Shown: positions 1 to 64,000 of the stretch, piece by piece
How positions within the stretch are numbered: the first letter of the stretch is position 1
Layout: every line of letters starts with the position of its first letter
Assembly (NCBI GenBank): GCA_020052415.1
Contig: JAGVPB010000048.1
Span: 114,437 to 178,436, forward strand
DNA from: Bacteroidales bacterium
GTDB lineage: Bacteria > Bacteroidota > Bacteroidia > Bacteroidales > JAADJA01
Direction of reading: 5' to 3'
Length of the DNA stretch: 64,000 bases
Notes under the pieces: generated by a model
What the model saw: only the letters and a program-made list of their open reading frames with translations
Database searches by the model: none
What the model was told of the DNA's origin: nothing
Program-made: the position numbers and the translations under genes

Positions 1-785
1 ACGGTGATGGTATCTGTAATTTGAAAGCCACCGCTTAATGTCATCAGTCCATCTTCTGGATTTACGACATTTACATCCCAAAATCCGGTAACGGCATCTG
101 ATGGAACTTCCAACTGAGCAGAAATCAAAGTGTCATTTACTGCATAAATGGATTGAAATCCAAGGCTATCGCTCAGTAAACTGATCCAGGCTGTGGTACC
201 GGTATTCTGAAAATGTGTATTTATACCGAAAATATTGACATTAAGCGACTCTCCCTGTTCAGCCTCATTTGGAACGATACTGGTAATACCGGGTATGACT
301 GGGGTTCCGGACTGTATAGGAATAAAAAAATCCATGCAGTTTGTCCCTCCTGACTGAAAATCCCTGCCATCCTGCGTCCAGTCTGTACCATTATTAAATA
401 CGGCACATATTTGAGTAACATTTGCTCCAACAGCAAATCCATAAAAATCATACGGTGTATAAATTATTGAAAAAGTACCATCAGGATTGGCTGTCAAAAT
501 AGGCGACTGTCCGTTGGCGCCAGTCGCATTAAAAGCAATTACATTTTGCCATGTACTTCCATTTATTGTTACGCCGGAATGCATTCCGATTGAAGGGAGA
601 CCGGCAAGGCTACCACTTTGGAAACAAGCCTCAACAGGGTCAAAAGTGAGTGTGATCTCATCATAAACCGTGGCATTTTCCGGTTCAATCGAAATAGCCG
701 CAGGCATCTGACTAAAAGCATTAACGGAACTGATGAATAATATAATGAAAACACTCAAAGCGATAAAGAGTAATGATTTTTTCAT
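1..785 (-). CDS. Secreted protein, 5' part only (runs off the window): signal peptide, a possible carbohydrate-binding-type N-terminal domain, then an IPT/TIG Ig-like domain
   Basis: Not in the ORF track. Manual translation from ATG at 785 gives MKKSLLFIALSVFIILFISSVNAFSQMPAAISIEPENATVYDEITLTFDP...PGITSIVPNEAEQGESLNVNIFGINTHF..., open to base 1. Lies directly downstream of the GH13 gene. Confidence 0.75.
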   Translation of the reverse strand, partial: MKKSLLFIALSVFIILFISSVNAFSQMPAAISIEPENATVYDEITLTFDPVEACFQSGSLAGLPSIGMHSGVTINGSTWQNVIAFNATGANGQSPILTANPDGTFSIIYTPYDFYGFAVGANVTQICAVFNNGTDWTQDGRDFQSGGTNCMDFFIPIQSGTPVIPGITSIVPNEAEQGESLNVNIFGINTHFQNTGTTAWISLLSDSLGFQSIYAVNDTLISAQLEVPSDAVTGFWDVNVVNPEDGLMTLSGGFQITDTIT

Positions 786-817
786 AGGACTTGAGTTTAG
801 AGATATTTATAACTAAG

Positions 818-2221
818 TTATTTGTTTATATAAACATAATATTGCCATGGATTCAACTTAACCTTTGTGCTGTCAATGAATGACTTTTCCTCTCCTGTAA
901 ATATTTCCCGGAAATCTGTAATTTCATCATTTACTTTTATTTTTACATCTAAAGTATCCATTGAAAGATTGCAGATCACCATTACCCGGTCTGCCTCCTT
1001 TTGCCTTAAAAAAGCTAAAACAGATTTCTTGTACGCTGTATTAATGCGTTCAAAATTTCCACCTGAAAGTCCATTCCACAAGGCTGAATTTGATTTCTTG
1101 ACGAAACTAAGGTTTTGATAAAAAGCCAGCAACGGTGAATTTAAATCCCATTCAATGCTGTCCTTTTCAAAAAATTTGAGCCTTCGGTCGAGACCCACTT
1201 CCTGTCCGCTGTATATGAGAGGCATACCGGGAAGAGTATAGGTTAATACTCCAAAGACATTTACAGCATCCCCGAGCCTTTCTTTTTCAGTTCCATTCCA
1301 TGAATTCTCATCATGGTTTGTAATAAAATTCATCCTGTAGGCATTTGCAGGGAAAAGGGTATCCTGTTTAGCAAAATAGGATTCAATATCATTCGCATTT
1401 TTTTCGCCTTTTGCAATACCATTAAATATATGGTGTAATTCCCAGGCATAAGACATATCAAAAGCTTTGATATGATGTTCGGGTTGTTCGGCTTCAGCAA
1501 GCATAAAAACAGGCTTCATTATGTCAAGTTCGGATCTCACTCTTTCCCAGAAATCTGTTGGCACCATCCCTGCCACATCACAGCGATAACCATCAATGTC
1601 AGTCTCAGTAATCCAGAACTTAAGGGCATTGATCATCTCTTCCTGCAGTCCTTTTTCATCAAAGTTTAAATCTGCCACGTCAGTCCAGTCAAAAGGAGAA
1701 GTCATTTTTCCCAGAGAATCTTTGGTGTACCATTCCGGGCGATCAATAATCCATTGATTGTCCCAAGAGGAATGATTCGCGACCCAGTCAAGGATTACTT
1801 TAAAACCCAGGTCATGGGCGGTTTTAACAAGCTCTTTAAAATCATCCATTGTGCCGAACTCAGGATTCACGGCTTTGTAATCCCTGACGGCATAGTAACT
1901 TCCAAGAGTTCCCTTCCTGTTTTTCTCACCAACCGGAAATATGGGCATCAGCCATAAAATGTCAATCCCCATTTCTTTTAACCGTGGCAGATGTTCCTGA
2001 AATGCCTTGAAAGTTCCCTCCCTGGTATATTGCCTGATGTTTACCTCGTAAATATTTGCATTTTTGCTCCACTCAGGATGAATAATATCACTAACGCGGG
2101 GGATAGCTTTAATAACTACCTCCTTCCGGCTGGAGGATATCAGAGTTGTAATACCGATAAGTGAAATTACAATTACTATAACGAATAAGGATTGATCTGT
2201 AAGATATTGAAGTGTCTTCAT
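818..2221 (-). CDS. GH13 alpha-amylase family glycoside hydrolase
   Basis: Conserved GH13 regions DWVANH, GYRCDVAG (nucleophile Asp), LAE and NHDE; N-terminal hydrophobic segment. Confidence 0.93.
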   Translation of the reverse strand: MKTLQYLTDQSLFVIVIVISLIGITTLISSSRKEVVIKAIPRVSDIIHPEWSKNANIYEVNIRQYTREGTFKAFQEHLPRLKEMGIDILWLMPIFPVGEKNRKGTLGSYYAVRDYKAVNPEFGTMDDFKELVKTAHDLGFKVILDWVANHSSWDNQWIIDRPEWYTKDSLGKMTSPFDWTDVADLNFDEKGLQEEMINALKFWITETDIDGYRCDVAGMVPTDFWERVRSELDIMKPVFMLAEAEQPEHHIKAFDMSYAWELHHIFNGIAKGEKNANDIESYFAKQDTLFPANAYRMNFITNHDENSWNGTEKERLGDAVNVFGVLTYTLPGMPLIYSGQEVGLDRRLKFFEKDSIEWDLNSPLLAFYQNLSFVKKSNSALWNGLSGGNFERINTAYKKSVLAFLRQKEADRVMVICNLSMDTLDVKIKVNDEITDFREIFTGEEKSFIDSTKVKLNPWQYYVYINK

Positions 2222-2251
2222 ATTAAAATAAGAAAAATTGAAGGGTCAAAT

Positions 2252-2917
2252 TTAGAGAAGATTTTTGAGTATCGTCAAATTTACTTCACGAAAATCATTG
2301 ATAATTAAATCTACTTCCGGCAAATCGCCTGCCTTATGGGTTGTAGTTATCGCTACCACGCTGGTTCCGGCATTTTTTGCAGCGATAATGCCATTAATTG
2401 AATCTTCAAAAACGATGCATTGATCCGGATTGTATTTCAAAGCTTTTGCGGTTTTTAAATAAATTTCAGGATCTGGTTTTCCTTTGGTCACAAATGAAGA
2501 ATCGAGTATGACCGGGAAAAAAGCTAAAGTGCCGGTTTTTTCGAGGACAAACTTTACATTGACCGCAGGTGATGAGGTTGCAAGGGCAAGAGGTACTTTA
2601 TTTTGCCGGAGTATTGTCAGTAAAGATATAAGGCCATCTACAGGTTTTATCTCATCAGAATAAATATTCCTGTAAATAGCCTCTTTTGTTTCTTCATACT
2701 CTTTGATCTCCCTTCTTGTCAACTTTCTGTTGAAAAAATGTTCAAGGTGTTCTTTGTTCGTACCTCCAAAGGTTTTGGTTCTGAAATCACCGGTTAAAGA
2801 GATTTCATACTTTTCCAGAAAAATCTCCCAGGCTCGAAGATGATACTCATAATTGTCAACAAGAACACCATCCATATCGAAAATCACTGCAAAATCACCA
2901 GTCATAAATATTCGCAT
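2252..2917 (-). CDS. HAD-family phosphatase, beta-phosphoglucomutase-like
   Basis: Motif I FDMDGVL, ATSS, KPDPEIY and FEDS..G; adjacent to the amylase. Confidence 0.88.
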   Translation of the reverse strand: MRIFMTGDFAVIFDMDGVLVDNYEYHLRAWEIFLEKYEISLTGDFRTKTFGGTNKEHLEHFFNRKLTRREIKEYEETKEAIYRNIYSDEIKPVDGLISLLTILRQNKVPLALATSSPAVNVKFVLEKTGTLAFFPVILDSSFVTKGKPDPEIYLKTAKALKYNPDQCIVFEDSINGIIAAKNAGTSVVAITTTHKAGDLPEVDLIINDFREVNLTILKNLL

Positions 2918-2976
2918 ATCTGAATTACGTTGCCAAAAATAAATATTATCTAAATTTGCCCGATTATAAAACGACT

Positions 2977-3585
2977 ATGCAAAAGTATTATCTTGAGATT
3001 ACAGCATTTTTTTGCGGTGCGGCGGTAATGGCATTTGAAATAATTGCATCCAGGATGCTGGGACCGTATGTTGGTACTTCTGCAATTGTTTGGACAAGTA
3101 TTATTGGTGTAATTCTGCTGAGCCTTGCCACAGGTTATTACATAGGCGGACGTTTGGCTGACCGCAAACCGCGTGCAGATGTTCTCTCATTATTGATATT
3201 CCTTGCAGGTTTATTTATTTTCATTACAACACTCCTGAAAGACTCAATCATGCAATTACTTACTAACTCGATTTCTGATGTCAGGGTGATCTCAATAATT
3301 ACTTCAGTTCTGTTATTTATGGTACCTTCTGTTTTGCTCGGAACAGTATCCCCTTTCGCTGTAAGGATTAGATTAAAATCGGTTGCCAAAACCGGCTCAA
3401 CCGTAGGAAACCTATATGCCATTTCGACTATCGGAAGCATAGCAGGAGTATTTCTTGCCGGGTTTTACCTTATACCGACTTTCAGGATATCCGATATTTT
3501 ATTTCTACTATCAATAGTTTTGATCCTGGTGTCGCTATTTTTAAACGGCCTATACCGGTATTTTAAATACATGCTTAAATCATAG
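2977..3585 (+). CDS. Stand-alone membrane domain of the fused MFS/spermidine synthase type
   Basis: GAAVMAFEIIASRML.PYVGTS..VWTSIIGV, GG.LADR and G..VG.LYAISTIGSI.G motifs. ATG 2977 preferred because the TTG at 2956 lies within a TAAATTTG promoter motif. Confidence 0.8.
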   Translation: MQKYYLEITAFFCGAAVMAFEIIASRMLGPYVGTSAIVWTSIIGVILLSLATGYYIGGRLADRKPRADVLSLLIFLAGLFIFITTLLKDSIMQLLTNSISDVRVISIITSVLLFMVPSVLLGTVSPFAVRIRLKSVAKTGSTVGNLYAISTIGSIAGVFLAGFYLIPTFRISDILFLLSIVLILVSLFLNGLYRYFKYMLKS

Positions 3586-3588
3586 AAC

Positions 3589-4380
3589 ATGAAGAAATCG
3601 TTGTTGTATTTGCTCATCTTACTAGTAATAACAGGATTTTCCGGTTGTCAAAACAGTGAGTCTGACAACCCTATAAAAATTGCTCTTTCACGTGCTGTCC
3701 CTGAAGAAAAATATCAGAATTATTTCCGTTGGCTGAAAAGTGTTGATACGAATATCATTTTCCTCGACATGTATCATTTAAGTTTTGATTCTGCACTGGC
3801 TTTATTAAATGAATGTGACGGCCTTTTGTTAACCGGCGGCGAAGATGTTTATCCGGGCAGATTTGACAGGGAAAATGATACCGGCCGGTGCACTGAAATT
3901 GATTTGAAAAGAGACACTTTAGAATTCGCATTGCTGTCCAAAGCAATTGAAAGAAAAATGCCTGTCCAGGGAGTGTGCAGGGGCCTACAACTTATAAATG
4001 TATATTTCGGAGGATCGCTGATCATTGATATACCAACAGATCTGGATACAGTGATCAAACATCAGCTCCCCGATACATATAATTGTCTTCACCATGTTGA
4101 CATTAAGAAAGGGTCGTGGTTACATAAAATCTCAGGAATAAGCAAGGGTATTACAAACAGCAACCATCACCAGGGTATTGATGTGCTCGGAACTCCATTA
4201 GAAGAAAATGCCGTTACAAAGGACGGGCTGATTGAGGCGATCGGAATTAAAGACAGAAGCAATTTCTCCTATTTATTTGCTGTTCAATGGCATCCTGAGC
4301 GCTTGGAATACGGCAATCCGCTAAGCGGACCAATAGCCAGAGAATTCATCAGGGAAGTTAAATCATTCTCAAAAAAGTAA
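3589..4380 (+). CDS. Peptidase C26 / gamma-glutamyl-gamma-aminobutyrate hydrolase (PuuD-like), predicted lipoprotein
   Basis: LLLTGGEDV, GVCRGLQ (catalytic Cys), NS.HHQ and QWHPE motifs; lipobox FSGC. Confidence 0.88.
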   Translation: MKKSLLYLLILLVITGFSGCQNSESDNPIKIALSRAVPEEKYQNYFRWLKSVDTNIIFLDMYHLSFDSALALLNECDGLLLTGGEDVYPGRFDRENDTGRCTEIDLKRDTLEFALLSKAIERKMPVQGVCRGLQLINVYFGGSLIIDIPTDLDTVIKHQLPDTYNCLHHVDIKKGSWLHKISGISKGITNSNHHQGIDVLGTPLEENAVTKDGLIEAIGIKDRSNFSYLFAVQWHPERLEYGNPLSGPIAREFIREVKSFSKK

Positions 4381-4383
4381 AAC

Positions 4384-5514
4384 ATGAAAAAAATTCAATT
4401 AATCAGCGGTTTAATAATCGTACTATTTATCGGTGGCTGTATTGATAACAAGCAGAAACAAGAAAAAAAAGAAAATCAAACCATGAGCATTACAAAAGAA
4501 ATATTCGGAACTTATGATAACAAAGAGGTTTATCTCTATTCATTGAAGAATGGTTCAGGATTTACCGTCAGAATAACTAATTACGGTGGAATTGTTACAT
4601 CTATCCTGGCGCCCGATAAAAATGAAATTTTTGATAATGTCGTTTTAGGCTACAATGGACTTGGTGGCTATTTAGAGAACGCTCCCTATTTTGGCGCCAT
4701 TGTCGGAAGGTATGCAAACCGCATTGCCAAAGGTAAATTCGTTTTGGATGGAAAGGAATATACTCTTGCAGTCAATAATGGACCTAATCATTTGCATGGC
4801 GGAATTAAGGGATTCGATAAGGTAGTTTGGGATGCTGAAGAAATTAAAGGAGAAAATAACCCTGGTCTGAAACTACATTATTTATCAAAGGACGGAGAAG
4901 AAGGCTATCCTGGAAATCTGGATGTTACAGTTATTTATTCCATAAATGATGATAATGAATTGAAGATTGAATATTCAGCTAAAACAGATAAACCTACGCC
5001 TATCAACCTTAGCCATCATAGCTATTTTAATCTTGCAGGAACATCAGGAAGGGATATTCTCGAGCAAACTTTATTTATTGATGCAAACAAATATACCTTT
5101 GTGGATGATTCCCTGATTCCTACCGGTGAATTGCGAGATGTCGCCGGGCCAATGGATTTTCGGAAACCAATGGCAGTAGGAAGAAGGATTGATAATGTTC
5201 CAGGTGGTTACGACCATAACTATGTACTGAACAATAATGGGATCTTTGCCAGGGTTGCTGAGCTATCGGATTCTATTTCAGGAAGGACAATGGAAGTTTT
5301 CACCGATGAACCTGGCATGCAGTTTTACTCAGGAAACTTCCTGGATGGAAGCATTACCGGTATTGGAGGAATCGTTTACAAAAAACATTTTGGTTTGTGC
5401 CTGGAAACCCAACACTTTCCTGATTCACCCAATCATCCGGAATTTCCGAATACCATACTTAAACCAGCTAATGAATATAAGCAAAAGACGGTTTATAGGT
5501 TTGGCGTAAAGTAA
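4384..5514 (+). CDS. galM: Aldose 1-epimerase (galactose mutarotase)
   Basis: GRYANRI, NHLHGG, HSYFNL, GYDHNY and CLETQHFPDSPN motifs; lipoprotein-like N-terminus. Confidence 0.95.
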   Translation: MKKIQLISGLIIVLFIGGCIDNKQKQEKKENQTMSITKEIFGTYDNKEVYLYSLKNGSGFTVRITNYGGIVTSILAPDKNEIFDNVVLGYNGLGGYLENAPYFGAIVGRYANRIAKGKFVLDGKEYTLAVNNGPNHLHGGIKGFDKVVWDAEEIKGENNPGLKLHYLSKDGEEGYPGNLDVTVIYSINDDNELKIEYSAKTDKPTPINLSHHSYFNLAGTSGRDILEQTLFIDANKYTFVDDSLIPTGELRDVAGPMDFRKPMAVGRRIDNVPGGYDHNYVLNNNGIFARVAELSDSISGRTMEVFTDEPGMQFYSGNFLDGSITGIGGIVYKKHFGLCLETQHFPDSPNHPEFPNTILKPANEYKQKTVYRFGVK

Positions 5515-5515
5515 C

Positions 5516-5543
5516 CCTCACAGGTTGTTTCCAGCCTGTTAGG
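5516..5543. repeat. REP-like palindrome or bidirectional terminator between convergent galM and ppk2
   Basis: CCTCACAGGTTG-TTTC-CAGCCTGTTAGG imperfect hairpin immediately after the galM stop. Confidence 0.4.
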
Positions 5544-5601
5544 TCATAAATCGTTGATCCTTTCTTTTTATATCCAACTGAACCGAAAAGACATAAAAGG
5601 T

Positions 5602-6405
5602 TTAATATATCTCCGGAACAAACGTTTGCTCCGACATAGGAGGCCTGACATATCCTTTCTTATTTTCCCGCAAAGGCAGCTTTATAGATTCAGGCTCTAC
5701 ATATTCATAAGGAATCATGCTTAATAAATGGGAAATACAATTTAATCTTGCCCGCCGCTTGTCATCGGAATTCACTACAAACCACGTTGACTGCTTTGTA
5801 TCAGTATAGGAGAACATCTCATCTTTGGCTTTCGAATATTCTGTCCATTTTTCATAGGATTTCAAATCAACATCGCTGAATTTCCATCGTTTGGTCGGGT
5901 CTTCAAGCCTGGCCTTAAACCTCTTTTCCTGCTCTTTATCACTGACTGAAAACCAATATTTGATCAGGATAATTCCTGAGCGTATCAGCATGGTCTCAAA
6001 ATTAGGACATGAACGAAGAAACTCCCAATATTCCTCCTCAGTGCAAAATCCCATTACCTTTTCCACCACAGGCCTGTTGTACCAGCTTCTGTCAAAAAGA
6101 ACCATTTCGCCAGATGCAGGAAGCTGCGATACATATCGCTGAAAATACCATTGTGTACGTTCGCGTTCGGTGGGTTTGGCCAGCGCCACGATGCGGCAAA
6201 TCCTGGGATTCAGTGTTTCGGTGATTCGCTTGATTGTTCCTCCCTTACCGGCGGCATCACGGCCTTCAAATACGACAACTACTTTAAGTCCTTTTTCTTT
6301 AATCCATTCCTGCAATTTCACAAGCTCAACCTGGAGTCTGGCAAGCTCCAACTCATAATGTTCCTCCCCGAGCTTTTCTATTTTTTGTTTCTTTTTTTCG
6401 TCCAC
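5602..6405 (-). CDS. ppk2: Polyphosphate kinase 2
   Basis: Walker A FEGRDAAGKGG, DRSWYNR, W.FS..D and DDKRRARLN motifs. Confidence 0.96.
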   Translation of the reverse strand: MDEKKKQKIEKLGEEHYELELARLQVELVKLQEWIKEKGLKVVVVFEGRDAAGKGGTIKRITETLNPRICRIVALAKPTERERTQWYFQRYVSQLPASGEMVLFDRSWYNRPVVEKVMGFCTEEEYWEFLRSCPNFETMLIRSGIILIKYWFSVSDKEQEKRFKARLEDPTKRWKFSDVDLKSYEKWTEYSKAKDEMFSYTDTKQSTWFVVNSDDKRRARLNCISHLLSMIPYEYVEPESIKLPLRENKKGYVRPPMSEQTFVPEIY

Positions 6406-6444
6406 GATATCTGATTTTAGTATTAGACACTTTGATTTACTTTA

Positions 6445-6495
6445 TCCATTATTCCAGTATTCCATTATTCCAGTATTCCATTATTCCAGTATTCC
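6445..6495. repeat. Octamer-based tandem repeat, (TCCATTATTCCAGTAT)x3
   Basis: Read directly between galK and ppk2. Confidence 0.9.
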
Positions 6496-6519
6496 TCAGT
6501 ATTTAGAGATAATTTGTCA

Positions 6520-7707
6520 TTAGTCCTCAATGTTTACCTTTCTCACCCCATCCCCTATTTTTGCAATGAAAAATGAAGCTTCAAGCCCGGTTTTTTGTTT
6601 ATAATTCTTACCTGTTTTTTCGATAAAATTTTCAACCTGTTCATTTCGTACAATACTTACGGTACAACCGCCGAAACCTGCCCCTGTCATCCTTGAACCT
6701 GCCACTCCTTCTATTTTTGAAGCCTCTTCTACCAGGGTGTCTAATTCAAAACAAGATACTTCATAGTCCTCCTTTAATGAGCGGTGCGAATCATACATCA
6801 ATTCTCCGAAATATTGAACATCATTATGTTTTAGAACTTTTACCGCCTCGATCACTCTTTGATTTTCGGAGATAACATGCAGCGCTCTTTTTCTCACAAT
6901 ATCATCTTTAATTCTTCCTGCAACAGTGTTGAATTCTGATAAATCTAGCTCACTCAAATTTTTGATTGGCTTAAAGGATTGCAGATCATTTACAGCCAGT
7001 TCACACTCTGCCCTGCGCTCGTTGTATTTTGAATCGGCCAGGCGGCGTTGTTTGTTGGTGTTTGTAATAACCAGGCAATAATCTCCCAATATTACAGGAA
7101 CCAGTTCATAATTCAGATTATCACAATTAAGAAAAATCGCATGATCTTTTTTCCCAAATCCAACCGCAAACATATCCATGATACCGCATTTCATTCCAAC
7201 AAAATCATTCTCCGCCCGCTGACTAAGCTTAACCAAATCGAGCATACCAAGTCCATAGCCGCCCAGTTCGTTTAAAGCAAAAGCAGTCACCATTTCAATG
7301 GATGCAGAGGATGATAATCCGGCACTATTTGGGATGTCGCCTGCAAATAATAAATCATAACCAGGAATCCTGAATCCTGATTTCTGAAATTCACTGATAA
7401 CTCCCAGAGGGTAATTTACCCAGGAATTGCCTATCGGAATAACCGGTTTGGCACAATCAACCTCTTCGCCCCCGGTCAAATTCTTTGACCGGAATCTTAT
7501 TTTAGAATAATTAGCCGTCCTTATAAGTAAAAAGGTTCCATAGTGAAGACTGCATGGCAGAACGAAGCCGCCGTTATAATCCGTATGTTCTCCGATGAGG
7601 TTTACCCGGCCCGGAGCAAAAAAAACCGAAATGTCTTCCTTTGATCCGTCATAATGTTTAATAAAATCATCCTTCAAACTGTTCAGGTTCCAGGAATTGT
7701 TGTTCAT
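6520..7707 (-). CDS. galK: Galactokinase
   Basis: PGRVNLIGEHTDYNGG, GLSSSAS, CGIMD and SRMTGAGFGGC motifs. Confidence 0.97.
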   Translation of the reverse strand: MNNNSWNLNSLKDDFIKHYDGSKEDISVFFAPGRVNLIGEHTDYNGGFVLPCSLHYGTFLLIRTANYSKIRFRSKNLTGGEEVDCAKPVIPIGNSWVNYPLGVISEFQKSGFRIPGYDLLFAGDIPNSAGLSSSASIEMVTAFALNELGGYGLGMLDLVKLSQRAENDFVGMKCGIMDMFAVGFGKKDHAIFLNCDNLNYELVPVILGDYCLVITNTNKQRRLADSKYNERRAECELAVNDLQSFKPIKNLSELDLSEFNTVAGRIKDDIVRKRALHVISENQRVIEAVKVLKHNDVQYFGELMYDSHRSLKEDYEVSCFELDTLVEEASKIEGVAGSRMTGAGFGGCTVSIVRNEQVENFIEKTGKNYKQKTGLEASFFIAKIGDGVRKVNIED

Positions 7708-7766
7708 AAAATTTTTGAATATTTATAAATTAAAAAAATGTTACTTCCGTAGATAAAATTCAACTA

Positions 7767-8543
7767 TTATCCCATTGTACCTTTTATAGCACCGCCATCC
7801 ACACTTATTGTCTGGCCTGTAACGTATCCTGACAAAGATGACAGCAACCATGCTGCAAGTGTTCCAAAATCATTTGGGTCTCCAATCGCACCGACAGGAA
7901 TTTCGGACTTATATTCGGATTCAGCCTGCTCAATCGAAATATTGTCAGCGCTGCTTCTCTTTACATACAGTCTGTGTGCCGCAGGTGTATTATGAAATCC
8001 CGGCGCCAAAATATTTAGTGTAATGCCTTTTTTAGCTACCTCCTGCGAAAGAGTCTTCACGAAACCGACTACGGCAAGCCGGATTGAATTACTGAGAACA
8101 AGATTTGCCACAGGCTGCTTCACAGAAGAACTTTCAATATATACAATTCGTCCGTATTTCTGAGAAAGAAATTTTGGTATAACAGCTTTTGTCAGTTCAA
8201 CCTTCCATCGCAGAAGAGAATTATATGCTGTATCCCAGTCACTCAGTTCGGTTTCAAGAAATGATTTGGCAGGCGGACCGCTGGCATTAATGAGAATTCC
8301 ATGTAAATACCTGTTTCCAACTTGTTGTATGATTTTTTGTGTTGTTTCCGTCAGGAAAACATCCCCTGCTAATGGTTCGACCTGATCCGGAAATTCCTTT
8401 GCAAGCGCCTCTAATTTTTCGCTATTCCGGGCAACTGCGATAACATCGGCATATTCATACAAAAGCGATTTTGTAACTCCATTGCCTAATCCGCTTGTTG
8501 CCCCGGTTACAATAAATAACTTATCTTTTAATCCCAGATTCAT
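7767..8543 (-). CDS. SDR-family oxidoreductase (atypical subgroup with S-N-x-x-R in place of YxxxK)
   Basis: TGATSGLG, NASGPP, SNSIR and TGQTISVDGG motifs. Confidence 0.88.
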   Translation of the reverse strand: MNLGLKDKLFIVTGATSGLGNGVTKSLLYEYADVIAVARNSEKLEALAKEFPDQVEPLAGDVFLTETTQKIIQQVGNRYLHGILINASGPPAKSFLETELSDWDTAYNSLLRWKVELTKAVIPKFLSQKYGRIVYIESSSVKQPVANLVLSNSIRLAVVGFVKTLSQEVAKKGITLNILAPGFHNTPAAHRLYVKRSSADNISIEQAESEYKSEIPVGAIGDPNDFGTLAAWLLSSLSGYVTGQTISVDGGAIKGTMG

Positions 8544-8584
8544 AAAGTGAAGGCTCTTTTATTAATCCCTAGTTATTTCTTAAT

Positions 8585-9475
8585 CTATAACCCTCTTTGC
8601 CATTCTTCCCTGAAGTTTGTTACTTCGGGATTTTGTATTGCCGTTTCTATTTGGCTTAGAATCCTTTCCCGATCTCTTGAGAGATTCCCTTTTAATATAA
8701 GATAATTTGATGCATGATCGCTTCTGAAAACTGCATTTTCAAGCCTTAGTTCCGATATAAATAAATAAATCTCCTTCAGTAAACCGGATCTGTCCAAAGC
8801 TTCAAAGGTCCCTTTAAATCTCGTTTTGTAATGATCCATGCCGAAGGGAAAACTTAAAACCAAAGTTGACAAAAACTCCGGTTGAATTGCATTTATTATT
8901 TTTGCAGAATTCAAAGCATGTTGTACGGAATATTTTTTACCTCCCAATCCGTTCAGGATCATTACTGAAATTTTTATCCCCGCTTCCTTCGCCTTTGAGA
9001 GATTATTAATCGTTGATTCAAATGTCTCTCCTTTATTGATCAGTTTTAAAATCTCATCGTCACCTGTTTCAATTCCAACATAAATCAAAGTAAGGCCGGC
9101 GTTTTTCAATTCAGTCAATTCCTTTACACTTTTGTTTTCCAAATCCTTCGGTAAAGAATAAGCTGAAATCCTTGATAACTTTGAGAATCGGTCATTCAAA
9201 GGAAATAAGACTGCCATTAGCCGTCCGGAGGAAAGAACCATAGCATTTCCATCAGCTAAAAAAACTTTTCGGAGATCGGGATTCCATTGCCGGGCAGCAT
9301 TAATGTCTTTGAGCACATCTTCCTCGGATCTTACCCTGAATTTTTTTGACGTGTACATTTCACAAAATGCACACTTATTCCAGGAACATCCAATAGTAAC
9401 CTGTAATATCAGTGAAAATGCCTCACTGGGAGGCCTGAATAAGGGTTCATCATATTTTATGGGATGAAATAACAA
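8585..9475 (-). CDS. Radical SAM protein
   Basis: RPPSEA..LILQ.T.GCSWNKCAFC (CxxxCxxC), FLADG and RSDHASNY motifs. Confidence 0.88.
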   Translation of the reverse strand: MLFHPIKYDEPLFRPPSEAFSLILQVTIGCSWNKCAFCEMYTSKKFRVRSEEDVLKDINAARQWNPDLRKVFLADGNAMVLSSGRLMAVLFPLNDRFSKLSRISAYSLPKDLENKSVKELTELKNAGLTLIYVGIETGDDEILKLINKGETFESTINNLSKAKEAGIKISVMILNGLGGKKYSVQHALNSAKIINAIQPEFLSTLVLSFPFGMDHYKTRFKGTFEALDRSGLLKEIYLFISELRLENAVFRSDHASNYLILKGNLSRDRERILSQIETAIQNPEVTNFREEWQRGL

Positions 9476-9537
9476 AATAAAACAGGTTAACGTACCAAAA
9501 TAAAAATTTATATTTTAGCAAAATAATCAGCAAAAAT

Positions 9538-11772
9538 ATGAAAATTAATACGCATCTCAAGTCCGTTCTGTTATTCATCCCTATCTTTGGAAATAGTTTA
9601 ATTTGTTACAATCAGGAGAATTACCTGCCTGAAAATAACACAGTTTCTTTTAACGGAACTTTTGTTAATAAAAATGTGGATGATGAATTTAAAGCCGCCT
9701 CTGATAACGGTCTGTTTAAAGCAATGTATGATATCGGAGCGGTTACGGATGAACAGCGTGAACTCCTCAATTTAAAATTATTCAGGGACGATCGGTTGTT
9801 ATATTTTATGGAAAGTGTACCAGGTTCAGATTTGTATATTTCAAATTCAGGTTATATGGCAGTGCTTGATATGCATTTACATTTTATTCAGCAGGTTTCA
9901 ATACGGTTTTATAATGATACCGGAAAATTTGTTTATTCGGATACATTTGAATATGCTTCCTTATTCGGATTTTCGCCCATGGGCGAAAAATTTGTTGTTG
10001 GGACAGATAAAGAACTAATGATCATCAATCTTCGAACCGGCAAGTCAAATTCAGTCGAATGTTGCAGCAAATTCGCTTTTTCAGAAGATGAACAAATCCT
10101 GGCAACTGCAAAAGAAAGTCGGTTAACCATATATGAACAATTTCAGCCGGTTTATAAAATAAACACAGGATTATTTTATCCAAGAGGGATCGCAGTATCT
10201 TCGGATAAAAAGAAAGTATATATAATTGACAAAAAGAATTTGAAAGCCTTCTCACTTTCGGATTATAATGAACTTTTCGTAAAGAAGTTGCCTGAAAACT
10301 ATTCCTACCGGAATCTCATGCCTGTTCCAAATGCTATTCTGGCCGGTGTTCACTATCGATACCAGGGAATTTCAAGTGGCATCCTGATGGTTTATAATTC
10401 CCAGGGAGATATTCTAAATGAAAAGGAATTAGCCACAAAAAACTATGACGAATTTCCTGAAACGAAAAGTCCGCAAAAATCTTCATCAAAATATGATCAA
10501 ATTCCATGGCCTTTTATTCCATTCGATGATGTGCATAAAGTATGGAATCATTACGAGCAACACATGGGTGACGGTACTGGTTACTGGGCTTATCTGCATC
10601 AGGGGCTCGATCTTGAAGTACCGATAGGGGAACCGGTTTATGCGGTTGAAGAAGGATATGTAAAGCTTGTGTTGACAATTGGCGGGGCTTCTTATTGGAG
10701 ACTGGCCATAAGTCCGGATCAGGTTTCAGGTTATTCAGACGGCTGGCTCTATGCACACCTGATTGAAAGCAGCATACAGGTTGATGTCGGTGATTACGTC
10801 GGGCTGCATGATTACCTGGGTGATATTATTTACTGGTCAGCTGACTGGGGTCATATTCATTTTGTTAATATTCACGACCAGGGAACGATCTGGTATTACG
10901 ATGATGATGAATGGGGAATCAATTTCAATCCCCTCCTTGCCCTGTATCCAATTACCGATGCTGTTGCTCCTGTAATTGAGAATTTTTCTACCGGTTCGAA
11001 ATTTGGTTTCTGTGCCAACGAAACAAGTAATTATCTTGATCCCGACAGTCTTTACGGAGATGTGGACATTATTCTTAAGATCAGCGATTACCATGGGGAT
11101 TCAGAATGGGAACAACCTGCATTCAAAACCTATTATTGGTTGAAAAGCTTACCAGATAACTCGCTTGTTTTTCCTAAAACGCTTGGACAGATTCTGAACC
11201 ATACCTATGAATTTTATAACGCTGGTGGTTATGAGGGTTATGCACCATTGATTTATAAAAAAGACAACCTTCACCCTTCGCCCCACTGGATGAATGAGTC
11301 AAGGGATTATTTTCAGATTTTGACCAACAATAATGGAGATTCTATTGCTGAACTTTCTGAAACCAACCTTGCTTTTCCAACCACAGATTATCCTGATGGT
11401 AATTATCGAATTTTCGTTGAAGCATGGGATGAATTTGGCAATATGGATTATGACAGTATGGATGTTAATTTTGATAATTTCAATACCGGATTCAGTGACA
11501 TTTCTTTTGTGAATAATAACATAAATTGTTTCCCTAATCCTGCTGCAGATTATACAACTTTTGAGTTTGATCCGGAGGATGAATTTTCTTCACCTGTAAC
11601 GATATCAATTTACAATAATTCAATGATGTTAATACAGAAATACCTTTATAATTCTGGTGACAGAAATAGCAGTCAGTTAAAAATAAACTTAGAGGGATTT
11701 ACAGGTGGATTATATTTTTATAAAATTGTAAAAGGAGACAATGAATTTACAGGTAAGCTGATCATTCGATAG
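9538..11772 (+). CDS. T9SS-secreted M23-family metallopeptidase with an N-terminal beta-rich (propeller-like) region
   Basis: HQGLD, YAHL and HIHF M23 motifs; C-terminal FPNP...G.YFYKI......KLII sorting domain. Confidence 0.8.
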   Translation: MKINTHLKSVLLFIPIFGNSLICYNQENYLPENNTVSFNGTFVNKNVDDEFKAASDNGLFKAMYDIGAVTDEQRELLNLKLFRDDRLLYFMESVPGSDLYISNSGYMAVLDMHLHFIQQVSIRFYNDTGKFVYSDTFEYASLFGFSPMGEKFVVGTDKELMIINLRTGKSNSVECCSKFAFSEDEQILATAKESRLTIYEQFQPVYKINTGLFYPRGIAVSSDKKKVYIIDKKNLKAFSLSDYNELFVKKLPENYSYRNLMPVPNAILAGVHYRYQGISSGILMVYNSQGDILNEKELATKNYDEFPETKSPQKSSSKYDQIPWPFIPFDDVHKVWNHYEQHMGDGTGYWAYLHQGLDLEVPIGEPVYAVEEGYVKLVLTIGGASYWRLAISPDQVSGYSDGWLYAHLIESSIQVDVGDYVGLHDYLGDIIYWSADWGHIHFVNIHDQGTIWYYDDDEWGINFNPLLALYPITDAVAPVIENFSTGSKFGFCANETSNYLDPDSLYGDVDIILKISDYHGDSEWEQPAFKTYYWLKSLPDNSLVFPKTLGQILNHTYEFYNAGGYEGYAPLIYKKDNLHPSPHWMNESRDYFQILTNNNGDSIAELSETNLAFPTTDYPDGNYRIFVEAWDEFGNMDYDSMDVNFDNFNTGFSDISFVNNNINCFPNPAADYTTFEFDPEDEFSSPVTISIYNNSMMLIQKYLYNSGDRNSSQLKINLEGFTGGLYFYKIVKGDNEFTGKLIIR

Positions 11773-11782
11773 CCGGTTAGTT

Positions 11783-12745
11783 TTATTTCTGTTCAAAAGG
11801 ATGCTTCAAGAGAAAATCTGGCTGGTAAAATTCTGAGCTGTTTGGTTCCTGGATCCAGCCTTTTGAAAAACCCAGACGCTCCATCTCACGAATCACAGTT
11901 TTGTATTCATTTGCCGAAATAGTCCTTTTCAGGTTGGGATGTTCCGTGACAAAATCATTCGGATAGTATTGCGACATAAGCGAAAGGTGTACATTAACAG
12001 AAATTTCCTGTGCAATATACTGCAGTACTGAAATGCTGTTTTCAACATATCCCGGAAGTACAAGGTGCCGAATAATCAAACCGGATTCTGCATAGTTATT
12101 AGCATTTGTCAGTATTGTCGAACCCTTTTGTCTGTACATTTCCCCTATGGCTTTTGACGCGTACTTTGAATAAAACGGTGCATCCGAAAGGGATACTGCA
12201 AGGGAATCGTCCATATATTTGAAATCAGGGAGATAAACATCCACCAGGCCATTAAGCAATTGTATTGATGATACTTTATCATAACCACCGGTATTAAAAA
12301 CGATGATCGGATTTCTTCCGATTTTTTTAAGGGCTTTAATTATTACAATGACCTGGGGAATATTATGCGAAGGAGAAACAAAACCAACGGCCTCCACGCC
12401 TGTATCGAGTATGGCAACTATTTGTTCAAGTATTTCACGAAGCTCATGCCTGTGGTTTAAAACTTCGCCTGAATTTCGGCTGATCTGATAATTCTGGCAA
12501 TAGACACACTGAATGTTACACCGGCTGAAAAATATATTGCATATTCCATTATCGCCGGAAATTACCGGTTCCTCTCCTTTATGAATACATATTGAAGAAA
12601 TATTGAAAAATGAATCAGTTCGGCAATATCCCGTATTTTCTGAAAACCTGTCGGAGTTACAATTCCGTGGACAAAAACTACAATTCTTAAGATTACCCAG
12701 GTATTGGCTTATTTCTTCAAAATTAATATTTGCAAATGTGTCCAA
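11783..12745 (-). CDS. Radical SAM protein, PflX / PFL-activating-enzyme-like
   Basis: C..CPR.C..DR, H.GEEP, CNIQCVYCQN, YLPDFKY and IIRHLVLPG motifs. Confidence 0.88.
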   Translation of the reverse strand: MDTFANINFEEISQYLGNLKNCSFCPRNCNSDRFSENTGYCRTDSFFNISSICIHKGEEPVISGDNGICNIFFSRCNIQCVYCQNYQISRNSGEVLNHRHELREILEQIVAILDTGVEAVGFVSPSHNIPQVIVIIKALKKIGRNPIIVFNTGGYDKVSSIQLLNGLVDVYLPDFKYMDDSLAVSLSDAPFYSKYASKAIGEMYRQKGSTILTNANNYAESGLIIRHLVLPGYVENSISVLQYIAQEISVNVHLSLMSQYYPNDFVTEHPNLKRTISANEYKTVIREMERLGFSKGWIQEPNSSEFYQPDFLLKHPFEQK

Positions 12746-12814
12746 ATCAAATACCTTTCCAAATGAAAATTCAAATGTATTAATTTATCAACAAAAATTA
12801 TTTAATAAGTTTAA

Positions 12815-12846
12815 TTTGAATTTCAATTAAATATCAAATATCTTTG
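12815..12846 (+). promoter_or_regulatory. Putative Bacteroidota sigma-A promoter
   Basis: TTTG (12815-12818), 20 nt, then TATCTTTG (12839-12846). Confidence 0.55.
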
Positions 12847-13169
12847 CCAGCGTCTTTGTCAGGAAAATAGATTCCTCAACTTCTCAGCTAAAATAGTTTA
12901 GCAATCCCGGAAGAAAAATATTTTTCTTTTGGTTTAGCTCGTTTAACTAAAATTTGACAGATACATTAAAAATAACCTGTCAGCTATCTTTTTTCATACA
13001 GAGTATTTACACTCGAATCCTGATTCCGGCAAATTTCAGGTATTAATTTTTATCTTGTCTTGAATTTCAATTTTAATTATTATTTATTCGTTTATCTCTA
13101 TAGTTTCAGTCAAACGGATTGAATTAATAGTTTAATAATTAGTTAAATATTATTTAAGTAGTTTATATT

Positions 13170-13643
13170 ATGTTCAACACATTACAAAATCCGGGACTTT
13201 ATAGTTTTCCTTATGATTATTCCCAATTTTCATTAAGCCCATATTCATTCAAAAAATTGGTTAGTATAACTCCTGACTGGAAGAATAAAAACATACTCAT
13301 TGTGGAGGACGACGAAACAAATGCCTATTTGCTTAAGGCTTATTTAACAAAAACAAAAGCCACAATTATTGAAGTCAGGAATGGAAAGCAGGCAGTCGAA
13401 CTTTGTGCATCAAACCTCACTATAGACCTTGTATTAATGGACATCCGTCTTCCGGAAATGAATGGATATAATGCTACAAAATTAATTAAATCAGCGAATC
13501 ATAAATTACCCGTGATTGCTCAAACTGCTTATGCTCTTGACGCTGATGTACATAACGCATTTGAAGCAGGTTGCGACGATTTCCTTGCAAAGCCAATTTC
13601 ACAACAGGAACTTTTTTCTGTTTTATCAAAGTTTCTTCGCTAA
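13170..13643 (+). CDS. Stand-alone response regulator receiver domain
   Basis: ILIVEDD, VLMDIRLP.MNG, AQTA and AGCDDFLAKP motifs. Confidence 0.9.
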   Translation: MFNTLQNPGLYSFPYDYSQFSLSPYSFKKLVSITPDWKNKNILIVEDDETNAYLLKAYLTKTKATIIEVRNGKQAVELCASNLTIDLVLMDIRLPEMNGYNATKLIKSANHKLPVIAQTAYALDADVHNAFEAGCDDFLAKPISQQELFSVLSKFLR

Positions 13644-13791
13644 AATTTATTTAAAAGCCTGAATTATTTAATTCCATGTTCAGGTATTAGTATTACAACA
13701 TTCCCTATTAACAAATCGTTTTAAAAATAAGGCGGGTTATTATTGACTTTTCAGGTGAAATTTCTTACATTTGTCCGAAACTTATTTTTTG

Positions 13792-14283
13792 ATGAATAAA
13801 GATGAATTTATGAAAAATCTATCAGAAAGCACGAAAAGTCCGGATCAGCCATTCAATTATTCGTTGTTGCGTTACAGTTCCTATTCATTCAACAAGGTAG
13901 TGAATAAGATTCCCAACTGGAGAGACAAGAATATTCTGATTGTTGATTCCGATGAAACTGATGCCTGCATGTTAAAAAATTATTTAACAAAAACCAGGGC
14001 AACCCTTATTAATGTCCCAAATGGCAAAAAAGCCATCGAATTATGTTCGACCAATCTCCCAATTGACCTCGTTATCCTGGATATCAGAATTCCAGAGATG
14101 AAAGGACACAGAGCAGCCCGTTCAATTAAAGCAACAAAACGAACTCTTCCGTTGATAGCTCAGGCATGCTTTGCTAAGAAAGAAGAAATTAAAAAGGCAT
14201 TTGATGCCGGTTGCGATGAATTTCTTGAAAAACCAATTTCGCAGGAATTATTATTCAAAGTTTTATCCAAATTTTTACACTAA
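13792..14283 (+). CDS. Stand-alone receiver domain, degenerate paralog of the upstream gene
   Basis: ILIVDSD, VILDIRIP, AQAC and AGCDEFLEKP. ATG 13792 or 13810 preferred because the TTG at 13771 overlaps a TACATTTG promoter motif. Confidence 0.85.
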   Translation: MNKDEFMKNLSESTKSPDQPFNYSLLRYSSYSFNKVVNKIPNWRDKNILIVDSDETDACMLKNYLTKTRATLINVPNGKKAIELCSTNLPIDLVILDIRIPEMKGHRAARSIKATKRTLPLIAQACFAKKEEIKKAFDAGCDEFLEKPISQELLFKVLSKFLH

Positions 14284-14349
14284 GTAATTGATTATTATTA
14301 TCTTTTTACTTTACTCATTGCCTTTCGTCTCTAATGTTAAAAATTATAT

Positions 14350-14380
14350 TTTGACATATCCTCAGGGGAATCTAATTTTG
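14350..14380 (+). promoter_or_regulatory. Putative Bacteroidota sigma-A promoter of guaA
   Basis: TTTG (14350-14353), 19 nt, then TAATTTTG (14373-14380), 20 nt before the ATG. Confidence 0.65.
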
Positions 14381-14400
14381 CATCCACATTAAAAATCGGC

Positions 14401-15930
14401 ATGCAGGAAACCATTTTAATCCTTGATTTTGGTTCTCAATATACTCAGCTTATTGCCAGGCGTGTAAGAGAACTTAATGTCTATTGTGAAATCCACCCTT
14501 ATCACACTTTTCCTCAATCCGATAACAGCATTAAAGGTGTAATTCTTTCCGGAAGCCCTTTCTCAGTAAGGGATGTCAATGCACCCGAGGTAAATGAATC
14601 TCTTTTGAAAAGTCAGCTTCCTGTATTGGGTGTTTGTTATGGAGCGCAGTTTATTGCGAATGCAAACGGTGGTCATGTACAAGCCTCCGGGATCAGGGAA
14701 TACGGTAGGGCAAATTTATCTATTATCCAGCCAGAAAACCCTTTAATGAAAGGGCTTACATCCGGAAGCCAGGTTTGGATGTCGCATGGAGATACAATAC
14801 TAGAAATACCTGAAAACTTTAATGTGATTGCCAGTACGGCTGATGTACGTATTGCAGGTTATGCAATGGCAGAAAAACCCATTTACGGAATTCAGTTCCA
14901 TCCCGAAGTTTACCATACCACAGAAGGAATAATTCTCCTGAAAAATTTTGTTGTAAATATATGCAGTTGCTCCCAATCCTGGACTCCCGAATCTTTCATT
15001 GAAACTACTATTGCCAATCTCAGAAGTAAATTAGGAAATGACAAAGTAGTACTCGGCCTTTCCGGTGGAGTGGATTCATCAGTCACAGCTGTGATTCTTG
15101 ATAAAGCTATCGGTAAAAACCTTTACTGCATTTTTGTGGATAACGGACTTTTAAGAAAAAATGAGTTCACAACAGTTTTGGATTCTTACCTTCACATGGG
15201 TTTGAACGTAAAGGGAGTTGATGCAAAGGAGCGTTTTTACAAAGCCCTGAAAGGAATAAGTGAGCCTGAAAAAAAGCGTAAGGCTATAGGAAATACTTTC
15301 ATCGAAGTGTTTGATGAAGAAGCGCATAGAATTCATGATGTAAAATGGCTTGCCCAGGGAACGATCTATCCTGATGTGATTGAATCGAAATCGGTAAAGG
15401 GTCCCTCATCTACAATAAAATCCCACCATAATGTGGGAGGATTGCCTGATTTTATGAAACTTAGTATTATTGAACCTCTGAATACATTGTTCAAAGATGA
15501 AGTAAGAAAAATCGGTAAGAAACTGAACATGGATACCAACCTTCTGAACCGGCATCCATTTCCGGGACCCGGACTTGGCATACGAATTCTTGGGGAAATC
15601 ACAGAAGAACGGGTAAAGGTTTTACAGGATGCAGATCATATTTTCATTGAAGGGCTTAAAAATTCCGGATTATATGATAAAGTTTGGCAGGCCGGAGTAA
15701 TATTACTGCCTGTGCAATCGGTTGGGGTGATGGGCGATGAGAGAACATACGAGGAAGTTGTTGCTCTTCGGGCAGTGGGGTCAACAGACGGCATGACGGC
15801 CGACTGGTCGCATTTACCATTTGATTTTTTATCAAAAATTTCAAATGAAATCATCAATAAAGTGAAAGGTGTGAACAGGGTTGTTTATGACATCAGTTCC
15901 AAGCCACCTGCCACAATAGAATGGGAATAG
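14401..15930 (+). CDS. guaA: GMP synthase (glutamine-hydrolysing)
   Basis: [31 protein letters not shown] and KPPATIEWE motifs. Confidence 0.99.
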
Positions 15931-15985
15931 AAAAGTTATTGATGTGAACCGCTTTTAATATTTTATTTAGCAAATTGCAGAATTC

Positions 15986-18292
15986 GTGAAAAAAACTCTA
16001 ATCATTCTCTTAATTTCATTCCTGCTTAATGGATGGATAGTCGCACAGCAGGGAAGCCAGATAAAACGCTCGGAAGTCATAGAGAATATTAATGGTACAA
16101 AATGCTATCTGCACTTTATAAAGCCGGGCGAAACTCTCTATGAAATTGCAAAGGCTTATAATGTTGATCCGGAAGAAATATTCGTCAATAATCCGGAGTC
16201 GAAAAAAGAAATCAAAGCAGGTAAAATTCTAAAAATCCCTTACAAGGAATTAAAGAAAATCAACGACACGGAAAACGTTACAAATACTGATTTTGCACTA
16301 TATACTGTAAAAAGCAAGGAGACATTGTATGGTATCTCAAAAAAATTCGGGATCGAAATTCAACAGATTAGAAGCCTGAACCCGGGATTAAGTGAATCAT
16401 TAATTGAGGGTCAGATAATAAAATTACCATCAACTGAGAAAAGCGTAATTGGAACAGAACCCTCAACTGAAGATAAATCGTTAACGCACACCGTGCTTGC
16501 CGGTGAAACCCTTTATAGTATTGCGAAAAAATATAATGTCAAAATTAAAGAAATTGAAAAAATCAATCCTGAAAATGGAGGGCAGATCAGGGTTGGGCAG
16601 AAGTTGAATATTCCTGCAACAAGCGATAATGAAATAAAGCAGAATAATACCGTTGGCACTAGTGCCAAACAGCTGAAAAAACATACGGTGGTTGCAGGAG
16701 AAACCATATTTAGCATTGCCAAAGCCAATTCGGTAGAAACTGACAGCATCTTGAAATATAATCCTGGATTGACCCAGAACATTTCTGTAGGCCAGGTAAT
16801 ACTTATACCCGTTTCCGGGGAGGTCAGTTTTATCTGGCACAAAGCCGAAAAAAATGACAAGCTTCAAAATATTGCTGACAAATACAATGTGGCCTATGAT
16901 GAAATTATAGCCATGAACCAGGGGATCCAGAAGAAAATAGAAAAAGGCCAATTGATTAAAATACCAGTTAATAAAAACACTACCGTTATCGAAAAGGAAG
17001 ATTTAGATGAATCAATGGGTAATGAGACCGGAGACAGGAAATGCAATAATATTGAAAAGAATAAACTTTTGGAATATAAGGTTGCTCTTATGCTGCCCTT
17101 GTACCTTGAGCAAGCGGATAGCCTTGTTATAGACAGTCTTACCGATGTTTCGGAAATGGCGAAACTTCCCTCCCTAAAATTTATACAGTTTTACGAGGGA
17201 TTTAAGATGGCTTTAGATTCGATGAATAAAGAAGGAATGAATTTGACTCTCCATGTTTATGATCTGGATAATTCATCAGCAAAGATCAATGCCGTTTTGA
17301 ATAGTCCGGGCCTTGAAAAGATGGATTTGATCATTGGCCCCTTTTACAGTGAGAGCTTCAGCAAAATAGCCGAATATGCCAAAACAAACAGGATCAGGAT
17401 TGTTAATCCTCTTTCGGTAAGAGAAGAAATACTCATTGGAAATCCGTTTGTTTTTAAAATAAAACCATCGGTATCCTCACAGTCCGACAGGATTTCTTCA
17501 TTTATCATGCAGCATTATTCCCGGTACAATATTATTATTATCAGACAAAACAGGTACAAATACCAGGAGGAGGTTTCATTTATTAAGAATTTTCTGAATG
17601 GTCATCGCCCTACCGGCATTTACTATAAGAATAAATCAATAATAGAAAATTTAAAGTTAAGGGAATTGGATAAAGTATTTTCGGAAAATAACCTTTTTTC
17701 GATTGAACGGTTGTCATCGAAAATCAATGACAGCACTTACTTCAGTAATATGGTCAGGGAAGTAGTTTTTGCTGATGACAGTAATTTCCGGCTCAAACCT
17801 AACTTTTCAGCTATACGTCACAACCTGGTAATAGCATTCAGCGATGATAAAGTATTTTCACAGGAACTGATGTCACAGTTGAATAAAATTGCAGAAAATT
17901 ATGAGATTTCATTATTAGGCTGTCATGAATGGGAAAAATTTGAGGACCTGGAACCTGAATATCTTGAAAATCTGAATGTGCATTGGCTTACCTCAACACT
18001 TGTGAGTTATGATGATCCTCTGACGAGAAAATGGATAACAGATTTCAGGAATATTTATAAAACAGAACCAGCTATTGATAAATATGCCTTTGACGGATTC
18101 GATATCGGATGGTATTTTCTGAATGCACTCTGCCGGTTTGGAAATGAATTCGATGATTGCCTCAAAGATTATCATATCAGGATGTTACAAACCACATTTG
18201 ATTTTGAACAACTGAAAGGCAATGGTTTTGAAAATACCTACTGGAATGTTGGGATGCATTATGATTACAGGTTTATCAGGGCAGGAAAATGA
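15986..18292 (+). CDS. Multi-LysM peptidoglycan-binding protein with a C-terminal periplasmic-binding-protein-like domain
   Basis: Five LysM-like units (e.g. HTVLAGETLYSIAKKYNV), then VALMLPL...FYEG...DLIIGP. Confidence 0.88.
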   Translation: MKKTLIILLISFLLNGWIVAQQGSQIKRSEVIENINGTKCYLHFIKPGETLYEIAKAYNVDPEEIFVNNPESKKEIKAGKILKIPYKELKKINDTENVTNTDFALYTVKSKETLYGISKKFGIEIQQIRSLNPGLSESLIEGQIIKLPSTEKSVIGTEPSTEDKSLTHTVLAGETLYSIAKKYNVKIKEIEKINPENGGQIRVGQKLNIPATSDNEIKQNNTVGTSAKQLKKHTVVAGETIFSIAKANSVETDSILKYNPGLTQNISVGQVILIPVSGEVSFIWHKAEKNDKLQNIADKYNVAYDEIIAMNQGIQKKIEKGQLIKIPVNKNTTVIEKEDLDESMGNETGDRKCNNIEKNKLLEYKVALMLPLYLEQADSLVIDSLTDVSEMAKLPSLKFIQFYEGFKMALDSMNKEGMNLTLHVYDLDNSSAKINAVLNSPGLEKMDLIIGPFYSESFSKIAEYAKTNRIRIVNPLSVREEILIGNPFVFKIKPSVSSQSDRISSFIMQHYSRYNIIIIRQNRYKYQEEVSFIKNFLNGHRPTGIYYKNKSIIENLKLRELDKVFSENNLFSIERLSSKINDSTYFSNMVREVVFADDSNFRLKPNFSAIRHNLVIAFSDDKVFSQELMSQLNKIAENYEISLLGCHEWEKFEDLEPEYLENLNVHWLTSTLVSYDDPLTRKWITDFRNIYKTEPAIDKYAFDGFDIGWYFLNALCRFGNEFDDCLKDYHIRMLQTTFDFEQLKGNGFENTYWNVGMHYDYRFIRAGK

Positions 18293-18372
18293 TCCTGGTA
18301 TTTAAAATGGCAGGTTTTAGTTTTGGGATTACAATTTTTATAATAACTTTGCCTAAATTTCTTTGAAATAAT

Positions 18373-19338
18373 ATGCTTAGCAGAAGGCACCTGAGAATTA
18401 AAGTTTTACAGGCATTATATGCATTCACCCAGTCGAAAAACAACCGGCTCGACCTTGGAGAAAAAGAATTGCTGAGAAGCCTGGATAAACTTTATGAACT
18501 GTTTATTTACCAATTATCGCTGATCATCGAGATCATCAATTTTGCCCATAAGCGTCTCGAAGAAAACAAACTTAAATTCTTTCCATCAGACGATGATCTT
18601 AATCCGAGTACCCGCTTTATTGAAAATAAATTTTACATTGCATTAAGCAACAACCATGACTTCCTGAAATATTGCGAAAGGTATGCCATCAATTGGGCAG
18701 ATGAACAGGAAATGATCCGGAAATTTGTGATTCTTATCAGGGAAAGCAAGGAATATAAGGAATACATGAATGCCGAAGTATGCTCGTTTAAAACGGATAG
18801 GGAGATATTTGTTACAATTTTCAAGAAGATCATTTCACATTCCGAAATTTTACAGTTTTATTACGAAGAAAAAAACATCTATTGGTATGACGATTTTTTT
18901 GTATCGAGCCTGATGGCTATTAAAGTAATAAAATCGTGGGAACCGCATTGGGACGAAAATCACAAGCTGCCTCATATATTCGAAGGCGATAACTTGTCGA
19001 ATGGTAATGAAGATAAGGAATTTATAATTAATCTTTTTAGAAAAAGCATTTTAAGAAGCGATGAATACGAAAAGCTGATTGACAATAAAGTTAAAAACTG
19101 GGAAATGGACCGTATTGCCGTCATTGACGTAATTTTAATTAAAATGGCCCTTGTCGAATTGATGGAATCACCTTCAATCCCAATCAAAGTCACACTCAAT
19201 GAGTATATTGAACTTGCCAAGATGTACAGCACGCCAAAAAGCAAGCTCTTTGTAAATGGTATTCTTGATAAACTTATTGTTGATCTCAGGGAACAGAACC
19301 TCATTCAGAAAACAGGGAGAGGATTGATGGAGGAGTAG
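18373..19338 (+). CDS. nusB: Transcription antitermination factor NusB (long Bacteroidota form)
   Basis: MLSRRHLRIKVLQALYA N-terminus; NEYIELAK.YSTPKSKLFVNGILD C-terminus. Confidence 0.95.
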   Translation: MLSRRHLRIKVLQALYAFTQSKNNRLDLGEKELLRSLDKLYELFIYQLSLIIEIINFAHKRLEENKLKFFPSDDDLNPSTRFIENKFYIALSNNHDFLKYCERYAINWADEQEMIRKFVILIRESKEYKEYMNAEVCSFKTDREIFVTIFKKIISHSEILQFYYEEKNIYWYDDFFVSSLMAIKVIKSWEPHWDENHKLPHIFEGDNLSNGNEDKEFIINLFRKSILRSDEYEKLIDNKVKNWEMDRIAVIDVILIKMALVELMESPSIPIKVTLNEYIELAKMYSTPKSKLFVNGILDKLIVDLREQNLIQKTGRGLMEE

Positions 19339-19340
19339 TG

Positions 19341-19518
19341 GGTTCAAGGTTCAAGGTTTAAGGTTTAAGGTTTCGGGTTTCGGGTTTCAGGTTTCGGGTT
19401 TCAGGTTTCGGGTTTCAGGTTTCGGGTTTCAGGTTTCAGGTTTCGGGTTTCAGGTTTCGGGTTTCAGGTTTCAGGTTTGATGTTTCATCTCGCCGTAGGC
19501 GTGACAGGTTTCAGGTTT
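19341..19518. repeat. Heptamer tandem array, ~20 x GGTTTCR/GGTTYAA, with an embedded TCTCGCC-GTA-GGCGTGACA hairpin
   Basis: Read directly: 20 units at 19341-19480, hairpin at 19488-19506. Confidence 0.95.
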
Positions 19519-19597
19519 GTGATACAAAGTTTTTCAAATATTTATTGATTTGCATTTCAGGATTTGCGAAATTTGCTTCTTATTTCAAAATTCGGAC

Positions 19598-20242
19598 ATG
19601 AAATTTTTTGCATTATTTATAAATACTAATCTTTTTCTTTTATTCTTTTTGATCCTGATGATCCCGGGTTGTATTAATTCAGGCAAGGAGTCAGGTGATC
19701 AATCAAGTGATACAGTATCAAAAACTATTTCCAACAAGAAAGAATCTCCCAGACTCGTTTATGACAACCAGGGAAATATTACCGAGCGTCATTCGGTTTC
19801 ATACCGTCAAAAAGATAATTCTGTCAGATCGCGCGACAGTTATTATTACAAATATGATGAACATAAAAATGTGATCGAAGAAACTAAGAAATCTCACGAT
19901 CCTAATGGTAACCTGGTTTTCAAAAATGTTAATTTTTACTATTTCAATGACCTGAACCAGAAAGTTGAGCAAAAATTCTTCAGCTATGACGCAAATGACG
20001 TTTTAAACCAGCAGTCACGCAATACTTATTCCTATGATAAAGATGGTAACGTTTTGCAGGAGAAAAGCTGGTACGAGAACGGTTCACTAAAATCCATCAT
20101 CAATTCGAGCCGAAACTCAGAAGGTTACCTGACAGCAGAAGAATATATCAATTTCGATATTGACGGTACAAAAAAGTATCATAAAAAATTTCATTACTCA
20201 AAATATGGCCTCGAAAAAACCGAGGACCTAATGCAGAAATAA
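19598..20242 (+). CDS. Hypothetical lipoprotein with YD-like beta-hairpin repeats
   Basis: Lipobox IPGC; repeated Y.YD..GN units. Confidence 0.7.
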   Translation: MKFFALFINTNLFLLFFLILMIPGCINSGKESGDQSSDTVSKTISNKKESPRLVYDNQGNITERHSVSYRQKDNSVRSRDSYYYKYDEHKNVIEETKKSHDPNGNLVFKNVNFYYFNDLNQKVEQKFFSYDANDVLNQQSRNTYSYDKDGNVLQEKSWYENGSLKSIINSSRNSEGYLTAEEYINFDIDGTKKYHKKFHYSKYGLEKTEDLMQK

Positions 20243-20246
20243 CATC

Positions 20247-20783
20247 ATGTACCAGCCACAATCGGTTTATACTAAAGTAGCATGGGCAGCTATTCTGAGG
20301 GAACTTACAGGCGAAAAATCCAATAATGATTTTCCGAAGGATTTTCCAAATGAAACGTTAAGCGACAAACGCGGTTGTTTTGTTTCGCTTCATAAAACAG
20401 ACGGCTCACTCAGGGGTTGTATCGGTACTATTGAACCTACTGAATCCGACCTAAAACAGGAGATTATTCGAAATGCCATTTCCGCTTGCTTTCACGATAC
20501 ACGGTTCGATCCGGTAGTACCTGGCGAGATAGACGATATCGAAATTTCAGTGGACGTTCTTACAGAGCCGGAAGAAATTTTCTCCTTTGATGATCTCGAT
20601 CCTCTGATCTATGGTGTTATTGTTTGCGATAAATCAGGGAGACGGGCCGTTTTACTTCCCTCAATCCCATCCATAGATACCGTTGAAAGACAAATTGAAA
20701 TCGTCAAACGAAAAGCCGGACTGGGCCATATCAATGACAATAAGTTAAAGTTTTACAGGTTTACATCGAACAGGTATCATTAG
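20247..20783 (+). CDS. amrA: AMMECR1-domain protein (AmmeMemoRadiSam system protein A)
   Basis: GCFVSLH, LRGCIGT, D.RF.PV, ISVDVL and LLP motifs. Confidence 0.9.
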   Translation: MYQPQSVYTKVAWAAILRELTGEKSNNDFPKDFPNETLSDKRGCFVSLHKTDGSLRGCIGTIEPTESDLKQEIIRNAISACFHDTRFDPVVPGEIDDIEISVDVLTEPEEIFSFDDLDPLIYGVIVCDKSGRRAVLLPSIPSIDTVERQIEIVKRKAGLGHINDNKLKFYRFTSNRYH

Positions 20784-20888
20784 GTTTCAGGTTCAAGGTT
20801 TCAAGTTTCAGGTTTCATCTCGCCGTCGGCGAGACAGGTTTCAGGTTTCATCTTTCATCTCGCAGTAGGCGTGACAGGTTTCAGGTTT
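20783..20888. repeat. GGTTTCA-family heptamer array with two TCTCGCC-N3-GGCGWGACA hairpins
   Basis: Hairpins at 20818-20836 and 20858-20876; same orientation as the 19341 array. Confidence 0.9.
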
Positions 20889-20897
20889 TACTATCCC

Positions 20898-22754
20898 TTA
20901 TAAATCCAAAAACCGCTGAAACAGCACCTGAAGATAAGCTTTACCTTCCATAATTACGGAGTCTTTCTTTTCCGCTACAATACTGATTTCAGCAAAATTT
21001 TCAATTCTCCGGTGATAGACAAAATATCCGTCAGGACACACCCAGCCTACTCCTTCAGTTGCTTCAAAATATGCAAACTCCGGTGTGTATGGATTGAAAA
21101 GGTTGCGACTCCAGAAAAAATCATCATCAGGTAATCCAAGCTGATGGAGCAAGGTTCCTGGAATGTCGTTCTGGGAACTGATCCTGCTCATTTGTATTCC
21201 CCTGTACTCATCCTTTACAACCCCACCGCAGAATAATAACGGTATCCTGCGATAATCCTTTGACAATATTGGCCGGTTGAATTGAGAATTATGGCTGTGG
21301 TCAGCCACGATCACAAACAATGTATTGTCGTACCATCCTTCAAGCCTGGCCTTTCTGAAAAATTCGCCGAGACATTGATCGGTATAATAAACAGAATTTA
21401 AAAAATCATTTTCCGATTCAGCAAATAGGATTATAGTATCCTTTGGCTGGTCGTAAGGCGAGTGGGAACTGATGGTAAACAATTCAGCGAGAAACGGCTG
21501 CTTTTCTGTTTTCAAACCCGATAATAATTCATCAAACATGTGTTCATCAAATATTCCGAGTTTACCCCGCGGGAGGTCAGGATTAAAATCGGTTTCTTCC
21601 AATACACGGTCAAATCCGTTAACCATCAGGTATGATTTGATACCTCCGTATATGAGTTGCCCGCCAAAATAAAAAGATGAAGAATATCCTTCTGCGTTTA
21701 ATATTTTGGCCAGTCCCGGCAATTTGGGTATTTTGTCAAGATGATGTGTCAATGAGGTTATAGGTGTAGCCGGGAAACCGCTATTTACAGACTCAATTCC
21801 CTGCTCCGATCGGTTGCCTGTAGCATACAATTGCGTAAACAAAATACCATTCTTTTCAAGCTTTTTAAATTCAGGAGTTATACCTGCGGCGCCGCTTAAC
21901 GATTCGATTACATCTCCTGTCCAGCTTTCCATAATGAGAATAACTATGTTTGGGCGATTGTTTTTTAAAATTGAGATGGTTGTATCCGTCCTGGTTTCAT
22001 GCAGCCTCACTACTATTTCCTCAGCTTTTTTCTGATCCATGAATTTAAATGGATTTTCGTTTTTGTAAGCAAAGTTTTCATTGGCACTTATTAGAAATGC
22101 ATATCCTGAATTTACTGCAGCAAGGTTTAAAATATTATGTTTAGAATAATAAGACTGGCTTTGGTTTATCGGTATTTCAGCCCATCCACCACGAATCCCC
22201 AGAAATAAAAATCCTGGGGTCAGAATTAACAGGATGGACGGTACTATTTTAAATCCGGTCATAATATTTTTCAGCCGGAAATACCGGTAATAAATAAAAT
22301 ACCATAACAGAACCTGAATAATTAGTAAAACCACGAGGATAAAAAAAATAACGCCGGAAGTGGAATGGTAGATCTCAGCAGGATGGTTCAAATGAAATAA
22401 CGCCTTATAAGGAAGCTTGGTTTTCCATTCCTCATAAATTCCAAGCTCAGCGGTCGTGATAAGGAACGAGGCAATTAAAGCCAGCAGAGTGTATATTCGA
22501 TCAATTAAAAGTAACCAGTTTGAACGAAAAACAGCATAAAGTACCAGTATCACAAAAGTAAAGACCAACAGGTAACAGGCAGTTGCGATATCCAGGGAAA
22601 GGGCGAACCAAAAGCCTTGGAGAGTTTCATAAACGGTGATATGCTCTGCCTTTAGAGTATTGATCTCCCATAAAAGAAAAAGCAACCTGGAGAAACCAAA
22701 GATCAGCATCCAGAAAAACAGGCGCTTTATCAGGTTATACAAGACTTCTTTCAT
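20898..22754 (-). CDS. LTA synthase family / sulfatase-like membrane protein
   Basis: N-terminal TM helices; IRGG, PNIVILIMES, T.SSHSPY and VADH motifs. Confidence 0.9.
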   Translation of the reverse strand: MKEVLYNLIKRLFFWMLIFGFSRLLFLLWEINTLKAEHITVYETLQGFWFALSLDIATACYLLVFTFVILVLYAVFRSNWLLLIDRIYTLLALIASFLITTAELGIYEEWKTKLPYKALFHLNHPAEIYHSTSGVIFFILVVLLIIQVLLWYFIYYRYFRLKNIMTGFKIVPSILLILTPGFLFLGIRGGWAEIPINQSQSYYSKHNILNLAAVNSGYAFLISANENFAYKNENPFKFMDQKKAEEIVVRLHETRTDTTISILKNNRPNIVILIMESWTGDVIESLSGAAGITPEFKKLEKNGILFTQLYATGNRSEQGIESVNSGFPATPITSLTHHLDKIPKLPGLAKILNAEGYSSSFYFGGQLIYGGIKSYLMVNGFDRVLEETDFNPDLPRGKLGIFDEHMFDELLSGLKTEKQPFLAELFTISSHSPYDQPKDTIILFAESENDFLNSVYYTDQCLGEFFRKARLEGWYDNTLFVIVADHSHNSQFNRPILSKDYRRIPLLFCGGVVKDEYRGIQMSRISSQNDIPGTLLHQLGLPDDDFFWSRNLFNPYTPEFAYFEATEGVGWVCPDGYFVYHRRIENFAEISIVAEKKDSVIMEGKAYLQVLFQRFLDL

Positions 22755-22850
22755 TTTGCCAAATTAATTTGCTCTAATAACATCCGGCTCCTATTGATTG
22801 TTCCCTTTTCGCCGGAAGCAATTTCACCATTATGGCCGAAAAAGCTTATC

Positions 22851-23858
22851 CTAAGAAGCAAGGATTTTCTTTGTTAATTTGATTTCATCAGGATTCCCAA
22901 GTACAAATAACTTTGCACCCGGGATAACCAGTGTTTCCGGTTTTGGATTGAGAATGTAGTGCCCATCGGGGGTTTTATAACCAATTATATTTACACCGGT
23001 CATCTTTCTGATCCTTAGTTCATCTATTGTCTTTCTGTTGGCTCCTGCCGGCAATTCAGGGCAAATAATTTCTTCAAGTCTTGTAGGATCCTGTCCATGA
23101 ACCGAAACGTGATCAAGAAATTCAATAATATCAGGACTTGTAACGAGGTTGGCCATGTGGGCTCCTCCAACTCTTTCGGGCATTACAACATTGTTAACAC
23201 CGGCCATTCTTAATTTTCGTTCCGAACTTTCATCAGACGCCCTGCTTATTATAACAAGTTCCGGATTAAGTGACCTTGCAGTTAATACAACATACAAATT
23301 GTCCGCATCTATCGGTAAAGTTGTGATCACCGCTTTGGCTGTTTTAACATGGGCTTTCAGCAATATCTCATCCTGAGTTGCATCACCTTCGACGAAACTT
23401 GCTTCTTTGTCCAGTTGATTCATGATCACATCATGTTTTTCCTCGATGATGATATAGCGGTGATGATGGGCATTCAGCTCTCTTGTTACCTGCTGACCAT
23501 TCCTGCCATAACCGCAAATAATTACATGATTCTGCATTTTTTTTGAATTTTTTATTCGGTTCCCCTTTATTAAAAATCTCAGTTGCCCTTCAAAAAAATG
23601 AGTCGAAATTGCTGTAAGGGCATAGGCATAAGTGGTAAAACTTGTGAGGATAAGAACCATTGTGAATACTTTTCCCGCTGAACTAAGTTCATGAATTTCA
23701 CCAAAGCCAACTGTTGAAATTGTTATGACTGTCATATACAGGGCGTTCAGGAAATTATCCCTTTCGATTATCATGAATCCTGCCACTCCTACCATCATAA
23801 TTGTAAAAAACATAATTAAACCGATCTGTATTTTTGTCCGGTTTGATAATCTCTCCAT
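22851..23858 (-). CDS. Potassium channel protein (2TM pore plus RCK/TrkA domains)
   Basis: Selectivity filter TISTVGFG; HVIICGYGRNG RCK-N motif. Confidence 0.93.
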   Translation of the reverse strand: MERLSNRTKIQIGLIMFFTIMMVGVAGFMIIERDNFLNALYMTVITISTVGFGEIHELSSAGKVFTMVLILTSFTTYAYALTAISTHFFEGQLRFLIKGNRIKNSKKMQNHVIICGYGRNGQQVTRELNAHHHRYIIIEEKHDVIMNQLDKEASFVEGDATQDEILLKAHVKTAKAVITTLPIDADNLYVVLTARSLNPELVIISRASDESSERKLRMAGVNNVVMPERVGGAHMANLVTSPDIIEFLDHVSVHGQDPTRLEEIICPELPAGANRKTIDELRIRKMTGVNIIGYKTPDGHYILNPKPETLVIPGAKLFVLGNPDEIKLTKKILAS

Positions 23859-23920
23859 TCAAAGATGTTTTACTCCACAAACATATATATAAAATTCAAC
23901 GGGGCGGCTTTGCCCATTTC

Positions 23921-25198
23921 TTATTTTTCAACCTGTTTCAGCAATTCATTTCCAATAGCGCAACTCAAACATTTTTTCCGGGAACAATATTCACTTTTCA
24001 GATGGAGCAAAGCCTGTGTATTGAAGGCAGTCCGGCAACTCATTCCAAGTGATTCCCATTTCCTGATTACAGAATTGGATTCTCCGGGGATTTGCTCGAG
24101 AAACCTCAGAGAACGATCGGCAAGCAACTGGTCTTTGCGGGTTTGAGCATAAACAAACATAAATGGAATGACGGTATTGATTATTACCAGGTAAACGGAA
24201 TCCTTCCCGAGTTTCTTAGGCCTTAATGCGGATTTTTTTCCGAATGAAAAATGGTTTTTCCAATACTCTGAAACCGAAACATCAAAGAGTCCGATAAGTT
24301 CCTTGATTGAAACTGCCTCCAGTACTTTTGAGAACAGGTGCGAAGATTTATGGACAAGGTTAGCAAACTGGGCTATGCGGATCGTCGGGAAATTGGATGG
24401 GCGCAAGCGCATGAACCTCCACAAGTGCGGATCCATAGTGGTCAGCCGGTACTTATGCTTAAAAAAGCTATATTCATTATAAAGTTTTTGCTCATATTCA
24501 TCCTTCGTCGTTGACGAAAGTAATCCAGCCTGACCGAAAAACAAGGCTTCCAACTGGAATAAACTGTTTTTATGATTGGCGAGGTAATTTAGCGATAACG
24601 ATTTTGCAAGCAAATCGAATGGCAGTGTATTGACTTTAAAGCCAAAATTCCGGGCAAGGAATTCGTAAAAGGTCCGTTCCCAATTGTTTTTATTGAACCT
24701 GAGCTGTGATTGAATTTCAATTGCTTTGGTTTCGAGCCTTTCGACCAGTAATCTGTCGAGCCAGTTGTTGATCACAAATCTGTCAATATTATTAAACAGC
24801 TTTTCACAGGCGATCCAGTGTCGGCTGTTCATAATATCCTGGTAACATTCGTAAAGCGAATGGTTATAGTTTTTGTTGATTTCAAGCGTCGCCACAGGCT
24901 GTTTGCTTTTTGTTTCAATCAGGCGGTCATCCTGGTGTACAATATGTAAAATAATATTATCATAAGCCTTATCGAGGTGATGTTTATGTGAATACCAGTC
25001 GGAAGATTTAACATGGATTTCAACATTCCCTGCCCAGAGGGTATCATCAATCTTTATTTTCGCATTAAAAAAATCAGGTCCTGAATTGGTATTGTGCATA
25101 CCCGGATCAAGAACAGTAACAGCCTCCCCCGAAACAAGAAATAAATTCGGGTAAAGGAGCTTATACTTCCACAGGTAATGAATAAATTCTTCGGTCAT
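23921..25198 (-). CDS. DUF2851 family protein
   Basis: GPDFFNAKI, WAGNVEIH..SSDW..H.H..D, RLRPSNFPTIR and C-terminal C...C..C.IG motifs. Confidence 0.9.
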   Translation of the reverse strand: MTEEFIHYLWKYKLLYPNLFLVSGEAVTVLDPGMHNTNSGPDFFNAKIKIDDTLWAGNVEIHVKSSDWYSHKHHLDKAYDNIILHIVHQDDRLIETKSKQPVATLEINKNYNHSLYECYQDIMNSRHWIACEKLFNNIDRFVINNWLDRLLVERLETKAIEIQSQLRFNKNNWERTFYEFLARNFGFKVNTLPFDLLAKSLSLNYLANHKNSLFQLEALFFGQAGLLSSTTKDEYEQKLYNEYSFFKHKYRLTTMDPHLWRFMRLRPSNFPTIRIAQFANLVHKSSHLFSKVLEAVSIKELIGLFDVSVSEYWKNHFSFGKKSALRPKKLGKDSVYLVIINTVIPFMFVYAQTRKDQLLADRSLRFLEQIPGESNSVIRKWESLGMSCRTAFNTQALLHLKSEYCSRKKCLSCAIGNELLKQVEK

Positions 25199-25331
25199 TG
25201 GGATAAATTTTTATAAAAATAGTAAAATTTTGAAATGCATGTTAAATATCCTTAAAATTTCTTAAAAACATGGCTTGAACATGTATTATGTTGCTATCTT
25301 CACGTTAAAATTCAGGTTAAAAAATTATAAC

Positions 25332-25994
25332 ATGAAAGCTTTTAAACAATTAGATTTCAATACCGAAAATAAAATTGTTTTCAGTTATGCAGGCATCATG
25401 TGCCTACTTGGTTTTTTCATCCTCCTTTCTCCTGTCTTCGCTCAGGATGATAGTATTCAAAGCAATCAGCCAAAGGTTCATATTGATGTTAAAAGACAAT
25501 ATGACCAGAATGGTAACTTGTCGGAATATGATTCCATTTATTCATGGTATTGGTCAGGGAAAGGCGGTTTACCTTCCGGATTTGGTTCTGTTGATTCTTT
25601 AAGATATTCCTCTCATCCTGATTTATTCAACCAGGACTGGCCTTTTGATCTTAATTTCCAATTTCCTGACTTTCCCGGACTTTTCGATTATAATGTACCA
25701 TTGAATGATTCGCTTGGTATTTCATTTCATGATTTTGATGAATTGCAGAAATACTTTGAGGATAATTTTGATTTCAAAAGTATGATGCCGGATGAAGAAT
25801 TTTTTAAAAAATACGATCAGCAACACGATGAATTCATGGAACGCTACCGGAAGTACCAGAAAGAAAATCAAAAGCTAATTGAAAAGTATTTTGGACGCCC
25901 TTTGCAGGAGACCGACACCATTCCGGGATTTGAGCGGGATAGATATGTACCGGACAGCAAAGGGAGTAATCCTGAAAAGCATGGCAAAATATAG
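25332..25994 (+). CDS. Hypothetical secreted protein (D/F-rich)
   Basis: Signal-like hydrophobic stretch; V.R.YD.NGN...YDS.YSW motif; long open frame. Confidence 0.7.
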   Translation: MKAFKQLDFNTENKIVFSYAGIMCLLGFFILLSPVFAQDDSIQSNQPKVHIDVKRQYDQNGNLSEYDSIYSWYWSGKGGLPSGFGSVDSLRYSSHPDLFNQDWPFDLNFQFPDFPGLFDYNVPLNDSLGISFHDFDELQKYFEDNFDFKSMMPDEEFFKKYDQQHDEFMERYRKYQKENQKLIEKYFGRPLQETDTIPGFERDRYVPDSKGSNPEKHGKI

Positions 25995-26164
25995 TTTAAA
26001 GCCAATGAATAGATTTATCCCTTTTAGCTGAAGTTTCATACCTGTATAATTTGCGTCGTCAGATTTTTAATTCGAAACCTGAGTTTTTTTAAACAAAAAT
26101 TGCTGCCTAAGCCTAAACTCGATATATTTGTACTACTTTAGTAAATTGATTTGGTTTGAAAACA

Positions 26165-26250
26165 TGACACACCATCAGCGAGATGAAACTTGGCCCAATG
26201 GGATGCCTTCGGCAAAACTTATAACAACATTGAACCTGAAACTTGAAAAC
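26165..26250. repeat. Composite of degenerate mini-palindromes and heptamers upstream of rarA
   Basis: GCGAGATGAAAC (reverse complement of the hairpin-element end), CCCAATGGGATGCCTTCGGCA (26194-26214) and TTGAACCTGAAACTTGAAA. Confidence 0.6.
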
Positions 26251-26257
26251 TTAATCC

Positions 26258-27532
26258 TTGAACTCAACCCCGCCTCTGGCAGAAATATTACGCCCCGACA
26301 ACCTTGACGATTACATCGGACAGGATCACATAGTTGGCGAAGGAGCCATTCTCAGGAAAGCCATTGAAACAGGGAATATCCCATCCATGATTTTCTGGGG
26401 GCCGCCGGGAGTCGGAAAGACTACCCTTGCATTCATTATATCAAAGCAACTTCAAAAACCTTTCTTTACGCTTAGCGCCATAAGTTCAGGGGTTAAAGAT
26501 GTGCGGGAAGTAATCAATGATGCCAAAACTAAATCGACCGGTGCTATACTTTTCATAGATGAAATCCACCGGTTCAATAAATCACAGCAGGATTCCTTAT
26601 TAGGGGCTGTAGAAAAAGGGATTATTACATTGATAGGCGCTACCACTGAGAATCCTTCATTCGAAGTCATATCGCCTCTGTTATCGAGGTGTCAGGTTTA
26701 CATTTTAAAGGATCTGGATAAGCAAAACCTTCTTGAATTATTGGGAAGAGGCAAAAATTATCTTGCACAAAAATTCAATCTTAAAATAGAAATCACGGAA
26801 AACGAAGCATTGCTGAGGGTTTCAGGAGGGGATGCCAGGAAACTGCTTAATGCCCTTGAACTTGTAACAAGCGCTTTTTCCGGTAAAGATAAAACAGTGA
26901 TCATTGACAATGAAAAGGTTCAAAAGGTGATCCAAAAAAACCTGGCGATCTATGATAAGTCCGGCGAAATGCACTACGATATCATTTCGGCATTTATCAA
27001 GTCAATGCGCGGCAGTGATCCGAATGCTGCAGTTTACTGGCTTGCCCGGATGGTAGAAGCCGGAGAAGATCCATTGTTTATCGCCCGCCGGATGCTGATC
27101 CTTGCTTCTGAGGATATCGGGAACGCCAATCCAAATGCCCTGTTGCTGGCTCAAACCTGCTTTGAAGCTGTAAATGTGATCGGATATCCTGAGTGTAGGA
27201 TCATTCTTTCACAAACAGCAGTTTATCTGGCATCGTCACCCAAAAGCAATGCATCGTATATGGCGATAAAAAATGCCCAGGAAACTGTGAATTCCACTGG
27301 TGATCTTCCGGTACCCCTTCATCTTCGCAATGCTCCCACACGGTTGATGAAAGAAATAGGATATGGTGATGGATACAGGTATGCACACGATTTTCAAAAT
27401 AATTTCACCGACCTGGAGTTCCTTCCGGATAACATCAGGGGAAAAAAGTTTTATGATCCCGGTGACAATCCGAAGGAAAAAGAAATCAGGGCAAGACTCA
27501 AACAATTATGGAAGGAAAAATACAAGTATTAA
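26258..27532 (+). CDS. rarA: Replication-associated recombination protein A (MgsA/RarA AAA+ ATPase)
   Basis: PLAE.LRP, WGPPGVGKTT, IDEIHRFNK.QQD, GATTENPSF and SAFIKSMRGSD motifs. Confidence 0.96.
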   Translation: MNSTPPLAEILRPDNLDDYIGQDHIVGEGAILRKAIETGNIPSMIFWGPPGVGKTTLAFIISKQLQKPFFTLSAISSGVKDVREVINDAKTKSTGAILFIDEIHRFNKSQQDSLLGAVEKGIITLIGATTENPSFEVISPLLSRCQVYILKDLDKQNLLELLGRGKNYLAQKFNLKIEITENEALLRVSGGDARKLLNALELVTSAFSGKDKTVIIDNEKVQKVIQKNLAIYDKSGEMHYDIISAFIKSMRGSDPNAAVYWLARMVEAGEDPLFIARRMLILASEDIGNANPNALLLAQTCFEAVNVIGYPECRIILSQTAVYLASSPKSNASYMAIKNAQETVNSTGDLPVPLHLRNAPTRLMKEIGYGDGYRYAHDFQNNFTDLEFLPDNIRGKKFYDPGDNPKEKEIRARLKQLWKEKYKY

Positions 27533-28140
27533 TGAATAACCTAAAAATTACGGTTCTTCTGATTCTTTTTGCAATTATTTCTGTCCGGTGTAATTCAGGC
27601 GTGAAAAGGATTGAAGGCGTTCCATTTACACATTCCTATAATACCTGCGAATCTTCCGGATATGATTTCGGTGAAATAATTACCATTGGCGACTCCAATA
27701 ATAAGTTTATGATCAGCCTGCCTTATGAGTGGGACATCCAGGAATCGTATTCTGATACGTTGTATGGAATAATTGCCACCAACACTTATGAAGCTGAAGA
27801 AAATCCGGCCATATTCATGCTGTTATCGGTCACCGGATACAGGACAGAGGATTCGCTTTATCAATATTTTACTGAAGAACTGAGGACCCTGAAGAAGGAC
27901 AAGCAAATGAACGTTCTGGAAGCCGGTGAAATTGACCTTAACGGTAACCACGCCTATTGGATTAAGTTTGAAAATAATGAAAACAATAATAAATTCACTA
28001 ATCTGGTTCACTATGTAAAATCAACTGATGAAAAGGAGATATATCTGATCCATTCCTGCGTGGGCGATATAGACGCAGCTGATGATAAAATCTGTGCATT
28101 AAAGAAATTAGCTGCTTCTTTTGAACTTGTTGATCATTGA
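27532..28140 (+). CDS. Hypothetical lipoprotein, possibly PsbP-like fold
   Basis: Signal peptide ending SVRC; F.ISLP..W and terminal SF motifs; start overlaps the rarA stop. Confidence 0.65.
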   Translation: MNNLKITVLLILFAIISVRCNSGVKRIEGVPFTHSYNTCESSGYDFGEIITIGDSNNKFMISLPYEWDIQESYSDTLYGIIATNTYEAEENPAIFMLLSVTGYRTEDSLYQYFTEELRTLKKDKQMNVLEAGEIDLNGNHAYWIKFENNENNNKFTNLVHYVKSTDEKEIYLIHSCVGDIDAADDKICALKKLAASFELVDH

Positions 28141-28191
28141 GTTTGATTATTGTCGTTTTTATAAATTTGTACCGTTTAGAAAGGAGACTTG

Positions 28192-28339
28192 AGAAATTAG
28201 AAATTAGATATTAGAAATTAGATATTAGATATTAGATATTAGATATTAGATATTAGATGTTAGATGTCGGTTACCAATAAGGAACTGAGAACTCTGAACT
28301 GACTTCAAACATTGAACCTTGAACCTTGAACCTTGAACA
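28192..28339. repeat. Two heptamer arrays in the kdsA leader: 11 x AGAWRTT and 4 x TTGAACC
   Basis: Read directly at 28192-28268 and 28312-28339. Confidence 0.93.
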
Positions 28340-28340
28340 A

Positions 28341-29153
28341 ATGATGCTAACAATACCCAAACTGAAATACACTGATTCCGGAAACTTTTTCCTGATCGCC
28401 GGTCCATGTGTGGTCGAAAATGACGAGATGCCTTTTCAGATAGCCCGCAGGATAATGGCTATTACTGACAGCCTTGAAATTCCGTTTATATTTAAAGCCT
28501 CATATAAAAAAGCAAACCGATCGAGGCTGGATTCATTTAGTGGTATAGGTGACGAAAAGGCATTAACTATTCTTCAGAATATTGGTCATGAATTGAACAT
28601 TCCTGTTCTCACCGATTTTCATACAGCAGAAGAAGCAGCATTGGCTGCAAGGTTTGTTGATGTGTTACAAATACCTGCTTTTCTTTGCAGGCAAACCGAT
28701 TTATTAATAGCTGCAGCAAAGACCGGGAAATCCGTAAATATTAAAAAGGGTCAGTTCCTTTCACCGGACGCCATGAGATTTGCTATTGACAAAGTAATTG
28801 AATCAGGAAACAATAACGTGTTCTTAACCGAAAGGGGCACGACTTTCGGGTACCAGGATCTTGTGGTGGATTACCGCGGTATTCCGCGTATGCAAAAGCT
28901 CGGAGTACCTGTTGTACTTGATTGCACCCATTCGCTTCAGCAGCCGAACCAAAGCGAAGGCATTACAGGAGGCTCGCCTGAACTCATTGAAACCATTGCC
29001 AGAGCAGGCATTGCAGTTGGCGTGGATGGGCTTTTTATCGAAACGCATCCCGACCCGGCTAAAGCCAAGTCAGATGGTGCAAATATGCTTCATCTTGATT
29101 TCCTTGAAAAATTACTTACTAAGCTTGTTAAAATCCGCAAAGCTATAGGCTGA
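28341..29153 (+). CDS. kdsA: 3-deoxy-8-phosphooctulonate (KDO8P) synthase
   Basis: IAGPCVVE, KASY.KANRS, QIPAFLCRQT, KKGQF and D.THSLQ motifs. Confidence 0.97.
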   Translation: MMLTIPKLKYTDSGNFFLIAGPCVVENDEMPFQIARRIMAITDSLEIPFIFKASYKKANRSRLDSFSGIGDEKALTILQNIGHELNIPVLTDFHTAEEAALAARFVDVLQIPAFLCRQTDLLIAAAKTGKSVNIKKGQFLSPDAMRFAIDKVIESGNNNVFLTERGTTFGYQDLVVDYRGIPRMQKLGVPVVLDCTHSLQQPNQSEGITGGSPELIETIARAGIAVGVDGLFIETHPDPAKAKSDGANMLHLDFLEKLLTKLVKIRKAIG

Positions 29154-29181
29154 AAGTATAATTTTGAACTCAAAAATTACC

Positions 29182-29487
29182 ATGAATAATTTGAATGAAG
29201 ACAAAACAGTAGCAATTGTCAGTTATCTGACACTTGTTGGATGGGTGGTGGCATTTGTAATATACGGAAAAAACAAAACCGACCTGGGAGCATATCATCT
29301 CAGGCAGTCGCTGGGGTTGCACATCACTTATCACCTGCTGATGTTTGCTACCATCGTGGGTCAGATACTCTCTGTATTCGTTTTTATTTTTGTGATCATT
29401 GGTTTGATCTACGCCATCCAGGGAGAGAAAAAACCGGTTCCTGTAGCCGGAGATTTTTTTCAAAGCTTATTTAAAGGAATCGGGTAA
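29182..29487 (+). CDS. Small membrane protein (DUF4870-like)
   Basis: K..AIVSY.T..GW..A, YHLRQSLGL and G...A.QG..KPVP..G motifs. Confidence 0.8.
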   Translation: MNNLNEDKTVAIVSYLTLVGWVVAFVIYGKNKTDLGAYHLRQSLGLHITYHLLMFATIVGQILSVFVFIFVIIGLIYAIQGEKKPVPVAGDFFQSLFKGIG

Positions 29488-29520
29488 TATTGATTTTGTG
29501 TTACTATTCAGTCGCATATT

Positions 29521-29969
29521 TTTCCCGCAGATTACGCAGATTATCGCTGATATTCTTTTAGTTTATTTACTTTTCTGAATATACTTTTAGAAATGTCAGC
29601 AGTATTAAAATTTACAAGTATTGCTAACTTTTTTCCGGATAATTTTAGATATGTCAAAACAATTTTATGGTGTACTTCTGCCAGTTGTTCTATTGATTTC
29701 ACCTCAATAATAACTAAGTTATTCACTAATATATCTATTCTAAAGCCAAGGTCTAATTTTTCTTCTTCATAAACTACTGGCATAGGCACTTCTGTTTTTA
29801 CAACCAATCCTGCCTTCCTAAGTTCAAATACAAGAGCAGCAACGTAAACTGATTCTAATAAACCAGGTCCAAGAGTACTGTAAACCTTGAAAATAGCACC
29901 TCTGATAATATATGAAATATCGTTTTCAGTCATTATTTTTCAGCGTTTATCAGCGTAATCTGCGGGAGA
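29521..29969. mobile_element. Putative inverted-repeat-bounded cassette carrying the GxxExxY gene
   Basis: Arms 29521-29550 and 29940-29969 match at 26/30 as inverted repeats and are built from CGCWGATWA 9-mers. Mobility is inferred, not shown. Confidence 0.55.
29541..29933 (-). CDS. GxxExxY protein (PD-(D/E)XK nuclease-like family)
   Basis: LGPGLLESVY, RID..V...VIIEVKS and TYLKL.......LVNF motifs. Confidence 0.93.
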   Translation of the reverse strand: MTENDISYIIRGAIFKVYSTLGPGLLESVYVAALVFELRKAGLVVKTEVPMPVVYEEEKLDLGFRIDILVNNLVIIEVKSIEQLAEVHHKIVLTYLKLSGKKLAILVNFNTADISKSIFRKVNKLKEYQR

Positions 29970-30005
29970 TTTTTCAAACGGGGTTAGTCGTTACGATTTT
30001 TTATC

Positions 30006-31187
30006 TTATTCGATGATCACATTCCTGATTGCGCCGGTTTCAGGAAAGAATTGAACTGAGGATATTGTGGAAGGCAACGAAGTAACACTCCCGAACTGTG
30101 CTATTTGAAAAGTACCGTGCGCTTTCAGATCGCTGTTTATATCGAGGCTGACATTTGTCGTTACTGGTACTCTGTAGCAAAAACCCTGGTCTGCGGTCTT
30201 TTCCCTTTCCTTATTTATGGAAATCATTGCCGCAGGTAATCCGGACGATTCAATCTTTAGATAAATCTTTTCACCTCCTGCTGAATTGGGTTCTTTGATG
30301 CCGCTTCGCTCAGAAAAAACAAAAACAGGAATGTCAGGGTTTTCATTGCTCATTTCGGGTAAAATGGCAAAACTGTAATGCAGGGTCTTCTCTATGATTA
30401 TTCCTATGAAAAGTGAAAGGTACTCATCCTCCAGAATCTTAAGCTCCCTCGCCATATATCCCATGGTTCCCGCATCAAAAGCAACTTCATGATAGCCAGT
30501 AAGAAGATTAAAGCGGTTTTCGCGAATCTTGGTGACCATGTTGGCAGCTTCAACAGCTTTTTGCTCGGTGGTCTTTTCAACCCATTTGCGATCAAGGTAT
30601 TTTTTCACAATGGTGACGGTATCAACCACAACTTTACTGATGATGGTATCGGTTTTTTCAAACATATTCGTTTCTGCAGAATATTGGAACAAACCTGCAT
30701 AAGCATCCTGATCATCTGAAATTTTCGTAATATTCTCTTTTATGGTTGATTTAAGGATGTTCCCGTCAAGTCCTGAAACCAGTCCTGCTTCATTCAGCGT
30801 AAACAGCATTGCACTGCTTTCCTTAATGGTCTTGTCATCAAATTCTACAAAATAGTAATGTGCAGGATCAGGCCTTGAAATGGTGCTTAAGCCAACCTCA
30901 GTTATGGTATATTCACTGTAATCACTTGTCGAAACGTTTTCCAGATCGAGATATTTACCGGCATAATCTGCATAGGGCCCGGCAAAATATTCCTTCTTTT
31001 TGACCGTAATATCAACCTTGATGAGCGTTTGCGGAAGAGCATAATACATACCTTTTTTATCTGTCAGGTTAGCCCCTTCGGTAACGTGGAAGACTTTAAC
31101 CTGGGCAGAAACCGGGAAATACAACATCAGGATTAATACTATAAGAAATAATCCTTTGAACGATTGGTCAATTTTTATTTTCATCAT
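30006..31187 (-). CDS. DUF4831 family secreted protein
   Basis: Y.LP.T, GPYA.YA.KYL, Y.SLF.G, YRVP and IAQFG motifs; signal peptide. Confidence 0.8.
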   Translation of the reverse strand: MMKIKIDQSFKGLFLIVLILMLYFPVSAQVKVFHVTEGANLTDKKGMYYALPQTLIKVDITVKKKEYFAGPYADYAGKYLDLENVSTSDYSEYTITEVGLSTISRPDPAHYYFVEFDDKTIKESSAMLFTLNEAGLVSGLDGNILKSTIKENITKISDDQDAYAGLFQYSAETNMFEKTDTIISKVVVDTVTIVKKYLDRKWVEKTTEQKAVEAANMVTKIRENRFNLLTGYHEVAFDAGTMGYMARELKILEDEYLSLFIGIIIEKTLHYSFAILPEMSNENPDIPVFVFSERSGIKEPNSAGGEKIYLKIESSGLPAAMISINKEREKTADQGFCYRVPVTTNVSLDINSDLKAHGTFQIAQFGSVTSLPSTISSVQFFPETGAIRNVIIE

Positions 31188-31438
31188 TTCACCCTGTCAA
31201 AATGGTGATTCAAAAGTAGAATAATTTTTCAAACTGAATTCTGAGAAATTACTTAACCTGATTAATTTATAAAATTGCTCTGTAAGAAAGAGTAGAAATA
31301 TTTTTAATTGCCATATTTATTATTGAGTACTGACAAATTCATTTAATCCAAATTTCTGCTTTGAACAATACAATCCGGTTTATTGTTAAAGGAGCAATAA
31401 TTAATGATTTAAGTCTGAAACAATTAAAACTTTACACT

Positions 31439-31954
31439 ATGAAAAAACTACAATTTACAACAGTTCTCCTCCTGCTGATATGTGTCATAGCAGGCAACCA
31501 ACTTCATGCGCAAAAAAATGCTGACATGCTGAAAACAGAAATTCAGGGAATGAATGATAAATTGATTAAAGCTATGCATGAAAATGACATGGAAGTATAT
31601 AATAAATACTACAGTGAAAATGTCATTCACATGCCGAATTACGGACCTGTAATAAAGGGCAGAAAAATGGTGATGGACAAACAAAAGGAAGAAGAAAAGG
31701 CAGGTTTCAAAATACTTTCGATGGATCTTAAAACTGATGATGTTTTTCCTGATAAGCTATATGTGATCGAAACGGGGCATTATGCCATTACAATGACTAT
31801 TCCCAATATGCCAGAACCGATGAAGGACAAAGGCAAATATCTCACTGTGTGGGAAAGGCAAAAGGACGGCTCATTAAAGATTTTCATCGAGACATGGAAT
31901 ACCGATACCAATCCGATGGAGATGGAGATGAAGAAAGAAGCTGCCGGGCATTAA
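31439..31954 (+). CDS. SnoaL/NTF2-like (DUF4440/YybH) secreted protein
   Basis: Signal peptide; ETG.Y and DKGKYLTVWERQ.DGS.KI..E.WN motifs. Confidence 0.85.
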   Translation: MKKLQFTTVLLLLICVIAGNQLHAQKNADMLKTEIQGMNDKLIKAMHENDMEVYNKYYSENVIHMPNYGPVIKGRKMVMDKQKEEEKAGFKILSMDLKTDDVFPDKLYVIETGHYAITMTIPNMPEPMKDKGKYLTVWERQKDGSLKIFIETWNTDTNPMEMEMKKEAAGH

Positions 31955-32028
31955 TTGCAACAATAAGCCACAATTTAATATTGATAAATTTTCAGAGTAC
32001 GTAATACAGAATAAAGTATCTGAGTGAT

Positions 32029-32064
32029 AAAGCCTCCGCTTGAGACCGGGGGCTTTGTTTTTTT
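32029..32064 (+). terminator. Rho-independent terminator
   Basis: AAAGCCTCCG-loop-CGGGGGCTTT stem followed by a T run. Confidence 0.7.
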
Positions 32065-32247
32065 AATGCAATTTGAAAAGCTAAGAAAGATGAAGCCAAT
32101 GAAAATCAAAAGCAAAAAATCAAAGTAAAAAGTTAAAAGTAGCATTGGATTAGACGGAAGTTTTATTCTACTCTGTTAGGCGCATGTGTTCAAGCACGGC
32201 CTTACGGGAAGCTTCAAGATAATTATGGTGGAGGTGAATGGAGGAAA

Positions 32248-32276
32248 ATGTTAGATTTTAGACGGTAGATGTTAGA
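32248..32276. repeat. Left arm of a 29-bp heptamer-built inverted repeat
   Basis: ATGTTAGATTTTAGACGGTAGATGTTAGA; its reverse complement matches 34245-34273 at 26/29. Confidence 0.8.
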
Positions 32277-32401
32277 CTGAAAGAATCAAGCAACCGGAAG
32301 CCAATTAAGTTTCCCGAAATACAATTTTAGTTCTCAGAAAACATTTTGTATTTTTACAACGACAAACCTTTAGTTATGATGTTCTGAAAAAAATCCTACA
32401 A

Positions 32402-34156
32402 ATGAAAAAAATCTTATATTTTTTTTGGATATTTCTGATATCAAATTTAGTAATTGGTTCTCCATATATTTCACTACGAATCGGAAGAACCTTTGACCCT
32501 GTTCCGGGAATTATTCAAGTACCCATTACATGTGGTTATATTATTAATCCGATTGACCATTTGGTATCAAGCTGGAACTGGTATATTGCTTACCATTCCA
32601 ATGTATTATATGCCGGTGAAGTGGGAAGCAGTGCAACCCTTGTGAATTATCATCCTGAATTTCCAGAGGAGAATTATTCTACATTAATTATTGCAGATAA
32701 CCCCTTACCGGGCTGGAATACCATTTTAATTTCCTTTAGTACTTCAAATCCCGGAGAAATTAATGCTAATGAAAAATTTTTTGATATCGAATTCTATTAT
32801 ACTCCCGGATTTACTGAAATTCCAAATGTAAACTGGACATCATTAAATGGTAACGAAAGCAATATGGTTGATGGCGCAGGAAATTCTTTTATTCTTCATT
32901 TGTCTGATGGTTATGCTGGCCCGCATAATATATTGCCTTTACAACCAACAGCAACTTTAAAGATTGGTTTTATAAATGAAGCAATCCCGGGATATATCCT
33001 TGTCCCGGTCACACTTGAAGCGGTAAATAATTCATTGATTTTTTGGAACTCTATTTCATCTTTTGGCTGGTATATTGCTTACGACACGGAGGTTTTATAT
33101 GCCGGGGATCCCTCATCACCAGCAACTTTACTCAATTTTCATCCCAGTTTCCCGCCATCTAATTATTTGACCAATATTATTGCTGATAATCCACTACCAG
33201 GCTGGAATACGGTGGCAATTATTTGTTCACCTTGCCTTAATGAAGTATTTCCGGGAATAAAGTTCTTCGATATTCAGTTTAACTATAATGAGGTATTTAC
33301 AGCTTACCCAAATATTAAATGGACTTCTTCCCCACAAGGTTTCGAAACCAATTTGGCGGATGATGAGGGTAATGAATTCTTTTTAACATTAATTGATGGA
33401 TATGCAGGTCCGTTCATCGAATTGCCAACTCCTGCAGCCGCATTGAAGATTGGTACCATTTATGATCCGCAACCGGGTAGTCTGCAGGTTCCGGTTACAT
33501 GTGAAGCATTTGAAAATTCGCTTACAGGAAATAATATCATTACAACTCTCAACTGGCAGATTGCTTATGATACCCATGTTTTATATGCCGGGGAACCGGG
33601 TTCTTCTGCTATTTTAACCAATTTCAATCCTTCATTTTCCGGATCTTGCTTTTATTCCATTATTCGTGAAAACGAGCCTTTCCCCGATTGGAATACAATA
33701 AATATTTTAAAACCATGCGGGTGTCAGGGTACAATTAATCAGGGAGAAAAATTCTTTGATATCTCGTTTACCTATAATGAAGGTTTGACCGAAGAACCAA
33801 ATATCCTGTGGACAGGATATTCAGAAAGCTTTAAAGATTATGAAACATTTATGAGAGATGGAAATGGTAATGAATTTGAATTAACCTTTATGGATGGCTA
33901 TGTTGGGCCATATCCATTTTCTTTAAACGAAGTGGAAGTTGACCCTATTAAGGTCTGGCAATATGATAGGAAAATATTTATTGAAACTGAATGGAAGGGT
34001 GAGATGGCTCTTTTTACTTTAACCGGACAACTGTTAGTTTCGACAACCTTACAAAAGGGGCTAAATGTCATACCGGCCGACTTTGATAATTCAATTTACT
34101 TCCTTCGAATAGTCACCAAACATTTGGTATCTAATCAAAAAATCTATATCCCATGA
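32402..34156 (+). CDS. Secreted protein with three tandem ~165-aa cohesin-like repeats and a T9SS-like C-terminal domain
   Basis: Three units of L.IG.....PG...VP.T...W.IAY...VLYAG..S.A.L.N..P.F...GWNT...KFFDI.F.Y...G.N.F.L...DGY.GP; C-terminal FTLTGQ...IYFLRI...KI. Confidence 0.7.
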   Translation: MKKILYFFWIFLISNLVIGSPYISLRIGRTFDPVPGIIQVPITCGYIINPIDHLVSSWNWYIAYHSNVLYAGEVGSSATLVNYHPEFPEENYSTLIIADNPLPGWNTILISFSTSNPGEINANEKFFDIEFYYTPGFTEIPNVNWTSLNGNESNMVDGAGNSFILHLSDGYAGPHNILPLQPTATLKIGFINEAIPGYILVPVTLEAVNNSLIFWNSISSFGWYIAYDTEVLYAGDPSSPATLLNFHPSFPPSNYLTNIIADNPLPGWNTVAIICSPCLNEVFPGIKFFDIQFNYNEVFTAYPNIKWTSSPQGFETNLADDEGNEFFLTLIDGYAGPFIELPTPAAALKIGTIYDPQPGSLQVPVTCEAFENSLTGNNIITTLNWQIAYDTHVLYAGEPGSSAILTNFNPSFSGSCFYSIIRENEPFPDWNTINILKPCGCQGTINQGEKFFDISFTYNEGLTEEPNILWTGYSESFKDYETFMRDGNGNEFELTFMDGYVGPYPFSLNEVEVDPIKVWQYDRKIFIETEWKGEMALFTLTGQLLVSTTLQKGLNVIPADFDNSIYFLRIVTKHLVSNQKIYIP

Positions 34157-34226
34157 AAAAGCCGGGAATATACTTCATCAGCAGGCACAAGTATTCAATC
34201 ATAGCCATCCGGGTAATCTTTACTTG

Positions 34227-34414
34227 TGCCGGTGAACCGGCAAATCTAAAATCTAACGTCTAAAATCTAATATCTGAAATCCCTGCTCCATGCTTTTTGA
34301 ATAACGAATGAAGAACAATTGAATGAAGAATAACGAATTATCGGGGAACGGTCGTCAACACGGAACTCAGAATACAGAACCCTCTTCATGCCCCATGCTC
34401 CCCGCTCCATGCAT
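34227..34414. repeat. Mosaic of a palindrome and several heptamer families, including the right inverted-repeat arm (34245-34273)
   Basis: TGCCGG-TGAA-CCGGCA, then TCTAAAA/TCTAACG, CCATGCT, GAATAAC/GAATGAA and CAGAAYW units. Confidence 0.8.
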
Positions 34415-34416
34415 CC

Positions 34417-36465
34417 TCATAGAAACGAGTAATTCTTCGAATAATACAGCATCTGCTCGGTATAGTCCTCCGGGTATTCAATCTTAATATCCGTGATCTC
34501 GCCGTTTTGTTCGGTGACTTTAAACACCGGATTGATAAATCCGCCGTAAGGAGCAATGTTCAGCTTTACAAACCTGTCCTTTACTTCCTTGTGCAGAACC
34601 GGGTCAACAACAACTCCATAGGATTCAACCAGGTTCTTACCGGCTTCATAATCGCCCTCCGACTTTATGCGCTGGACTTCGGCGAGCAATTGCCCGAATA
34701 AACCTCTTAGCTTTTTATAATCATTGATCTTGTAAAAAGTTTCTCCTTCCCTCATCACCTTTTCGATCACGTTTTCGGCTTGTCCTTTTTCGAAGCACCA
34801 TTTGGCAATCAGTTGCCGGTTGCGCATGTGCGCTTGCTCGATATTTTTGCCCGTTTCGATCCTTGTAAGCTGGGTCATACAGCCATTCCTGATATAGGCA
34901 TTGTATTCGGCTTTGGCTGTATTTGTATCCAGTACAATTCCCAGCTCGATCATTTTCGGATCGGCAAGGTAATAAAGGGCAAAAAGGTCGGCACGGGCTT
35001 CTTCCAGAGAGGAAGAATAATTCTTAAGCGCTTCGGAACTGGTTCCGGGAAGCAATTGTCCCGAACCATGACCCAGACATTCATGAAGGTCGGTGTGAAG
35101 GTTACTTGCAAGCGATCCGTATTTCTTTGATAGTTCAATCTCTTCCGGTGAATAACAGAATTCTTCCAGGAAACCGTTCCCAAGGGCAGCCTGATCGTAG
35201 GCGTAGGTAATGTTTTCCATTGTCACCGACTTTGAACCATGTTCTTTTCTGATCCAATCTGCATTGGGAAGATTGATCCCGATTGGAGTGGATGGATAAC
35301 AATCCCCGCCAAGCTGAGCGACAGTGATCACTTTGGCCGAAACGCCCTTTACCTCTGTCTTTTTGAACCTCGGATCAACCGGTGAATTGTCTTCGAACCA
35401 CTGAGCGTTCGCGCTGATGATCTCAGCCCGTTTGGTAGCTTCCATATCCTTAAAATTCACGACCGACTCCCATGTCGCTTTCATTCCGAGCGGATCGCCG
35501 TAAACCTCTGTAAATCCGTTTACAAAATCTACCATTGACTTGTCGGTCACCCACAGCACATTATATTCATCATAAATATTCAGGTCACCTGTTTTGTAGA
35601 ATCCGATCAGTTTTTCAATGACCTGTTTTTGCTGATCATTTTCGGCAACAGCCGAAGCTTTTTCGAGCCAGTAAACTATCTTTTCCAAAGCAGCAGAGTA
35701 CAACCCTCGCACTTTATAAACTTCTTCCTGAACGGCTCCATTCTTCTTCACAAGCTTTGAGTTAAGCCCGTACGATATCGGTGTGGTGTCGTTCGGATTC
35801 TTCATTTTATTATAGAATTCTTCGGCTTCTTTTTGGGTGACTCCTTCATAGAAGTTACAGGCCGATGCTTTGATCATATCCTTTGAAGAATCTAGACTGA
35901 TGCGCTTTGGGGCAATTTCCGGATCGAAAAGTAAAGCAGTCATCTCCGGAACAAGGTCGCTGATGGTTTGGCCTTTATCCAGCGGGAAACTCCCTCCCTG
36001 GCTCTCACTGATAAGTTCATTCAAGTATTCAGGTGAAAAACCCGGAGTAAACTTATCAGTAGAATAGTGATGATGGATCCCATTCGAAAACCAAACCCGT
36101 TTGAGGTAAACAACGAATTCCTTAAAATCATTGGTTTGTCTGTCACCTTCATAATTTTTATAAATTTCCTCGAGGGTCCTTCTGATCTTAAGATTATTCT
36201 TGTAATTCTGGTCGAAAAGAATGTCTCGACCGCACAAAGCAGCTTCACTCAGGTAATAAACCAGTTTTTTTTGCTGAAGGGTAAGTTCATCAAAACCAGG
36301 TACCTGGTATCGCATGATTTTCAGGTCGGCAAACTGTTCAAGAAGATATTTAAATTCCTGCGGTTTTTCCATTTCATTTTGAATCGGGGTAGTTTTTGTA
36401 CCCTGGTTACAGGCCGTAAATAAAGCAGTCATAATAACAATTGTTGATAAAATCTGTTTTTTCAT
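34417..36465 (-). CDS. Dipeptidyl peptidase III (peptidase M49), lipoprotein
   Basis: HECLGH hexapeptide zinc motif, EEARAD and GINLPN motifs; lipobox FTAC. Confidence 0.94.
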   Translation of the reverse strand: MKKQILSTIVIMTALFTACNQGTKTTPIQNEMEKPQEFKYLLEQFADLKIMRYQVPGFDELTLQQKKLVYYLSEAALCGRDILFDQNYKNNLKIRRTLEEIYKNYEGDRQTNDFKEFVVYLKRVWFSNGIHHHYSTDKFTPGFSPEYLNELISESQGGSFPLDKGQTISDLVPEMTALLFDPEIAPKRISLDSSKDMIKASACNFYEGVTQKEAEEFYNKMKNPNDTTPISYGLNSKLVKKNGAVQEEVYKVRGLYSAALEKIVYWLEKASAVAENDQQKQVIEKLIGFYKTGDLNIYDEYNVLWVTDKSMVDFVNGFTEVYGDPLGMKATWESVVNFKDMEATKRAEIISANAQWFEDNSPVDPRFKKTEVKGVSAKVITVAQLGGDCYPSTPIGINLPNADWIRKEHGSKSVTMENITYAYDQAALGNGFLEEFCYSPEEIELSKKYGSLASNLHTDLHECLGHGSGQLLPGTSSEALKNYSSSLEEARADLFALYYLADPKMIELGIVLDTNTAKAEYNAYIRNGCMTQLTRIETGKNIEQAHMRNRQLIAKWCFEKGQAENVIEKVMREGETFYKINDYKKLRGLFGQLLAEVQRIKSEGDYEAGKNLVESYGVVVDPVLHKEVKDRFVKLNIAPYGGFINPVFKVTEQNGEITDIKIEYPEDYTEQMLYYSKNYSFL

Positions 36466-37211
36466 TTAAGTATATTTTTAAAATAATTGTTTTCCATTAC
36501 AGGCACCACTTTCGTTGAATTGAGCACTACGGAGTAATCCAAATCCTCCTGGGCACCTAATTTTACTAAACGCTGATAATGCGATCCTTTTTTCAGGTAT
36601 GACGCAAGGTTTCCTCTGGCCATTCTCCAGAATTCCTGAGCAGCTGATGCAGAATCATGCAAGGAGTATGAGCTTTCTTTTAAAATCAGGTATTCTGTAA
36701 GAGCGCCAGCAAAAATTGAGTCTTCAAGACTGAAGGTTTCTCTCCATCCGGCACACAGGATCATGATATTTTTTTTTTGGACGATAAGCCATTCGGCAAC
36801 GTACTGAAGGTTTGTAAACGCACCAATTACAACCTGACCATTGCCCTGGGCTATTTCAATAGCCCGTGTTCCGTTGGTGGTTGTGATCACAAGAGTTTTT
36901 CCTTTAATATCATGCCTTAAAATTTCCAATGGTGAATTCCCGAAATCCGCAATTTCAAGTTTAATACCATCACGTTCACCGGTTATCAGATACCCTTTTT
37001 TTTCTTTATACCACAAAGCCTTTTCAATGGATGAAACCGGAATTATTTTATCCGCCCCTTCCTGAAATGCAGCACAAATAGTAGTTCCTGCCCTGAGAAT
37101 ATCTACCACCACCACAATACTATTTCCTCTGATTTGCCTGGTTGAAAATAATGACGGAGCAAATATCACCTCTATTCCAAGATATGTAGAAGACATCCTT
37201 TGGCCATTCAC
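36462..37211 (-). CDS. comB: 2-phosphosulfolactate phosphatase family
   Basis: VVDILRA.TTI, GERDG, GNSP, TTTNGT and CAGW....SLED motifs. Confidence 0.92.
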   Translation of the reverse strand: MNGQRMSSTYLGIEVIFAPSLFSTRQIRGNSIVVVVDILRAGTTICAAFQEGADKIIPVSSIEKALWYKEKKGYLITGERDGIKLEIADFGNSPLEILRHDIKGKTLVITTTNGTRAIEIAQGNGQVVIGAFTNLQYVAEWLIVQKKNIMILCAGWRETFSLEDSIFAGALTEYLILKESSYSLHDSASAAQEFWRMARGNLASYLKKGSHYQRLVKLGAQEDLDYSVVLNSTKVVPVMENNYFKNILK

Positions 37212-37251
37212 AATTCTTATGTTGAAATATTCAGACTTATTGATTTTCTTG

Positions 37252-38136
37252 TTATTCTCTCATAAATTTATGAGTTGTAATCCCTGTTTCGTTCCTGACA
37301 ATAATAAAAAACAATCCCTTGTTCAGGTCAGAAATATCGAGTTTAATACAATTATCAGTATTGTCAACTTTTTTAAGCGGAATAGAACGTCCATCTGTGC
37401 CAAACAAATTAACAATGTCCCCTTGCTTTACATTGCAAAGTACAAGGAAATTTTTTGAAGGATTAGGATACAGTAGTGAACCACCACTATTAATTTTTTC
37501 ATCCATGCCAACAGAAAATATTTCGACAATAAAATAAATCTCATTAGTAATATCAATGTCGTTCCATTCTCCTGCGATACCAAGATTAGTTGTGCCGTAT
37601 GGCCAGCCTGTCAGAGCTATAGCAGCGGCATCCTGTTCGCTGTAATTATCCGGTTCCATTATCAATCCCTCCGACTTTCCACCCCAGTTTATAAAACTGT
37701 TTTCAACTGCACTTCCTGTTCCGGCGCCTGCTGCTCCTTCACCAATCCAAAAATTTGTACCGGTATTGTTATTGTCACCATCCCAAAGCCACGTACCCTC
37801 TTCATTCTTATCAGTTGCCCCGATCCAGATGTAGGAAGTTCCCCCGCCATCCGGCACAGGACTGTATGTTGGGGAAATTCCGGATGACAAAATTGCATTG
37901 TAAATTGCATCCTGTTCTTCCTGGGTTTCAATCTCTACCAGAAAACCGTTAAGCTCCTGGGCACACAGAGCGGCCTCTTCCCATGCCATTTCTATCTGTA
38001 CAATACCATAATTCTGATCGCCCAGACTAAAAATATATATATCATCCGGAGTGGCACACTGAGCATTGATTTTAGCCGGTTCAATCATTATTATTGAAAT
38101 CAGGAGCAATAATAACGGTGTAATTAGTCGTTTCAT
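37252..38136 (-). CDS. C-type lectin domain protein with a T9SS C-terminal domain
   Basis: W.EA...A...G.LV.IET.EEQ, WIGATD..EG.W.W, NW...EPDN and WND motifs; YPNP...G.FFI.......KF. Confidence 0.85.
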   Translation of the reverse strand: MKRLITPLLLLLISIIMIEPAKINAQCATPDDIYIFSLGDQNYGIVQIEMAWEEAALCAQELNGFLVEIETQEEQDAIYNAILSSGISPTYSPVPDGGGTSYIWIGATDKNEEGTWLWDGDNNNTGTNFWIGEGAAGAGTGSAVENSFINWGGKSEGLIMEPDNYSEQDAAAIALTGWPYGTTNLGIAGEWNDIDITNEIYFIVEIFSVGMDEKINSGGSLLYPNPSKNFLVLCNVKQGDIVNLFGTDGRSIPLKKVDNTDNCIKLDISDLNKGLFFIIVRNETGITTHKFMRE

Positions 38137-38149
38137 AACAATTTTCTTT

Positions 38150-39253
38150 TTAACCCTTATAAAACGGAATTTTAACAATTTTTGCCTTTAACAACTTACC
38201 CCGAATCCGAATATAGATTTCTGTATCAGGTTTAGAAAATTCCTCCTTAACATACCCCATTCCGATATTCTTGTTCAATGAAGGTGCCATAGTCCCTGAA
38301 GTCACTTCGCCAATGATATTACCGGATGCATCGCAAATTTCATAATGCTGGCGGGGAATTCCCCTGTCAATCATTTCAAAGCCCTTCAATCGCTTTGAAA
38401 CACCTTCATTCTTTTGTTTCAGAAGAACAGCTTTATCAATAAAATCCTTTTTATCTGTAAATTTCGTGATCCAGCCTAAGCCGGCTTCGATTGGAGAAGT
38501 AGTGTTGTTGATGTCGTTACCATAAAGGCAGAATCCCATTTCGAGCCGGAGCGTATCTCTTGCAGCCAGACCGATTGGTTTGATCCCGAACTCCTCCCCT
38601 GCTTTAAATACGGCATTCCAGAGCTCTGCGGCTTTATCATTGGGAACATATATTTCGCATCCGCCCGAACCAGTATAGCCTGTAGTTGAAAGGAGGACAT
38701 CTTTAATTCCGGCAAACGTCAGCGTTTTGAAAGTATAATATTCCATATTTTCGATAGGCTCTTCAGAAAGTTTCTGCATTGCCGTCAATGCTTTCGGACC
38801 CTGAATGGCAAGCTGGGCAGTATTTTCCGAATCGTTAATCAGATCAATTCCTTCTTTCAGGCCGAATTCTTTTCCTTTAGTAACAAGCCAGTTCCAATCC
38901 TTATCTATGTTGGCGGCATTGATCACAAGCAGGAATAATTCCGGATTCATTCTGTAAACCAAAAGATCGTCAACAATCCCACCCCTGCCATTAGGGAAAC
39001 AGGAGTACTGTACTTTGCCATTATATAAAACTGCGGCATCATTGGTTGTAACCCATTGAATAAACGGGAGCGCTTTAGGCCCTTTCACCCAAACTTCACC
39101 CATGTGACTCACATCGAAAACGCCGACTCCGCTCCGAACAGTTAAATGTTCTTTGATAAGCCCTTCATATTGTATAGGCATGTAATAACCTGCAAATTCA
39201 ACCATCTTAGCTCCAAGAGCTTCATGAAAATTTGTAAATGCTGTATGTTTCAT
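38150..39253 (-). CDS. gcvT: Glycine cleavage system aminomethyltransferase T
   Basis: [22 protein letters not shown] and [10 protein letters not shown] motifs. Confidence 0.97.
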
Positions 39254-39373
39254 TGTTTCAAGGTAATAAAATATAATAACATGTTAATGCGGCAAATGTA
39301 TAAAAAACCAATATGAAGAAGCCAAATATTATTCTGAAATTAATGCTAATTTTGGCGGATAATACAGGCACCA

Positions 39374-41242
39374 ATGATTCTGATCCGACATAATATGCCC
39401 CGCTGGCTGATCTTCCTGCTCGACATGTTGTTTGTCTTGTTTTCCATTTTCCTGGCTTATATGCTCAGGTTCAATTTTCATGTTCCGGAAAGTGAAACCA
39501 GAGGTTGGGTGCTTGTATTCACCATTATATTAATAACCCGCTCGTTGAGTTTTATTATTTTTAAAACTTATGCCGGCATTATTCGCTTTACAAGCACTGA
39601 AGACGCTGTACGGATTTTTCTTGTGATCATGGGTGGCAGTGTGCTATTTTCAGGAGGAAACGTCGTTTTTTATTATTTTGTCAATGCAAAATACCTCATA
39701 CCTTTTTCTATAATCATCATTGAGTTCATGACGGTAGTTCTATTGATGGTAACATTCAGGGTTGTAGTAAAAATCGCATACCTCGAACTCATGAATCCGG
39801 CAGGTTCAAAGAACAAAGTCATTATTTTTGGAGCAGGTGAGGCAGGGCTTATAACTAAAAGAGCCCTTGACCGGGACCTCGGTGTTCGCTATAAAGTGAT
39901 TGCATTTATTGATGAGGATAAAAATAAAATCGGTAAAAAACTCGAAGGGGTTGATATTAACGGGCTTGACAGGCTAAGTGAACTCCTTGCAGCTAATGAA
40001 ATAGATAATATGATCATTTCGGTGCAAAAACTCAAGCCTGAGAAAAAGAAGGTCATCGTTGAGGCTTGCCTGCCATACCGCACAAAAGTCTTTACCGTAC
40101 CCCCCGTGTCGAGTTGGATCAACGGCGAGCTAAGTTATAACCAGATTAAAAAGATCAGGATCGAAGATCTTCTTGAAAGGGAAGAGATCAGACTTGATGA
40201 CGATAGGATAAGAAACGAGCTCGAAGGGAAAATTATTATGGTAACCGGCGCTTCAGGCTCGATTGGAAGTGAACTCGTGAGGCAAATGCTGAATTTCAAT
40301 CCTCAGAAGATTATCCTGATTGACCAGGCAGAGAGCGCCATGTTCGATCTTGAAGTTGAACTTACCTCGAAATACGATTTTAAAAATTTTGAAATAGCCA
40401 TCGCCGACATTTGCAACGAAGTCAGGATGGATCATGCATTTGCATTATTTAAACCACAGATTGTTTATCATGCTGCTGCATACAAGCATGTGCCGATGAT
40501 GGAGAACAATCCGTCGGAAGCCTTATTTACCAATATAAAAGGAACAAGGATAGTTGCAGATCTTTCTGTGAAATATGGTATCGAAAAGTTTATCATGATC
40601 TCCACCGACAAAGCGGTTAATCCTACCAATGTGATGGGCGCTTCGAAAAGGATAGCCGAGATTTATGTTCAGGCTCTGAACCAGAAAGGAAAAACGCATT
40701 TTATTACTACGCGCTTTGGCAATGTGCTTGGCTCGAACGGTTCGGCCGTAACTCTTTTCAGCAAACAGATTGAAGCGGGTGGACCGGTTACTGTTACGCA
40801 TCCTGATGTGATCAGGTATTTTATGACCATTCCTGAAGCCTGCCGTCTGGTGCTCGAAGCAGGGATGATGGGTAAAGGAGGAGATATCTACCTTTTCGAT
40901 ATGGGTAAACCAATCAAAATAGTTGATCTTGCAAAAAAAATGATACAGTTATCGGGACTTGAAATAGATAAGGACATAAAAATTAAATTTACAGGCCTCC
41001 GCCCGGGTGAAAAATTATACGAAGAATTGCTTAACGATGCTGAAAACACGCTACCCACATATCATCCGCAGATCATGATAGGGAAAGTGAGGCAATATAA
41101 TTTGGAATCTGTTTCAAAGGAAATTGAAAGCCTAATCAGCTTGTTCGATAAACAGGATAATATAGCTATCGTCAAAAAAATGAAAGAAATAGTTCCTGAA
41201 TTTAAAAGCAAAAACTCCGAATTCGAAAAACTAGATACTTAA
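39374..41242 (+). CDS. Membrane-bound nucleoside-diphosphate-sugar 4,6-dehydratase (CapD/PglF/WbpM family)
   Basis: Four TM helices; GAGEAG, TGASGSIGSE, HAAAYKHVP, STDKAVNP..VMGASKR and RFGNVLGS motifs. Confidence 0.94.
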   Translation: MILIRHNMPRWLIFLLDMLFVLFSIFLAYMLRFNFHVPESETRGWVLVFTIILITRSLSFIIFKTYAGIIRFTSTEDAVRIFLVIMGGSVLFSGGNVVFYYFVNAKYLIPFSIIIIEFMTVVLLMVTFRVVVKIAYLELMNPAGSKNKVIIFGAGEAGLITKRALDRDLGVRYKVIAFIDEDKNKIGKKLEGVDINGLDRLSELLAANEIDNMIISVQKLKPEKKKVIVEACLPYRTKVFTVPPVSSWINGELSYNQIKKIRIEDLLEREEIRLDDDRIRNELEGKIIMVTGASGSIGSELVRQMLNFNPQKIILIDQAESAMFDLEVELTSKYDFKNFEIAIADICNEVRMDHAFALFKPQIVYHAAAYKHVPMMENNPSEALFTNIKGTRIVADLSVKYGIEKFIMISTDKAVNPTNVMGASKRIAEIYVQALNQKGKTHFITTRFGNVLGSNGSAVTLFSKQIEAGGPVTVTHPDVIRYFMTIPEACRLVLEAGMMGKGGDIYLFDMGKPIKIVDLAKKMIQLSGLEIDKDIKIKFTGLRPGEKLYEELLNDAENTLPTYHPQIMIGKVRQYNLESVSKEIESLISLFDKQDNIAIVKKMKEIVPEFKSKNSEFEKLDT

Positions 41243-41247
41243 ACCAA

Positions 41248-41354
41248 TCCTTCCATCCTTCCATTATTCCATTATTCCATTATTCCATCTTTCCATCATT
41301 CCATTCCTCTACCATTCCATCATTCCACTCTTCCATCATCCTCTCCTTCCTTCC
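41248..41354. repeat. Degenerate octamer array (TTCCATNN)n between convergent genes
   Basis: TTCCATCC TTCCATTA TTCCATTA TTCCATTA TTCCATCT TTCCATCA...; same family as 6445-6495. Confidence 0.85.
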
Positions 41355-41356
41355 GT

Positions 41357-41956
41357 TCACGCCGCCGGTTTTATCGAACACCCGATGGCTTTTGTTGTTG
41401 CAGGATTTGGATCTTTGCCTTCCAAAAGAGCATTCAGTGCATTCTCAAGAAATTTATTTGTTACGCCTGCGGCATCCCCCGAATTGTTGTCAATAGCTCC
41501 GATATATTTCACGACCAGTCCTTTTTCCTCCCGGTTTAAAACAAATACATGAGGTGTTTTGGTGGCGCCGTATTTTGGATAAATCTTCTGGCCCTCATCA
41601 AAAAGATAAGGAAAGGTGAAATTCATTTCCTTTGCTCTGACAATCATATTTTCATAAGAATCTTCCGGATACATCGGATTGTCATTCGGATTAATCGCAA
41701 TTACGGGATAACCTTGAGACTTATATTTCTTATTAATGGCAATGATGCGGTCCTGGTAGGCAACTGCCGTCGGACAATGATTGCACGTAAATACGATGAT
41801 AAATCCCTTTGCGTCCTTAAAATCGGCAAGGGAAACCATTTTACCATCTGTATTTTTCAGGTTGAAATCAGTTGCTGTGTCACCTATATTGTATCCCTGT
41901 GTAAAACCAATACTGGCGATCAACCAGGTAAATATTACTGATGCTAATGTTTTCAT
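41357..41956 (-). CDS. Thioredoxin-fold AhpC/TSA (peroxiredoxin-like) secreted protein
   Basis: FTCNHCP, FPYL.DE.Q, YGA.KTP, Y.GAID and AIGCSIK motifs. Confidence 0.9.
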   Translation of the reverse strand: MKTLASVIFTWLIASIGFTQGYNIGDTATDFNLKNTDGKMVSLADFKDAKGFIIVFTCNHCPTAVAYQDRIIAINKKYKSQGYPVIAINPNDNPMYPEDSYENMIVRAKEMNFTFPYLFDEGQKIYPKYGATKTPHVFVLNREEKGLVVKYIGAIDNNSGDAAGVTNKFLENALNALLEGKDPNPATTKAIGCSIKPAA

Positions 41957-41959
41957 GTA

Positions 41960-42493
41960 TTATATTTTTGATTCAACTATATTTTTTAACTCCACGTAGG
42001 ATAATGATTTTTCATAAAATTCTCTTGAATTTCCCTTGTAAACCAATGTGGCGGGTATAGAACCCGACCATTGGGGACTGACCTTGTCAATCCACAGGTT
42101 GGCATCCGTGTCGGTAAGATGAACGACGGATGACCGAATGTGATTATTTTTGATGAAAGGAAGCAGTAATTCCTCATGTTTATTTGGGAAATCAATACTA
42201 ACGAGATAAACTTTTACCTTCCTTTTTTCATATTCTTTATTGATCTTTTCAAATGCAGGCAACTCTGTGATGCACGGCTTACACCAGGTAGCCCAGAAAT
42301 TGAAAATATAAACTGTGTCATTCGTTTGCTGAAGCATGGGTTCAAGTTCATCGAAACTCATACTCGGAATAATTTCGGTTTCATTGGTCTGGCAGGAAAC
42401 CAAAATAGTAAATCCCACCAGAATAAGCATCACCGTAAAAAACTGTATTTTTACTTTCCGGCATTTAAATCTCATGCAGTGCAAACAAATCAT
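41960..42493 (-). CDS. TlpA-like thiol:disulfide oxidoreductase; start codon uncertain
   Basis: NFWATWCKPC..ELP.F and W.GSIPAT motifs. Confidence 0.88.
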   Translation of the reverse strand: MICLHCMRFKCRKVKIQFFTVMLILVGFTILVSCQTNETEIIPSMSFDELEPMLQQTNDTVYIFNFWATWCKPCITELPAFEKINKEYEKRKVKVYLVSIDFPNKHEELLLPFIKNNHIRSSVVHLTDTDANLWIDKVSPQWSGSIPATLVYKGNSREFYEKSLSYVELKNIVESKI

Positions 42494-42512
42494 AATTAAT
42501 AAAGTTCAGGGA

Positions 42513-43418
42513 TCATATTTTTTCAAATACCAGCCTGTAATGATCCATGATCTCTTTTTCAAAGCAAATTCTGTTAGGGCTTATTCTGAATATTGCCACC
42601 TGGTGCCGGAATTCTTTATCAGCAACGTATTTTGGAATTAGAGAAAAGTAAAGCCAGTATTTTTTCAGATTGAACTTCCTGAACTTCTTTCTCCACTGGC
42701 CTATTGTTTCTATATAATCCAGCCTTCCGCTGCTTTGAGAAATTAATTTAAATTGCGGCGTGGCATTTCTGATTACCATTTCGGGTCCATAGGGCAGCCA
42801 TGAGCCCGGAAATTCTTTTACCATCAGAGCACACACATGAGGGGCTGTTCCTTGTTTGGCATGGATATCAAAATCTTCATAAGCGATCATGTTTATACTA
42901 AAGGTCATTGTCTGCATATAAAATCTTCCGCCTTTTGGCAACAGGTTGTACAAAGTTTGAAAAAAATCTCTGTATATTTTTTCCTGATTGCCCTCCCGCC
43001 ATTCTTCAACGGAGCAAAAATGCTCCAATCCGCCGATACAGGCAATCGCATCAAACAGGCCAAAGTCTTCGGGCTTCACATAGCGGCAATCTCTCACTAG
43101 AACATTCAAACCGTTTTTCCGGCAGGCTTCTGCTTGTCCCTGCGATAGGGTCAGACCGATACTTATAGCTCCTCTTTCCTGAGTAATATATTTTGAAAAG
43201 GGACCCCAACCACAAGCCATGTCGAGCACTTTGCTTCCTTTTTTTATACCGAGGCTATCAGCAATGAATACGTGTTTGGCTCTTTGGGCTTCTTCAAGCA
43301 ACATAGAGAAATCACCATCATACTTAGCACCGCTGTAATCGCCCGTTTCGCCGATGCTTAACCGGAATATTTTATCTATTGTAGTGTAGGTGAAATCCAA
43401 ATCCTTTTTTTCTGCCAT
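42513..43418 (-). CDS. Class I SAM methyltransferase, cyclopropane-fatty-acyl synthase-like
   Basis: LEEAQ..K, VLDMACGWG, GLTLS..Q, IGGLEH and FPG..LP motifs. Confidence 0.85.
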   Translation of the reverse strand: MAEKKDLDFTYTTIDKIFRLSIGETGDYSGAKYDGDFSMLLEEAQRAKHVFIADSLGIKKGSKVLDMACGWGPFSKYITQERGAISIGLTLSQGQAEACRKNGLNVLVRDCRYVKPEDFGLFDAIACIGGLEHFCSVEEWREGNQEKIYRDFFQTLYNLLPKGGRFYMQTMTFSINMIAYEDFDIHAKQGTAPHVCALMVKEFPGSWLPYGPEMVIRNATPQFKLISQSSGRLDYIETIGQWRKKFRKFNLKKYWLYFSLIPKYVADKEFRHQVAIFRISPNRICFEKEIMDHYRLVFEKI

Positions 43419-43668
43419 ATATAAGCCTTAATTATAAATAAATTTAAAACTCTTTTCCCTTCTAAAATCCATAATTTCACATATCAATAATCCTGGACTT
43501 CTTATCATTAAAAGTACAATCAAAAGCATGTCTGTGCATTGACTGACAACCTGAAATCTGTCCGCCAGTCGTCGGATACCTTCGGCAAAACATGAAACAA
43601 TATTAAATCTCATTTGTTTTCCTGAAGGAAGGCTGTTGTTATTATCAGACATGTATTACTACTGTATT

Positions 43669-45081
43669 ATGAAAACACATATAACAAGAAATTGTCTTTT
43701 CTTTTTATGCCTGGCAACATCCATTGTTAATTGCCAGACAAAAGTTACTCCGACCTCGCTTATCCTTACCACTTTTGCCTCTGGGTTAAACCATCCTGTT
43801 GACATAGCTAATGCAGGCGACAACAGGCTTTTTATAGTCGAGCAGGATGGTTACATACAAATTGCAGATCCGTCTGGCAACCTAAATTCCACTCCATTCC
43901 TGGATATTATTGACCGTGTTGAATCCGGTGGTGAACAGGGATTATTAGGCCTTGCCTTTCATCCCGAATTTGCCAGCACTGGTTTCTTTTATGTAAACTA
44001 TACCGGTGTGGGAGACAGCACACATATCTCAAGGTTCAATGTTAGTCCAATTAACGCGGATATGGCTGATCCAAACAGTGAAATGAAGTTATTGACCATA
44101 TTCCAGCCTTTTCAAAATCATAACGGAGGTTGTCTGAAATTCGGCACCGATGGGTATTTGTATATCGGACTTGGTGATGGCGGTTCGGCCGGAGATCCGG
44201 GAAACAGGGCTCAGAATCCCATGGAATTTCTCGGTAAAATGCTCCGCATTGATGTTGATGGCGGAAACCCATATACCATCCCGGAAACCAATCCTTATTT
44301 TGGTAATTTGTCTGTTTTGAATGAAATCTGGGCGATGGGATTAAGAAATCCCTGGCGATTCAGTTTCGACAAACTGACAGGCGATCTCTGGATCGGAGAT
44401 GTCGGTCAAAATGCAATTGAGGAAATTGATTTGCAGCCGGGTTCAAGTGAAGGCGGTGAAAATTATGGCTGGAGGTGCTATGAAGGAAGCAGCGCTTACA
44501 ATACTGCAGGGTGCAATTCAGGAGATTACTATATCCTTCCCGTGCATGAATACACCCATTCAGCAACCAATAGTTGCTCTGTAACCGGTGGCTTTGTTTA
44601 CCGGGGTTCACAATTTCCAGTTTTTTCAGGTAAATACTTTTTTGCAGACTATTGCAGCGACAAAATCTGGACACTCTCATCTGAAAGCGGATCATGGATC
44701 GCAACCCTAATGGGTCAATACAACGGTAATAATTTCTCAACCTTCGGCGAAGATGTTAATGGCAAACTTTACATTGCAGGCCACTCCAGCGGCATCATCT
44801 TTTGTATTGGTGATTCAGGAACTGGTTGTAGCAGTACCCAAACGCATGTACCTTATATCTATCCGAATCCTTTTAATGAAATATTATCTGTTGAATTGGC
44901 AGCCAACATTTCTTCGCCGGGTTTTATTAATATTTTCGATATAACAGGGAATATGGTTTTTAAATCAGATATCCTAACCAAACATACCGATATTCAGCTG
45001 GGATTTTTACCTTCAGGAATTTATCTTTTTAATGTATTGATGGAAGAAACCAGTATTATTGATAAAATAATTAAACAATAA
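43669..45081 (+). CDS. PQQ-dependent glucose/sorbosone dehydrogenase family protein with a T9SS C-terminal domain
   Basis: GEQGLLGLAFHP, NHNGG...FG.DGYLYIG.GDGG, GLRNPWR.SFD and SVTGG.VYRG motifs; YPNP C-terminal domain. Confidence 0.9.
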   Translation: MKTHITRNCLFFLCLATSIVNCQTKVTPTSLILTTFASGLNHPVDIANAGDNRLFIVEQDGYIQIADPSGNLNSTPFLDIIDRVESGGEQGLLGLAFHPEFASTGFFYVNYTGVGDSTHISRFNVSPINADMADPNSEMKLLTIFQPFQNHNGGCLKFGTDGYLYIGLGDGGSAGDPGNRAQNPMEFLGKMLRIDVDGGNPYTIPETNPYFGNLSVLNEIWAMGLRNPWRFSFDKLTGDLWIGDVGQNAIEEIDLQPGSSEGGENYGWRCYEGSSAYNTAGCNSGDYYILPVHEYTHSATNSCSVTGGFVYRGSQFPVFSGKYFFADYCSDKIWTLSSESGSWIATLMGQYNGNNFSTFGEDVNGKLYIAGHSSGIIFCIGDSGTGCSSTQTHVPYIYPNPFNEILSVELAANISSPGFINIFDITGNMVFKSDILTKHTDIQLGFLPSGIYLFNVLMEETSIIDKIIKQ

Positions 45082-45281
45082 TTTCTCCTCAAAAATAAAA
45101 GCTAATTTGAATTGAATATAAACGTTACCAGCAAATTGAGGTTCTGAGAACCTTTTGGTTTGCACTCATAACTAAATATTTAATTTCTTATATAAAAAAT
45201 CCGGTTTTTAATTGGATTTTTTGAATTATTATATAATTTCGTGCCGTTTTAAAATTAACAGAGTTTTAACATTTTATTAAA

Positions 45282-45632
45282 ATGAGCAGCGAAAGCTTAA
45301 TATTATTCTTTATAGTAGGTGCATTTCTTGTGGGCGGAGCTATAATATTTTCATCTTTTATTGCGCCTACTTCTACCAATCCCCAGAAGTCCGAAGCTTA
45401 TGAATGTGGTGTTCCAACCAAAGGCATTACCTGGCTTCAGTTTAATATAGGTTATTATCTTTTTGCCCTCCTTTTTCTCATCTTTGATGTTGAAACTGTC
45501 TTCATTTTTCCCTGGGCAGCAGTTATGAAAGAAATGGGCATGGTTGCCTTTGTCGAGATATTGATTTTCTTCATTATCCTTGGCTTTGGACTATTGTATG
45601 CCTGGAAAAAACATGCATTGATATGGGAATAA
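45282..45632 (+). CDS. nuoA: NADH-quinone oxidoreductase subunit A
   Basis: [20 protein letters not shown] motifs. Confidence 0.95.
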
Positions 45633-46165
45633 AATCAATGAAAGATCAGGATTTCAGGGATAATGAAACCCTGGATCTGTTTAAAAAAGAGGGTGGGAAT
45701 TTTCTTCTGTCAACAGTGGATGCATTAATTGACTGGGGTCGTTCAAACTCTATCTGGCCTCTGACTTTTGCCACAGCATGTTGCGGTATCGAAATGATGG
45801 CTGCAGGAGCTTCGCGTCATGATTTTGCACGGTTTGGAATTGAAGTCTATCGGGCAAGTCCCCGTCAGGCAGATGTCATTGTTGTTGCGGGTACGATTAC
45901 CAATAAAATGGCCCCTGTCCTGAAACGGTTGTACGACCAGATGGCCGAGCCCAAATATGTAATTGCAATGGGAGCCTGTGCCATATCAGGCGGACCTTTC
46001 TATTATAACTCCTATCACGTCGTCAAAGGTGTGGATCATGTTGTTCCCGTGGATGTTTATATTCCGGGTTGCCCACCGAGACCGGAAGCGTTACTTTATG
46101 GTGTAATGCAACTCCAGAGAAAAATTAAACTCGAAACCATTGCAAAGAAAAGAAGCAATGCTTAA
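45623..46165 (+). CDS. nuoB: NADH-quinone oxidoreductase subunit B
   Basis: [21 protein letters not shown] and PGCPPRPE motifs. Confidence 0.96.
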
Positions 46166-46196
46166 TGATATTTCTAAGTTATTTTGATCCTATAAA

Positions 46197-46655
46197 ATGG
46201 AAAACAACAAATTACAGGAACTGATTCAAAATTTCACGCCCGAAGCAGAAATTACAGCAGGTAAACAATTTCTTACTGTAACTGTCGATAAGAGCCGTTT
46301 ACATGAACTGGCAAAGAAACTAAAGGAATCTGAAGAAACACAATTTGATTATCTTTTTTGTGAAAGCGCTGTGGATTATAACGATTATTTTATGATGGTC
46401 TATCATCTCGATTCGACCACCCACAGGCATCAACTGGTTCTAAAAGCGAAAATTACCGATCGTGAAAACCCGGAAATAGATTCCGTTTGCGATCTATGGG
46501 AGGCAGCGAATTATCATGAAAGGGAAATCTTCGACCTTTTTGGTATTCGGTTCATTAACCACCCCGACATGAGAAAAATTTTTCTTGACAACGACTGGGT
46601 TGGGTTCCCGCTTAGAAAAGACTATGTGGATAAAGTAAATGTTGTTGAAAGATAA
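46197..46655 (+). CDS. nuoC: NADH-quinone oxidoreductase subunit C
   Basis: ERE.FDLFGI.F..HPD.R and GFPLRKD motifs. Confidence 0.95.
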   Translation: MENNKLQELIQNFTPEAEITAGKQFLTVTVDKSRLHELAKKLKESEETQFDYLFCESAVDYNDYFMMVYHLDSTTHRHQLVLKAKITDRENPEIDSVCDLWEAANYHEREIFDLFGIRFINHPDMRKIFLDNDWVGFPLRKDYVDKVNVVER

Positions 46656-46660
46656 GGAGT

Positions 46661-47782
46661 ATGGACGCAGAAAAAATACAACCCCTCACCGAGGAACAGG
46701 AATTCTCCATTAACATGGGTCCGCAGCATCCGTCAACACATGGTGTGCTCAGGCTGATGCTTAAACTTCAGGGTGAGATGGTACGTGAAGTCAAGCCGCA
46801 ATTAGGTTATATTCACAGGGGCATTGAAAAAATGTGCGAAAAACTCACCTATCCTCAAACCATTCACCTAACCGACAGACTCGATTATTTATCGGCTCAC
46901 ATACTTAATGAATCGGTTTGTCTGGCAGTCGAGAATGCTCTCGAGGTTGAAGTCCCTGACAGGGTAAAATACGTGAGAACCATTATTGATGAGCTGAACA
47001 GGATTGCATCGCATCAGCTTTGGTGGTGTGCATTCGGAATGGATCTCGGCGCATTGACCACATTTTTTTATGGCCTTCGCGACAGGGAAAAGATTCTTGA
47101 TATATTTGAAGAAACATGCGGAGCCAGGTTGCTGTTAAGCTACAATGTGCCGGGCGGATTAATGTTCGATATTCATCCAAACTTCCAGAAAAGAACTAAG
47201 GATTTCATAAAATATTTCAGAAAAAAACTGCCCGAGTACGATGCTTTGCTTACAGGGAATCCAATTATGCAGGAAAGGACAAAAGGGATTGGTTATTTCT
47301 CAAAAGAGGATGCCATCAATTTTGGCCTTAGTGGTCCACCCGGAAGAGCATCCGGATTTTCATGCGATGTGAGGGTACATCAGCCATACAGTGCATATCC
47401 TTTCGCCAAGTTTAAAGAAATTCTTTATACGGAAGGCGATACCTTTCACAGGTATAAAGTAAGGATAGATGAGATGTGGGAATCAATGAATATCATCGAG
47501 CAACTCATTGATAATATTCCGGAGGGAGATTTTGCCGTTAAAATGAAGCCGGTGATAAAGCTTCCTGAAGGCGAGTATTACCAGCGTGTTGAAGCTGCCA
47601 GAGGGGAGTTTGGGGTTTATATAGTGAGCGACGGAAACAAGAATCCTTACAGGATGAAATTCCGTTCTCCTAATTTCTGCAACCTGGCGCCTCTGCATAA
47701 AATGAGTGTCGGTTACAAAATTGCTGACCTTGTTGCTATCAGTGGTTCGCTCGATTTTGTAGTTCCGGATATGGACCGTTAA
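46661..47782 (+). CDS. nuoD: NADH-quinone oxidoreductase subunit D
   Basis: NMGPQHPSTHGVLRL, GYIHRGIEK, DRLDY and terminal D.V..D.DR motifs. Confidence 0.96.
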   Translation: MDAEKIQPLTEEQEFSINMGPQHPSTHGVLRLMLKLQGEMVREVKPQLGYIHRGIEKMCEKLTYPQTIHLTDRLDYLSAHILNESVCLAVENALEVEVPDRVKYVRTIIDELNRIASHQLWWCAFGMDLGALTTFFYGLRDREKILDIFEETCGARLLLSYNVPGGLMFDIHPNFQKRTKDFIKYFRKKLPEYDALLTGNPIMQERTKGIGYFSKEDAINFGLSGPPGRASGFSCDVRVHQPYSAYPFAKFKEILYTEGDTFHRYKVRIDEMWESMNIIEQLIDNIPEGDFAVKMKPVIKLPEGEYYQRVEAARGEFGVYIVSDGNKNPYRMKFRSPNFCNLAPLHKMSVGYKIADLVAISGSLDFVVPDMDR

Positions 47783-47816
47783 AACAATGGGTTAATCAAT
47801 AGTTGAAAAGAACATT

Positions 47817-48905
47817 ATGAATTTTGATATTTACGATTTTTCATCTTTTACCAAAAGCATTGACGAGGGCTTAATGGCAAGCATGTCGCCTTTCTGGGCG
47901 ATTACCATTGAAATGATTATCATCGGTGTTCTGATCCTCGGCTTTTATGCAGTTGTCGGGCTTTATCTTGTTTATGCTGAAAGAAAGATATGTGCTTTTA
48001 TGCAGTGCCGGGTGGGTCCCAACAGGGTCGGGCCGTATGGTTTTTTCCAGACAATAGCCGACCTGATCAAATTACTTTTAAAAGAACTGATCCCAATTAA
48101 GAATGCCGATAAAATTCTTTTTAATATCGCACCGTTTATAGTTATTATTGCCTCCTTTATGGCCATTGCAGCAATTCCTTTTGCAAAAGGTTTACACGCG
48201 TTGGACTTTAATATCGGTGTGCTGTATGTGATGGCTGTTTCCTCAATGGGAGTTATTGGAATCCTTTTAGCAGGTTGGTCAAGCAATAATAAATATTCTC
48301 TCATCGGAGCCATGCGAAGCGGGGCTCAGATCGTAAGCTATGAATTATCGGTCGGACTTTCGCTTATCACTATTGTTATTTTAGCCGGAAGCCTTCAGTT
48401 TTCAACTATTGTAGAAGGCCAGCGAAACGGTTGGTTCATTTTTACAGGACATATTCCGGCTATTATTGCTTTCCTTGTTTTTTTGGTTGCAAGTACAGCC
48501 GAAACCAACCGCGGACCTTTTGACCTGGCTGAAGCCGAATCGGAACTTACAGCCGGTTTCCACACAGAATATTCCGGAATTAAGTTTGCCTTCTTTTTCC
48601 TTGCTGAATACATGAACATGTTTATTGTTGCTTCTATTGCTGCAACAGTATTCCTTGGCGGCTGGATGCCTTTCCATATAGGAGGATGGGAAGCGTTCAA
48701 CGGTATTATGGATTATATTCCACCCTTTATTTGGTATATCGGCAAAACTGCATTTGTGATTTTCCTGATGATGTGGTTTAAATGGACTTTCCCACGGTTA
48801 AGGATTGATCAATTGCTTACACTTGAATGGAAATATCTTCTTCCTATAAATCTTTTCAATATTATATTAATGGCATTTATAGTATTAATGGGCTGGCATT
48901 TTTAA
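47817..48905 (+). CDS. nuoH: NADH-quinone oxidoreductase subunit H
   Basis: ERK..A.MQ.R.GPNRVG and [23 protein letters not shown] motifs. Confidence 0.96.
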
Positions 48906-48908
48906 ATC

Positions 48909-49391
48909 ATGAAGAGTATCATCAATTACCTGGCAGAAATTTTCAGAGGCGTCAGCGCCCTGATCAAGGGAATGAAGGTAACCGGATATTACTTCATTCA
49001 TCCCGGTGAAATCGTCACACAGCAATATCCCGAGAACCGGAAAAAACTTGTAATGTTCGAAAGGTTCAAGGGAGAAGTAGTGATGATCCACAACGAAAAT
49101 AATGAACATCATTGCACTGCTTGTGGCATCTGTGAAATGAACTGTCCGAACGGAAGCATTGAAATAATCAGCAAAACGGTGACGAGTGAGGATGGAAAGA
49201 AGAAAAAAGTTTTGGCACATCATATTTATCACCTGGGCATGTGCACTTTCTGTAATCTTTGTGTAAAAACCTGTCCCTCGAATGCCTTGAAAATGGACCA
49301 GACATTTGAGCACGCGGTTTTTGACAGGACCAAACTGACAAAAGTATTAAACAGGCCGGGATCGGTTTTAATGAAAGGAGTTGATAAATGA
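48909..49391 (+). CDS. nuoI: NADH-quinone oxidoreductase subunit I (2x[4Fe-4S])
   Basis: CTACGICEMNCP and CTFCNLCVKTCP ferredoxin motifs. Confidence 0.95.
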   Translation: MKSIINYLAEIFRGVSALIKGMKVTGYYFIHPGEIVTQQYPENRKKLVMFERFKGEVVMIHNENNEHHCTACGICEMNCPNGSIEIISKTVTSEDGKKKKVLAHHIYHLGMCTFCNLCVKTCPSNALKMDQTFEHAVFDRTKLTKVLNRPGSVLMKGVDK

Positions 49392-49903
49392 CAATCAGCG
49401 AAATTATTTTTTATTTGTTCTCAGCGACGATCATTTTTTTCTCGATTCTTACAGTAACGAGCCGTCGTATTTTAAGGGCAGCGGTTTATCTGCTCTTTGT
49501 TCTTGTTTCCACGGCAGGGTTGTATTTCATGCTCAATTACCATTTCCTTGCTGCTGTTCAGCTTACTTTGTATGCCGGAGGCATTGTAGTTCTGATCATT
49601 TTCTCTATTTTACTTACGAGCCATATCAGCCAGAAATTTGAACCTGTCGGAATAAAAAAACAAATCTTTTCGGCTATTGCCATGGCCGCAGGAGCCATTT
49701 TGAGTATAATGGTTATTTTAAATTATGGCTTTAATTCACTGATCACGGTGGCTGATAATCCGACAATGAACACTATTGGCTACGGGTTGCTTAATTATGG
49801 AAAAAATGGTTATGCCCTTCCTTTCGAGGTGATCAGTATTTTGCTTCTCGCTGCTATGTTTGCATCAATAGTAATTGCTAAAAAAGATAAAAAAACCAAT
49901 TAA
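49388..49903 (+). CDS. nuoJ: NADH-quinone oxidoreductase subunit J
   Basis: FLAAVQL.LYAGGI.VL and Y.LPFE..S.LLL motifs. Confidence 0.95.
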   Translation: MTISEIIFYLFSATIIFFSILTVTSRRILRAAVYLLFVLVSTAGLYFMLNYHFLAAVQLTLYAGGIVVLIIFSILLTSHISQKFEPVGIKKQIFSAIAMAAGAILSIMVILNYGFNSLITVADNPTMNTIGYGLLNYGKNGYALPFEVISILLLAAMFASIVIAKKDKKTN

Positions 49904-49904
49904 A

Positions 49905-50222
49905 ATGACAGCAGTAATTCCATTACATTATTTTCTAATTGTAAGCACACTGATGTTTTTTATCGGCATCTATGGTTTTCTTACGAGGAAGAACCTGATA
50001 ACCATTTTGATGTCGGTTGAGTTGATACTGAATTCGGTTAATATAAATTTTGTTGCTTTTAACAGGTATTTATTTCCCGGCGAATTGCAGGGACATTTCT
50101 TTACACTGTTTATCATTGCAGTTGCGGCTGCTGAGGCGGCGGTAGCAATTGCGATCATCATCAGCGTTTACCGTAGATTTACAAACATCGACGTCGAACG
50201 GGTTGATACAATGAAACATTAA
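49905..50222 (+). CDS. nuoK: NADH-quinone oxidoreductase subunit K
   Basis: LMSVEL.LN and AVAAAEAAVA.A motifs. Confidence 0.95.
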   Translation: MTAVIPLHYFLIVSTLMFFIGIYGFLTRKNLITILMSVELILNSVNINFVAFNRYLFPGELQGHFFTLFIIAVAAAEAAVAIAIIISVYRRFTNIDVERVDTMKH

Positions 50223-50267
50223 CGATTGATTTGAAACGAAATTTAACAAAGAAACTAAAGATAAATA

Positions 50268-52190
50268 ATGATGGATTTTAGTTTTACAGTCTGGATTCCA
50301 CTTTTACCACTGATCCTGTTTGTATTTTTAGGGCTGACGAGTGGTTCAATTCGTCCGAAGATATCAGGTTATATAGGTACGGCAGGAATGACGATCACAA
50401 CATTGATGTCGTATTTTGTTGCATACCAGTATTTCTTTAACAGGCCTGCCGGTTCTGAAACTTTTGAGAAAATTATTGCTTTTAACACCGTTTGGCTGAA
50501 CCTTACGGAAAAACTGCAAATCAATCTGGGTGTTTTGTTAGACCCGATTTCAGTGATGATGCTTGTTGTGATTACCACAGTATCTCTCATGGTTCACATT
50601 TACAGCATCGGTTACATGAATGGAGAGAAAGGTTATTCCAGGTTTTTCTCCTTCCTTTCTCTTTTCAGTTTTTCAATGCTTGGGCTGGTTGTAGCCACCA
50701 ATATTTTCCAGATGTATATCTGCTGGGAACTCGTAGGTGTTTCTTCCTACCTTCTGATCAGTTTCTATTATGAAAGGCCGACTGCTGTTGCAGCAGGTAA
50801 AAAAGCATTTATCGTAACCCGTTTTGCCGACCTGGGATTTCTCATCGGGATATTGCTGCTTTCGTTCGTGAGCGGCACCTTTGATTTTGTGTCGCTTACC
50901 GATCCTCAAGGCGCGTTAATAACCCAGGGCAGCAGCCTTACTTTTATGGGATTGTCTGTAATGACGTGGGCTCTGGTACTGATCTTTATGGGAGGAGCTG
51001 GGAAGTCGGCCATGTTTCCGCTCCATATCTGGCTTCCGGATGCTATGGAAGGTCCTACGCCGGTTTCGGCGCTTATCCATGCAGCAACTATGGTTGTTGC
51101 CGGTGTTTATCTTGTAGCCAGACTATTTCCCTTATATGTTTTTGCCGCTCCGGATGCGCTGACTATTGTTGGTTATGTGGGAGGAATCACATCATTATTT
51201 GCCGCTGTAATTGCCTGCACTCAAAACGATATAAAACGTGTCCTTGCCTTTTCAACCATGTCGCAGATCGGGTATATGATGCTTGCTCTCGGTGTTTCGG
51301 GATATGGCGATCACCACGGTCTTGGATTTATGGCCTCAATGTTCCATCTTTTCACACATGCAATGTTCAAAGCCTTATTGTTTCTTGCTGCCGGAGCTAT
51401 CATTCATGCGGTTCATTCCAATTTTATGACCGAAATGGGCGGACTAAGAAAATATTTGCCCATCACGCACATCACTTTTCTCATTGCCTGTCTCACCATC
51501 GCAGGAATACCGCCATTCTCCGGTTTTTTCAGTAAGGATGAAATCCTGACCGCAGCCTGGGAACATGACAAATTCCTGTTCTTCATTGAGTATGCCGTAG
51601 CTGGCTTAACCGCATTCTATATGTTCAGGCTGTATTTCAATGTTTTTTGGGGAAAAGACAGACACTATCACCACACCCCCCATGAATCTCCATTGGTTAT
51701 GACGGGTCCGCTGATGTTTCTTGCAGCAGCTTCGATGTTTACAGGCTTTATACCGTTCAGTTCACTTGTAACCTCGGATAGTAAGCCTTTTGAATCGCAT
51801 ATTGAATGGATGATCGCGATTCCTTCTATACTGATTGGTGTTATTGGTATCCTCGTGGCAATGTGGTTCTATAAAAAAGAAAATGGCATTTCTGAAAAGA
51901 TGGCCGGCGGACTTAAACACTTATACAAATGGTCTTACAATAAATTCTATATGGATGAGGTGTACCTCTTCGTAACAAAGAAGATTATTTTCAACAACAT
52001 CTCACGTCCGGCTGCATGGTTCGACAGGCACGTTGTGGATGGCACGATGAATGGAATTGCGTCTGTTACTAACAGAACTTCTTCGGGAATAAAAGGATTC
52101 CAGTCGGGACAACTTCAGAAATACGGATTTGTATTTGTTTCAGGGGTCATTATTTTGGTTTTTACTTTCATTTACATTTGGTTTAATTAA
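50268..52190 (+). CDS. nuoL: NADH-quinone oxidoreductase subunit L
   Basis: GKSAMFPLH.WLPDAMEGPTPVSALIHAATMV and HAMFKALLFL motifs. Confidence 0.96.
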   Translation: MMDFSFTVWIPLLPLILFVFLGLTSGSIRPKISGYIGTAGMTITTLMSYFVAYQYFFNRPAGSETFEKIIAFNTVWLNLTEKLQINLGVLLDPISVMMLVVITTVSLMVHIYSIGYMNGEKGYSRFFSFLSLFSFSMLGLVVATNIFQMYICWELVGVSSYLLISFYYERPTAVAAGKKAFIVTRFADLGFLIGILLLSFVSGTFDFVSLTDPQGALITQGSSLTFMGLSVMTWALVLIFMGGAGKSAMFPLHIWLPDAMEGPTPVSALIHAATMVVAGVYLVARLFPLYVFAAPDALTIVGYVGGITSLFAAVIACTQNDIKRVLAFSTMSQIGYMMLALGVSGYGDHHGLGFMASMFHLFTHAMFKALLFLAAGAIIHAVHSNFMTEMGGLRKYLPITHITFLIACLTIAGIPPFSGFFSKDEILTAAWEHDKFLFFIEYAVAGLTAFYMFRLYFNVFWGKDRHYHHTPHESPLVMTGPLMFLAAASMFTGFIPFSSLVTSDSKPFESHIEWMIAIPSILIGVIGILVAMWFYKKENGISEKMAGGLKHLYKWSYNKFYMDEVYLFVTKKIIFNNISRPAAWFDRHVVDGTMNGIASVTNRTSSGIKGFQSGQLQKYGFVFVSGVIILVFTFIYIWFN

Positions 52191-52196
52191 TAAAAG

Positions 52197-53702
52197 ATGG
52201 ATTTTTTAACCTGGTTTGTTATCGTACCTTCCCTCACAGTTATAGGGATTGTATTTACAAAGAACATGAAGCAGACAAGGCTGGCGGCAGCGTTGGGAAT
52301 GAGTGTGCAGTTAATTCTTGCCATCTGCCTTGTGTTCATGTACCTTGCCGAAAGACGGGCAGGCAACACTGCTGAAATGCTTTTCATGCACACCCATTCA
52401 TGGTTTAGCAGCTTTAATATAACATACAGCATCGGGGTTGACGGTATTTCGGTGGCCATGATCATGCTTACGGCTGTCATCGTTTTTACAGGAATATTCG
52501 CATCGTGGATGGTTGACTTTTTATCAAGGGAATTTTTTATCTCACTCATACTGCTTTCGACCGGTGTCTTCGGATTTTTCATCTCTATTGATCTGTTCAC
52601 CATGTTTCTGTTCTATGAAGTAGCTGTTATACCGATGTATTTATTAATCGGAATCTGGGGCAGTGGTCCGAAAGAATATTCGGCAATGAAACTAACCATC
52701 ATGCTGATGGGCGGTTCAGCTTTACTGCTTGTAGGATTACTGGGAATCTATTTCAATTCCAATGCCGGAGGCGGTGCTCTGACTTTCAATATCCTTGATA
52801 TTTCAAAAGTAAATATCCCTATTGAAGCTCAAAGGTTTTTCTTTCCCATGACATTTATAGGGTTTGGTATTCTGGGCGCACTATTCCCGTTCCACACATG
52901 GTCACCCGATGGCCACGCCTCTGCTCCTACTGCCGTATCCATGCTCCACGCCGGAGTATTAATGAAACTTGGAGGCTACGGCGCTTTCAGGGTAGCAATG
53001 TTCCTGATGCCCGAAGCAGCGCATGAAATGGCCTGGATTTTTCTCTTGCTTACAGGATTCAGCGTAGTTTACGGAGCCTTTGGAGCTATTTTCCAGAAAG
53101 ATTTAAAATACATCAATGCGTATTCTTCTGTGAGCCATTGCGGACTTGTGCTGTTTGCGATCCTGATGATGAATAAGACGGCGCTTAACGGCGCAGTCAT
53201 TCAAATGGTATCACATGGACTGATGACAGCCTTATTCTTCGCTCTGATCGGTATGATCTATGGCAGGACGCATACAAGGATGATCAATGAAATGGGCGGT
53301 CTTATGAAGGTTATACCTTTCCTCGGAGTATGTTATGTTATCGCTGGGCTTGCTTCTTTAGGACTGCCGGGATTAAGCGGTTTTGTCGCCGAAATGACAA
53401 TATTTGTCGGAGCCTTCCAGCATGCAGATAGTTTTCACAGAATTCTGACCATTGCTGCCGCCTCTTCCATTGTAATCACAGCGGTGTATATTTTAAGAGT
53501 CGTCGGGATACTTTTATTGGGACCGGTAAAGAATGACCATTTTCTCACATTTACCGATGCAAAATGGTATGAAAAGGTTTCGACAGGTGTACTGATTGCA
53601 ACAATTGCAGGTATTGGACTGGCGCCCTTGTGGCTTTCCGACATGATAAACGATAGCTTGAATCCGGTGATCATCCAGTTGAGCCAGGTGATTTTGCCGT
53701 AA
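52197..53702 (+). CDS. nuoM: NADH-quinone oxidoreductase subunit M
   Basis: FPFHTW.PD.H..APT..SM..AGVLMKLG.YG and AYSSVSH motifs. Confidence 0.95.
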   Translation: MDFLTWFVIVPSLTVIGIVFTKNMKQTRLAAALGMSVQLILAICLVFMYLAERRAGNTAEMLFMHTHSWFSSFNITYSIGVDGISVAMIMLTAVIVFTGIFASWMVDFLSREFFISLILLSTGVFGFFISIDLFTMFLFYEVAVIPMYLLIGIWGSGPKEYSAMKLTIMLMGGSALLLVGLLGIYFNSNAGGGALTFNILDISKVNIPIEAQRFFFPMTFIGFGILGALFPFHTWSPDGHASAPTAVSMLHAGVLMKLGGYGAFRVAMFLMPEAAHEMAWIFLLLTGFSVVYGAFGAIFQKDLKYINAYSSVSHCGLVLFAILMMNKTALNGAVIQMVSHGLMTALFFALIGMIYGRTHTRMINEMGGLMKVIPFLGVCYVIAGLASLGLPGLSGFVAEMTIFVGAFQHADSFHRILTIAAASSIVITAVYILRVVGILLLGPVKNDHFLTFTDAKWYEKVSTGVLIATIAGIGLAPLWLSDMINDSLNPVIIQLSQVILP

Positions 53703-53740
53703 ATAGTATTAATGTTTGACCAAGTTAAAACGATCATAAT

Positions 53741-55156
53741 ATGAATTTGGATAGTTTTCTTCTGTTGAGGCACGAGATCATTCTGACGCTCGTAACTCTC
53801 ATTATCCTGATCGCCGAATTGGCTGACTGGAATAAAAACAGGGTAATTGGCATTACGCTGGTCCTGTTTTTTATAACAACGATCATTGGATTTTTACCGG
53901 TACAGGAAGGATCCTTGTTCGGAGATATGTACAGGACAGGTCCGCTGATTGCGCTGATGAAGAATATCCTGAATATCGGGGTTATGATTCTGTTTCTGCA
54001 AACAGCCGGATGGCTGAAAAAACCTGAATACTTTGGAAAAGTGAGTGAGTTTTATATGCTGATCCTTTCCACGCTGATAGGCATGAACTTTATGATTTCG
54101 TCGGGTCATTTCCTCATGTTTTATATCGGGCTTGAACTCGCTACCATTCCTATTGCATCTCTCGCTGCTTATGACCGTTATAAAAATATCAGTGCGGAAG
54201 CCGGTATCAAACTGATACTTTCTTCGGCGCTTTCATCTGGAATTTTACTATATGGTTTATCCATGATTTACGGAACAGTTGGTTCATTATACTTCACCGA
54301 TGTGGCGGTTGCCAACCTTCATACCCCTTTGCAGGTCATGGCTTTCATTTTCTTTTTTGCAGGGATGGCTTTTAAGATTTCTCTTGTTCCTTTTCATCTA
54401 TGGACTGCCGATGTTTATGAAGGTGCCCCGGTAAATGTTGCTTCCTACCTGTCGGTAATTTCGAAGGGAGCTGCAGCATTTATTTTTACCATCATTTTAT
54501 ACACTGTATTTTTTTCAATTGCTGAAATCTGGAAGGAATTGGTTTATGTGATTGCAGTTGTTACCATGACGGTCGGTAACCTGTTTGCGATCCGTCAGAA
54601 AAATCTCAAGCGTTTCCTCGCATTTTCATCAATTGCACAGGCCGGATTTATCCTTTTGGGTATCATAGACGGGACAGAGCTTGGAATGTCAACAATTATT
54701 TATTTTGTCCTGATTTATATCTTTTCGAACCTGGGCGCCTTCGGTGTCATTTCTGCTATTTCTGTTATGACCGACAAAGAGCACATGGATGATTATAACG
54801 GCCTTTACAAAACCAATCCTAAGCTCAGCCTGGTAATGATGCTTTCTTTGTTTTCACTGGCGGGCATTCCACCTGTCGCGGGATTTTTCGGAAAGTTCTT
54901 TCTGTTTACAGCCGCAGCTAACCAGGGTTATTACTGGCTGGTTTTCATTGCCGTTTTAAATGCAACGATTTCATTATACTACTATCTGCTGGTTGTTAAA
55001 GCGATGTTTATCAATAAAAATGAAAATCCGATTTCCTATTTCAGAAGTGATTTTACAACCCGGGCTGCCTTGCTGCTTTGTGTGGGCGGTATCTTTTTTA
55101 TCGGTTTCCTGAGCCCGATCTACGAATTCATCAGGTCGCTGAGCATCGGAATGTAA
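53741..55156 (+). CDS. nuoN: NADH-quinone oxidoreductase subunit N
   Basis: FKISLVPFH.W..DVYEGAP, KR.LAFSSI and SLAGIPP..GF.GK motifs. Confidence 0.96.
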   Translation: MNLDSFLLLRHEIILTLVTLIILIAELADWNKNRVIGITLVLFFITTIIGFLPVQEGSLFGDMYRTGPLIALMKNILNIGVMILFLQTAGWLKKPEYFGKVSEFYMLILSTLIGMNFMISSGHFLMFYIGLELATIPIASLAAYDRYKNISAEAGIKLILSSALSSGILLYGLSMIYGTVGSLYFTDVAVANLHTPLQVMAFIFFFAGMAFKISLVPFHLWTADVYEGAPVNVASYLSVISKGAAAFIFTIILYTVFFSIAEIWKELVYVIAVVTMTVGNLFAIRQKNLKRFLAFSSIAQAGFILLGIIDGTELGMSTIIYFVLIYIFSNLGAFGVISAISVMTDKEHMDDYNGLYKTNPKLSLVMMLSLFSLAGIPPVAGFFGKFFLFTAAANQGYYWLVFIAVLNATISLYYYLLVVKAMFINKNENPISYFRSDFTTRAALLLCVGGIFFIGFLSPIYEFIRSLSIGM

Positions 55157-55192
55157 TGACAGGGAACCATTTAGCAGGAATATACTCTGAAG

Positions 55193-55647
55193 AAATGAAA
55201 AACATAAAACACGAAACGAAAAATGAAAAAGTATGAGAAGCAATTACAAATATGATCTGGAAGAACGGCTTATTGAATTTTCACTACTGATTATTGATAT
55301 AGATGAAATGTTGCCTAATACAAGGGCTGGAAATCATATAGCAGGACAACTGATAAGGTCAGGCACATCACCGGCATTTAATTATGGTGAAGCTCAGGTT
55401 GCAGAATCAAGAAATGATTTTATTCATAAAATGAAAATTTGCCTAAAGGAACTTAAGGAATCTAATGTAGCATTACAAATTATCAAAAGAAAGCCTTTGG
55501 TAACCGAATTCACAAAAGTTGACAAATGCATTGCTGAATGCAAAGAATTAATTTCAATATTTGTAAAAAGCATTGAAACCGCCAAAAAAAATAAATCGTC
55601 CAAAAACACTTAAACATTTTTCATTATTTGTTAAGTGTTTTTCATTT
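55193..55647. mobile_element. Putative inverted-repeat-bounded cassette carrying the four-helix-bundle gene
   Basis: Arms 55193-55225 and 55615-55647 match at 26/33 as inverted repeats; the outer 12 bp (AAATGAAAAACA) are perfect. A-rich, so less significant than the GxxExxY repeats. Confidence 0.45.
55233..55613 (+). CDS. Four helix bundle protein (23S rRNA intervening-sequence protein family)
   Basis: DLEER...F, QLIRSGTS.A.NY.EA..AES..DFIHK..I.LKEL.ES and EL..I motifs. Confidence 0.93.
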   Translation: MRSNYKYDLEERLIEFSLLIIDIDEMLPNTRAGNHIAGQLIRSGTSPAFNYGEAQVAESRNDFIHKMKICLKELKESNVALQIIKRKPLVTEFTKVDKCIAECKELISIFVKSIETAKKNKSSKNT

Positions 55648-55681
55648 AATTTGATTGGATAAATAAAATCAATAGGATATT

Positions 55682-56074
55682 ATGGCATTAAATAAGGGCA
55701 AACATATCGTTAAAGAAATTAACAACATCCTTTGTACCGTGGTAGAAAGTGGTCTTACCCTTGACAGGATGAAGTTCCTGAAGGAGTTGATGGAATTCAA
55801 CAAATTCGAAGTGAAGGTAGAGGAAGAAAAAACAGAAGGTTCTGCTGAGGTCTTTTTTACTGTAGGCGTTACCGACCTGGTTTTTAATCCCATGATTGCC
55901 GTTTATGAGCGATCGCTCACAAGGAAGGACGGTCAAAAGGTAAGCCCTGCTTATTGGAACCAGGCAAAGGAGGAAATTGAAAACATTCCTTATTTTGAAT
56001 ACCGGCCAAAAAATCCTGATGCCATCAACATGGATGATTTTCTTCCGCTTTCGTGGGGGATCAGGTCGGTGTGA
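55682..56074 (+). CDS. Hypothetical protein co-oriented with and downstream of the nuo operon
   Basis: 130-aa ORF MALNKGKHIVKEI...GVTDLVFNP..AVYER with ordinary composition; no family recognised. Confidence 0.75.
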   Translation: MALNKGKHIVKEINNILCTVVESGLTLDRMKFLKELMEFNKFEVKVEEEKTEGSAEVFFTVGVTDLVFNPMIAVYERSLTRKDGQKVSPAYWNQAKEEIENIPYFEYRPKNPDAINMDDFLPLSWGIRSV

Positions 56075-56092
56075 TTTGGGTTAATTGAGAAT

Positions 56093-56145
56093 ATGTCACC
56101 TCGCACCAGTCCTACTCACGCACATGCCTTTGCTGGAATACTGGT
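56093..56145. repeat. Palindromic direct repeat, copy 1 (left of the toxin-antitoxin module)
   Basis: 42/53 identical to 56819-56871. Confidence 0.8.
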
Positions 56146-56197
56146 ATTAATAATAGTTTCTGCTGCAGGGGCAGCATATGCGATTTAATGCTGCCGG

Positions 56198-56584
56198 TTA
56201 TTTCCACTGTTGCTTTACCATATATTTTTTGAGTCCTCTGTCCCGTGTGATAAGTATTAAATTCTCGGCAATTGCCTGGGAAATAATCAACCTGTCAAAA
56301 GGATCAGTATGAAGGTTGGGTAAATTTGATAAGACTAAGAGATGAACGTAATTTATTGGAACAATTTCTATTTGGTTTCTGTCTGCGTAATTAAATAACT
56401 CTTAGAGGGAAATATCTAAAATCAATTTACCAATTTGTTTTTTGATAGTGATTTCCCATAAACTAGCTACGCTCAAAAAACAAGGTTGATGAATATCCTT
56501 GATTTTGTCTCTAACAGATGCTGGTAATTGATTATCCCCTGAAACAAACCATAGAAAAGCATGGGTATCTAATAGGAAAGCCAT
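56198..56584 (-). pseudogene. vapC: PIN-domain VapC toxin with one premature TAA
   Basis: LLDTHAFLW...SVASLWEI.IK; TAA at 56402-56404; the same frame continues ELFNY...HTDPFDRLIISQAIAENLILITRD to a stop at 56198-56200. Confidence 0.88.
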
Positions 56585-56787
56585 TACATGTAGTTTTTGA
56601 ATTCATCTAATGGCTCATCAAAGTCATCGGAAAGTTTTATTTTACCTTTAGCAAAACCAAATTCACGCATCTTGAGTTTAGATTTTGTCATAGATTTTTT
56701 TTTCAAAAATTCGATAAAATCAGCAACCTCCTCTCTCAGGTTCTTGGGCAAAGAATTAATCTCTAATTTTAAAGAAGTATTTGTCAT
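56584..56787 (-). CDS. DUF2281-type antitoxin
   Basis: I.SLP..L.EEV.DFIEFL and R.FG..KGKI.LSDDFDEPL..F..YM motifs; stop overlaps the toxin start. Confidence 0.85.
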   Translation of the reverse strand: MTNTSLKLEINSLPKNLREEVADFIEFLKKKSMTKSKLKMREFGFAKGKIKLSDDFDEPLDEFKNYM

Positions 56788-56818
56788 GCTGCAAAGATAA
56801 TAAAAAACTAAGTTGGAA

Positions 56819-56880
56819 ATGTCACCTGGCACCAGTCCTGCTTACAAACATTCCTTGGCAGGAAGACAAGTGCGAGTGGG
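56819..56880. repeat. Palindromic direct repeat, copy 2 (right of the toxin-antitoxin module)
   Basis: CTGGCACCAGTC...GACAAGTGCGAG hairpin; 42/53 identical to copy 1. Confidence 0.8.
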
Positions 56881-56896
56881 TGGTTGAATAAGATTG

Positions 56897-58396
56897 TTAC
56901 TGAACAACAATTTTCCTTGTGCAAATTTTTGTCCCGACATTTATTTTTGCAAAATAGATTCCTTTTGGCTTATTAGTAATGTCTATTTCTGTGAATGTTT
57001 GCGGGTTGAATTTAAAATTAGAACAAACCGTTTCTCCAAATAAATTATAAATTTCTATTGATCTTATCGTGCTGTTGCTGCTTATTGTAAACTTTCCGTT
57101 GCCTGGATTGGGATAAACAATAATAATTCCCTCCTGTACTATCAAGTCATCTATTCCAAGTACCGCATGAAAATAATAGTAGCTGCTATCACCATGAGTG
57201 ACTACAGTACCAGCGTCATTCCACTCTTTATAAGAATTGCTTATTGTGAAATTGTTATCATCGTAGGCATAGGTATATTGCAAGAAATTCTTCCAGATGC
57301 TGCTGTTCCATGTTTGGTGTAATTCACTTGTCAGATTATTGTCGGTATCATAGGTATAGGTGTATTGCCGGTAATTCTCCCAAGCGCTACCGTTCCAGGT
57401 TTGCCTTAATTCACTTGTCAGATTATTGTTGGCATCGTAGGCATAAGTATATTGAGCGTATTTATTCCACACGAATAAGTTCCAGTATTGGTATAACGAG
57501 CTTATCAGATTATTGTTGGTATCGTATGTATAGTTATATTGTCCCTCATTTTCCCAGTAGCTAACGTTCCAAATTTGGATTAATCTACTTGTCAGTTTAT
57601 TATTGGTATCATAGCTATAGGTAGATCGCTGGTAATTTTCCCAGGCACTGCTGTTCCAGATTTGGTATAAGCTACTTGTCAGATTATTGTTTGCGTCATA
57701 GGTATAAGTGGATTTATCGTCATTCTCCCAGGCGCCGCTGTTCCAATCTTGCCCTAATTTACTTGTCTGATTATTGTTGGCATCGTAGGTATAGGTGGAT
57801 TGATTGTAATTTTCCCAGGCGCTACCGTTCCACTTTTGCCCTAATTCACTTGTCAGATTATTATTGGCATCATAGGTAAAGATGTATTGCCAATAATTCT
57901 CCCAGGCGCTGCCGTTCCAGAATTGGTATAACCAACTTGTTTGATTATTGTTTACATCGTAAGTAAAGGTGGTTTGCCAGTCATTTTCCCAGCCGCTGCC
58001 GTTCCAATCTTGGTCTAAGTAACTATTCAGGTTATAGTTGGCATCATAAACAAAATTAATGGTTTTAGATTCAATCTTCCATCCCATGATGAGCGTATCC
58101 CATCGCCAAACATAGATGCTATCATGTATCTGGATTAATGAAAGCGGCTCAGGTGTTTGGTGTTTGATAGCTCGACTGAGTTGAAATTTGTCCGAAGGAC
58201 TCCTATTTGAGGAATTTAGTGCCGAAGGCATCCATTCGGGAGATTTGGAATTGTTCATTCCATCATCCTCCATCCTGCCCCGAATATCTTCCATTGAATT
58301 TGATATCGGATTCTGCATGTTAGATGAAGGTCGTTTGGTTTGTGTAAAAGCATTAATTGATATTGCAAGGATTGCAAAGAGTAGCGCTGTTTTCAT
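56897..58396 (-). CDS. T9SS-secreted protein with ~10 tandem 29-aa YD-like beta-hairpin repeats
   Basis: Units such as YTYTYDANNNLTSELxQxWNGSAWENYxQ; 87-bp DNA period (CACTTGTCAGATTATT at 57325 and 57412); signal peptide MKTALLFAILAISINAFTQ; YPNP...KGIYF...KIVVQ C-terminal domain. Confidence 0.88.
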   Translation of the reverse strand: MKTALLFAILAISINAFTQTKRPSSNMQNPISNSMEDIRGRMEDDGMNNSKSPEWMPSALNSSNRSPSDKFQLSRAIKHQTPEPLSLIQIHDSIYVWRWDTLIMGWKIESKTINFVYDANYNLNSYLDQDWNGSGWENDWQTTFTYDVNNNQTSWLYQFWNGSAWENYWQYIFTYDANNNLTSELGQKWNGSAWENYNQSTYTYDANNNQTSKLGQDWNSGAWENDDKSTYTYDANNNLTSSLYQIWNSSAWENYQRSTYSYDTNNKLTSRLIQIWNVSYWENEGQYNYTYDTNNNLISSLYQYWNLFVWNKYAQYTYAYDANNNLTSELRQTWNGSAWENYRQYTYTYDTDNNLTSELHQTWNSSIWKNFLQYTYAYDDNNFTISNSYKEWNDAGTVVTHGDSSYYYFHAVLGIDDLIVQEGIIIVYPNPGNGKFTISSNSTIRSIEIYNLFGETVCSNFKFNPQTFTEIDITNKPKGIYFAKINVGTKICTRKIVVQ

Positions 58397-58636
58397 TTTA
58401 ATTAATTTTAAATTTTCTTGACACATTACCATTTTGGCGAAAGTCCAATGTCGTTAAGTTAAGCCCAAAGGGCTTGAATACAAACAGCCACTGCCGCAAT
58501 TGGATTAATCGATTTTGCTGATTGTCTAATTTTAAAGTTATAATTGGATTTATGCATTCTGTAAATTGATTATGTTGTAAAATTAAAGAAATTTAATTTT
58601 TACCAGCAAGAAAATGAGTAGAATATTTCCAATATT

Positions 58637-59671
58637 TTATAAAACATAAATCGCTTTTTCTTTTTTCTCGACAACCTCCCCTATTACTGCCGAATATGGA
58701 TAACCGGCCATTTTCAGATCGGCCAGTAATTGATCTGCATTATCCGGCGGGACAGAAATCATCATTCCTCCGGATGTTTGTGCATCTGCCATCAGCATTT
58801 TATGGTTGTAATCCAAAGCATGATCAAAATGGCAATCCTTTTCAGCAAACTCAAGATTACGAAATGCTGCCCCCGGAATACAGCCCATTTCGATCAGGTC
58901 AAGCACTTTATTCATTACAGGAACTGCTTTTGAGTTAATCCTCGTGGATACATTACTCCCTTGCGCCAGCTTCAGCGCATGGCCGAGCAATCCGAAGCCT
59001 GTGATATCGGTAGCTCCTTTAATTCCATGTTTTTGCATCACCTCAGCAGCGCCTTTATTCAGGTGCTTCATGGTTTTGATGGCGGCCTGGTAAATTTCTT
59101 CATCAGCAAGGTCATTTCTCTTCGCGGAGATGATCACTCCCGTTCCGATTTGCTTGGTCAAAATAAGTACATCGCCAGGCCGGGCGCCGGTATTGGAGAT
59201 GATCTTCTCAGGATGAACCCAACCGGTGACTGACAATCCACAAACCGGAACATCATTTGCAATGGTATGTCCGCCTATGATGACTCCACCTGCTTCGGTA
59301 ACCTTATCCTGTGCGCCTCTCAATATTTCCTTTAAAATTTCCAAAGGCAATGATGCCGGAAATAGCACGATATTCAATGCTGTAATAACCTGTCCTCCCA
59401 TTGCATACACATCACTCAGGGCATTGGCAGCCGATATCTGACCAAAGTCATAGGGGTCGGAACAAACCGGCGGAAAAAAATCGGTGGTTTGAACCAGTGC
59501 ATAATCATCCCGGATTTTATAAACACCGGCATCATCGTGGGTTTCGATATCCACAAGGACATTCGCATTGGTTACTTTCGGCAGATCAGCCAGTACCTTA
59601 GCCAGTTCAGTAGCTGATAGCTTGGCAGAGCAACCGCCCTGTTCGACTAATGACAATAGATCGTGTTTCAT
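58637..59671 (-). CDS. selD: Selenide, water dikinase (Cys-type)
   Basis: GGCSAK, DDAGVY, TTDFF.P, ANALSDVYAMGG, GGHT, TDITGFGLLGH and DAQTSGG motifs. Confidence 0.97.
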   Translation of the reverse strand: MKHDLLSLVEQGGCSAKLSATELAKVLADLPKVTNANVLVDIETHDDAGVYKIRDDYALVQTTDFFPPVCSDPYDFGQISAANALSDVYAMGGQVITALNIVLFPASLPLEILKEILRGAQDKVTEAGGVIIGGHTIANDVPVCGLSVTGWVHPEKIISNTGARPGDVLILTKQIGTGVIISAKRNDLADEEIYQAAIKTMKHLNKGAAEVMQKHGIKGATDITGFGLLGHALKLAQGSNVSTRINSKAVPVMNKVLDLIEMGCIPGAAFRNLEFAEKDCHFDHALDYNHKMLMADAQTSGGMMISVPPDNADQLLADLKMAGYPYSAVIGEVVEKKEKAIYVL

Positions 59672-59677
59672 TTTAAA

Positions 59678-59790
59678 AGTTCAATGTTTGTCTCGCCGAA
59701 GGCGAGATGAAGTTCAAAGTTAGTTTAGAGTTTTGGGTTCCGGGTCTAACATCTAAATACTAAATACTCCGTACTAAAGACTATAGACTA
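59678..59790. repeat. Hairpin element TGTCTCGCC-GAA-GGCGAGATGAA plus degenerate heptamers in the yedF-selD spacer
   Basis: 59689-59711 is the reverse complement of the 19488/20818 element; nearby TCTAACA-TCTAAAT-ACTAAAT...ACTAAAG-ACTATAG heptamers. Confidence 0.8.
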
Positions 59791-60389
59791 ACCACCTTCC
59801 CTGCTTTCAGCATGCTATCCAATATCTCATACATATTCGTGATCCGCCCTACAGCAAGCTGGTCGGTTTTCTCAAAATAATTAAGGCAGGTGCCGCAGGT
59901 GATCAGTTCCACTCCCCTCTTTTCCAGTTCAGTCAGATGAACAAGAGCAGGCGCACCTTTCAGCACAAGATTTATCCCTGAATTCAGGAAAATTATCTTT
60001 TGAGGCAGTACATCGTATTCTCTAATGGTATTCAACAGGCTGCCGGCTAAAACCAAACCCAGCTCATTATCTCCTTCACCGATCCGGTCTTTGGCAAAAA
60101 CTACCACATAGCTTTTATCAGTGGGAACCGGTGCTTCACAATACGGATCAACCTCTGAAAGCGTCTCTATCTTTCCTGATTTACTTACAAGCAGTTCAAA
60201 TTCACTTCCTTTCTTCTGCTGCTCAGCCGTAATTCCATTGTCTTTCAAATACCTCATTACGTTCTGTACCGAAGTCTCGCTGTCGAGTACTACCTTTAAT
60301 GATTCACCTTCCGCCAGTTCCTTCAGTGCCTTTTTTGTTTCAATCAGCGGCATCGGACATTTTTTGCCTCTTACATCTATTATTTTCAT
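59781..60389 (-). CDS. yedF: Selenium metabolism protein YedF (SirA/TusA plus DsrE domains)
   Basis: ID.RG..CP.P..ETKKAL; G.GD.ELG..L, FLNSG..L, CGTCL.YF and VG.ITNMY.I motifs; located between selB and selD. Confidence 0.92.
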   Translation of the reverse strand: MKIIDVRGKKCPMPLIETKKALKELAEGESLKVVLDSETSVQNVMRYLKDNGITAEQQKKGSEFELLVSKSGKIETLSEVDPYCEAPVPTDKSYVVVFAKDRIGEGDNELGLVLAGSLLNTIREYDVLPQKIIFLNSGINLVLKGAPALVHLTELEKRGVELITCGTCLNYFEKTDQLAVGRITNMYEILDSMLKAGKVVSL

Positions 60390-60402
60390 TTAAAATATTC
60401 TG

Positions 60403-62364
60403 TTAGTTATTAATTATTTCTTTGCCTTTGTCAGTAATATCAATAAAAAACGATCTTTTGCTGATGATGCCTTCTTCGAGGAAAATACCCTGCAAAGTCT
60501 GTACGATTTTTTTCGTGCCGTTGATCAGCAGCCTGAATTCCTTTTCATTGATCCCCTTTTCCTTGTTCTTCAGATCATTCAGCAACATCTTCCTGCATTT
60601 ATCCACAACCGAGTAATGCAGATAATCTCCTTCATAAAAAATGACCTTCTTTTGCCGTCCAAGATATTTTAGCATCATTTTCAAACGTTCCTTTGGGATT
60701 TTATTCATGACAGCCCTTTCTTCTATTTCCGAATCCAGCGGATTTTCCATGCCATAGCTTTTGATCGCCTGTTCAAGCCATAAAAGTTGTTCCTGAGTTC
60801 TGGGATCAATCTTAACAACATGCTGTGATAAAGCCCGGGATGTCCCAACCTTTTTAATCACTGCATCCTGAAGAAGAATCTCCAGCAGTTTATCCAGATA
60901 CAGCTTTGCTGCTTCGTTTTTTGTAAATCCAAGCTTACCATAAAACTCAGGAATTTCGAGCCCTTCTTCAAGTATAGGATTTTTACGATGCCACAATTCA
61001 ATTTCCTCAAGAACTTTCGCATAGTATTGCAAATGCGCCTCATTCGTCAAAAGAATTGTTTTACCTGTTACTTCGGTTATGAATACTGAATGATCTCCGG
61101 CATTCCGGCAAGCGTCAATAATTTCCGCGACAGGTTTACCAATTCGGGCGGCAATCACTTCAGCATACACAGGAAAATTCTCTTTTTTAAGCTCGATTTT
61201 GACAATGTTAAAAATTTTGTCCTTGTTTAATGAGGCCTCCAGCAGTTCATTCAGGCTTTCTACCAGTTGCCCGGTTCGTTTTTTATGATGAAGCGGTTGA
61301 ACATCAATGATGGCTCCGCCACCGAGGGTAACATCATTGGATGAATTCCTGACGATGTACTTATCATTATTCTCAAGGATAGCCAGCCTTGCAAGATGGA
61401 TCTGTACCACAGATAGTTCTCCGGGCTGCAAGGTTTCCTTATTCAGCAGATGCATCCTTGCTGCACATTCAAATGTACCGGTAAAAAACACGACATTAGA
61501 CCAGAGTCCGAGTCCCGCATCCGGTTCAAACAGCGAAAATGAAGCGTCTATCATGCTTGTTTCATCAATCAGCTTATCCGACAAAACCATCCCCCTTTCG
61601 AAATCTTCACCTTTAATTCCAGCCAGGTTCAAAGCTGCACGATCGCCGCAATACACTTTACTGACCACCTGACCATGCCGTTCTATGCTTCGGATCTTTA
61701 ACTTCTTATCCTTACCCGGCAGCATGTAAACATCCTTTCCTGTTTCAATCTCCCCTTCAAGGACAGAACCGGTCACAACAAAACCGATACCCCTCACATT
61801 AAATATCCGGTCAATATACATCCTGAAATGATCCTTTCTTTCTCTTTCAGGAACAGCCGGGATAATGGAGGTAATAGTATCTACCAATAGTTCAAGCCCC
61901 TTTCCCGTGATTGACGAAACCGGTACGACCGGGGCGCCCTCAAGACTTGTTCCTTCAAGAAACTCTTCTATTTCCAACTGTGCCAGCTCCTGCATCTCAT
62001 CATCCACAAGGTCAATTTTATTCAGAACCACTATTCCATTTTTAACTCCCAGCATTTCAATGATCTTCAGATGTTCTGTTGTTTGAGGCATAATCCCGCT
62101 GTCTGCAGCAACGACCAGCAGAACTATATCTATTCCATAGGCGCCTGCCACCATAGTCTTGATAAAATCTTTGTGTCCCGGAACATCTACTATTCCAAAA
62201 GATTCACCGTTCGGGAGGGTAATATGCGAAAATCCAAGGTTGATGGTTATCCCTCTTTCTTTTTCTTCTTTGTGAGTATCGCAATCAATTCCTGTAAGGG
62301 CTTTGATCAGAGCTGTTTTCCCATGATCTACATGGCCTGCCGTACCAATAATGAGATGTTTCAT
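60403..62364 (-). CDS. selB: Selenocysteine-specific elongation factor
   Basis: GTAGHVDHGKT.L..ALTG.D.D...EEKERGITI.LGF, DVPGH..F...M.AGA.GID and DR.F...G.G.VVTG motifs; ~300-aa C-terminal extension. Confidence 0.96.
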   Translation of the reverse strand: MKHLIIGTAGHVDHGKTALIKALTGIDCDTHKEEKERGITINLGFSHITLPNGESFGIVDVPGHKDFIKTMVAGAYGIDIVLLVVAADSGIMPQTTEHLKIIEMLGVKNGIVVLNKIDLVDDEMQELAQLEIEEFLEGTSLEGAPVVPVSSITGKGLELLVDTITSIIPAVPERERKDHFRMYIDRIFNVRGIGFVVTGSVLEGEIETGKDVYMLPGKDKKLKIRSIERHGQVVSKVYCGDRAALNLAGIKGEDFERGMVLSDKLIDETSMIDASFSLFEPDAGLGLWSNVVFFTGTFECAARMHLLNKETLQPGELSVVQIHLARLAILENNDKYIVRNSSNDVTLGGGAIIDVQPLHHKKRTGQLVESLNELLEASLNKDKIFNIVKIELKKENFPVYAEVIAARIGKPVAEIIDACRNAGDHSVFITEVTGKTILLTNEAHLQYYAKVLEEIELWHRKNPILEEGLEIPEFYGKLGFTKNEAAKLYLDKLLEILLQDAVIKKVGTSRALSQHVVKIDPRTQEQLLWLEQAIKSYGMENPLDSEIEERAVMNKIPKERLKMMLKYLGRQKKVIFYEGDYLHYSVVDKCRKMLLNDLKNKEKGINEKEFRLLINGTKKIVQTLQGIFLEEGIISKRSFFIDITDKGKEIINN

Positions 62365-63779
62365 TGTACTTTGATTTGAGAATAAACATCACAAATAGTT
62401 CTGCTCAGAATTTCCATTTGTTCGTTCGGCACGGTCAGAACATCGAAAATGATATCACCCTTTCGCAATATTGCAACGACCGGAGTTTCAGCCATCATAA
62501 GGTGATGGTAAAGCTTTTCTGAAAATTCCGATTTCTTCCTGTTCGGTTTTAAACCCTGTTCTATCCGAACCGCTACACTTTTTATTTCCTTATCCGGCAG
62601 GGCGCCGCCTCCGCACTGACCAACATTTGGCAATATTTCCGACACTATCCCCTTTTCATTAAGATCATTTTTCAATCTTTGGGCTTTGCCTCGCAATTCT
62701 TCCTGTGGGGTTGTCACCAATTTAAATAACAGGTTCTTTTCAAAAAGGTATTTATCATCGAGGTAATAGGATAAAGCAGCTTCCATGAAAGCCAGGGCAG
62801 TTTTTCCAACCCGAAGCGCCCTGACCATAGGTTCCTTTTTCAGTCTGGCGATGTATTCCTCTTTCCCGGCAATAATCCCGGCCTGTGCTCCTCCGAGAAG
62901 CTTATCACCACTGAAACTTACAATATCAACTCCTGTAGCCAGTGTTTCCTTTACATCAGGTTCATCCTTAAAAATTTCAATTCCTGTTTTTCGCAGAAGT
63001 CCCGAACCCATATCATACATCACAGGTATTTTCATTTTTTTCCCTAAAGCCACGAGTTCCTGCAATTCCGCTTCCTGTGTAAATCCATGAATAACGTAAT
63101 TGGATTTATGCGCTTTTAATAATAATCTTGTTTTTGGGGTTACAGCCTTTTCATAATCTTTTATACTAGTTTTATTTGTCGTACCTACCTCCACCATTTT
63201 GCAATCGGATGCAGCCATAATTTCAGGCAATCGAAATGATCCACCAATCTCTATGAGTTCTCCTCTTGAAACAATAACCTCTTTTCCTTTGGCATAAGAT
63301 CGCAAAACAAGCATGAGCGCAGCGGCATTATTGTTCACAACCAGAACATCTTCAGCGCCTGTAAGATATTTGAGCAAATCCGCAAGATGTGTATTTCTTG
63401 AACCTCTGACTCCATTATTAAGGTCGAATTCAAGGTTGTTATAGCCCTTTAAAACCGCTGAGGCGTCCCTGATAATATCATCACTGTATGGAGCCCTGCC
63501 GAGATTGGTATGAATTACGATCCCTGTAGCATTGATGACACTTCGGAGACTTCTGGAGGTAAGTTTTTGAACCTGAAGCCCTATTCCTTCAATGATATCA
63601 GCCATTTCCGGAAGAGCTTCCGATTTCAGCGCCTGACTGCGAAAATGATCCAGTGTGGTTCGGATGGCATACTTCACGACCTGAACGTTAAATTGCGCGA
63701 TCAGAATTTTAATTTCAGGTAAGACCAATAATTTATCAACACCCGGAAGTTTTTTAAATTCCTCATGTTTTAGTTCCAT
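62361..63779 (-). CDS. selA: L-seryl-tRNA(Sec) selenium transferase
   Basis: VINATG...HTNLGRA, VVNNNAAA, SRGELIEIGGSFR, VEVGTTN and SFSGDKLLGG (PLP Lys) motifs. Confidence 0.97.
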   Translation of the reverse strand: MELKHEEFKKLPGVDKLLVLPEIKILIAQFNVQVVKYAIRTTLDHFRSQALKSEALPEMADIIEGIGLQVQKLTSRSLRSVINATGIVIHTNLGRAPYSDDIIRDASAVLKGYNNLEFDLNNGVRGSRNTHLADLLKYLTGAEDVLVVNNNAAALMLVLRSYAKGKEVIVSRGELIEIGGSFRLPEIMAASDCKMVEVGTTNKTSIKDYEKAVTPKTRLLLKAHKSNYVIHGFTQEAELQELVALGKKMKIPVMYDMGSGLLRKTGIEIFKDEPDVKETLATGVDIVSFSGDKLLGGAQAGIIAGKEEYIARLKKEPMVRALRVGKTALAFMEAALSYYLDDKYLFEKNLLFKLVTTPQEELRGKAQRLKNDLNEKGIVSEILPNVGQCGGGALPDKEIKSVAVRIEQGLKPNRKKSEFSEKLYHHLMMAETPVVAILRKGDIIFDVLTVPNEQMEILSRTICDVYSQIKVQ

Positions 63780-63814
63780 ACAAATTTATTTATCAAGGAT
63801 ACATAATAAAAAAG

Positions 63815-63906
63815 CAGAGAGGGCAGGAATCGAACCTGCCACAGCCGGTGTTATCCGTCTGCTACTGGTTTTGAAGACCAGGTGAGACACCAGTCCCTTC
63901 CCCTCT
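63815..63906 (-). tRNA. selC: tRNA-Sec (anticodon UCA); CCA not encoded
   Basis: Minus strand: acceptor AGAGGGG/CCTCTCT with discriminator G; D arm GGGAC-TGGT-GTCTC; anticodon arm CTGGT-CTTCAAA-ACCAG; long variable arm; T arm GCAGG-TTCGATT-CCTGC; directly upstream of selA. Confidence 0.95.
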
Positions 63907-63913
63907 AACTAAT

Positions 63914-63963
63914 AATTAACCCGGGAAACCAACGATCATCAATCATATCTTCCCGGGTTAATT
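63914..63963 (-). promoter_or_regulatory. Perfect 14-bp inverted repeat in the selC leader
   Basis: AATTAACCCGGGAA, 22 nt, TTCCCGGGTTAATT. Confidence 0.6.
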
Positions 63964-63966
63964 CGC

Positions 63967-63999
63967 CAAATTTATTATGAAACTAAAACTTAAAGCAAA
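63967..63999 (-). promoter_or_regulatory. Putative sigma-A promoter of the sel operon
   Basis: Minus strand TTTG (63999-63996), 21 nt, then TAAATTTG (63974-63967). Confidence 0.6.
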
Positions 64000-64000
64000 T

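Follow-up and report, generated by a model that had tools for sequence, protein, structure and literature searches.

REPIN/RAYT systems place a low-copy gene between inverted short repeats, with the same repeat dispersed intergenically in tens to hundreds of copies and each lineage of the gene having a repeat family of its own. They have been described previously (PMC3116915, PMC3337134), and RAYTs are described as mostly inherited vertically (10.1101/2022.05.22.493013). In several bacteria, ORF-bearing intervening sequences (IVSs) of 23S rRNA encode the S23p protein (PF05635), and the IVSs of one such study are 428-444 nt long, have a 28-bp stem and are cut by RNase III (PMC4990558). Heptamer repeats have been reported as TAACTGA in Beggiatoaceae, Cyanobacteria and Bacteroidetes (PMC4679880) and as GGGAATC-type units in Xanthomonas and Nostoc (PMC4692102), and these papers propose either G-quadruplexes or regulators of translation. 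Neither "four helix" nor "intervening sequence" occurs in the MacGregor text on heptamer repeats. Among titles and abstract openings, we found no publication on intergenic cassettes or tandem-word arms, nothing on a bracketed-cassette design in the GxxExxY literature found, and no literature naming TIGR02436.

We analyzed a 64,000-nucleotide stretch of a Bacteroidales genome (the window) that contains two intergenic cassettes, one with a GxxExxY gene (G cassette) and one with a four-helix-bundle gene (H cassette). Like the 23S rRNA IVSs, the H cassette encodes a PF05635 protein, while the G cassette carries a different one. Size is also similar (~450-525 nt here), as are the ~28 bp terminal inverted repeats, which can form a stem enclosing one small ORF, and the patchy, horizontally acquired distribution without a transposase. 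However, IVSs lie within a 23S rRNA helix and both window cassettes lie between protein-coding genes. Moreover, an IVS has a unique stem that is cut by RNase III, whereas the cassettes have tandem arrays of a clade-specific word, a second unrelated cargo (PF13366) and hundreds of orphan arrays in the same genome. The arrangement of a gene between inverted copies of a genome-dispersed repeat is that of REPIN/RAYT, but RAYT cargo is a Y1/HUH transposase and cassette cargo is PF05635 or PF13366; Y1_Tnp genes occur elsewhere in this genome, also with repeat flanks. REPIN copies are palindromic REP doublets, in contrast to the single-orientation tandem word arrays seen here, and the mostly vertical RAYTs differ from cassettes that are gained, lost and swapped. 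The orphan arrays resemble the published heptamer arrays and the cyanobacterial STRRs in having tandem 7-nt units at many loci, intergenically and near gene ends, with a sporadic distribution across phyla.

Cassettes of one gene and two repeat-built arms

GxxExxY and four-helix-bundle genes are carried by a widespread mini-cassette of ~450-550 nt. Each cassette has a single short ORF with an inverted arm on either side, and it fills the spacer between the upstream stop codon and a point just short of the next start. An arm comprises 3-8 tandem, degenerate copies of a word of 6-11 nt. Arms scoring at least 28 were present at 79 of 112 H loci of the genus compared to 2.7% of permuted flank pairs, and at 21 of 35 G loci compared to 3.9%. 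For H loci in named genomes that span several phyla, collected by a locus search with four closer proteins, the count was 56 of 79 (permuted, 2.7%). The arms are near-universal and locus-specific. Within this genome they were found at 13 of 19 cassette loci; three divergent H genes have no arms, and at one G cassette (G000:C79:241102) the arrays are direct, not inverted. PF05635/TIGR02436 genes are present in 2-16 copies per genome across the genus. Cassettes are usually sense-oriented within strings of co-oriented genes (14 of 19 with both neighbours, 18 of 19 with the downstream neighbour). For these two gene families, the single-gene cassettes with repeat-built arms and no transposase proposed by the sequence-only reading are real. 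Each cassette has a single ORF, and PF13366 is nuclease-like and not a known transposase family.

Coordinates of cassettes, arms and arrays in the window are listed in Table 1. The arms of the G cassette form a 28-nt inverted repeat with 89% complementarity, and those of the H cassette an A/T-rich inverted repeat of 40 nt with 75%. Profile matches confirmed the family assignments made from the sequence alone, TIGR04256/PF13366 for the GxxExxY protein and TIGR02436/PF05635 for the H protein, the latter with a PF05635 score of 38.9 bits (cut-off 33.8). Of 29 GxxExxY homologues in the genus, 28-29 retain residues G24/E27/Y30 and D67/E77/K79; the nuclease site is conserved. The PDB entry matched by the H protein has five chains, and a PF05635 protein pentamer is stated in PMC4990558. 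No catalytic motif was found in the H protein, so H cassettes require some other enzyme.

The accessory protein Avd of diversity-generating retroelements (DGRs) is a small four-helix-bundle nucleic-acid-binding oligomer with the same fold as the H protein. A DGR has a reverse transcriptase and a template/variable repeat pair; the cassettes have no such pair, and no match to the reverse transcriptase profile PF00078 was detected in this genome (G000, 97% complete), while controls were positive in 3 of 14 genomes. The cassettes are therefore not DGRs, and that reading was ruled out.

Table 1. Positions of cassette components and tandem arrays within the window.
Feature	Position	Strand	Description
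GxxExxY cassette unit	29500..29978	-	stretch 86% identical to a copy elsewhere in relative G012
GxxExxY gene	29541..29933	-	130 aa; TIGR04256, PF13366 PD-(D/E)XK-like
GxxExxY 5' arm (gene orientation)	29940..29967	-	CGCAGATTA-type words
GxxExxY 3' arm	29523..29550	-	overlaps stop codon
H cassette	55157..55681	+	occupies entire spacer between two co-oriented genes
H gene	55233..55613	+	126 aa; TIGR02436, PF05635 23S_rRNA_IVP; PDB 2rld, E 3e-12
H 5' arm	55193..55232	+	A-rich, weakly periodic
H 3' arm	55608..55647	+	inverted partner of 5' arm
Left partner of 584-aa bracket	32248..32276	.	TTAGATN-word tract
Right partner of 584-aa bracket	34242..34281	.	AAATCTA array, same word inverted; TRF
Orphan array	6445..6495	+	8/16-nt units, TCCATTAT TCCAGTAT; TRF
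Orphan array	19341..19487	+	GGTTCAA then AGGTTTC, ~21 units; TRF: period 7, 19 copies
Orphan array	20782..20888	+	AGGTTTC; begins at stop codon; TRF
Orphan array	28192..28265	+	AGATATT, period 7, 10.6 units; TRF
Orphan array	28308..28338	+	AACCTTG (other strand: GGTTCAA); ends directly before kdsA-like start; TRF
Orphan array	41247..41350	+	period 8, 11.6 copies, ATCATTCC / ATTATTCC; TRF
Orphan array	59753..59791	+	CTAAATA; adjoins CTCGCC-N3-GGCGAG hairpin at 59692; TRF
Further TRF arrays	29526-29543, 29936-29956, 34297-34323		

All three inverted brackets that had been noted in the window exist, but the third, around a 584-aa "cohesin-like" gene, is within chance. It pairs 32248-32276 with 34245-34273 (29 nt, 90% complementary), and these arms lie 125 and 88 nt away from the ORF. 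Matches of the protein to Cohesin and to a T9SS tail are both sub-threshold, and no DNA homologue of the gene was found in 28 other genomes of the genus. Inverted-flank scores of at least 32 were obtained for 15 of 1723 genes tested, compared to 3.8 expected. Six of these are H or G genes, two are Y1-transposase genes and seven are others, including the 584-aa gene. With chance giving 3.8, its bracket is not separable from chance, so we rejected this gene as a cassette; the bracket is probably a chance pair of orphan arrays.

Inverted pairing around genes is not a general property of the arrays in this genome. Among 479 neighbouring pairs of arrays detected by TRF, 54 enclose exactly one gene; judged by 10-mer sharing, none of the 54 is inverted and none is a direct match. 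Only 1 of 129 close array pairs is inverted. We therefore discarded inverted pairing as a genome-wide rule.

That the cassettes are ordinary slippage-prone simple repeats of the STRR kind beside small genes, bracketed by chance, is scarcely credible. Intergenic heptamer arrays are indeed known in other phyla (PMC4692102 and PMC4679880), and the bracket of the 584-aa gene would fit. However, arms at 60-71% of loci compared to 3-4% of permuted pairs in three independent sets, the clade-specific words, and the joint transfer of arms and gene already contradict this explanation for the GxxExxY and four-helix-bundle families.

Gain, loss and replacement of whole cassettes

Cassettes are gained, lost and replaced as whole units. 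As the earlier reading had anticipated, orthologous junctions are polymorphic for both window cassettes. The G cassette is missing from the junction in G013 and G014, where the spacer is 22-23 nt, and three relatives lack the H cassette at its own junction: G012 (12 nt), G014 (76 nt) and G038 (68 nt). G012 has a copy of the G cassette at a different locus that is 86% identical arm to arm, while neighbouring housekeeping genes are 67-72% identical. No target duplication was evident at the G cassette.

At one junction, different species have three unrelated H cassettes (one in G014, one in G013, G038 and G001, and one in G037), and G012 has a 1.77-kb insert there; the flanks of this junction are 96% and 85% identical between G013 and G014. 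Comparison of G014 with G001 shows a 553-nt insertion with ATGGA at both ends, a single case between species that are 73-78% identical. At a shared junction, G001 keeps the outer part of the 3' arm of another cassette type, which is a probable scar. The suggestion that unpaired arrays are scars thus holds for one probable example, but orphans are mostly long single-orientation runs of up to 21 units. With this one scar-like remnant only, we rejected the scar model for orphan arrays.

Words shared by arms, protein clades and orphan arrays

The window was said to be rich in intergenic tracts of 7-, 8- and 9-nt units, and TRF together with genome-wide counts bears this out. Most listed positions were detected by TRF; two degenerate tracts, at 26230 and 32248, can be seen by eye but lie below the TRF score. 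For periods 7, 8 and 9 (at least three copies), the whole genome gave 499, 95 and 115 TRF rows, compared to 14, 6 and 14 after shuffling within 60-nt blocks. Merging left 666 arrays, of which 520 lie in the intergenic 11.7% of the genome, a fraction defined by a crude ORF map. An Rfam scan of the window returned a tRNA-Sec only.

Placed on a tree of the encoded proteins, words and periods are clade-specific. Arm 6-mers are common to 57-100% of pairs with at least 70% amino-acid identity and to 0% of pairs below 40%. A search for specificity columns was confounded, since pairs with different words are also less identical overall (0.56 vs 0.68). It should also be noted that co-inheritance alone would yield clade-specific words.

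Arms and orphan arrays draw on common word families. Words from resident cassette arms are used by 172 of 375 orphan heptamer arrays, where shuffled arms gave a mean of 58 matches and a maximum of 114. This genome has heptamer units of more than 120 kinds, and many match the arms of resident PF05635 cassettes; the array at 19341-19487, which begins 3 nt past a stop codon, has the word of a resident H cassette (G000:C61). The array at 20782-20888 contains two hairpins of the CTCGCC-N3-GGCGAG type. For the 8-nt array at 41247-41350, no resident cassette with its word was found in this genome. Words of foreign cassette clades are rare among the orphans of this genome (Spearman 0.52, p 2e-4; 46 loci, in which kin are not independent).

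Orphan arrays thus largely use the words of resident cassettes, and they have expanded particularly in this lineage. (CTGGTTA)x3 has 87 matches in G000 and one each in G013, G017 and G001, which carry a protein of the same clade, while (GGTTTCA)x3 in G008 and G031 falls almost entirely within the cassette's own arms. G006 and G032, in which no clade protein was detected, have many arrays (25 and 20 matches), though both assemblies are incomplete. Across the genus, possession of the clade protein does not predict the number of orphan arrays.

These data also bear on a purely regulatory explanation, in which the proteins bind repeats, the arms are autoregulatory operators and the orphans are sites recruited by the host, for example at gene 3' ends, with no mobility. 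We regard it as improbable. Orphan density is 1.86 per kb in convergent spacers, 1.05 in tandem and 0.6 in divergent ones; 32% of orphans lie within 10 nt of a gene end compared to 16% when positions within the spacer are randomised, and in tandem spacers the adjoining gene end is the upstream stop for 72 orphans and the downstream start for 24. These positions, and the words that arms and orphans have in common, speak for such regulators. However, close relatives gain, lose and swap cassettes, orphan numbers differ at least 10-fold between genomes with the same protein clade, and with respect to transcription the arrays are not biased to either strand (159:135).

DNA words, RNA stems and a proposed explanation

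We then considered an element that acts at the RNA level, the IVS form of the sequence-only reading. Operon read-through would allow the arms to pair, an RNase III cut would free a small mRNA and leave the neighbours' messages intact, selection would maintain the pairing, and the words would be incidental. In both window cassettes the arms form the closing stem of the MFE and centroid folds. The G cassette has a z-score of -3.4, and none of 100 shuffles was as good; the H cassette (z -0.4) folds no better than its shuffles. The size of ~450-480 nt and the arm length match the IVS dimensions given in PMC4990558, and the strong sense bias fits this explanation at least equally well. However, mismatches in the arms do not favour G.U over A.C (121:111 and 39:41, in alignments with ~81% arm identity). 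Furthermore, pairing between same-word arms taken from different loci is nearly as good as that between a cassette's own arms (32.6 vs 36.2), so the word common to the two arms accounts for most of their complementarity. The arms show no RNA-wobble signature, so the "looped-out stem" of the sequence-only reading is conjectural. Clade-specific words and single-orientation orphan arrays are also left unexplained by an RNA-level element, which we consider rather unlikely.

To an explanation centred on DNA words we give an even chance: the cassette would be a selfish unit of a gene plus its cognate word that follows a REPIN/RAYT-like logic and is the intergenic counterpart of ORF-bearing rRNA IVSs. 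The word arrays would be putative cognate binding sites for the cassette's own oligomeric protein, presumably a pentameric ring in PF05635 cassettes and a nuclease with an intact D-ExK site in PF13366 cassettes. Subterminal repeats of some transposons mark the element ends and join them. The inverted arms may likewise mark both ends of the cassette and bring them together at the DNA level, as inverted REPs around a RAYT gene do. If the arms also pair in read-through transcripts, this would be a by-product that is tolerated or useful, and it could let cassettes that land in 23S rRNA survive as IVSs excised by RNase III. The orphan arrays would be cassette sites that were copied elsewhere or expanded, with a few scars among them.

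A more far-reaching form of the selfish-cassette proposal is possible but doubtful. PF05635 and GxxExxY proteins might be sequence-specific readers, each clade with its own 6-11-nt word and one word per subunit, and each might drive or maintain arrays in its host as RAYTs do REPINs. The heptamer arrays (STRR, TAACTGA, GGGAATC), ORF-bearing IVSs and the DGR Avd fold would then belong to one element class.

The cassettes link bacterial heptamer repeats to small genes known from rRNA intervening sequences. PF05635/TIGR02436 and PF13366/TIGR04256, very large families annotated as "function unknown", would gain a genetic context and a candidate ligand. In annotation, the cassettes explain many odd intra-operon spacers. 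Abundant short-period arrays, known for decades from cyanobacteria, xanthomonads, Beggiatoaceae and Bacteroidota, would gain a candidate partner protein. If the cassette view is true, ORF-bearing rRNA IVSs, whose origin has been a question for decades, are rare cassettes that landed in rRNA. Should word recognition be real and modular, the family could supply small programmable nucleic-acid binders.

Short-period arrays across the genome

Short-period tandem arrays are a property of the whole genome. The intergenic tracts that the sequence-only reading had picked out in the window are present, found by TRF or, where degenerate, by eye (Table). In the 4.67 Mb, 39% GC assembly of the source genome, G000, where the window occupies G000:C79:114437-178436, TRF returned, counting rows of 3 or more copies, 499 of period 7, 95 of period 8 and 115 of period 9, compared to 14, 6 and 14 after shuffling in 60-nt blocks. 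The heptamer units number 122 distinct sequences. Of 666 merged arrays, 520 are intergenic, while intergenic sequence, as defined by a crude ORF map, makes up 11.7% of the genome. Array density per kb is higher in convergent spacers (1.86) than in tandem (1.05) or divergent (0.6) ones, and arrays do not favour either strand with respect to transcription (159:135). Arrays preferentially adjoin the upstream stop codon, and 32% lie at most 10 nt from a gene end, compared to 16% with random placement in the same spacer.

Two other non-coding sequences occur with arrays. The conserved hairpin CTCGCC-N3-GGCGAG, found within arrays of several word families, has 43 copies in G000 (41 intergenic, 25 no more than 60 nt from a TRF array) and may be either an independent REP-like element or an array nucleation point. 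The conserved core at 34297-34381 has 12 more matches in G000; about 9 cover it for the most part (C31 twice, C44, C3, C54, C6, C90, C42 and C20). It usually has C-rich-strand word arrays on both sides. Separately, an element of about 190 nt (L164 726-939; G014:C4, about 1735.5 kb) has many copies in the relatives G012 and G013, at 83-96% identity.

Table. Features of the window
Position	Feature	Detail
6445-6495	Tandem tract	TRF
19341-19487	Tandem tract	TRF
19489-19503	CTCGCC-N3-GGCGAG hairpin	
20782-20888	Tandem tract	TRF
20819-20833	CTCGCC-N3-GGCGAG hairpin	
26230	Degenerate tract	Seen by eye only
28192-28265	Tandem tract	TRF
28308-28338	Tandem tract	TRF
about 29500-29978	GxxExxY cassette	
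29541..29933	GxxExxY gene, minus strand	In inverted repeat, 28 nt, 89% complementary
32248	Degenerate tract	Seen by eye only
32402..34156	584-aa gene	In inverted repeat, 29 nt, 90% complementary
34242-34281	Tandem tract	TRF
34297-34381	Conserved non-coding core	About 75-100 nt, roughly 11-nt periodic
41247-41350	Tandem tract	TRF
55157-55681	Four-helix-bundle cassette	
55233..55613	Four-helix-bundle gene	In inverted repeat, 40 nt, 75% complementary
56897..58432	511-aa ORF, minus strand	Contains the 87-nt repeat
57251-58048	In-gene tandem repeat, 87 nt	261-nt super-period, about 9 copies; TRF
58637-60389, 63814-63906	Selenium set	selD, yedF-like gene, tRNA-Sec
59692-59706	CTCGCC-N3-GGCGAG hairpin	
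59753-59791	Tandem tract	TRF

Inverted arms at two gene families

The sequence-only reading had proposed that inverted repeats enclose single genes as cassettes at three places. All three repeats exist, and the family assignments were upheld: GxxExxY (TIGR04256/PF13366; G), four-helix bundle (TIGR02436/PF05635; H), and a 584-aa protein whose Cohesin match and T9SS tail are both sub-threshold. The broader idea, that arrays generally form inverted brackets, was not borne out. Among 479 neighbouring array pairs in G000, 54 enclose one gene, and none of these showed an inverted or direct match. An inverted-flank score of at least 32 was reached by 15 of 1723 genes tested (3.8 expected): six H or G genes, two Y1-transposase genes with their own repeats, and seven others. 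Because the 584-aa gene is one of these seven, its bracket cannot be told from chance; no DNA homologue of it was found in 28 other genus genomes. The cassette proposal is supported for the GxxExxY and four-helix-bundle genes and not for the cohesin-like gene.

The H and G families differ from other genes in bracketing, and the pattern was repeated in larger samples. Arms (inverted flanks built of degenerate tandem words) scoring at least 28 were found at 13 of 19 full-length H/G loci of G000, at 79 of 112 H loci of the genus (100 taken from about 245 matches, plus 12 from G000), at 21 of 35 genus G loci, and at 56 of 79 H loci from named genomes (mainly Bacteroidota; also Acidobacteriota, Anaerolineae, Omnitrophota, Bdellovibrionales and others). 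In these three larger samples 60-71% of loci are thus bracketed, compared to 2.7% (both H sets) and 3.9% (G) of permuted 5'/3' flank pairs. One exception is the GxxExxY gene at G000:C79:241102-241452, outside the window, where CCTTTGCG arrays on both sides are direct, not inverted.

PDB entry 2rld, which contains 5 chains, is matched by the H protein, and PMC4990558 cites a homopentameric toroid for the PF05635 family. Since no reverse transcriptase was found in the G000 genome, H proteins here are ruled out as DGR Avd partners. Of 29 G protein sequences, 28-29 retain the GxxExxY motif together with D67, E77 and K79, the pattern expected of an active PD-(D/E)XK nuclease.

Word families and cassette turnover

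The word of the arms differs from locus to locus. In G000, H words are GGTTCAA, AGTTCGA, CTGGTTA, GGGAGCA, GGCAGT, AAGGGGAAT and TTAGATA, and G words are CACATAG, CACAGAG, CACAAAGT, CACGAATTG and CGCAGATTA. Word and period are clade-specific and, in a maximum-likelihood tree built from 112 H proteins, change step by step. Where two proteins have at least 70% amino-acid identity, 57-100% of pairs have arm 6-mers in common; below 40% identity, no pair does. Arms and orphan arrays (word runs lacking a cassette gene) belong to common word families: the consensus unit of 172 of 375 orphan heptamer arrays occurs in a resident H-cassette arm, compared to a mean of 58 (maximum 114) with shuffled arms. 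Foreign-cassette arms match G000 orphans more when their protein is nearer a resident (Spearman 0.52, p 2e-4; 46 loci, kin among them not independent).

Across genomes the protein-orphan link is loose. (CTGGTTA)x3 occurs 87 times in G000 and 0-7 times in other genomes, with one copy each in G013, G017 and G001, all carrying that protein clade. (GGTTTCA)x3 occurs 57, 20, 15, 10, 7 and 5 times in six clade-protein genomes, nearly all matches in G008 and G031 being arms of the cassette itself, and 25 and 20 times in two incomplete genomes where the clade protein was not found. Given these uneven counts, orphan expansions are lineage-specific bursts.

Both window cassettes are absent at orthologous junctions of relatives. 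For the GxxExxY cassette, the convergent genes are 22-23 nt apart in G013 and G014, and by coordinate arithmetic G006, G003, G010 and G001 have a spacer about 470-490 nt shorter; for the H cassette, the junction is empty in G012 (12 nt), G014 (76 nt) and G038 (68 nt). G012 carries an arm-to-arm copy of the GxxExxY cassette, 86% identical, between different genes; its housekeeping genes are 67-72% identical to those of G000. Other cassettes of the genus include one that, compared with G001, is a 553-nt insertion bounded by ATGGA on both sides, and one that keeps its synteny across five species, suggesting vertical descent.

At one junction (G014:C4:767 kb and orthologous sites L167 and L172-L176), upstream of a gene that begins MKIFNKILIANRG, the occupant depends on the species, as if this were a preferred slot: any of three H cassettes unrelated to one another, or an insert of 1.77 kb. 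The flanks here are 96% and 85% identical in G013 and G014. Arms start at the upstream stop codon or overlap it, and finish 6-40 nt ahead of the next ATG. Beside its own cassette, G001 retains the outer part of a 3' arm of the G037 type, an apparent scar.

RNA stem or DNA words

The arms could act as an RNA stem, as in intervening sequences (IVSs) of 23S rRNA. They form the closing stem in the fold of both window cassettes, with z -3.4 for the G cassette and only -0.4 for the H cassette, and cassettes are co-oriented with both neighbours in 14 of 19 cases and with the downstream one in 18 of 19. However, arm mismatches do not favour G.U over A.C (121:111 in H, 39:41 in G). Pairing between a locus's own arms is only slightly stronger than between arms drawn from separate loci within one word clade (score 36.2 compared to 32.6; better in 129 comparisons, worse in 60). 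Word and inverted placement are conserved more than base-pairing itself, and we consider the RNA-stem explanation doubtful. A purely regulatory role for cassettes and arrays seems to us quite improbable.

The closest known systems are ORF-bearing 23S rRNA IVSs and REPIN/RAYT. The former have protein and size in common with the cassettes, and terminal repeats about as long, but differ in insertion place and arm build; REPIN/RAYT follows the same logic with a different enzyme and repeat form. G000 also has Y1-transposase (IS200/RAYT-like) genes at C17:25776, C13:54841, C8:12095, C9:173191 and C55:201844, at least three of which (C17, C13, C8) have their own long direct or inverted flanking repeats. 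The word cassettes thus share the genome with a classical system of the REP/RAYT type. Heptamer arrays themselves are already described in PMC4679880 and PMC4692102; our literature searches found no published link between them and H/G genes.

The existence of a cassette combining a gene with its word, subject to gain, loss and swapping and linked to orphan arrays, is well supported. We see about an even chance that the encoded oligomer would bind arrays of its own word, with inverted arrays marking the ends of the element at the DNA level.
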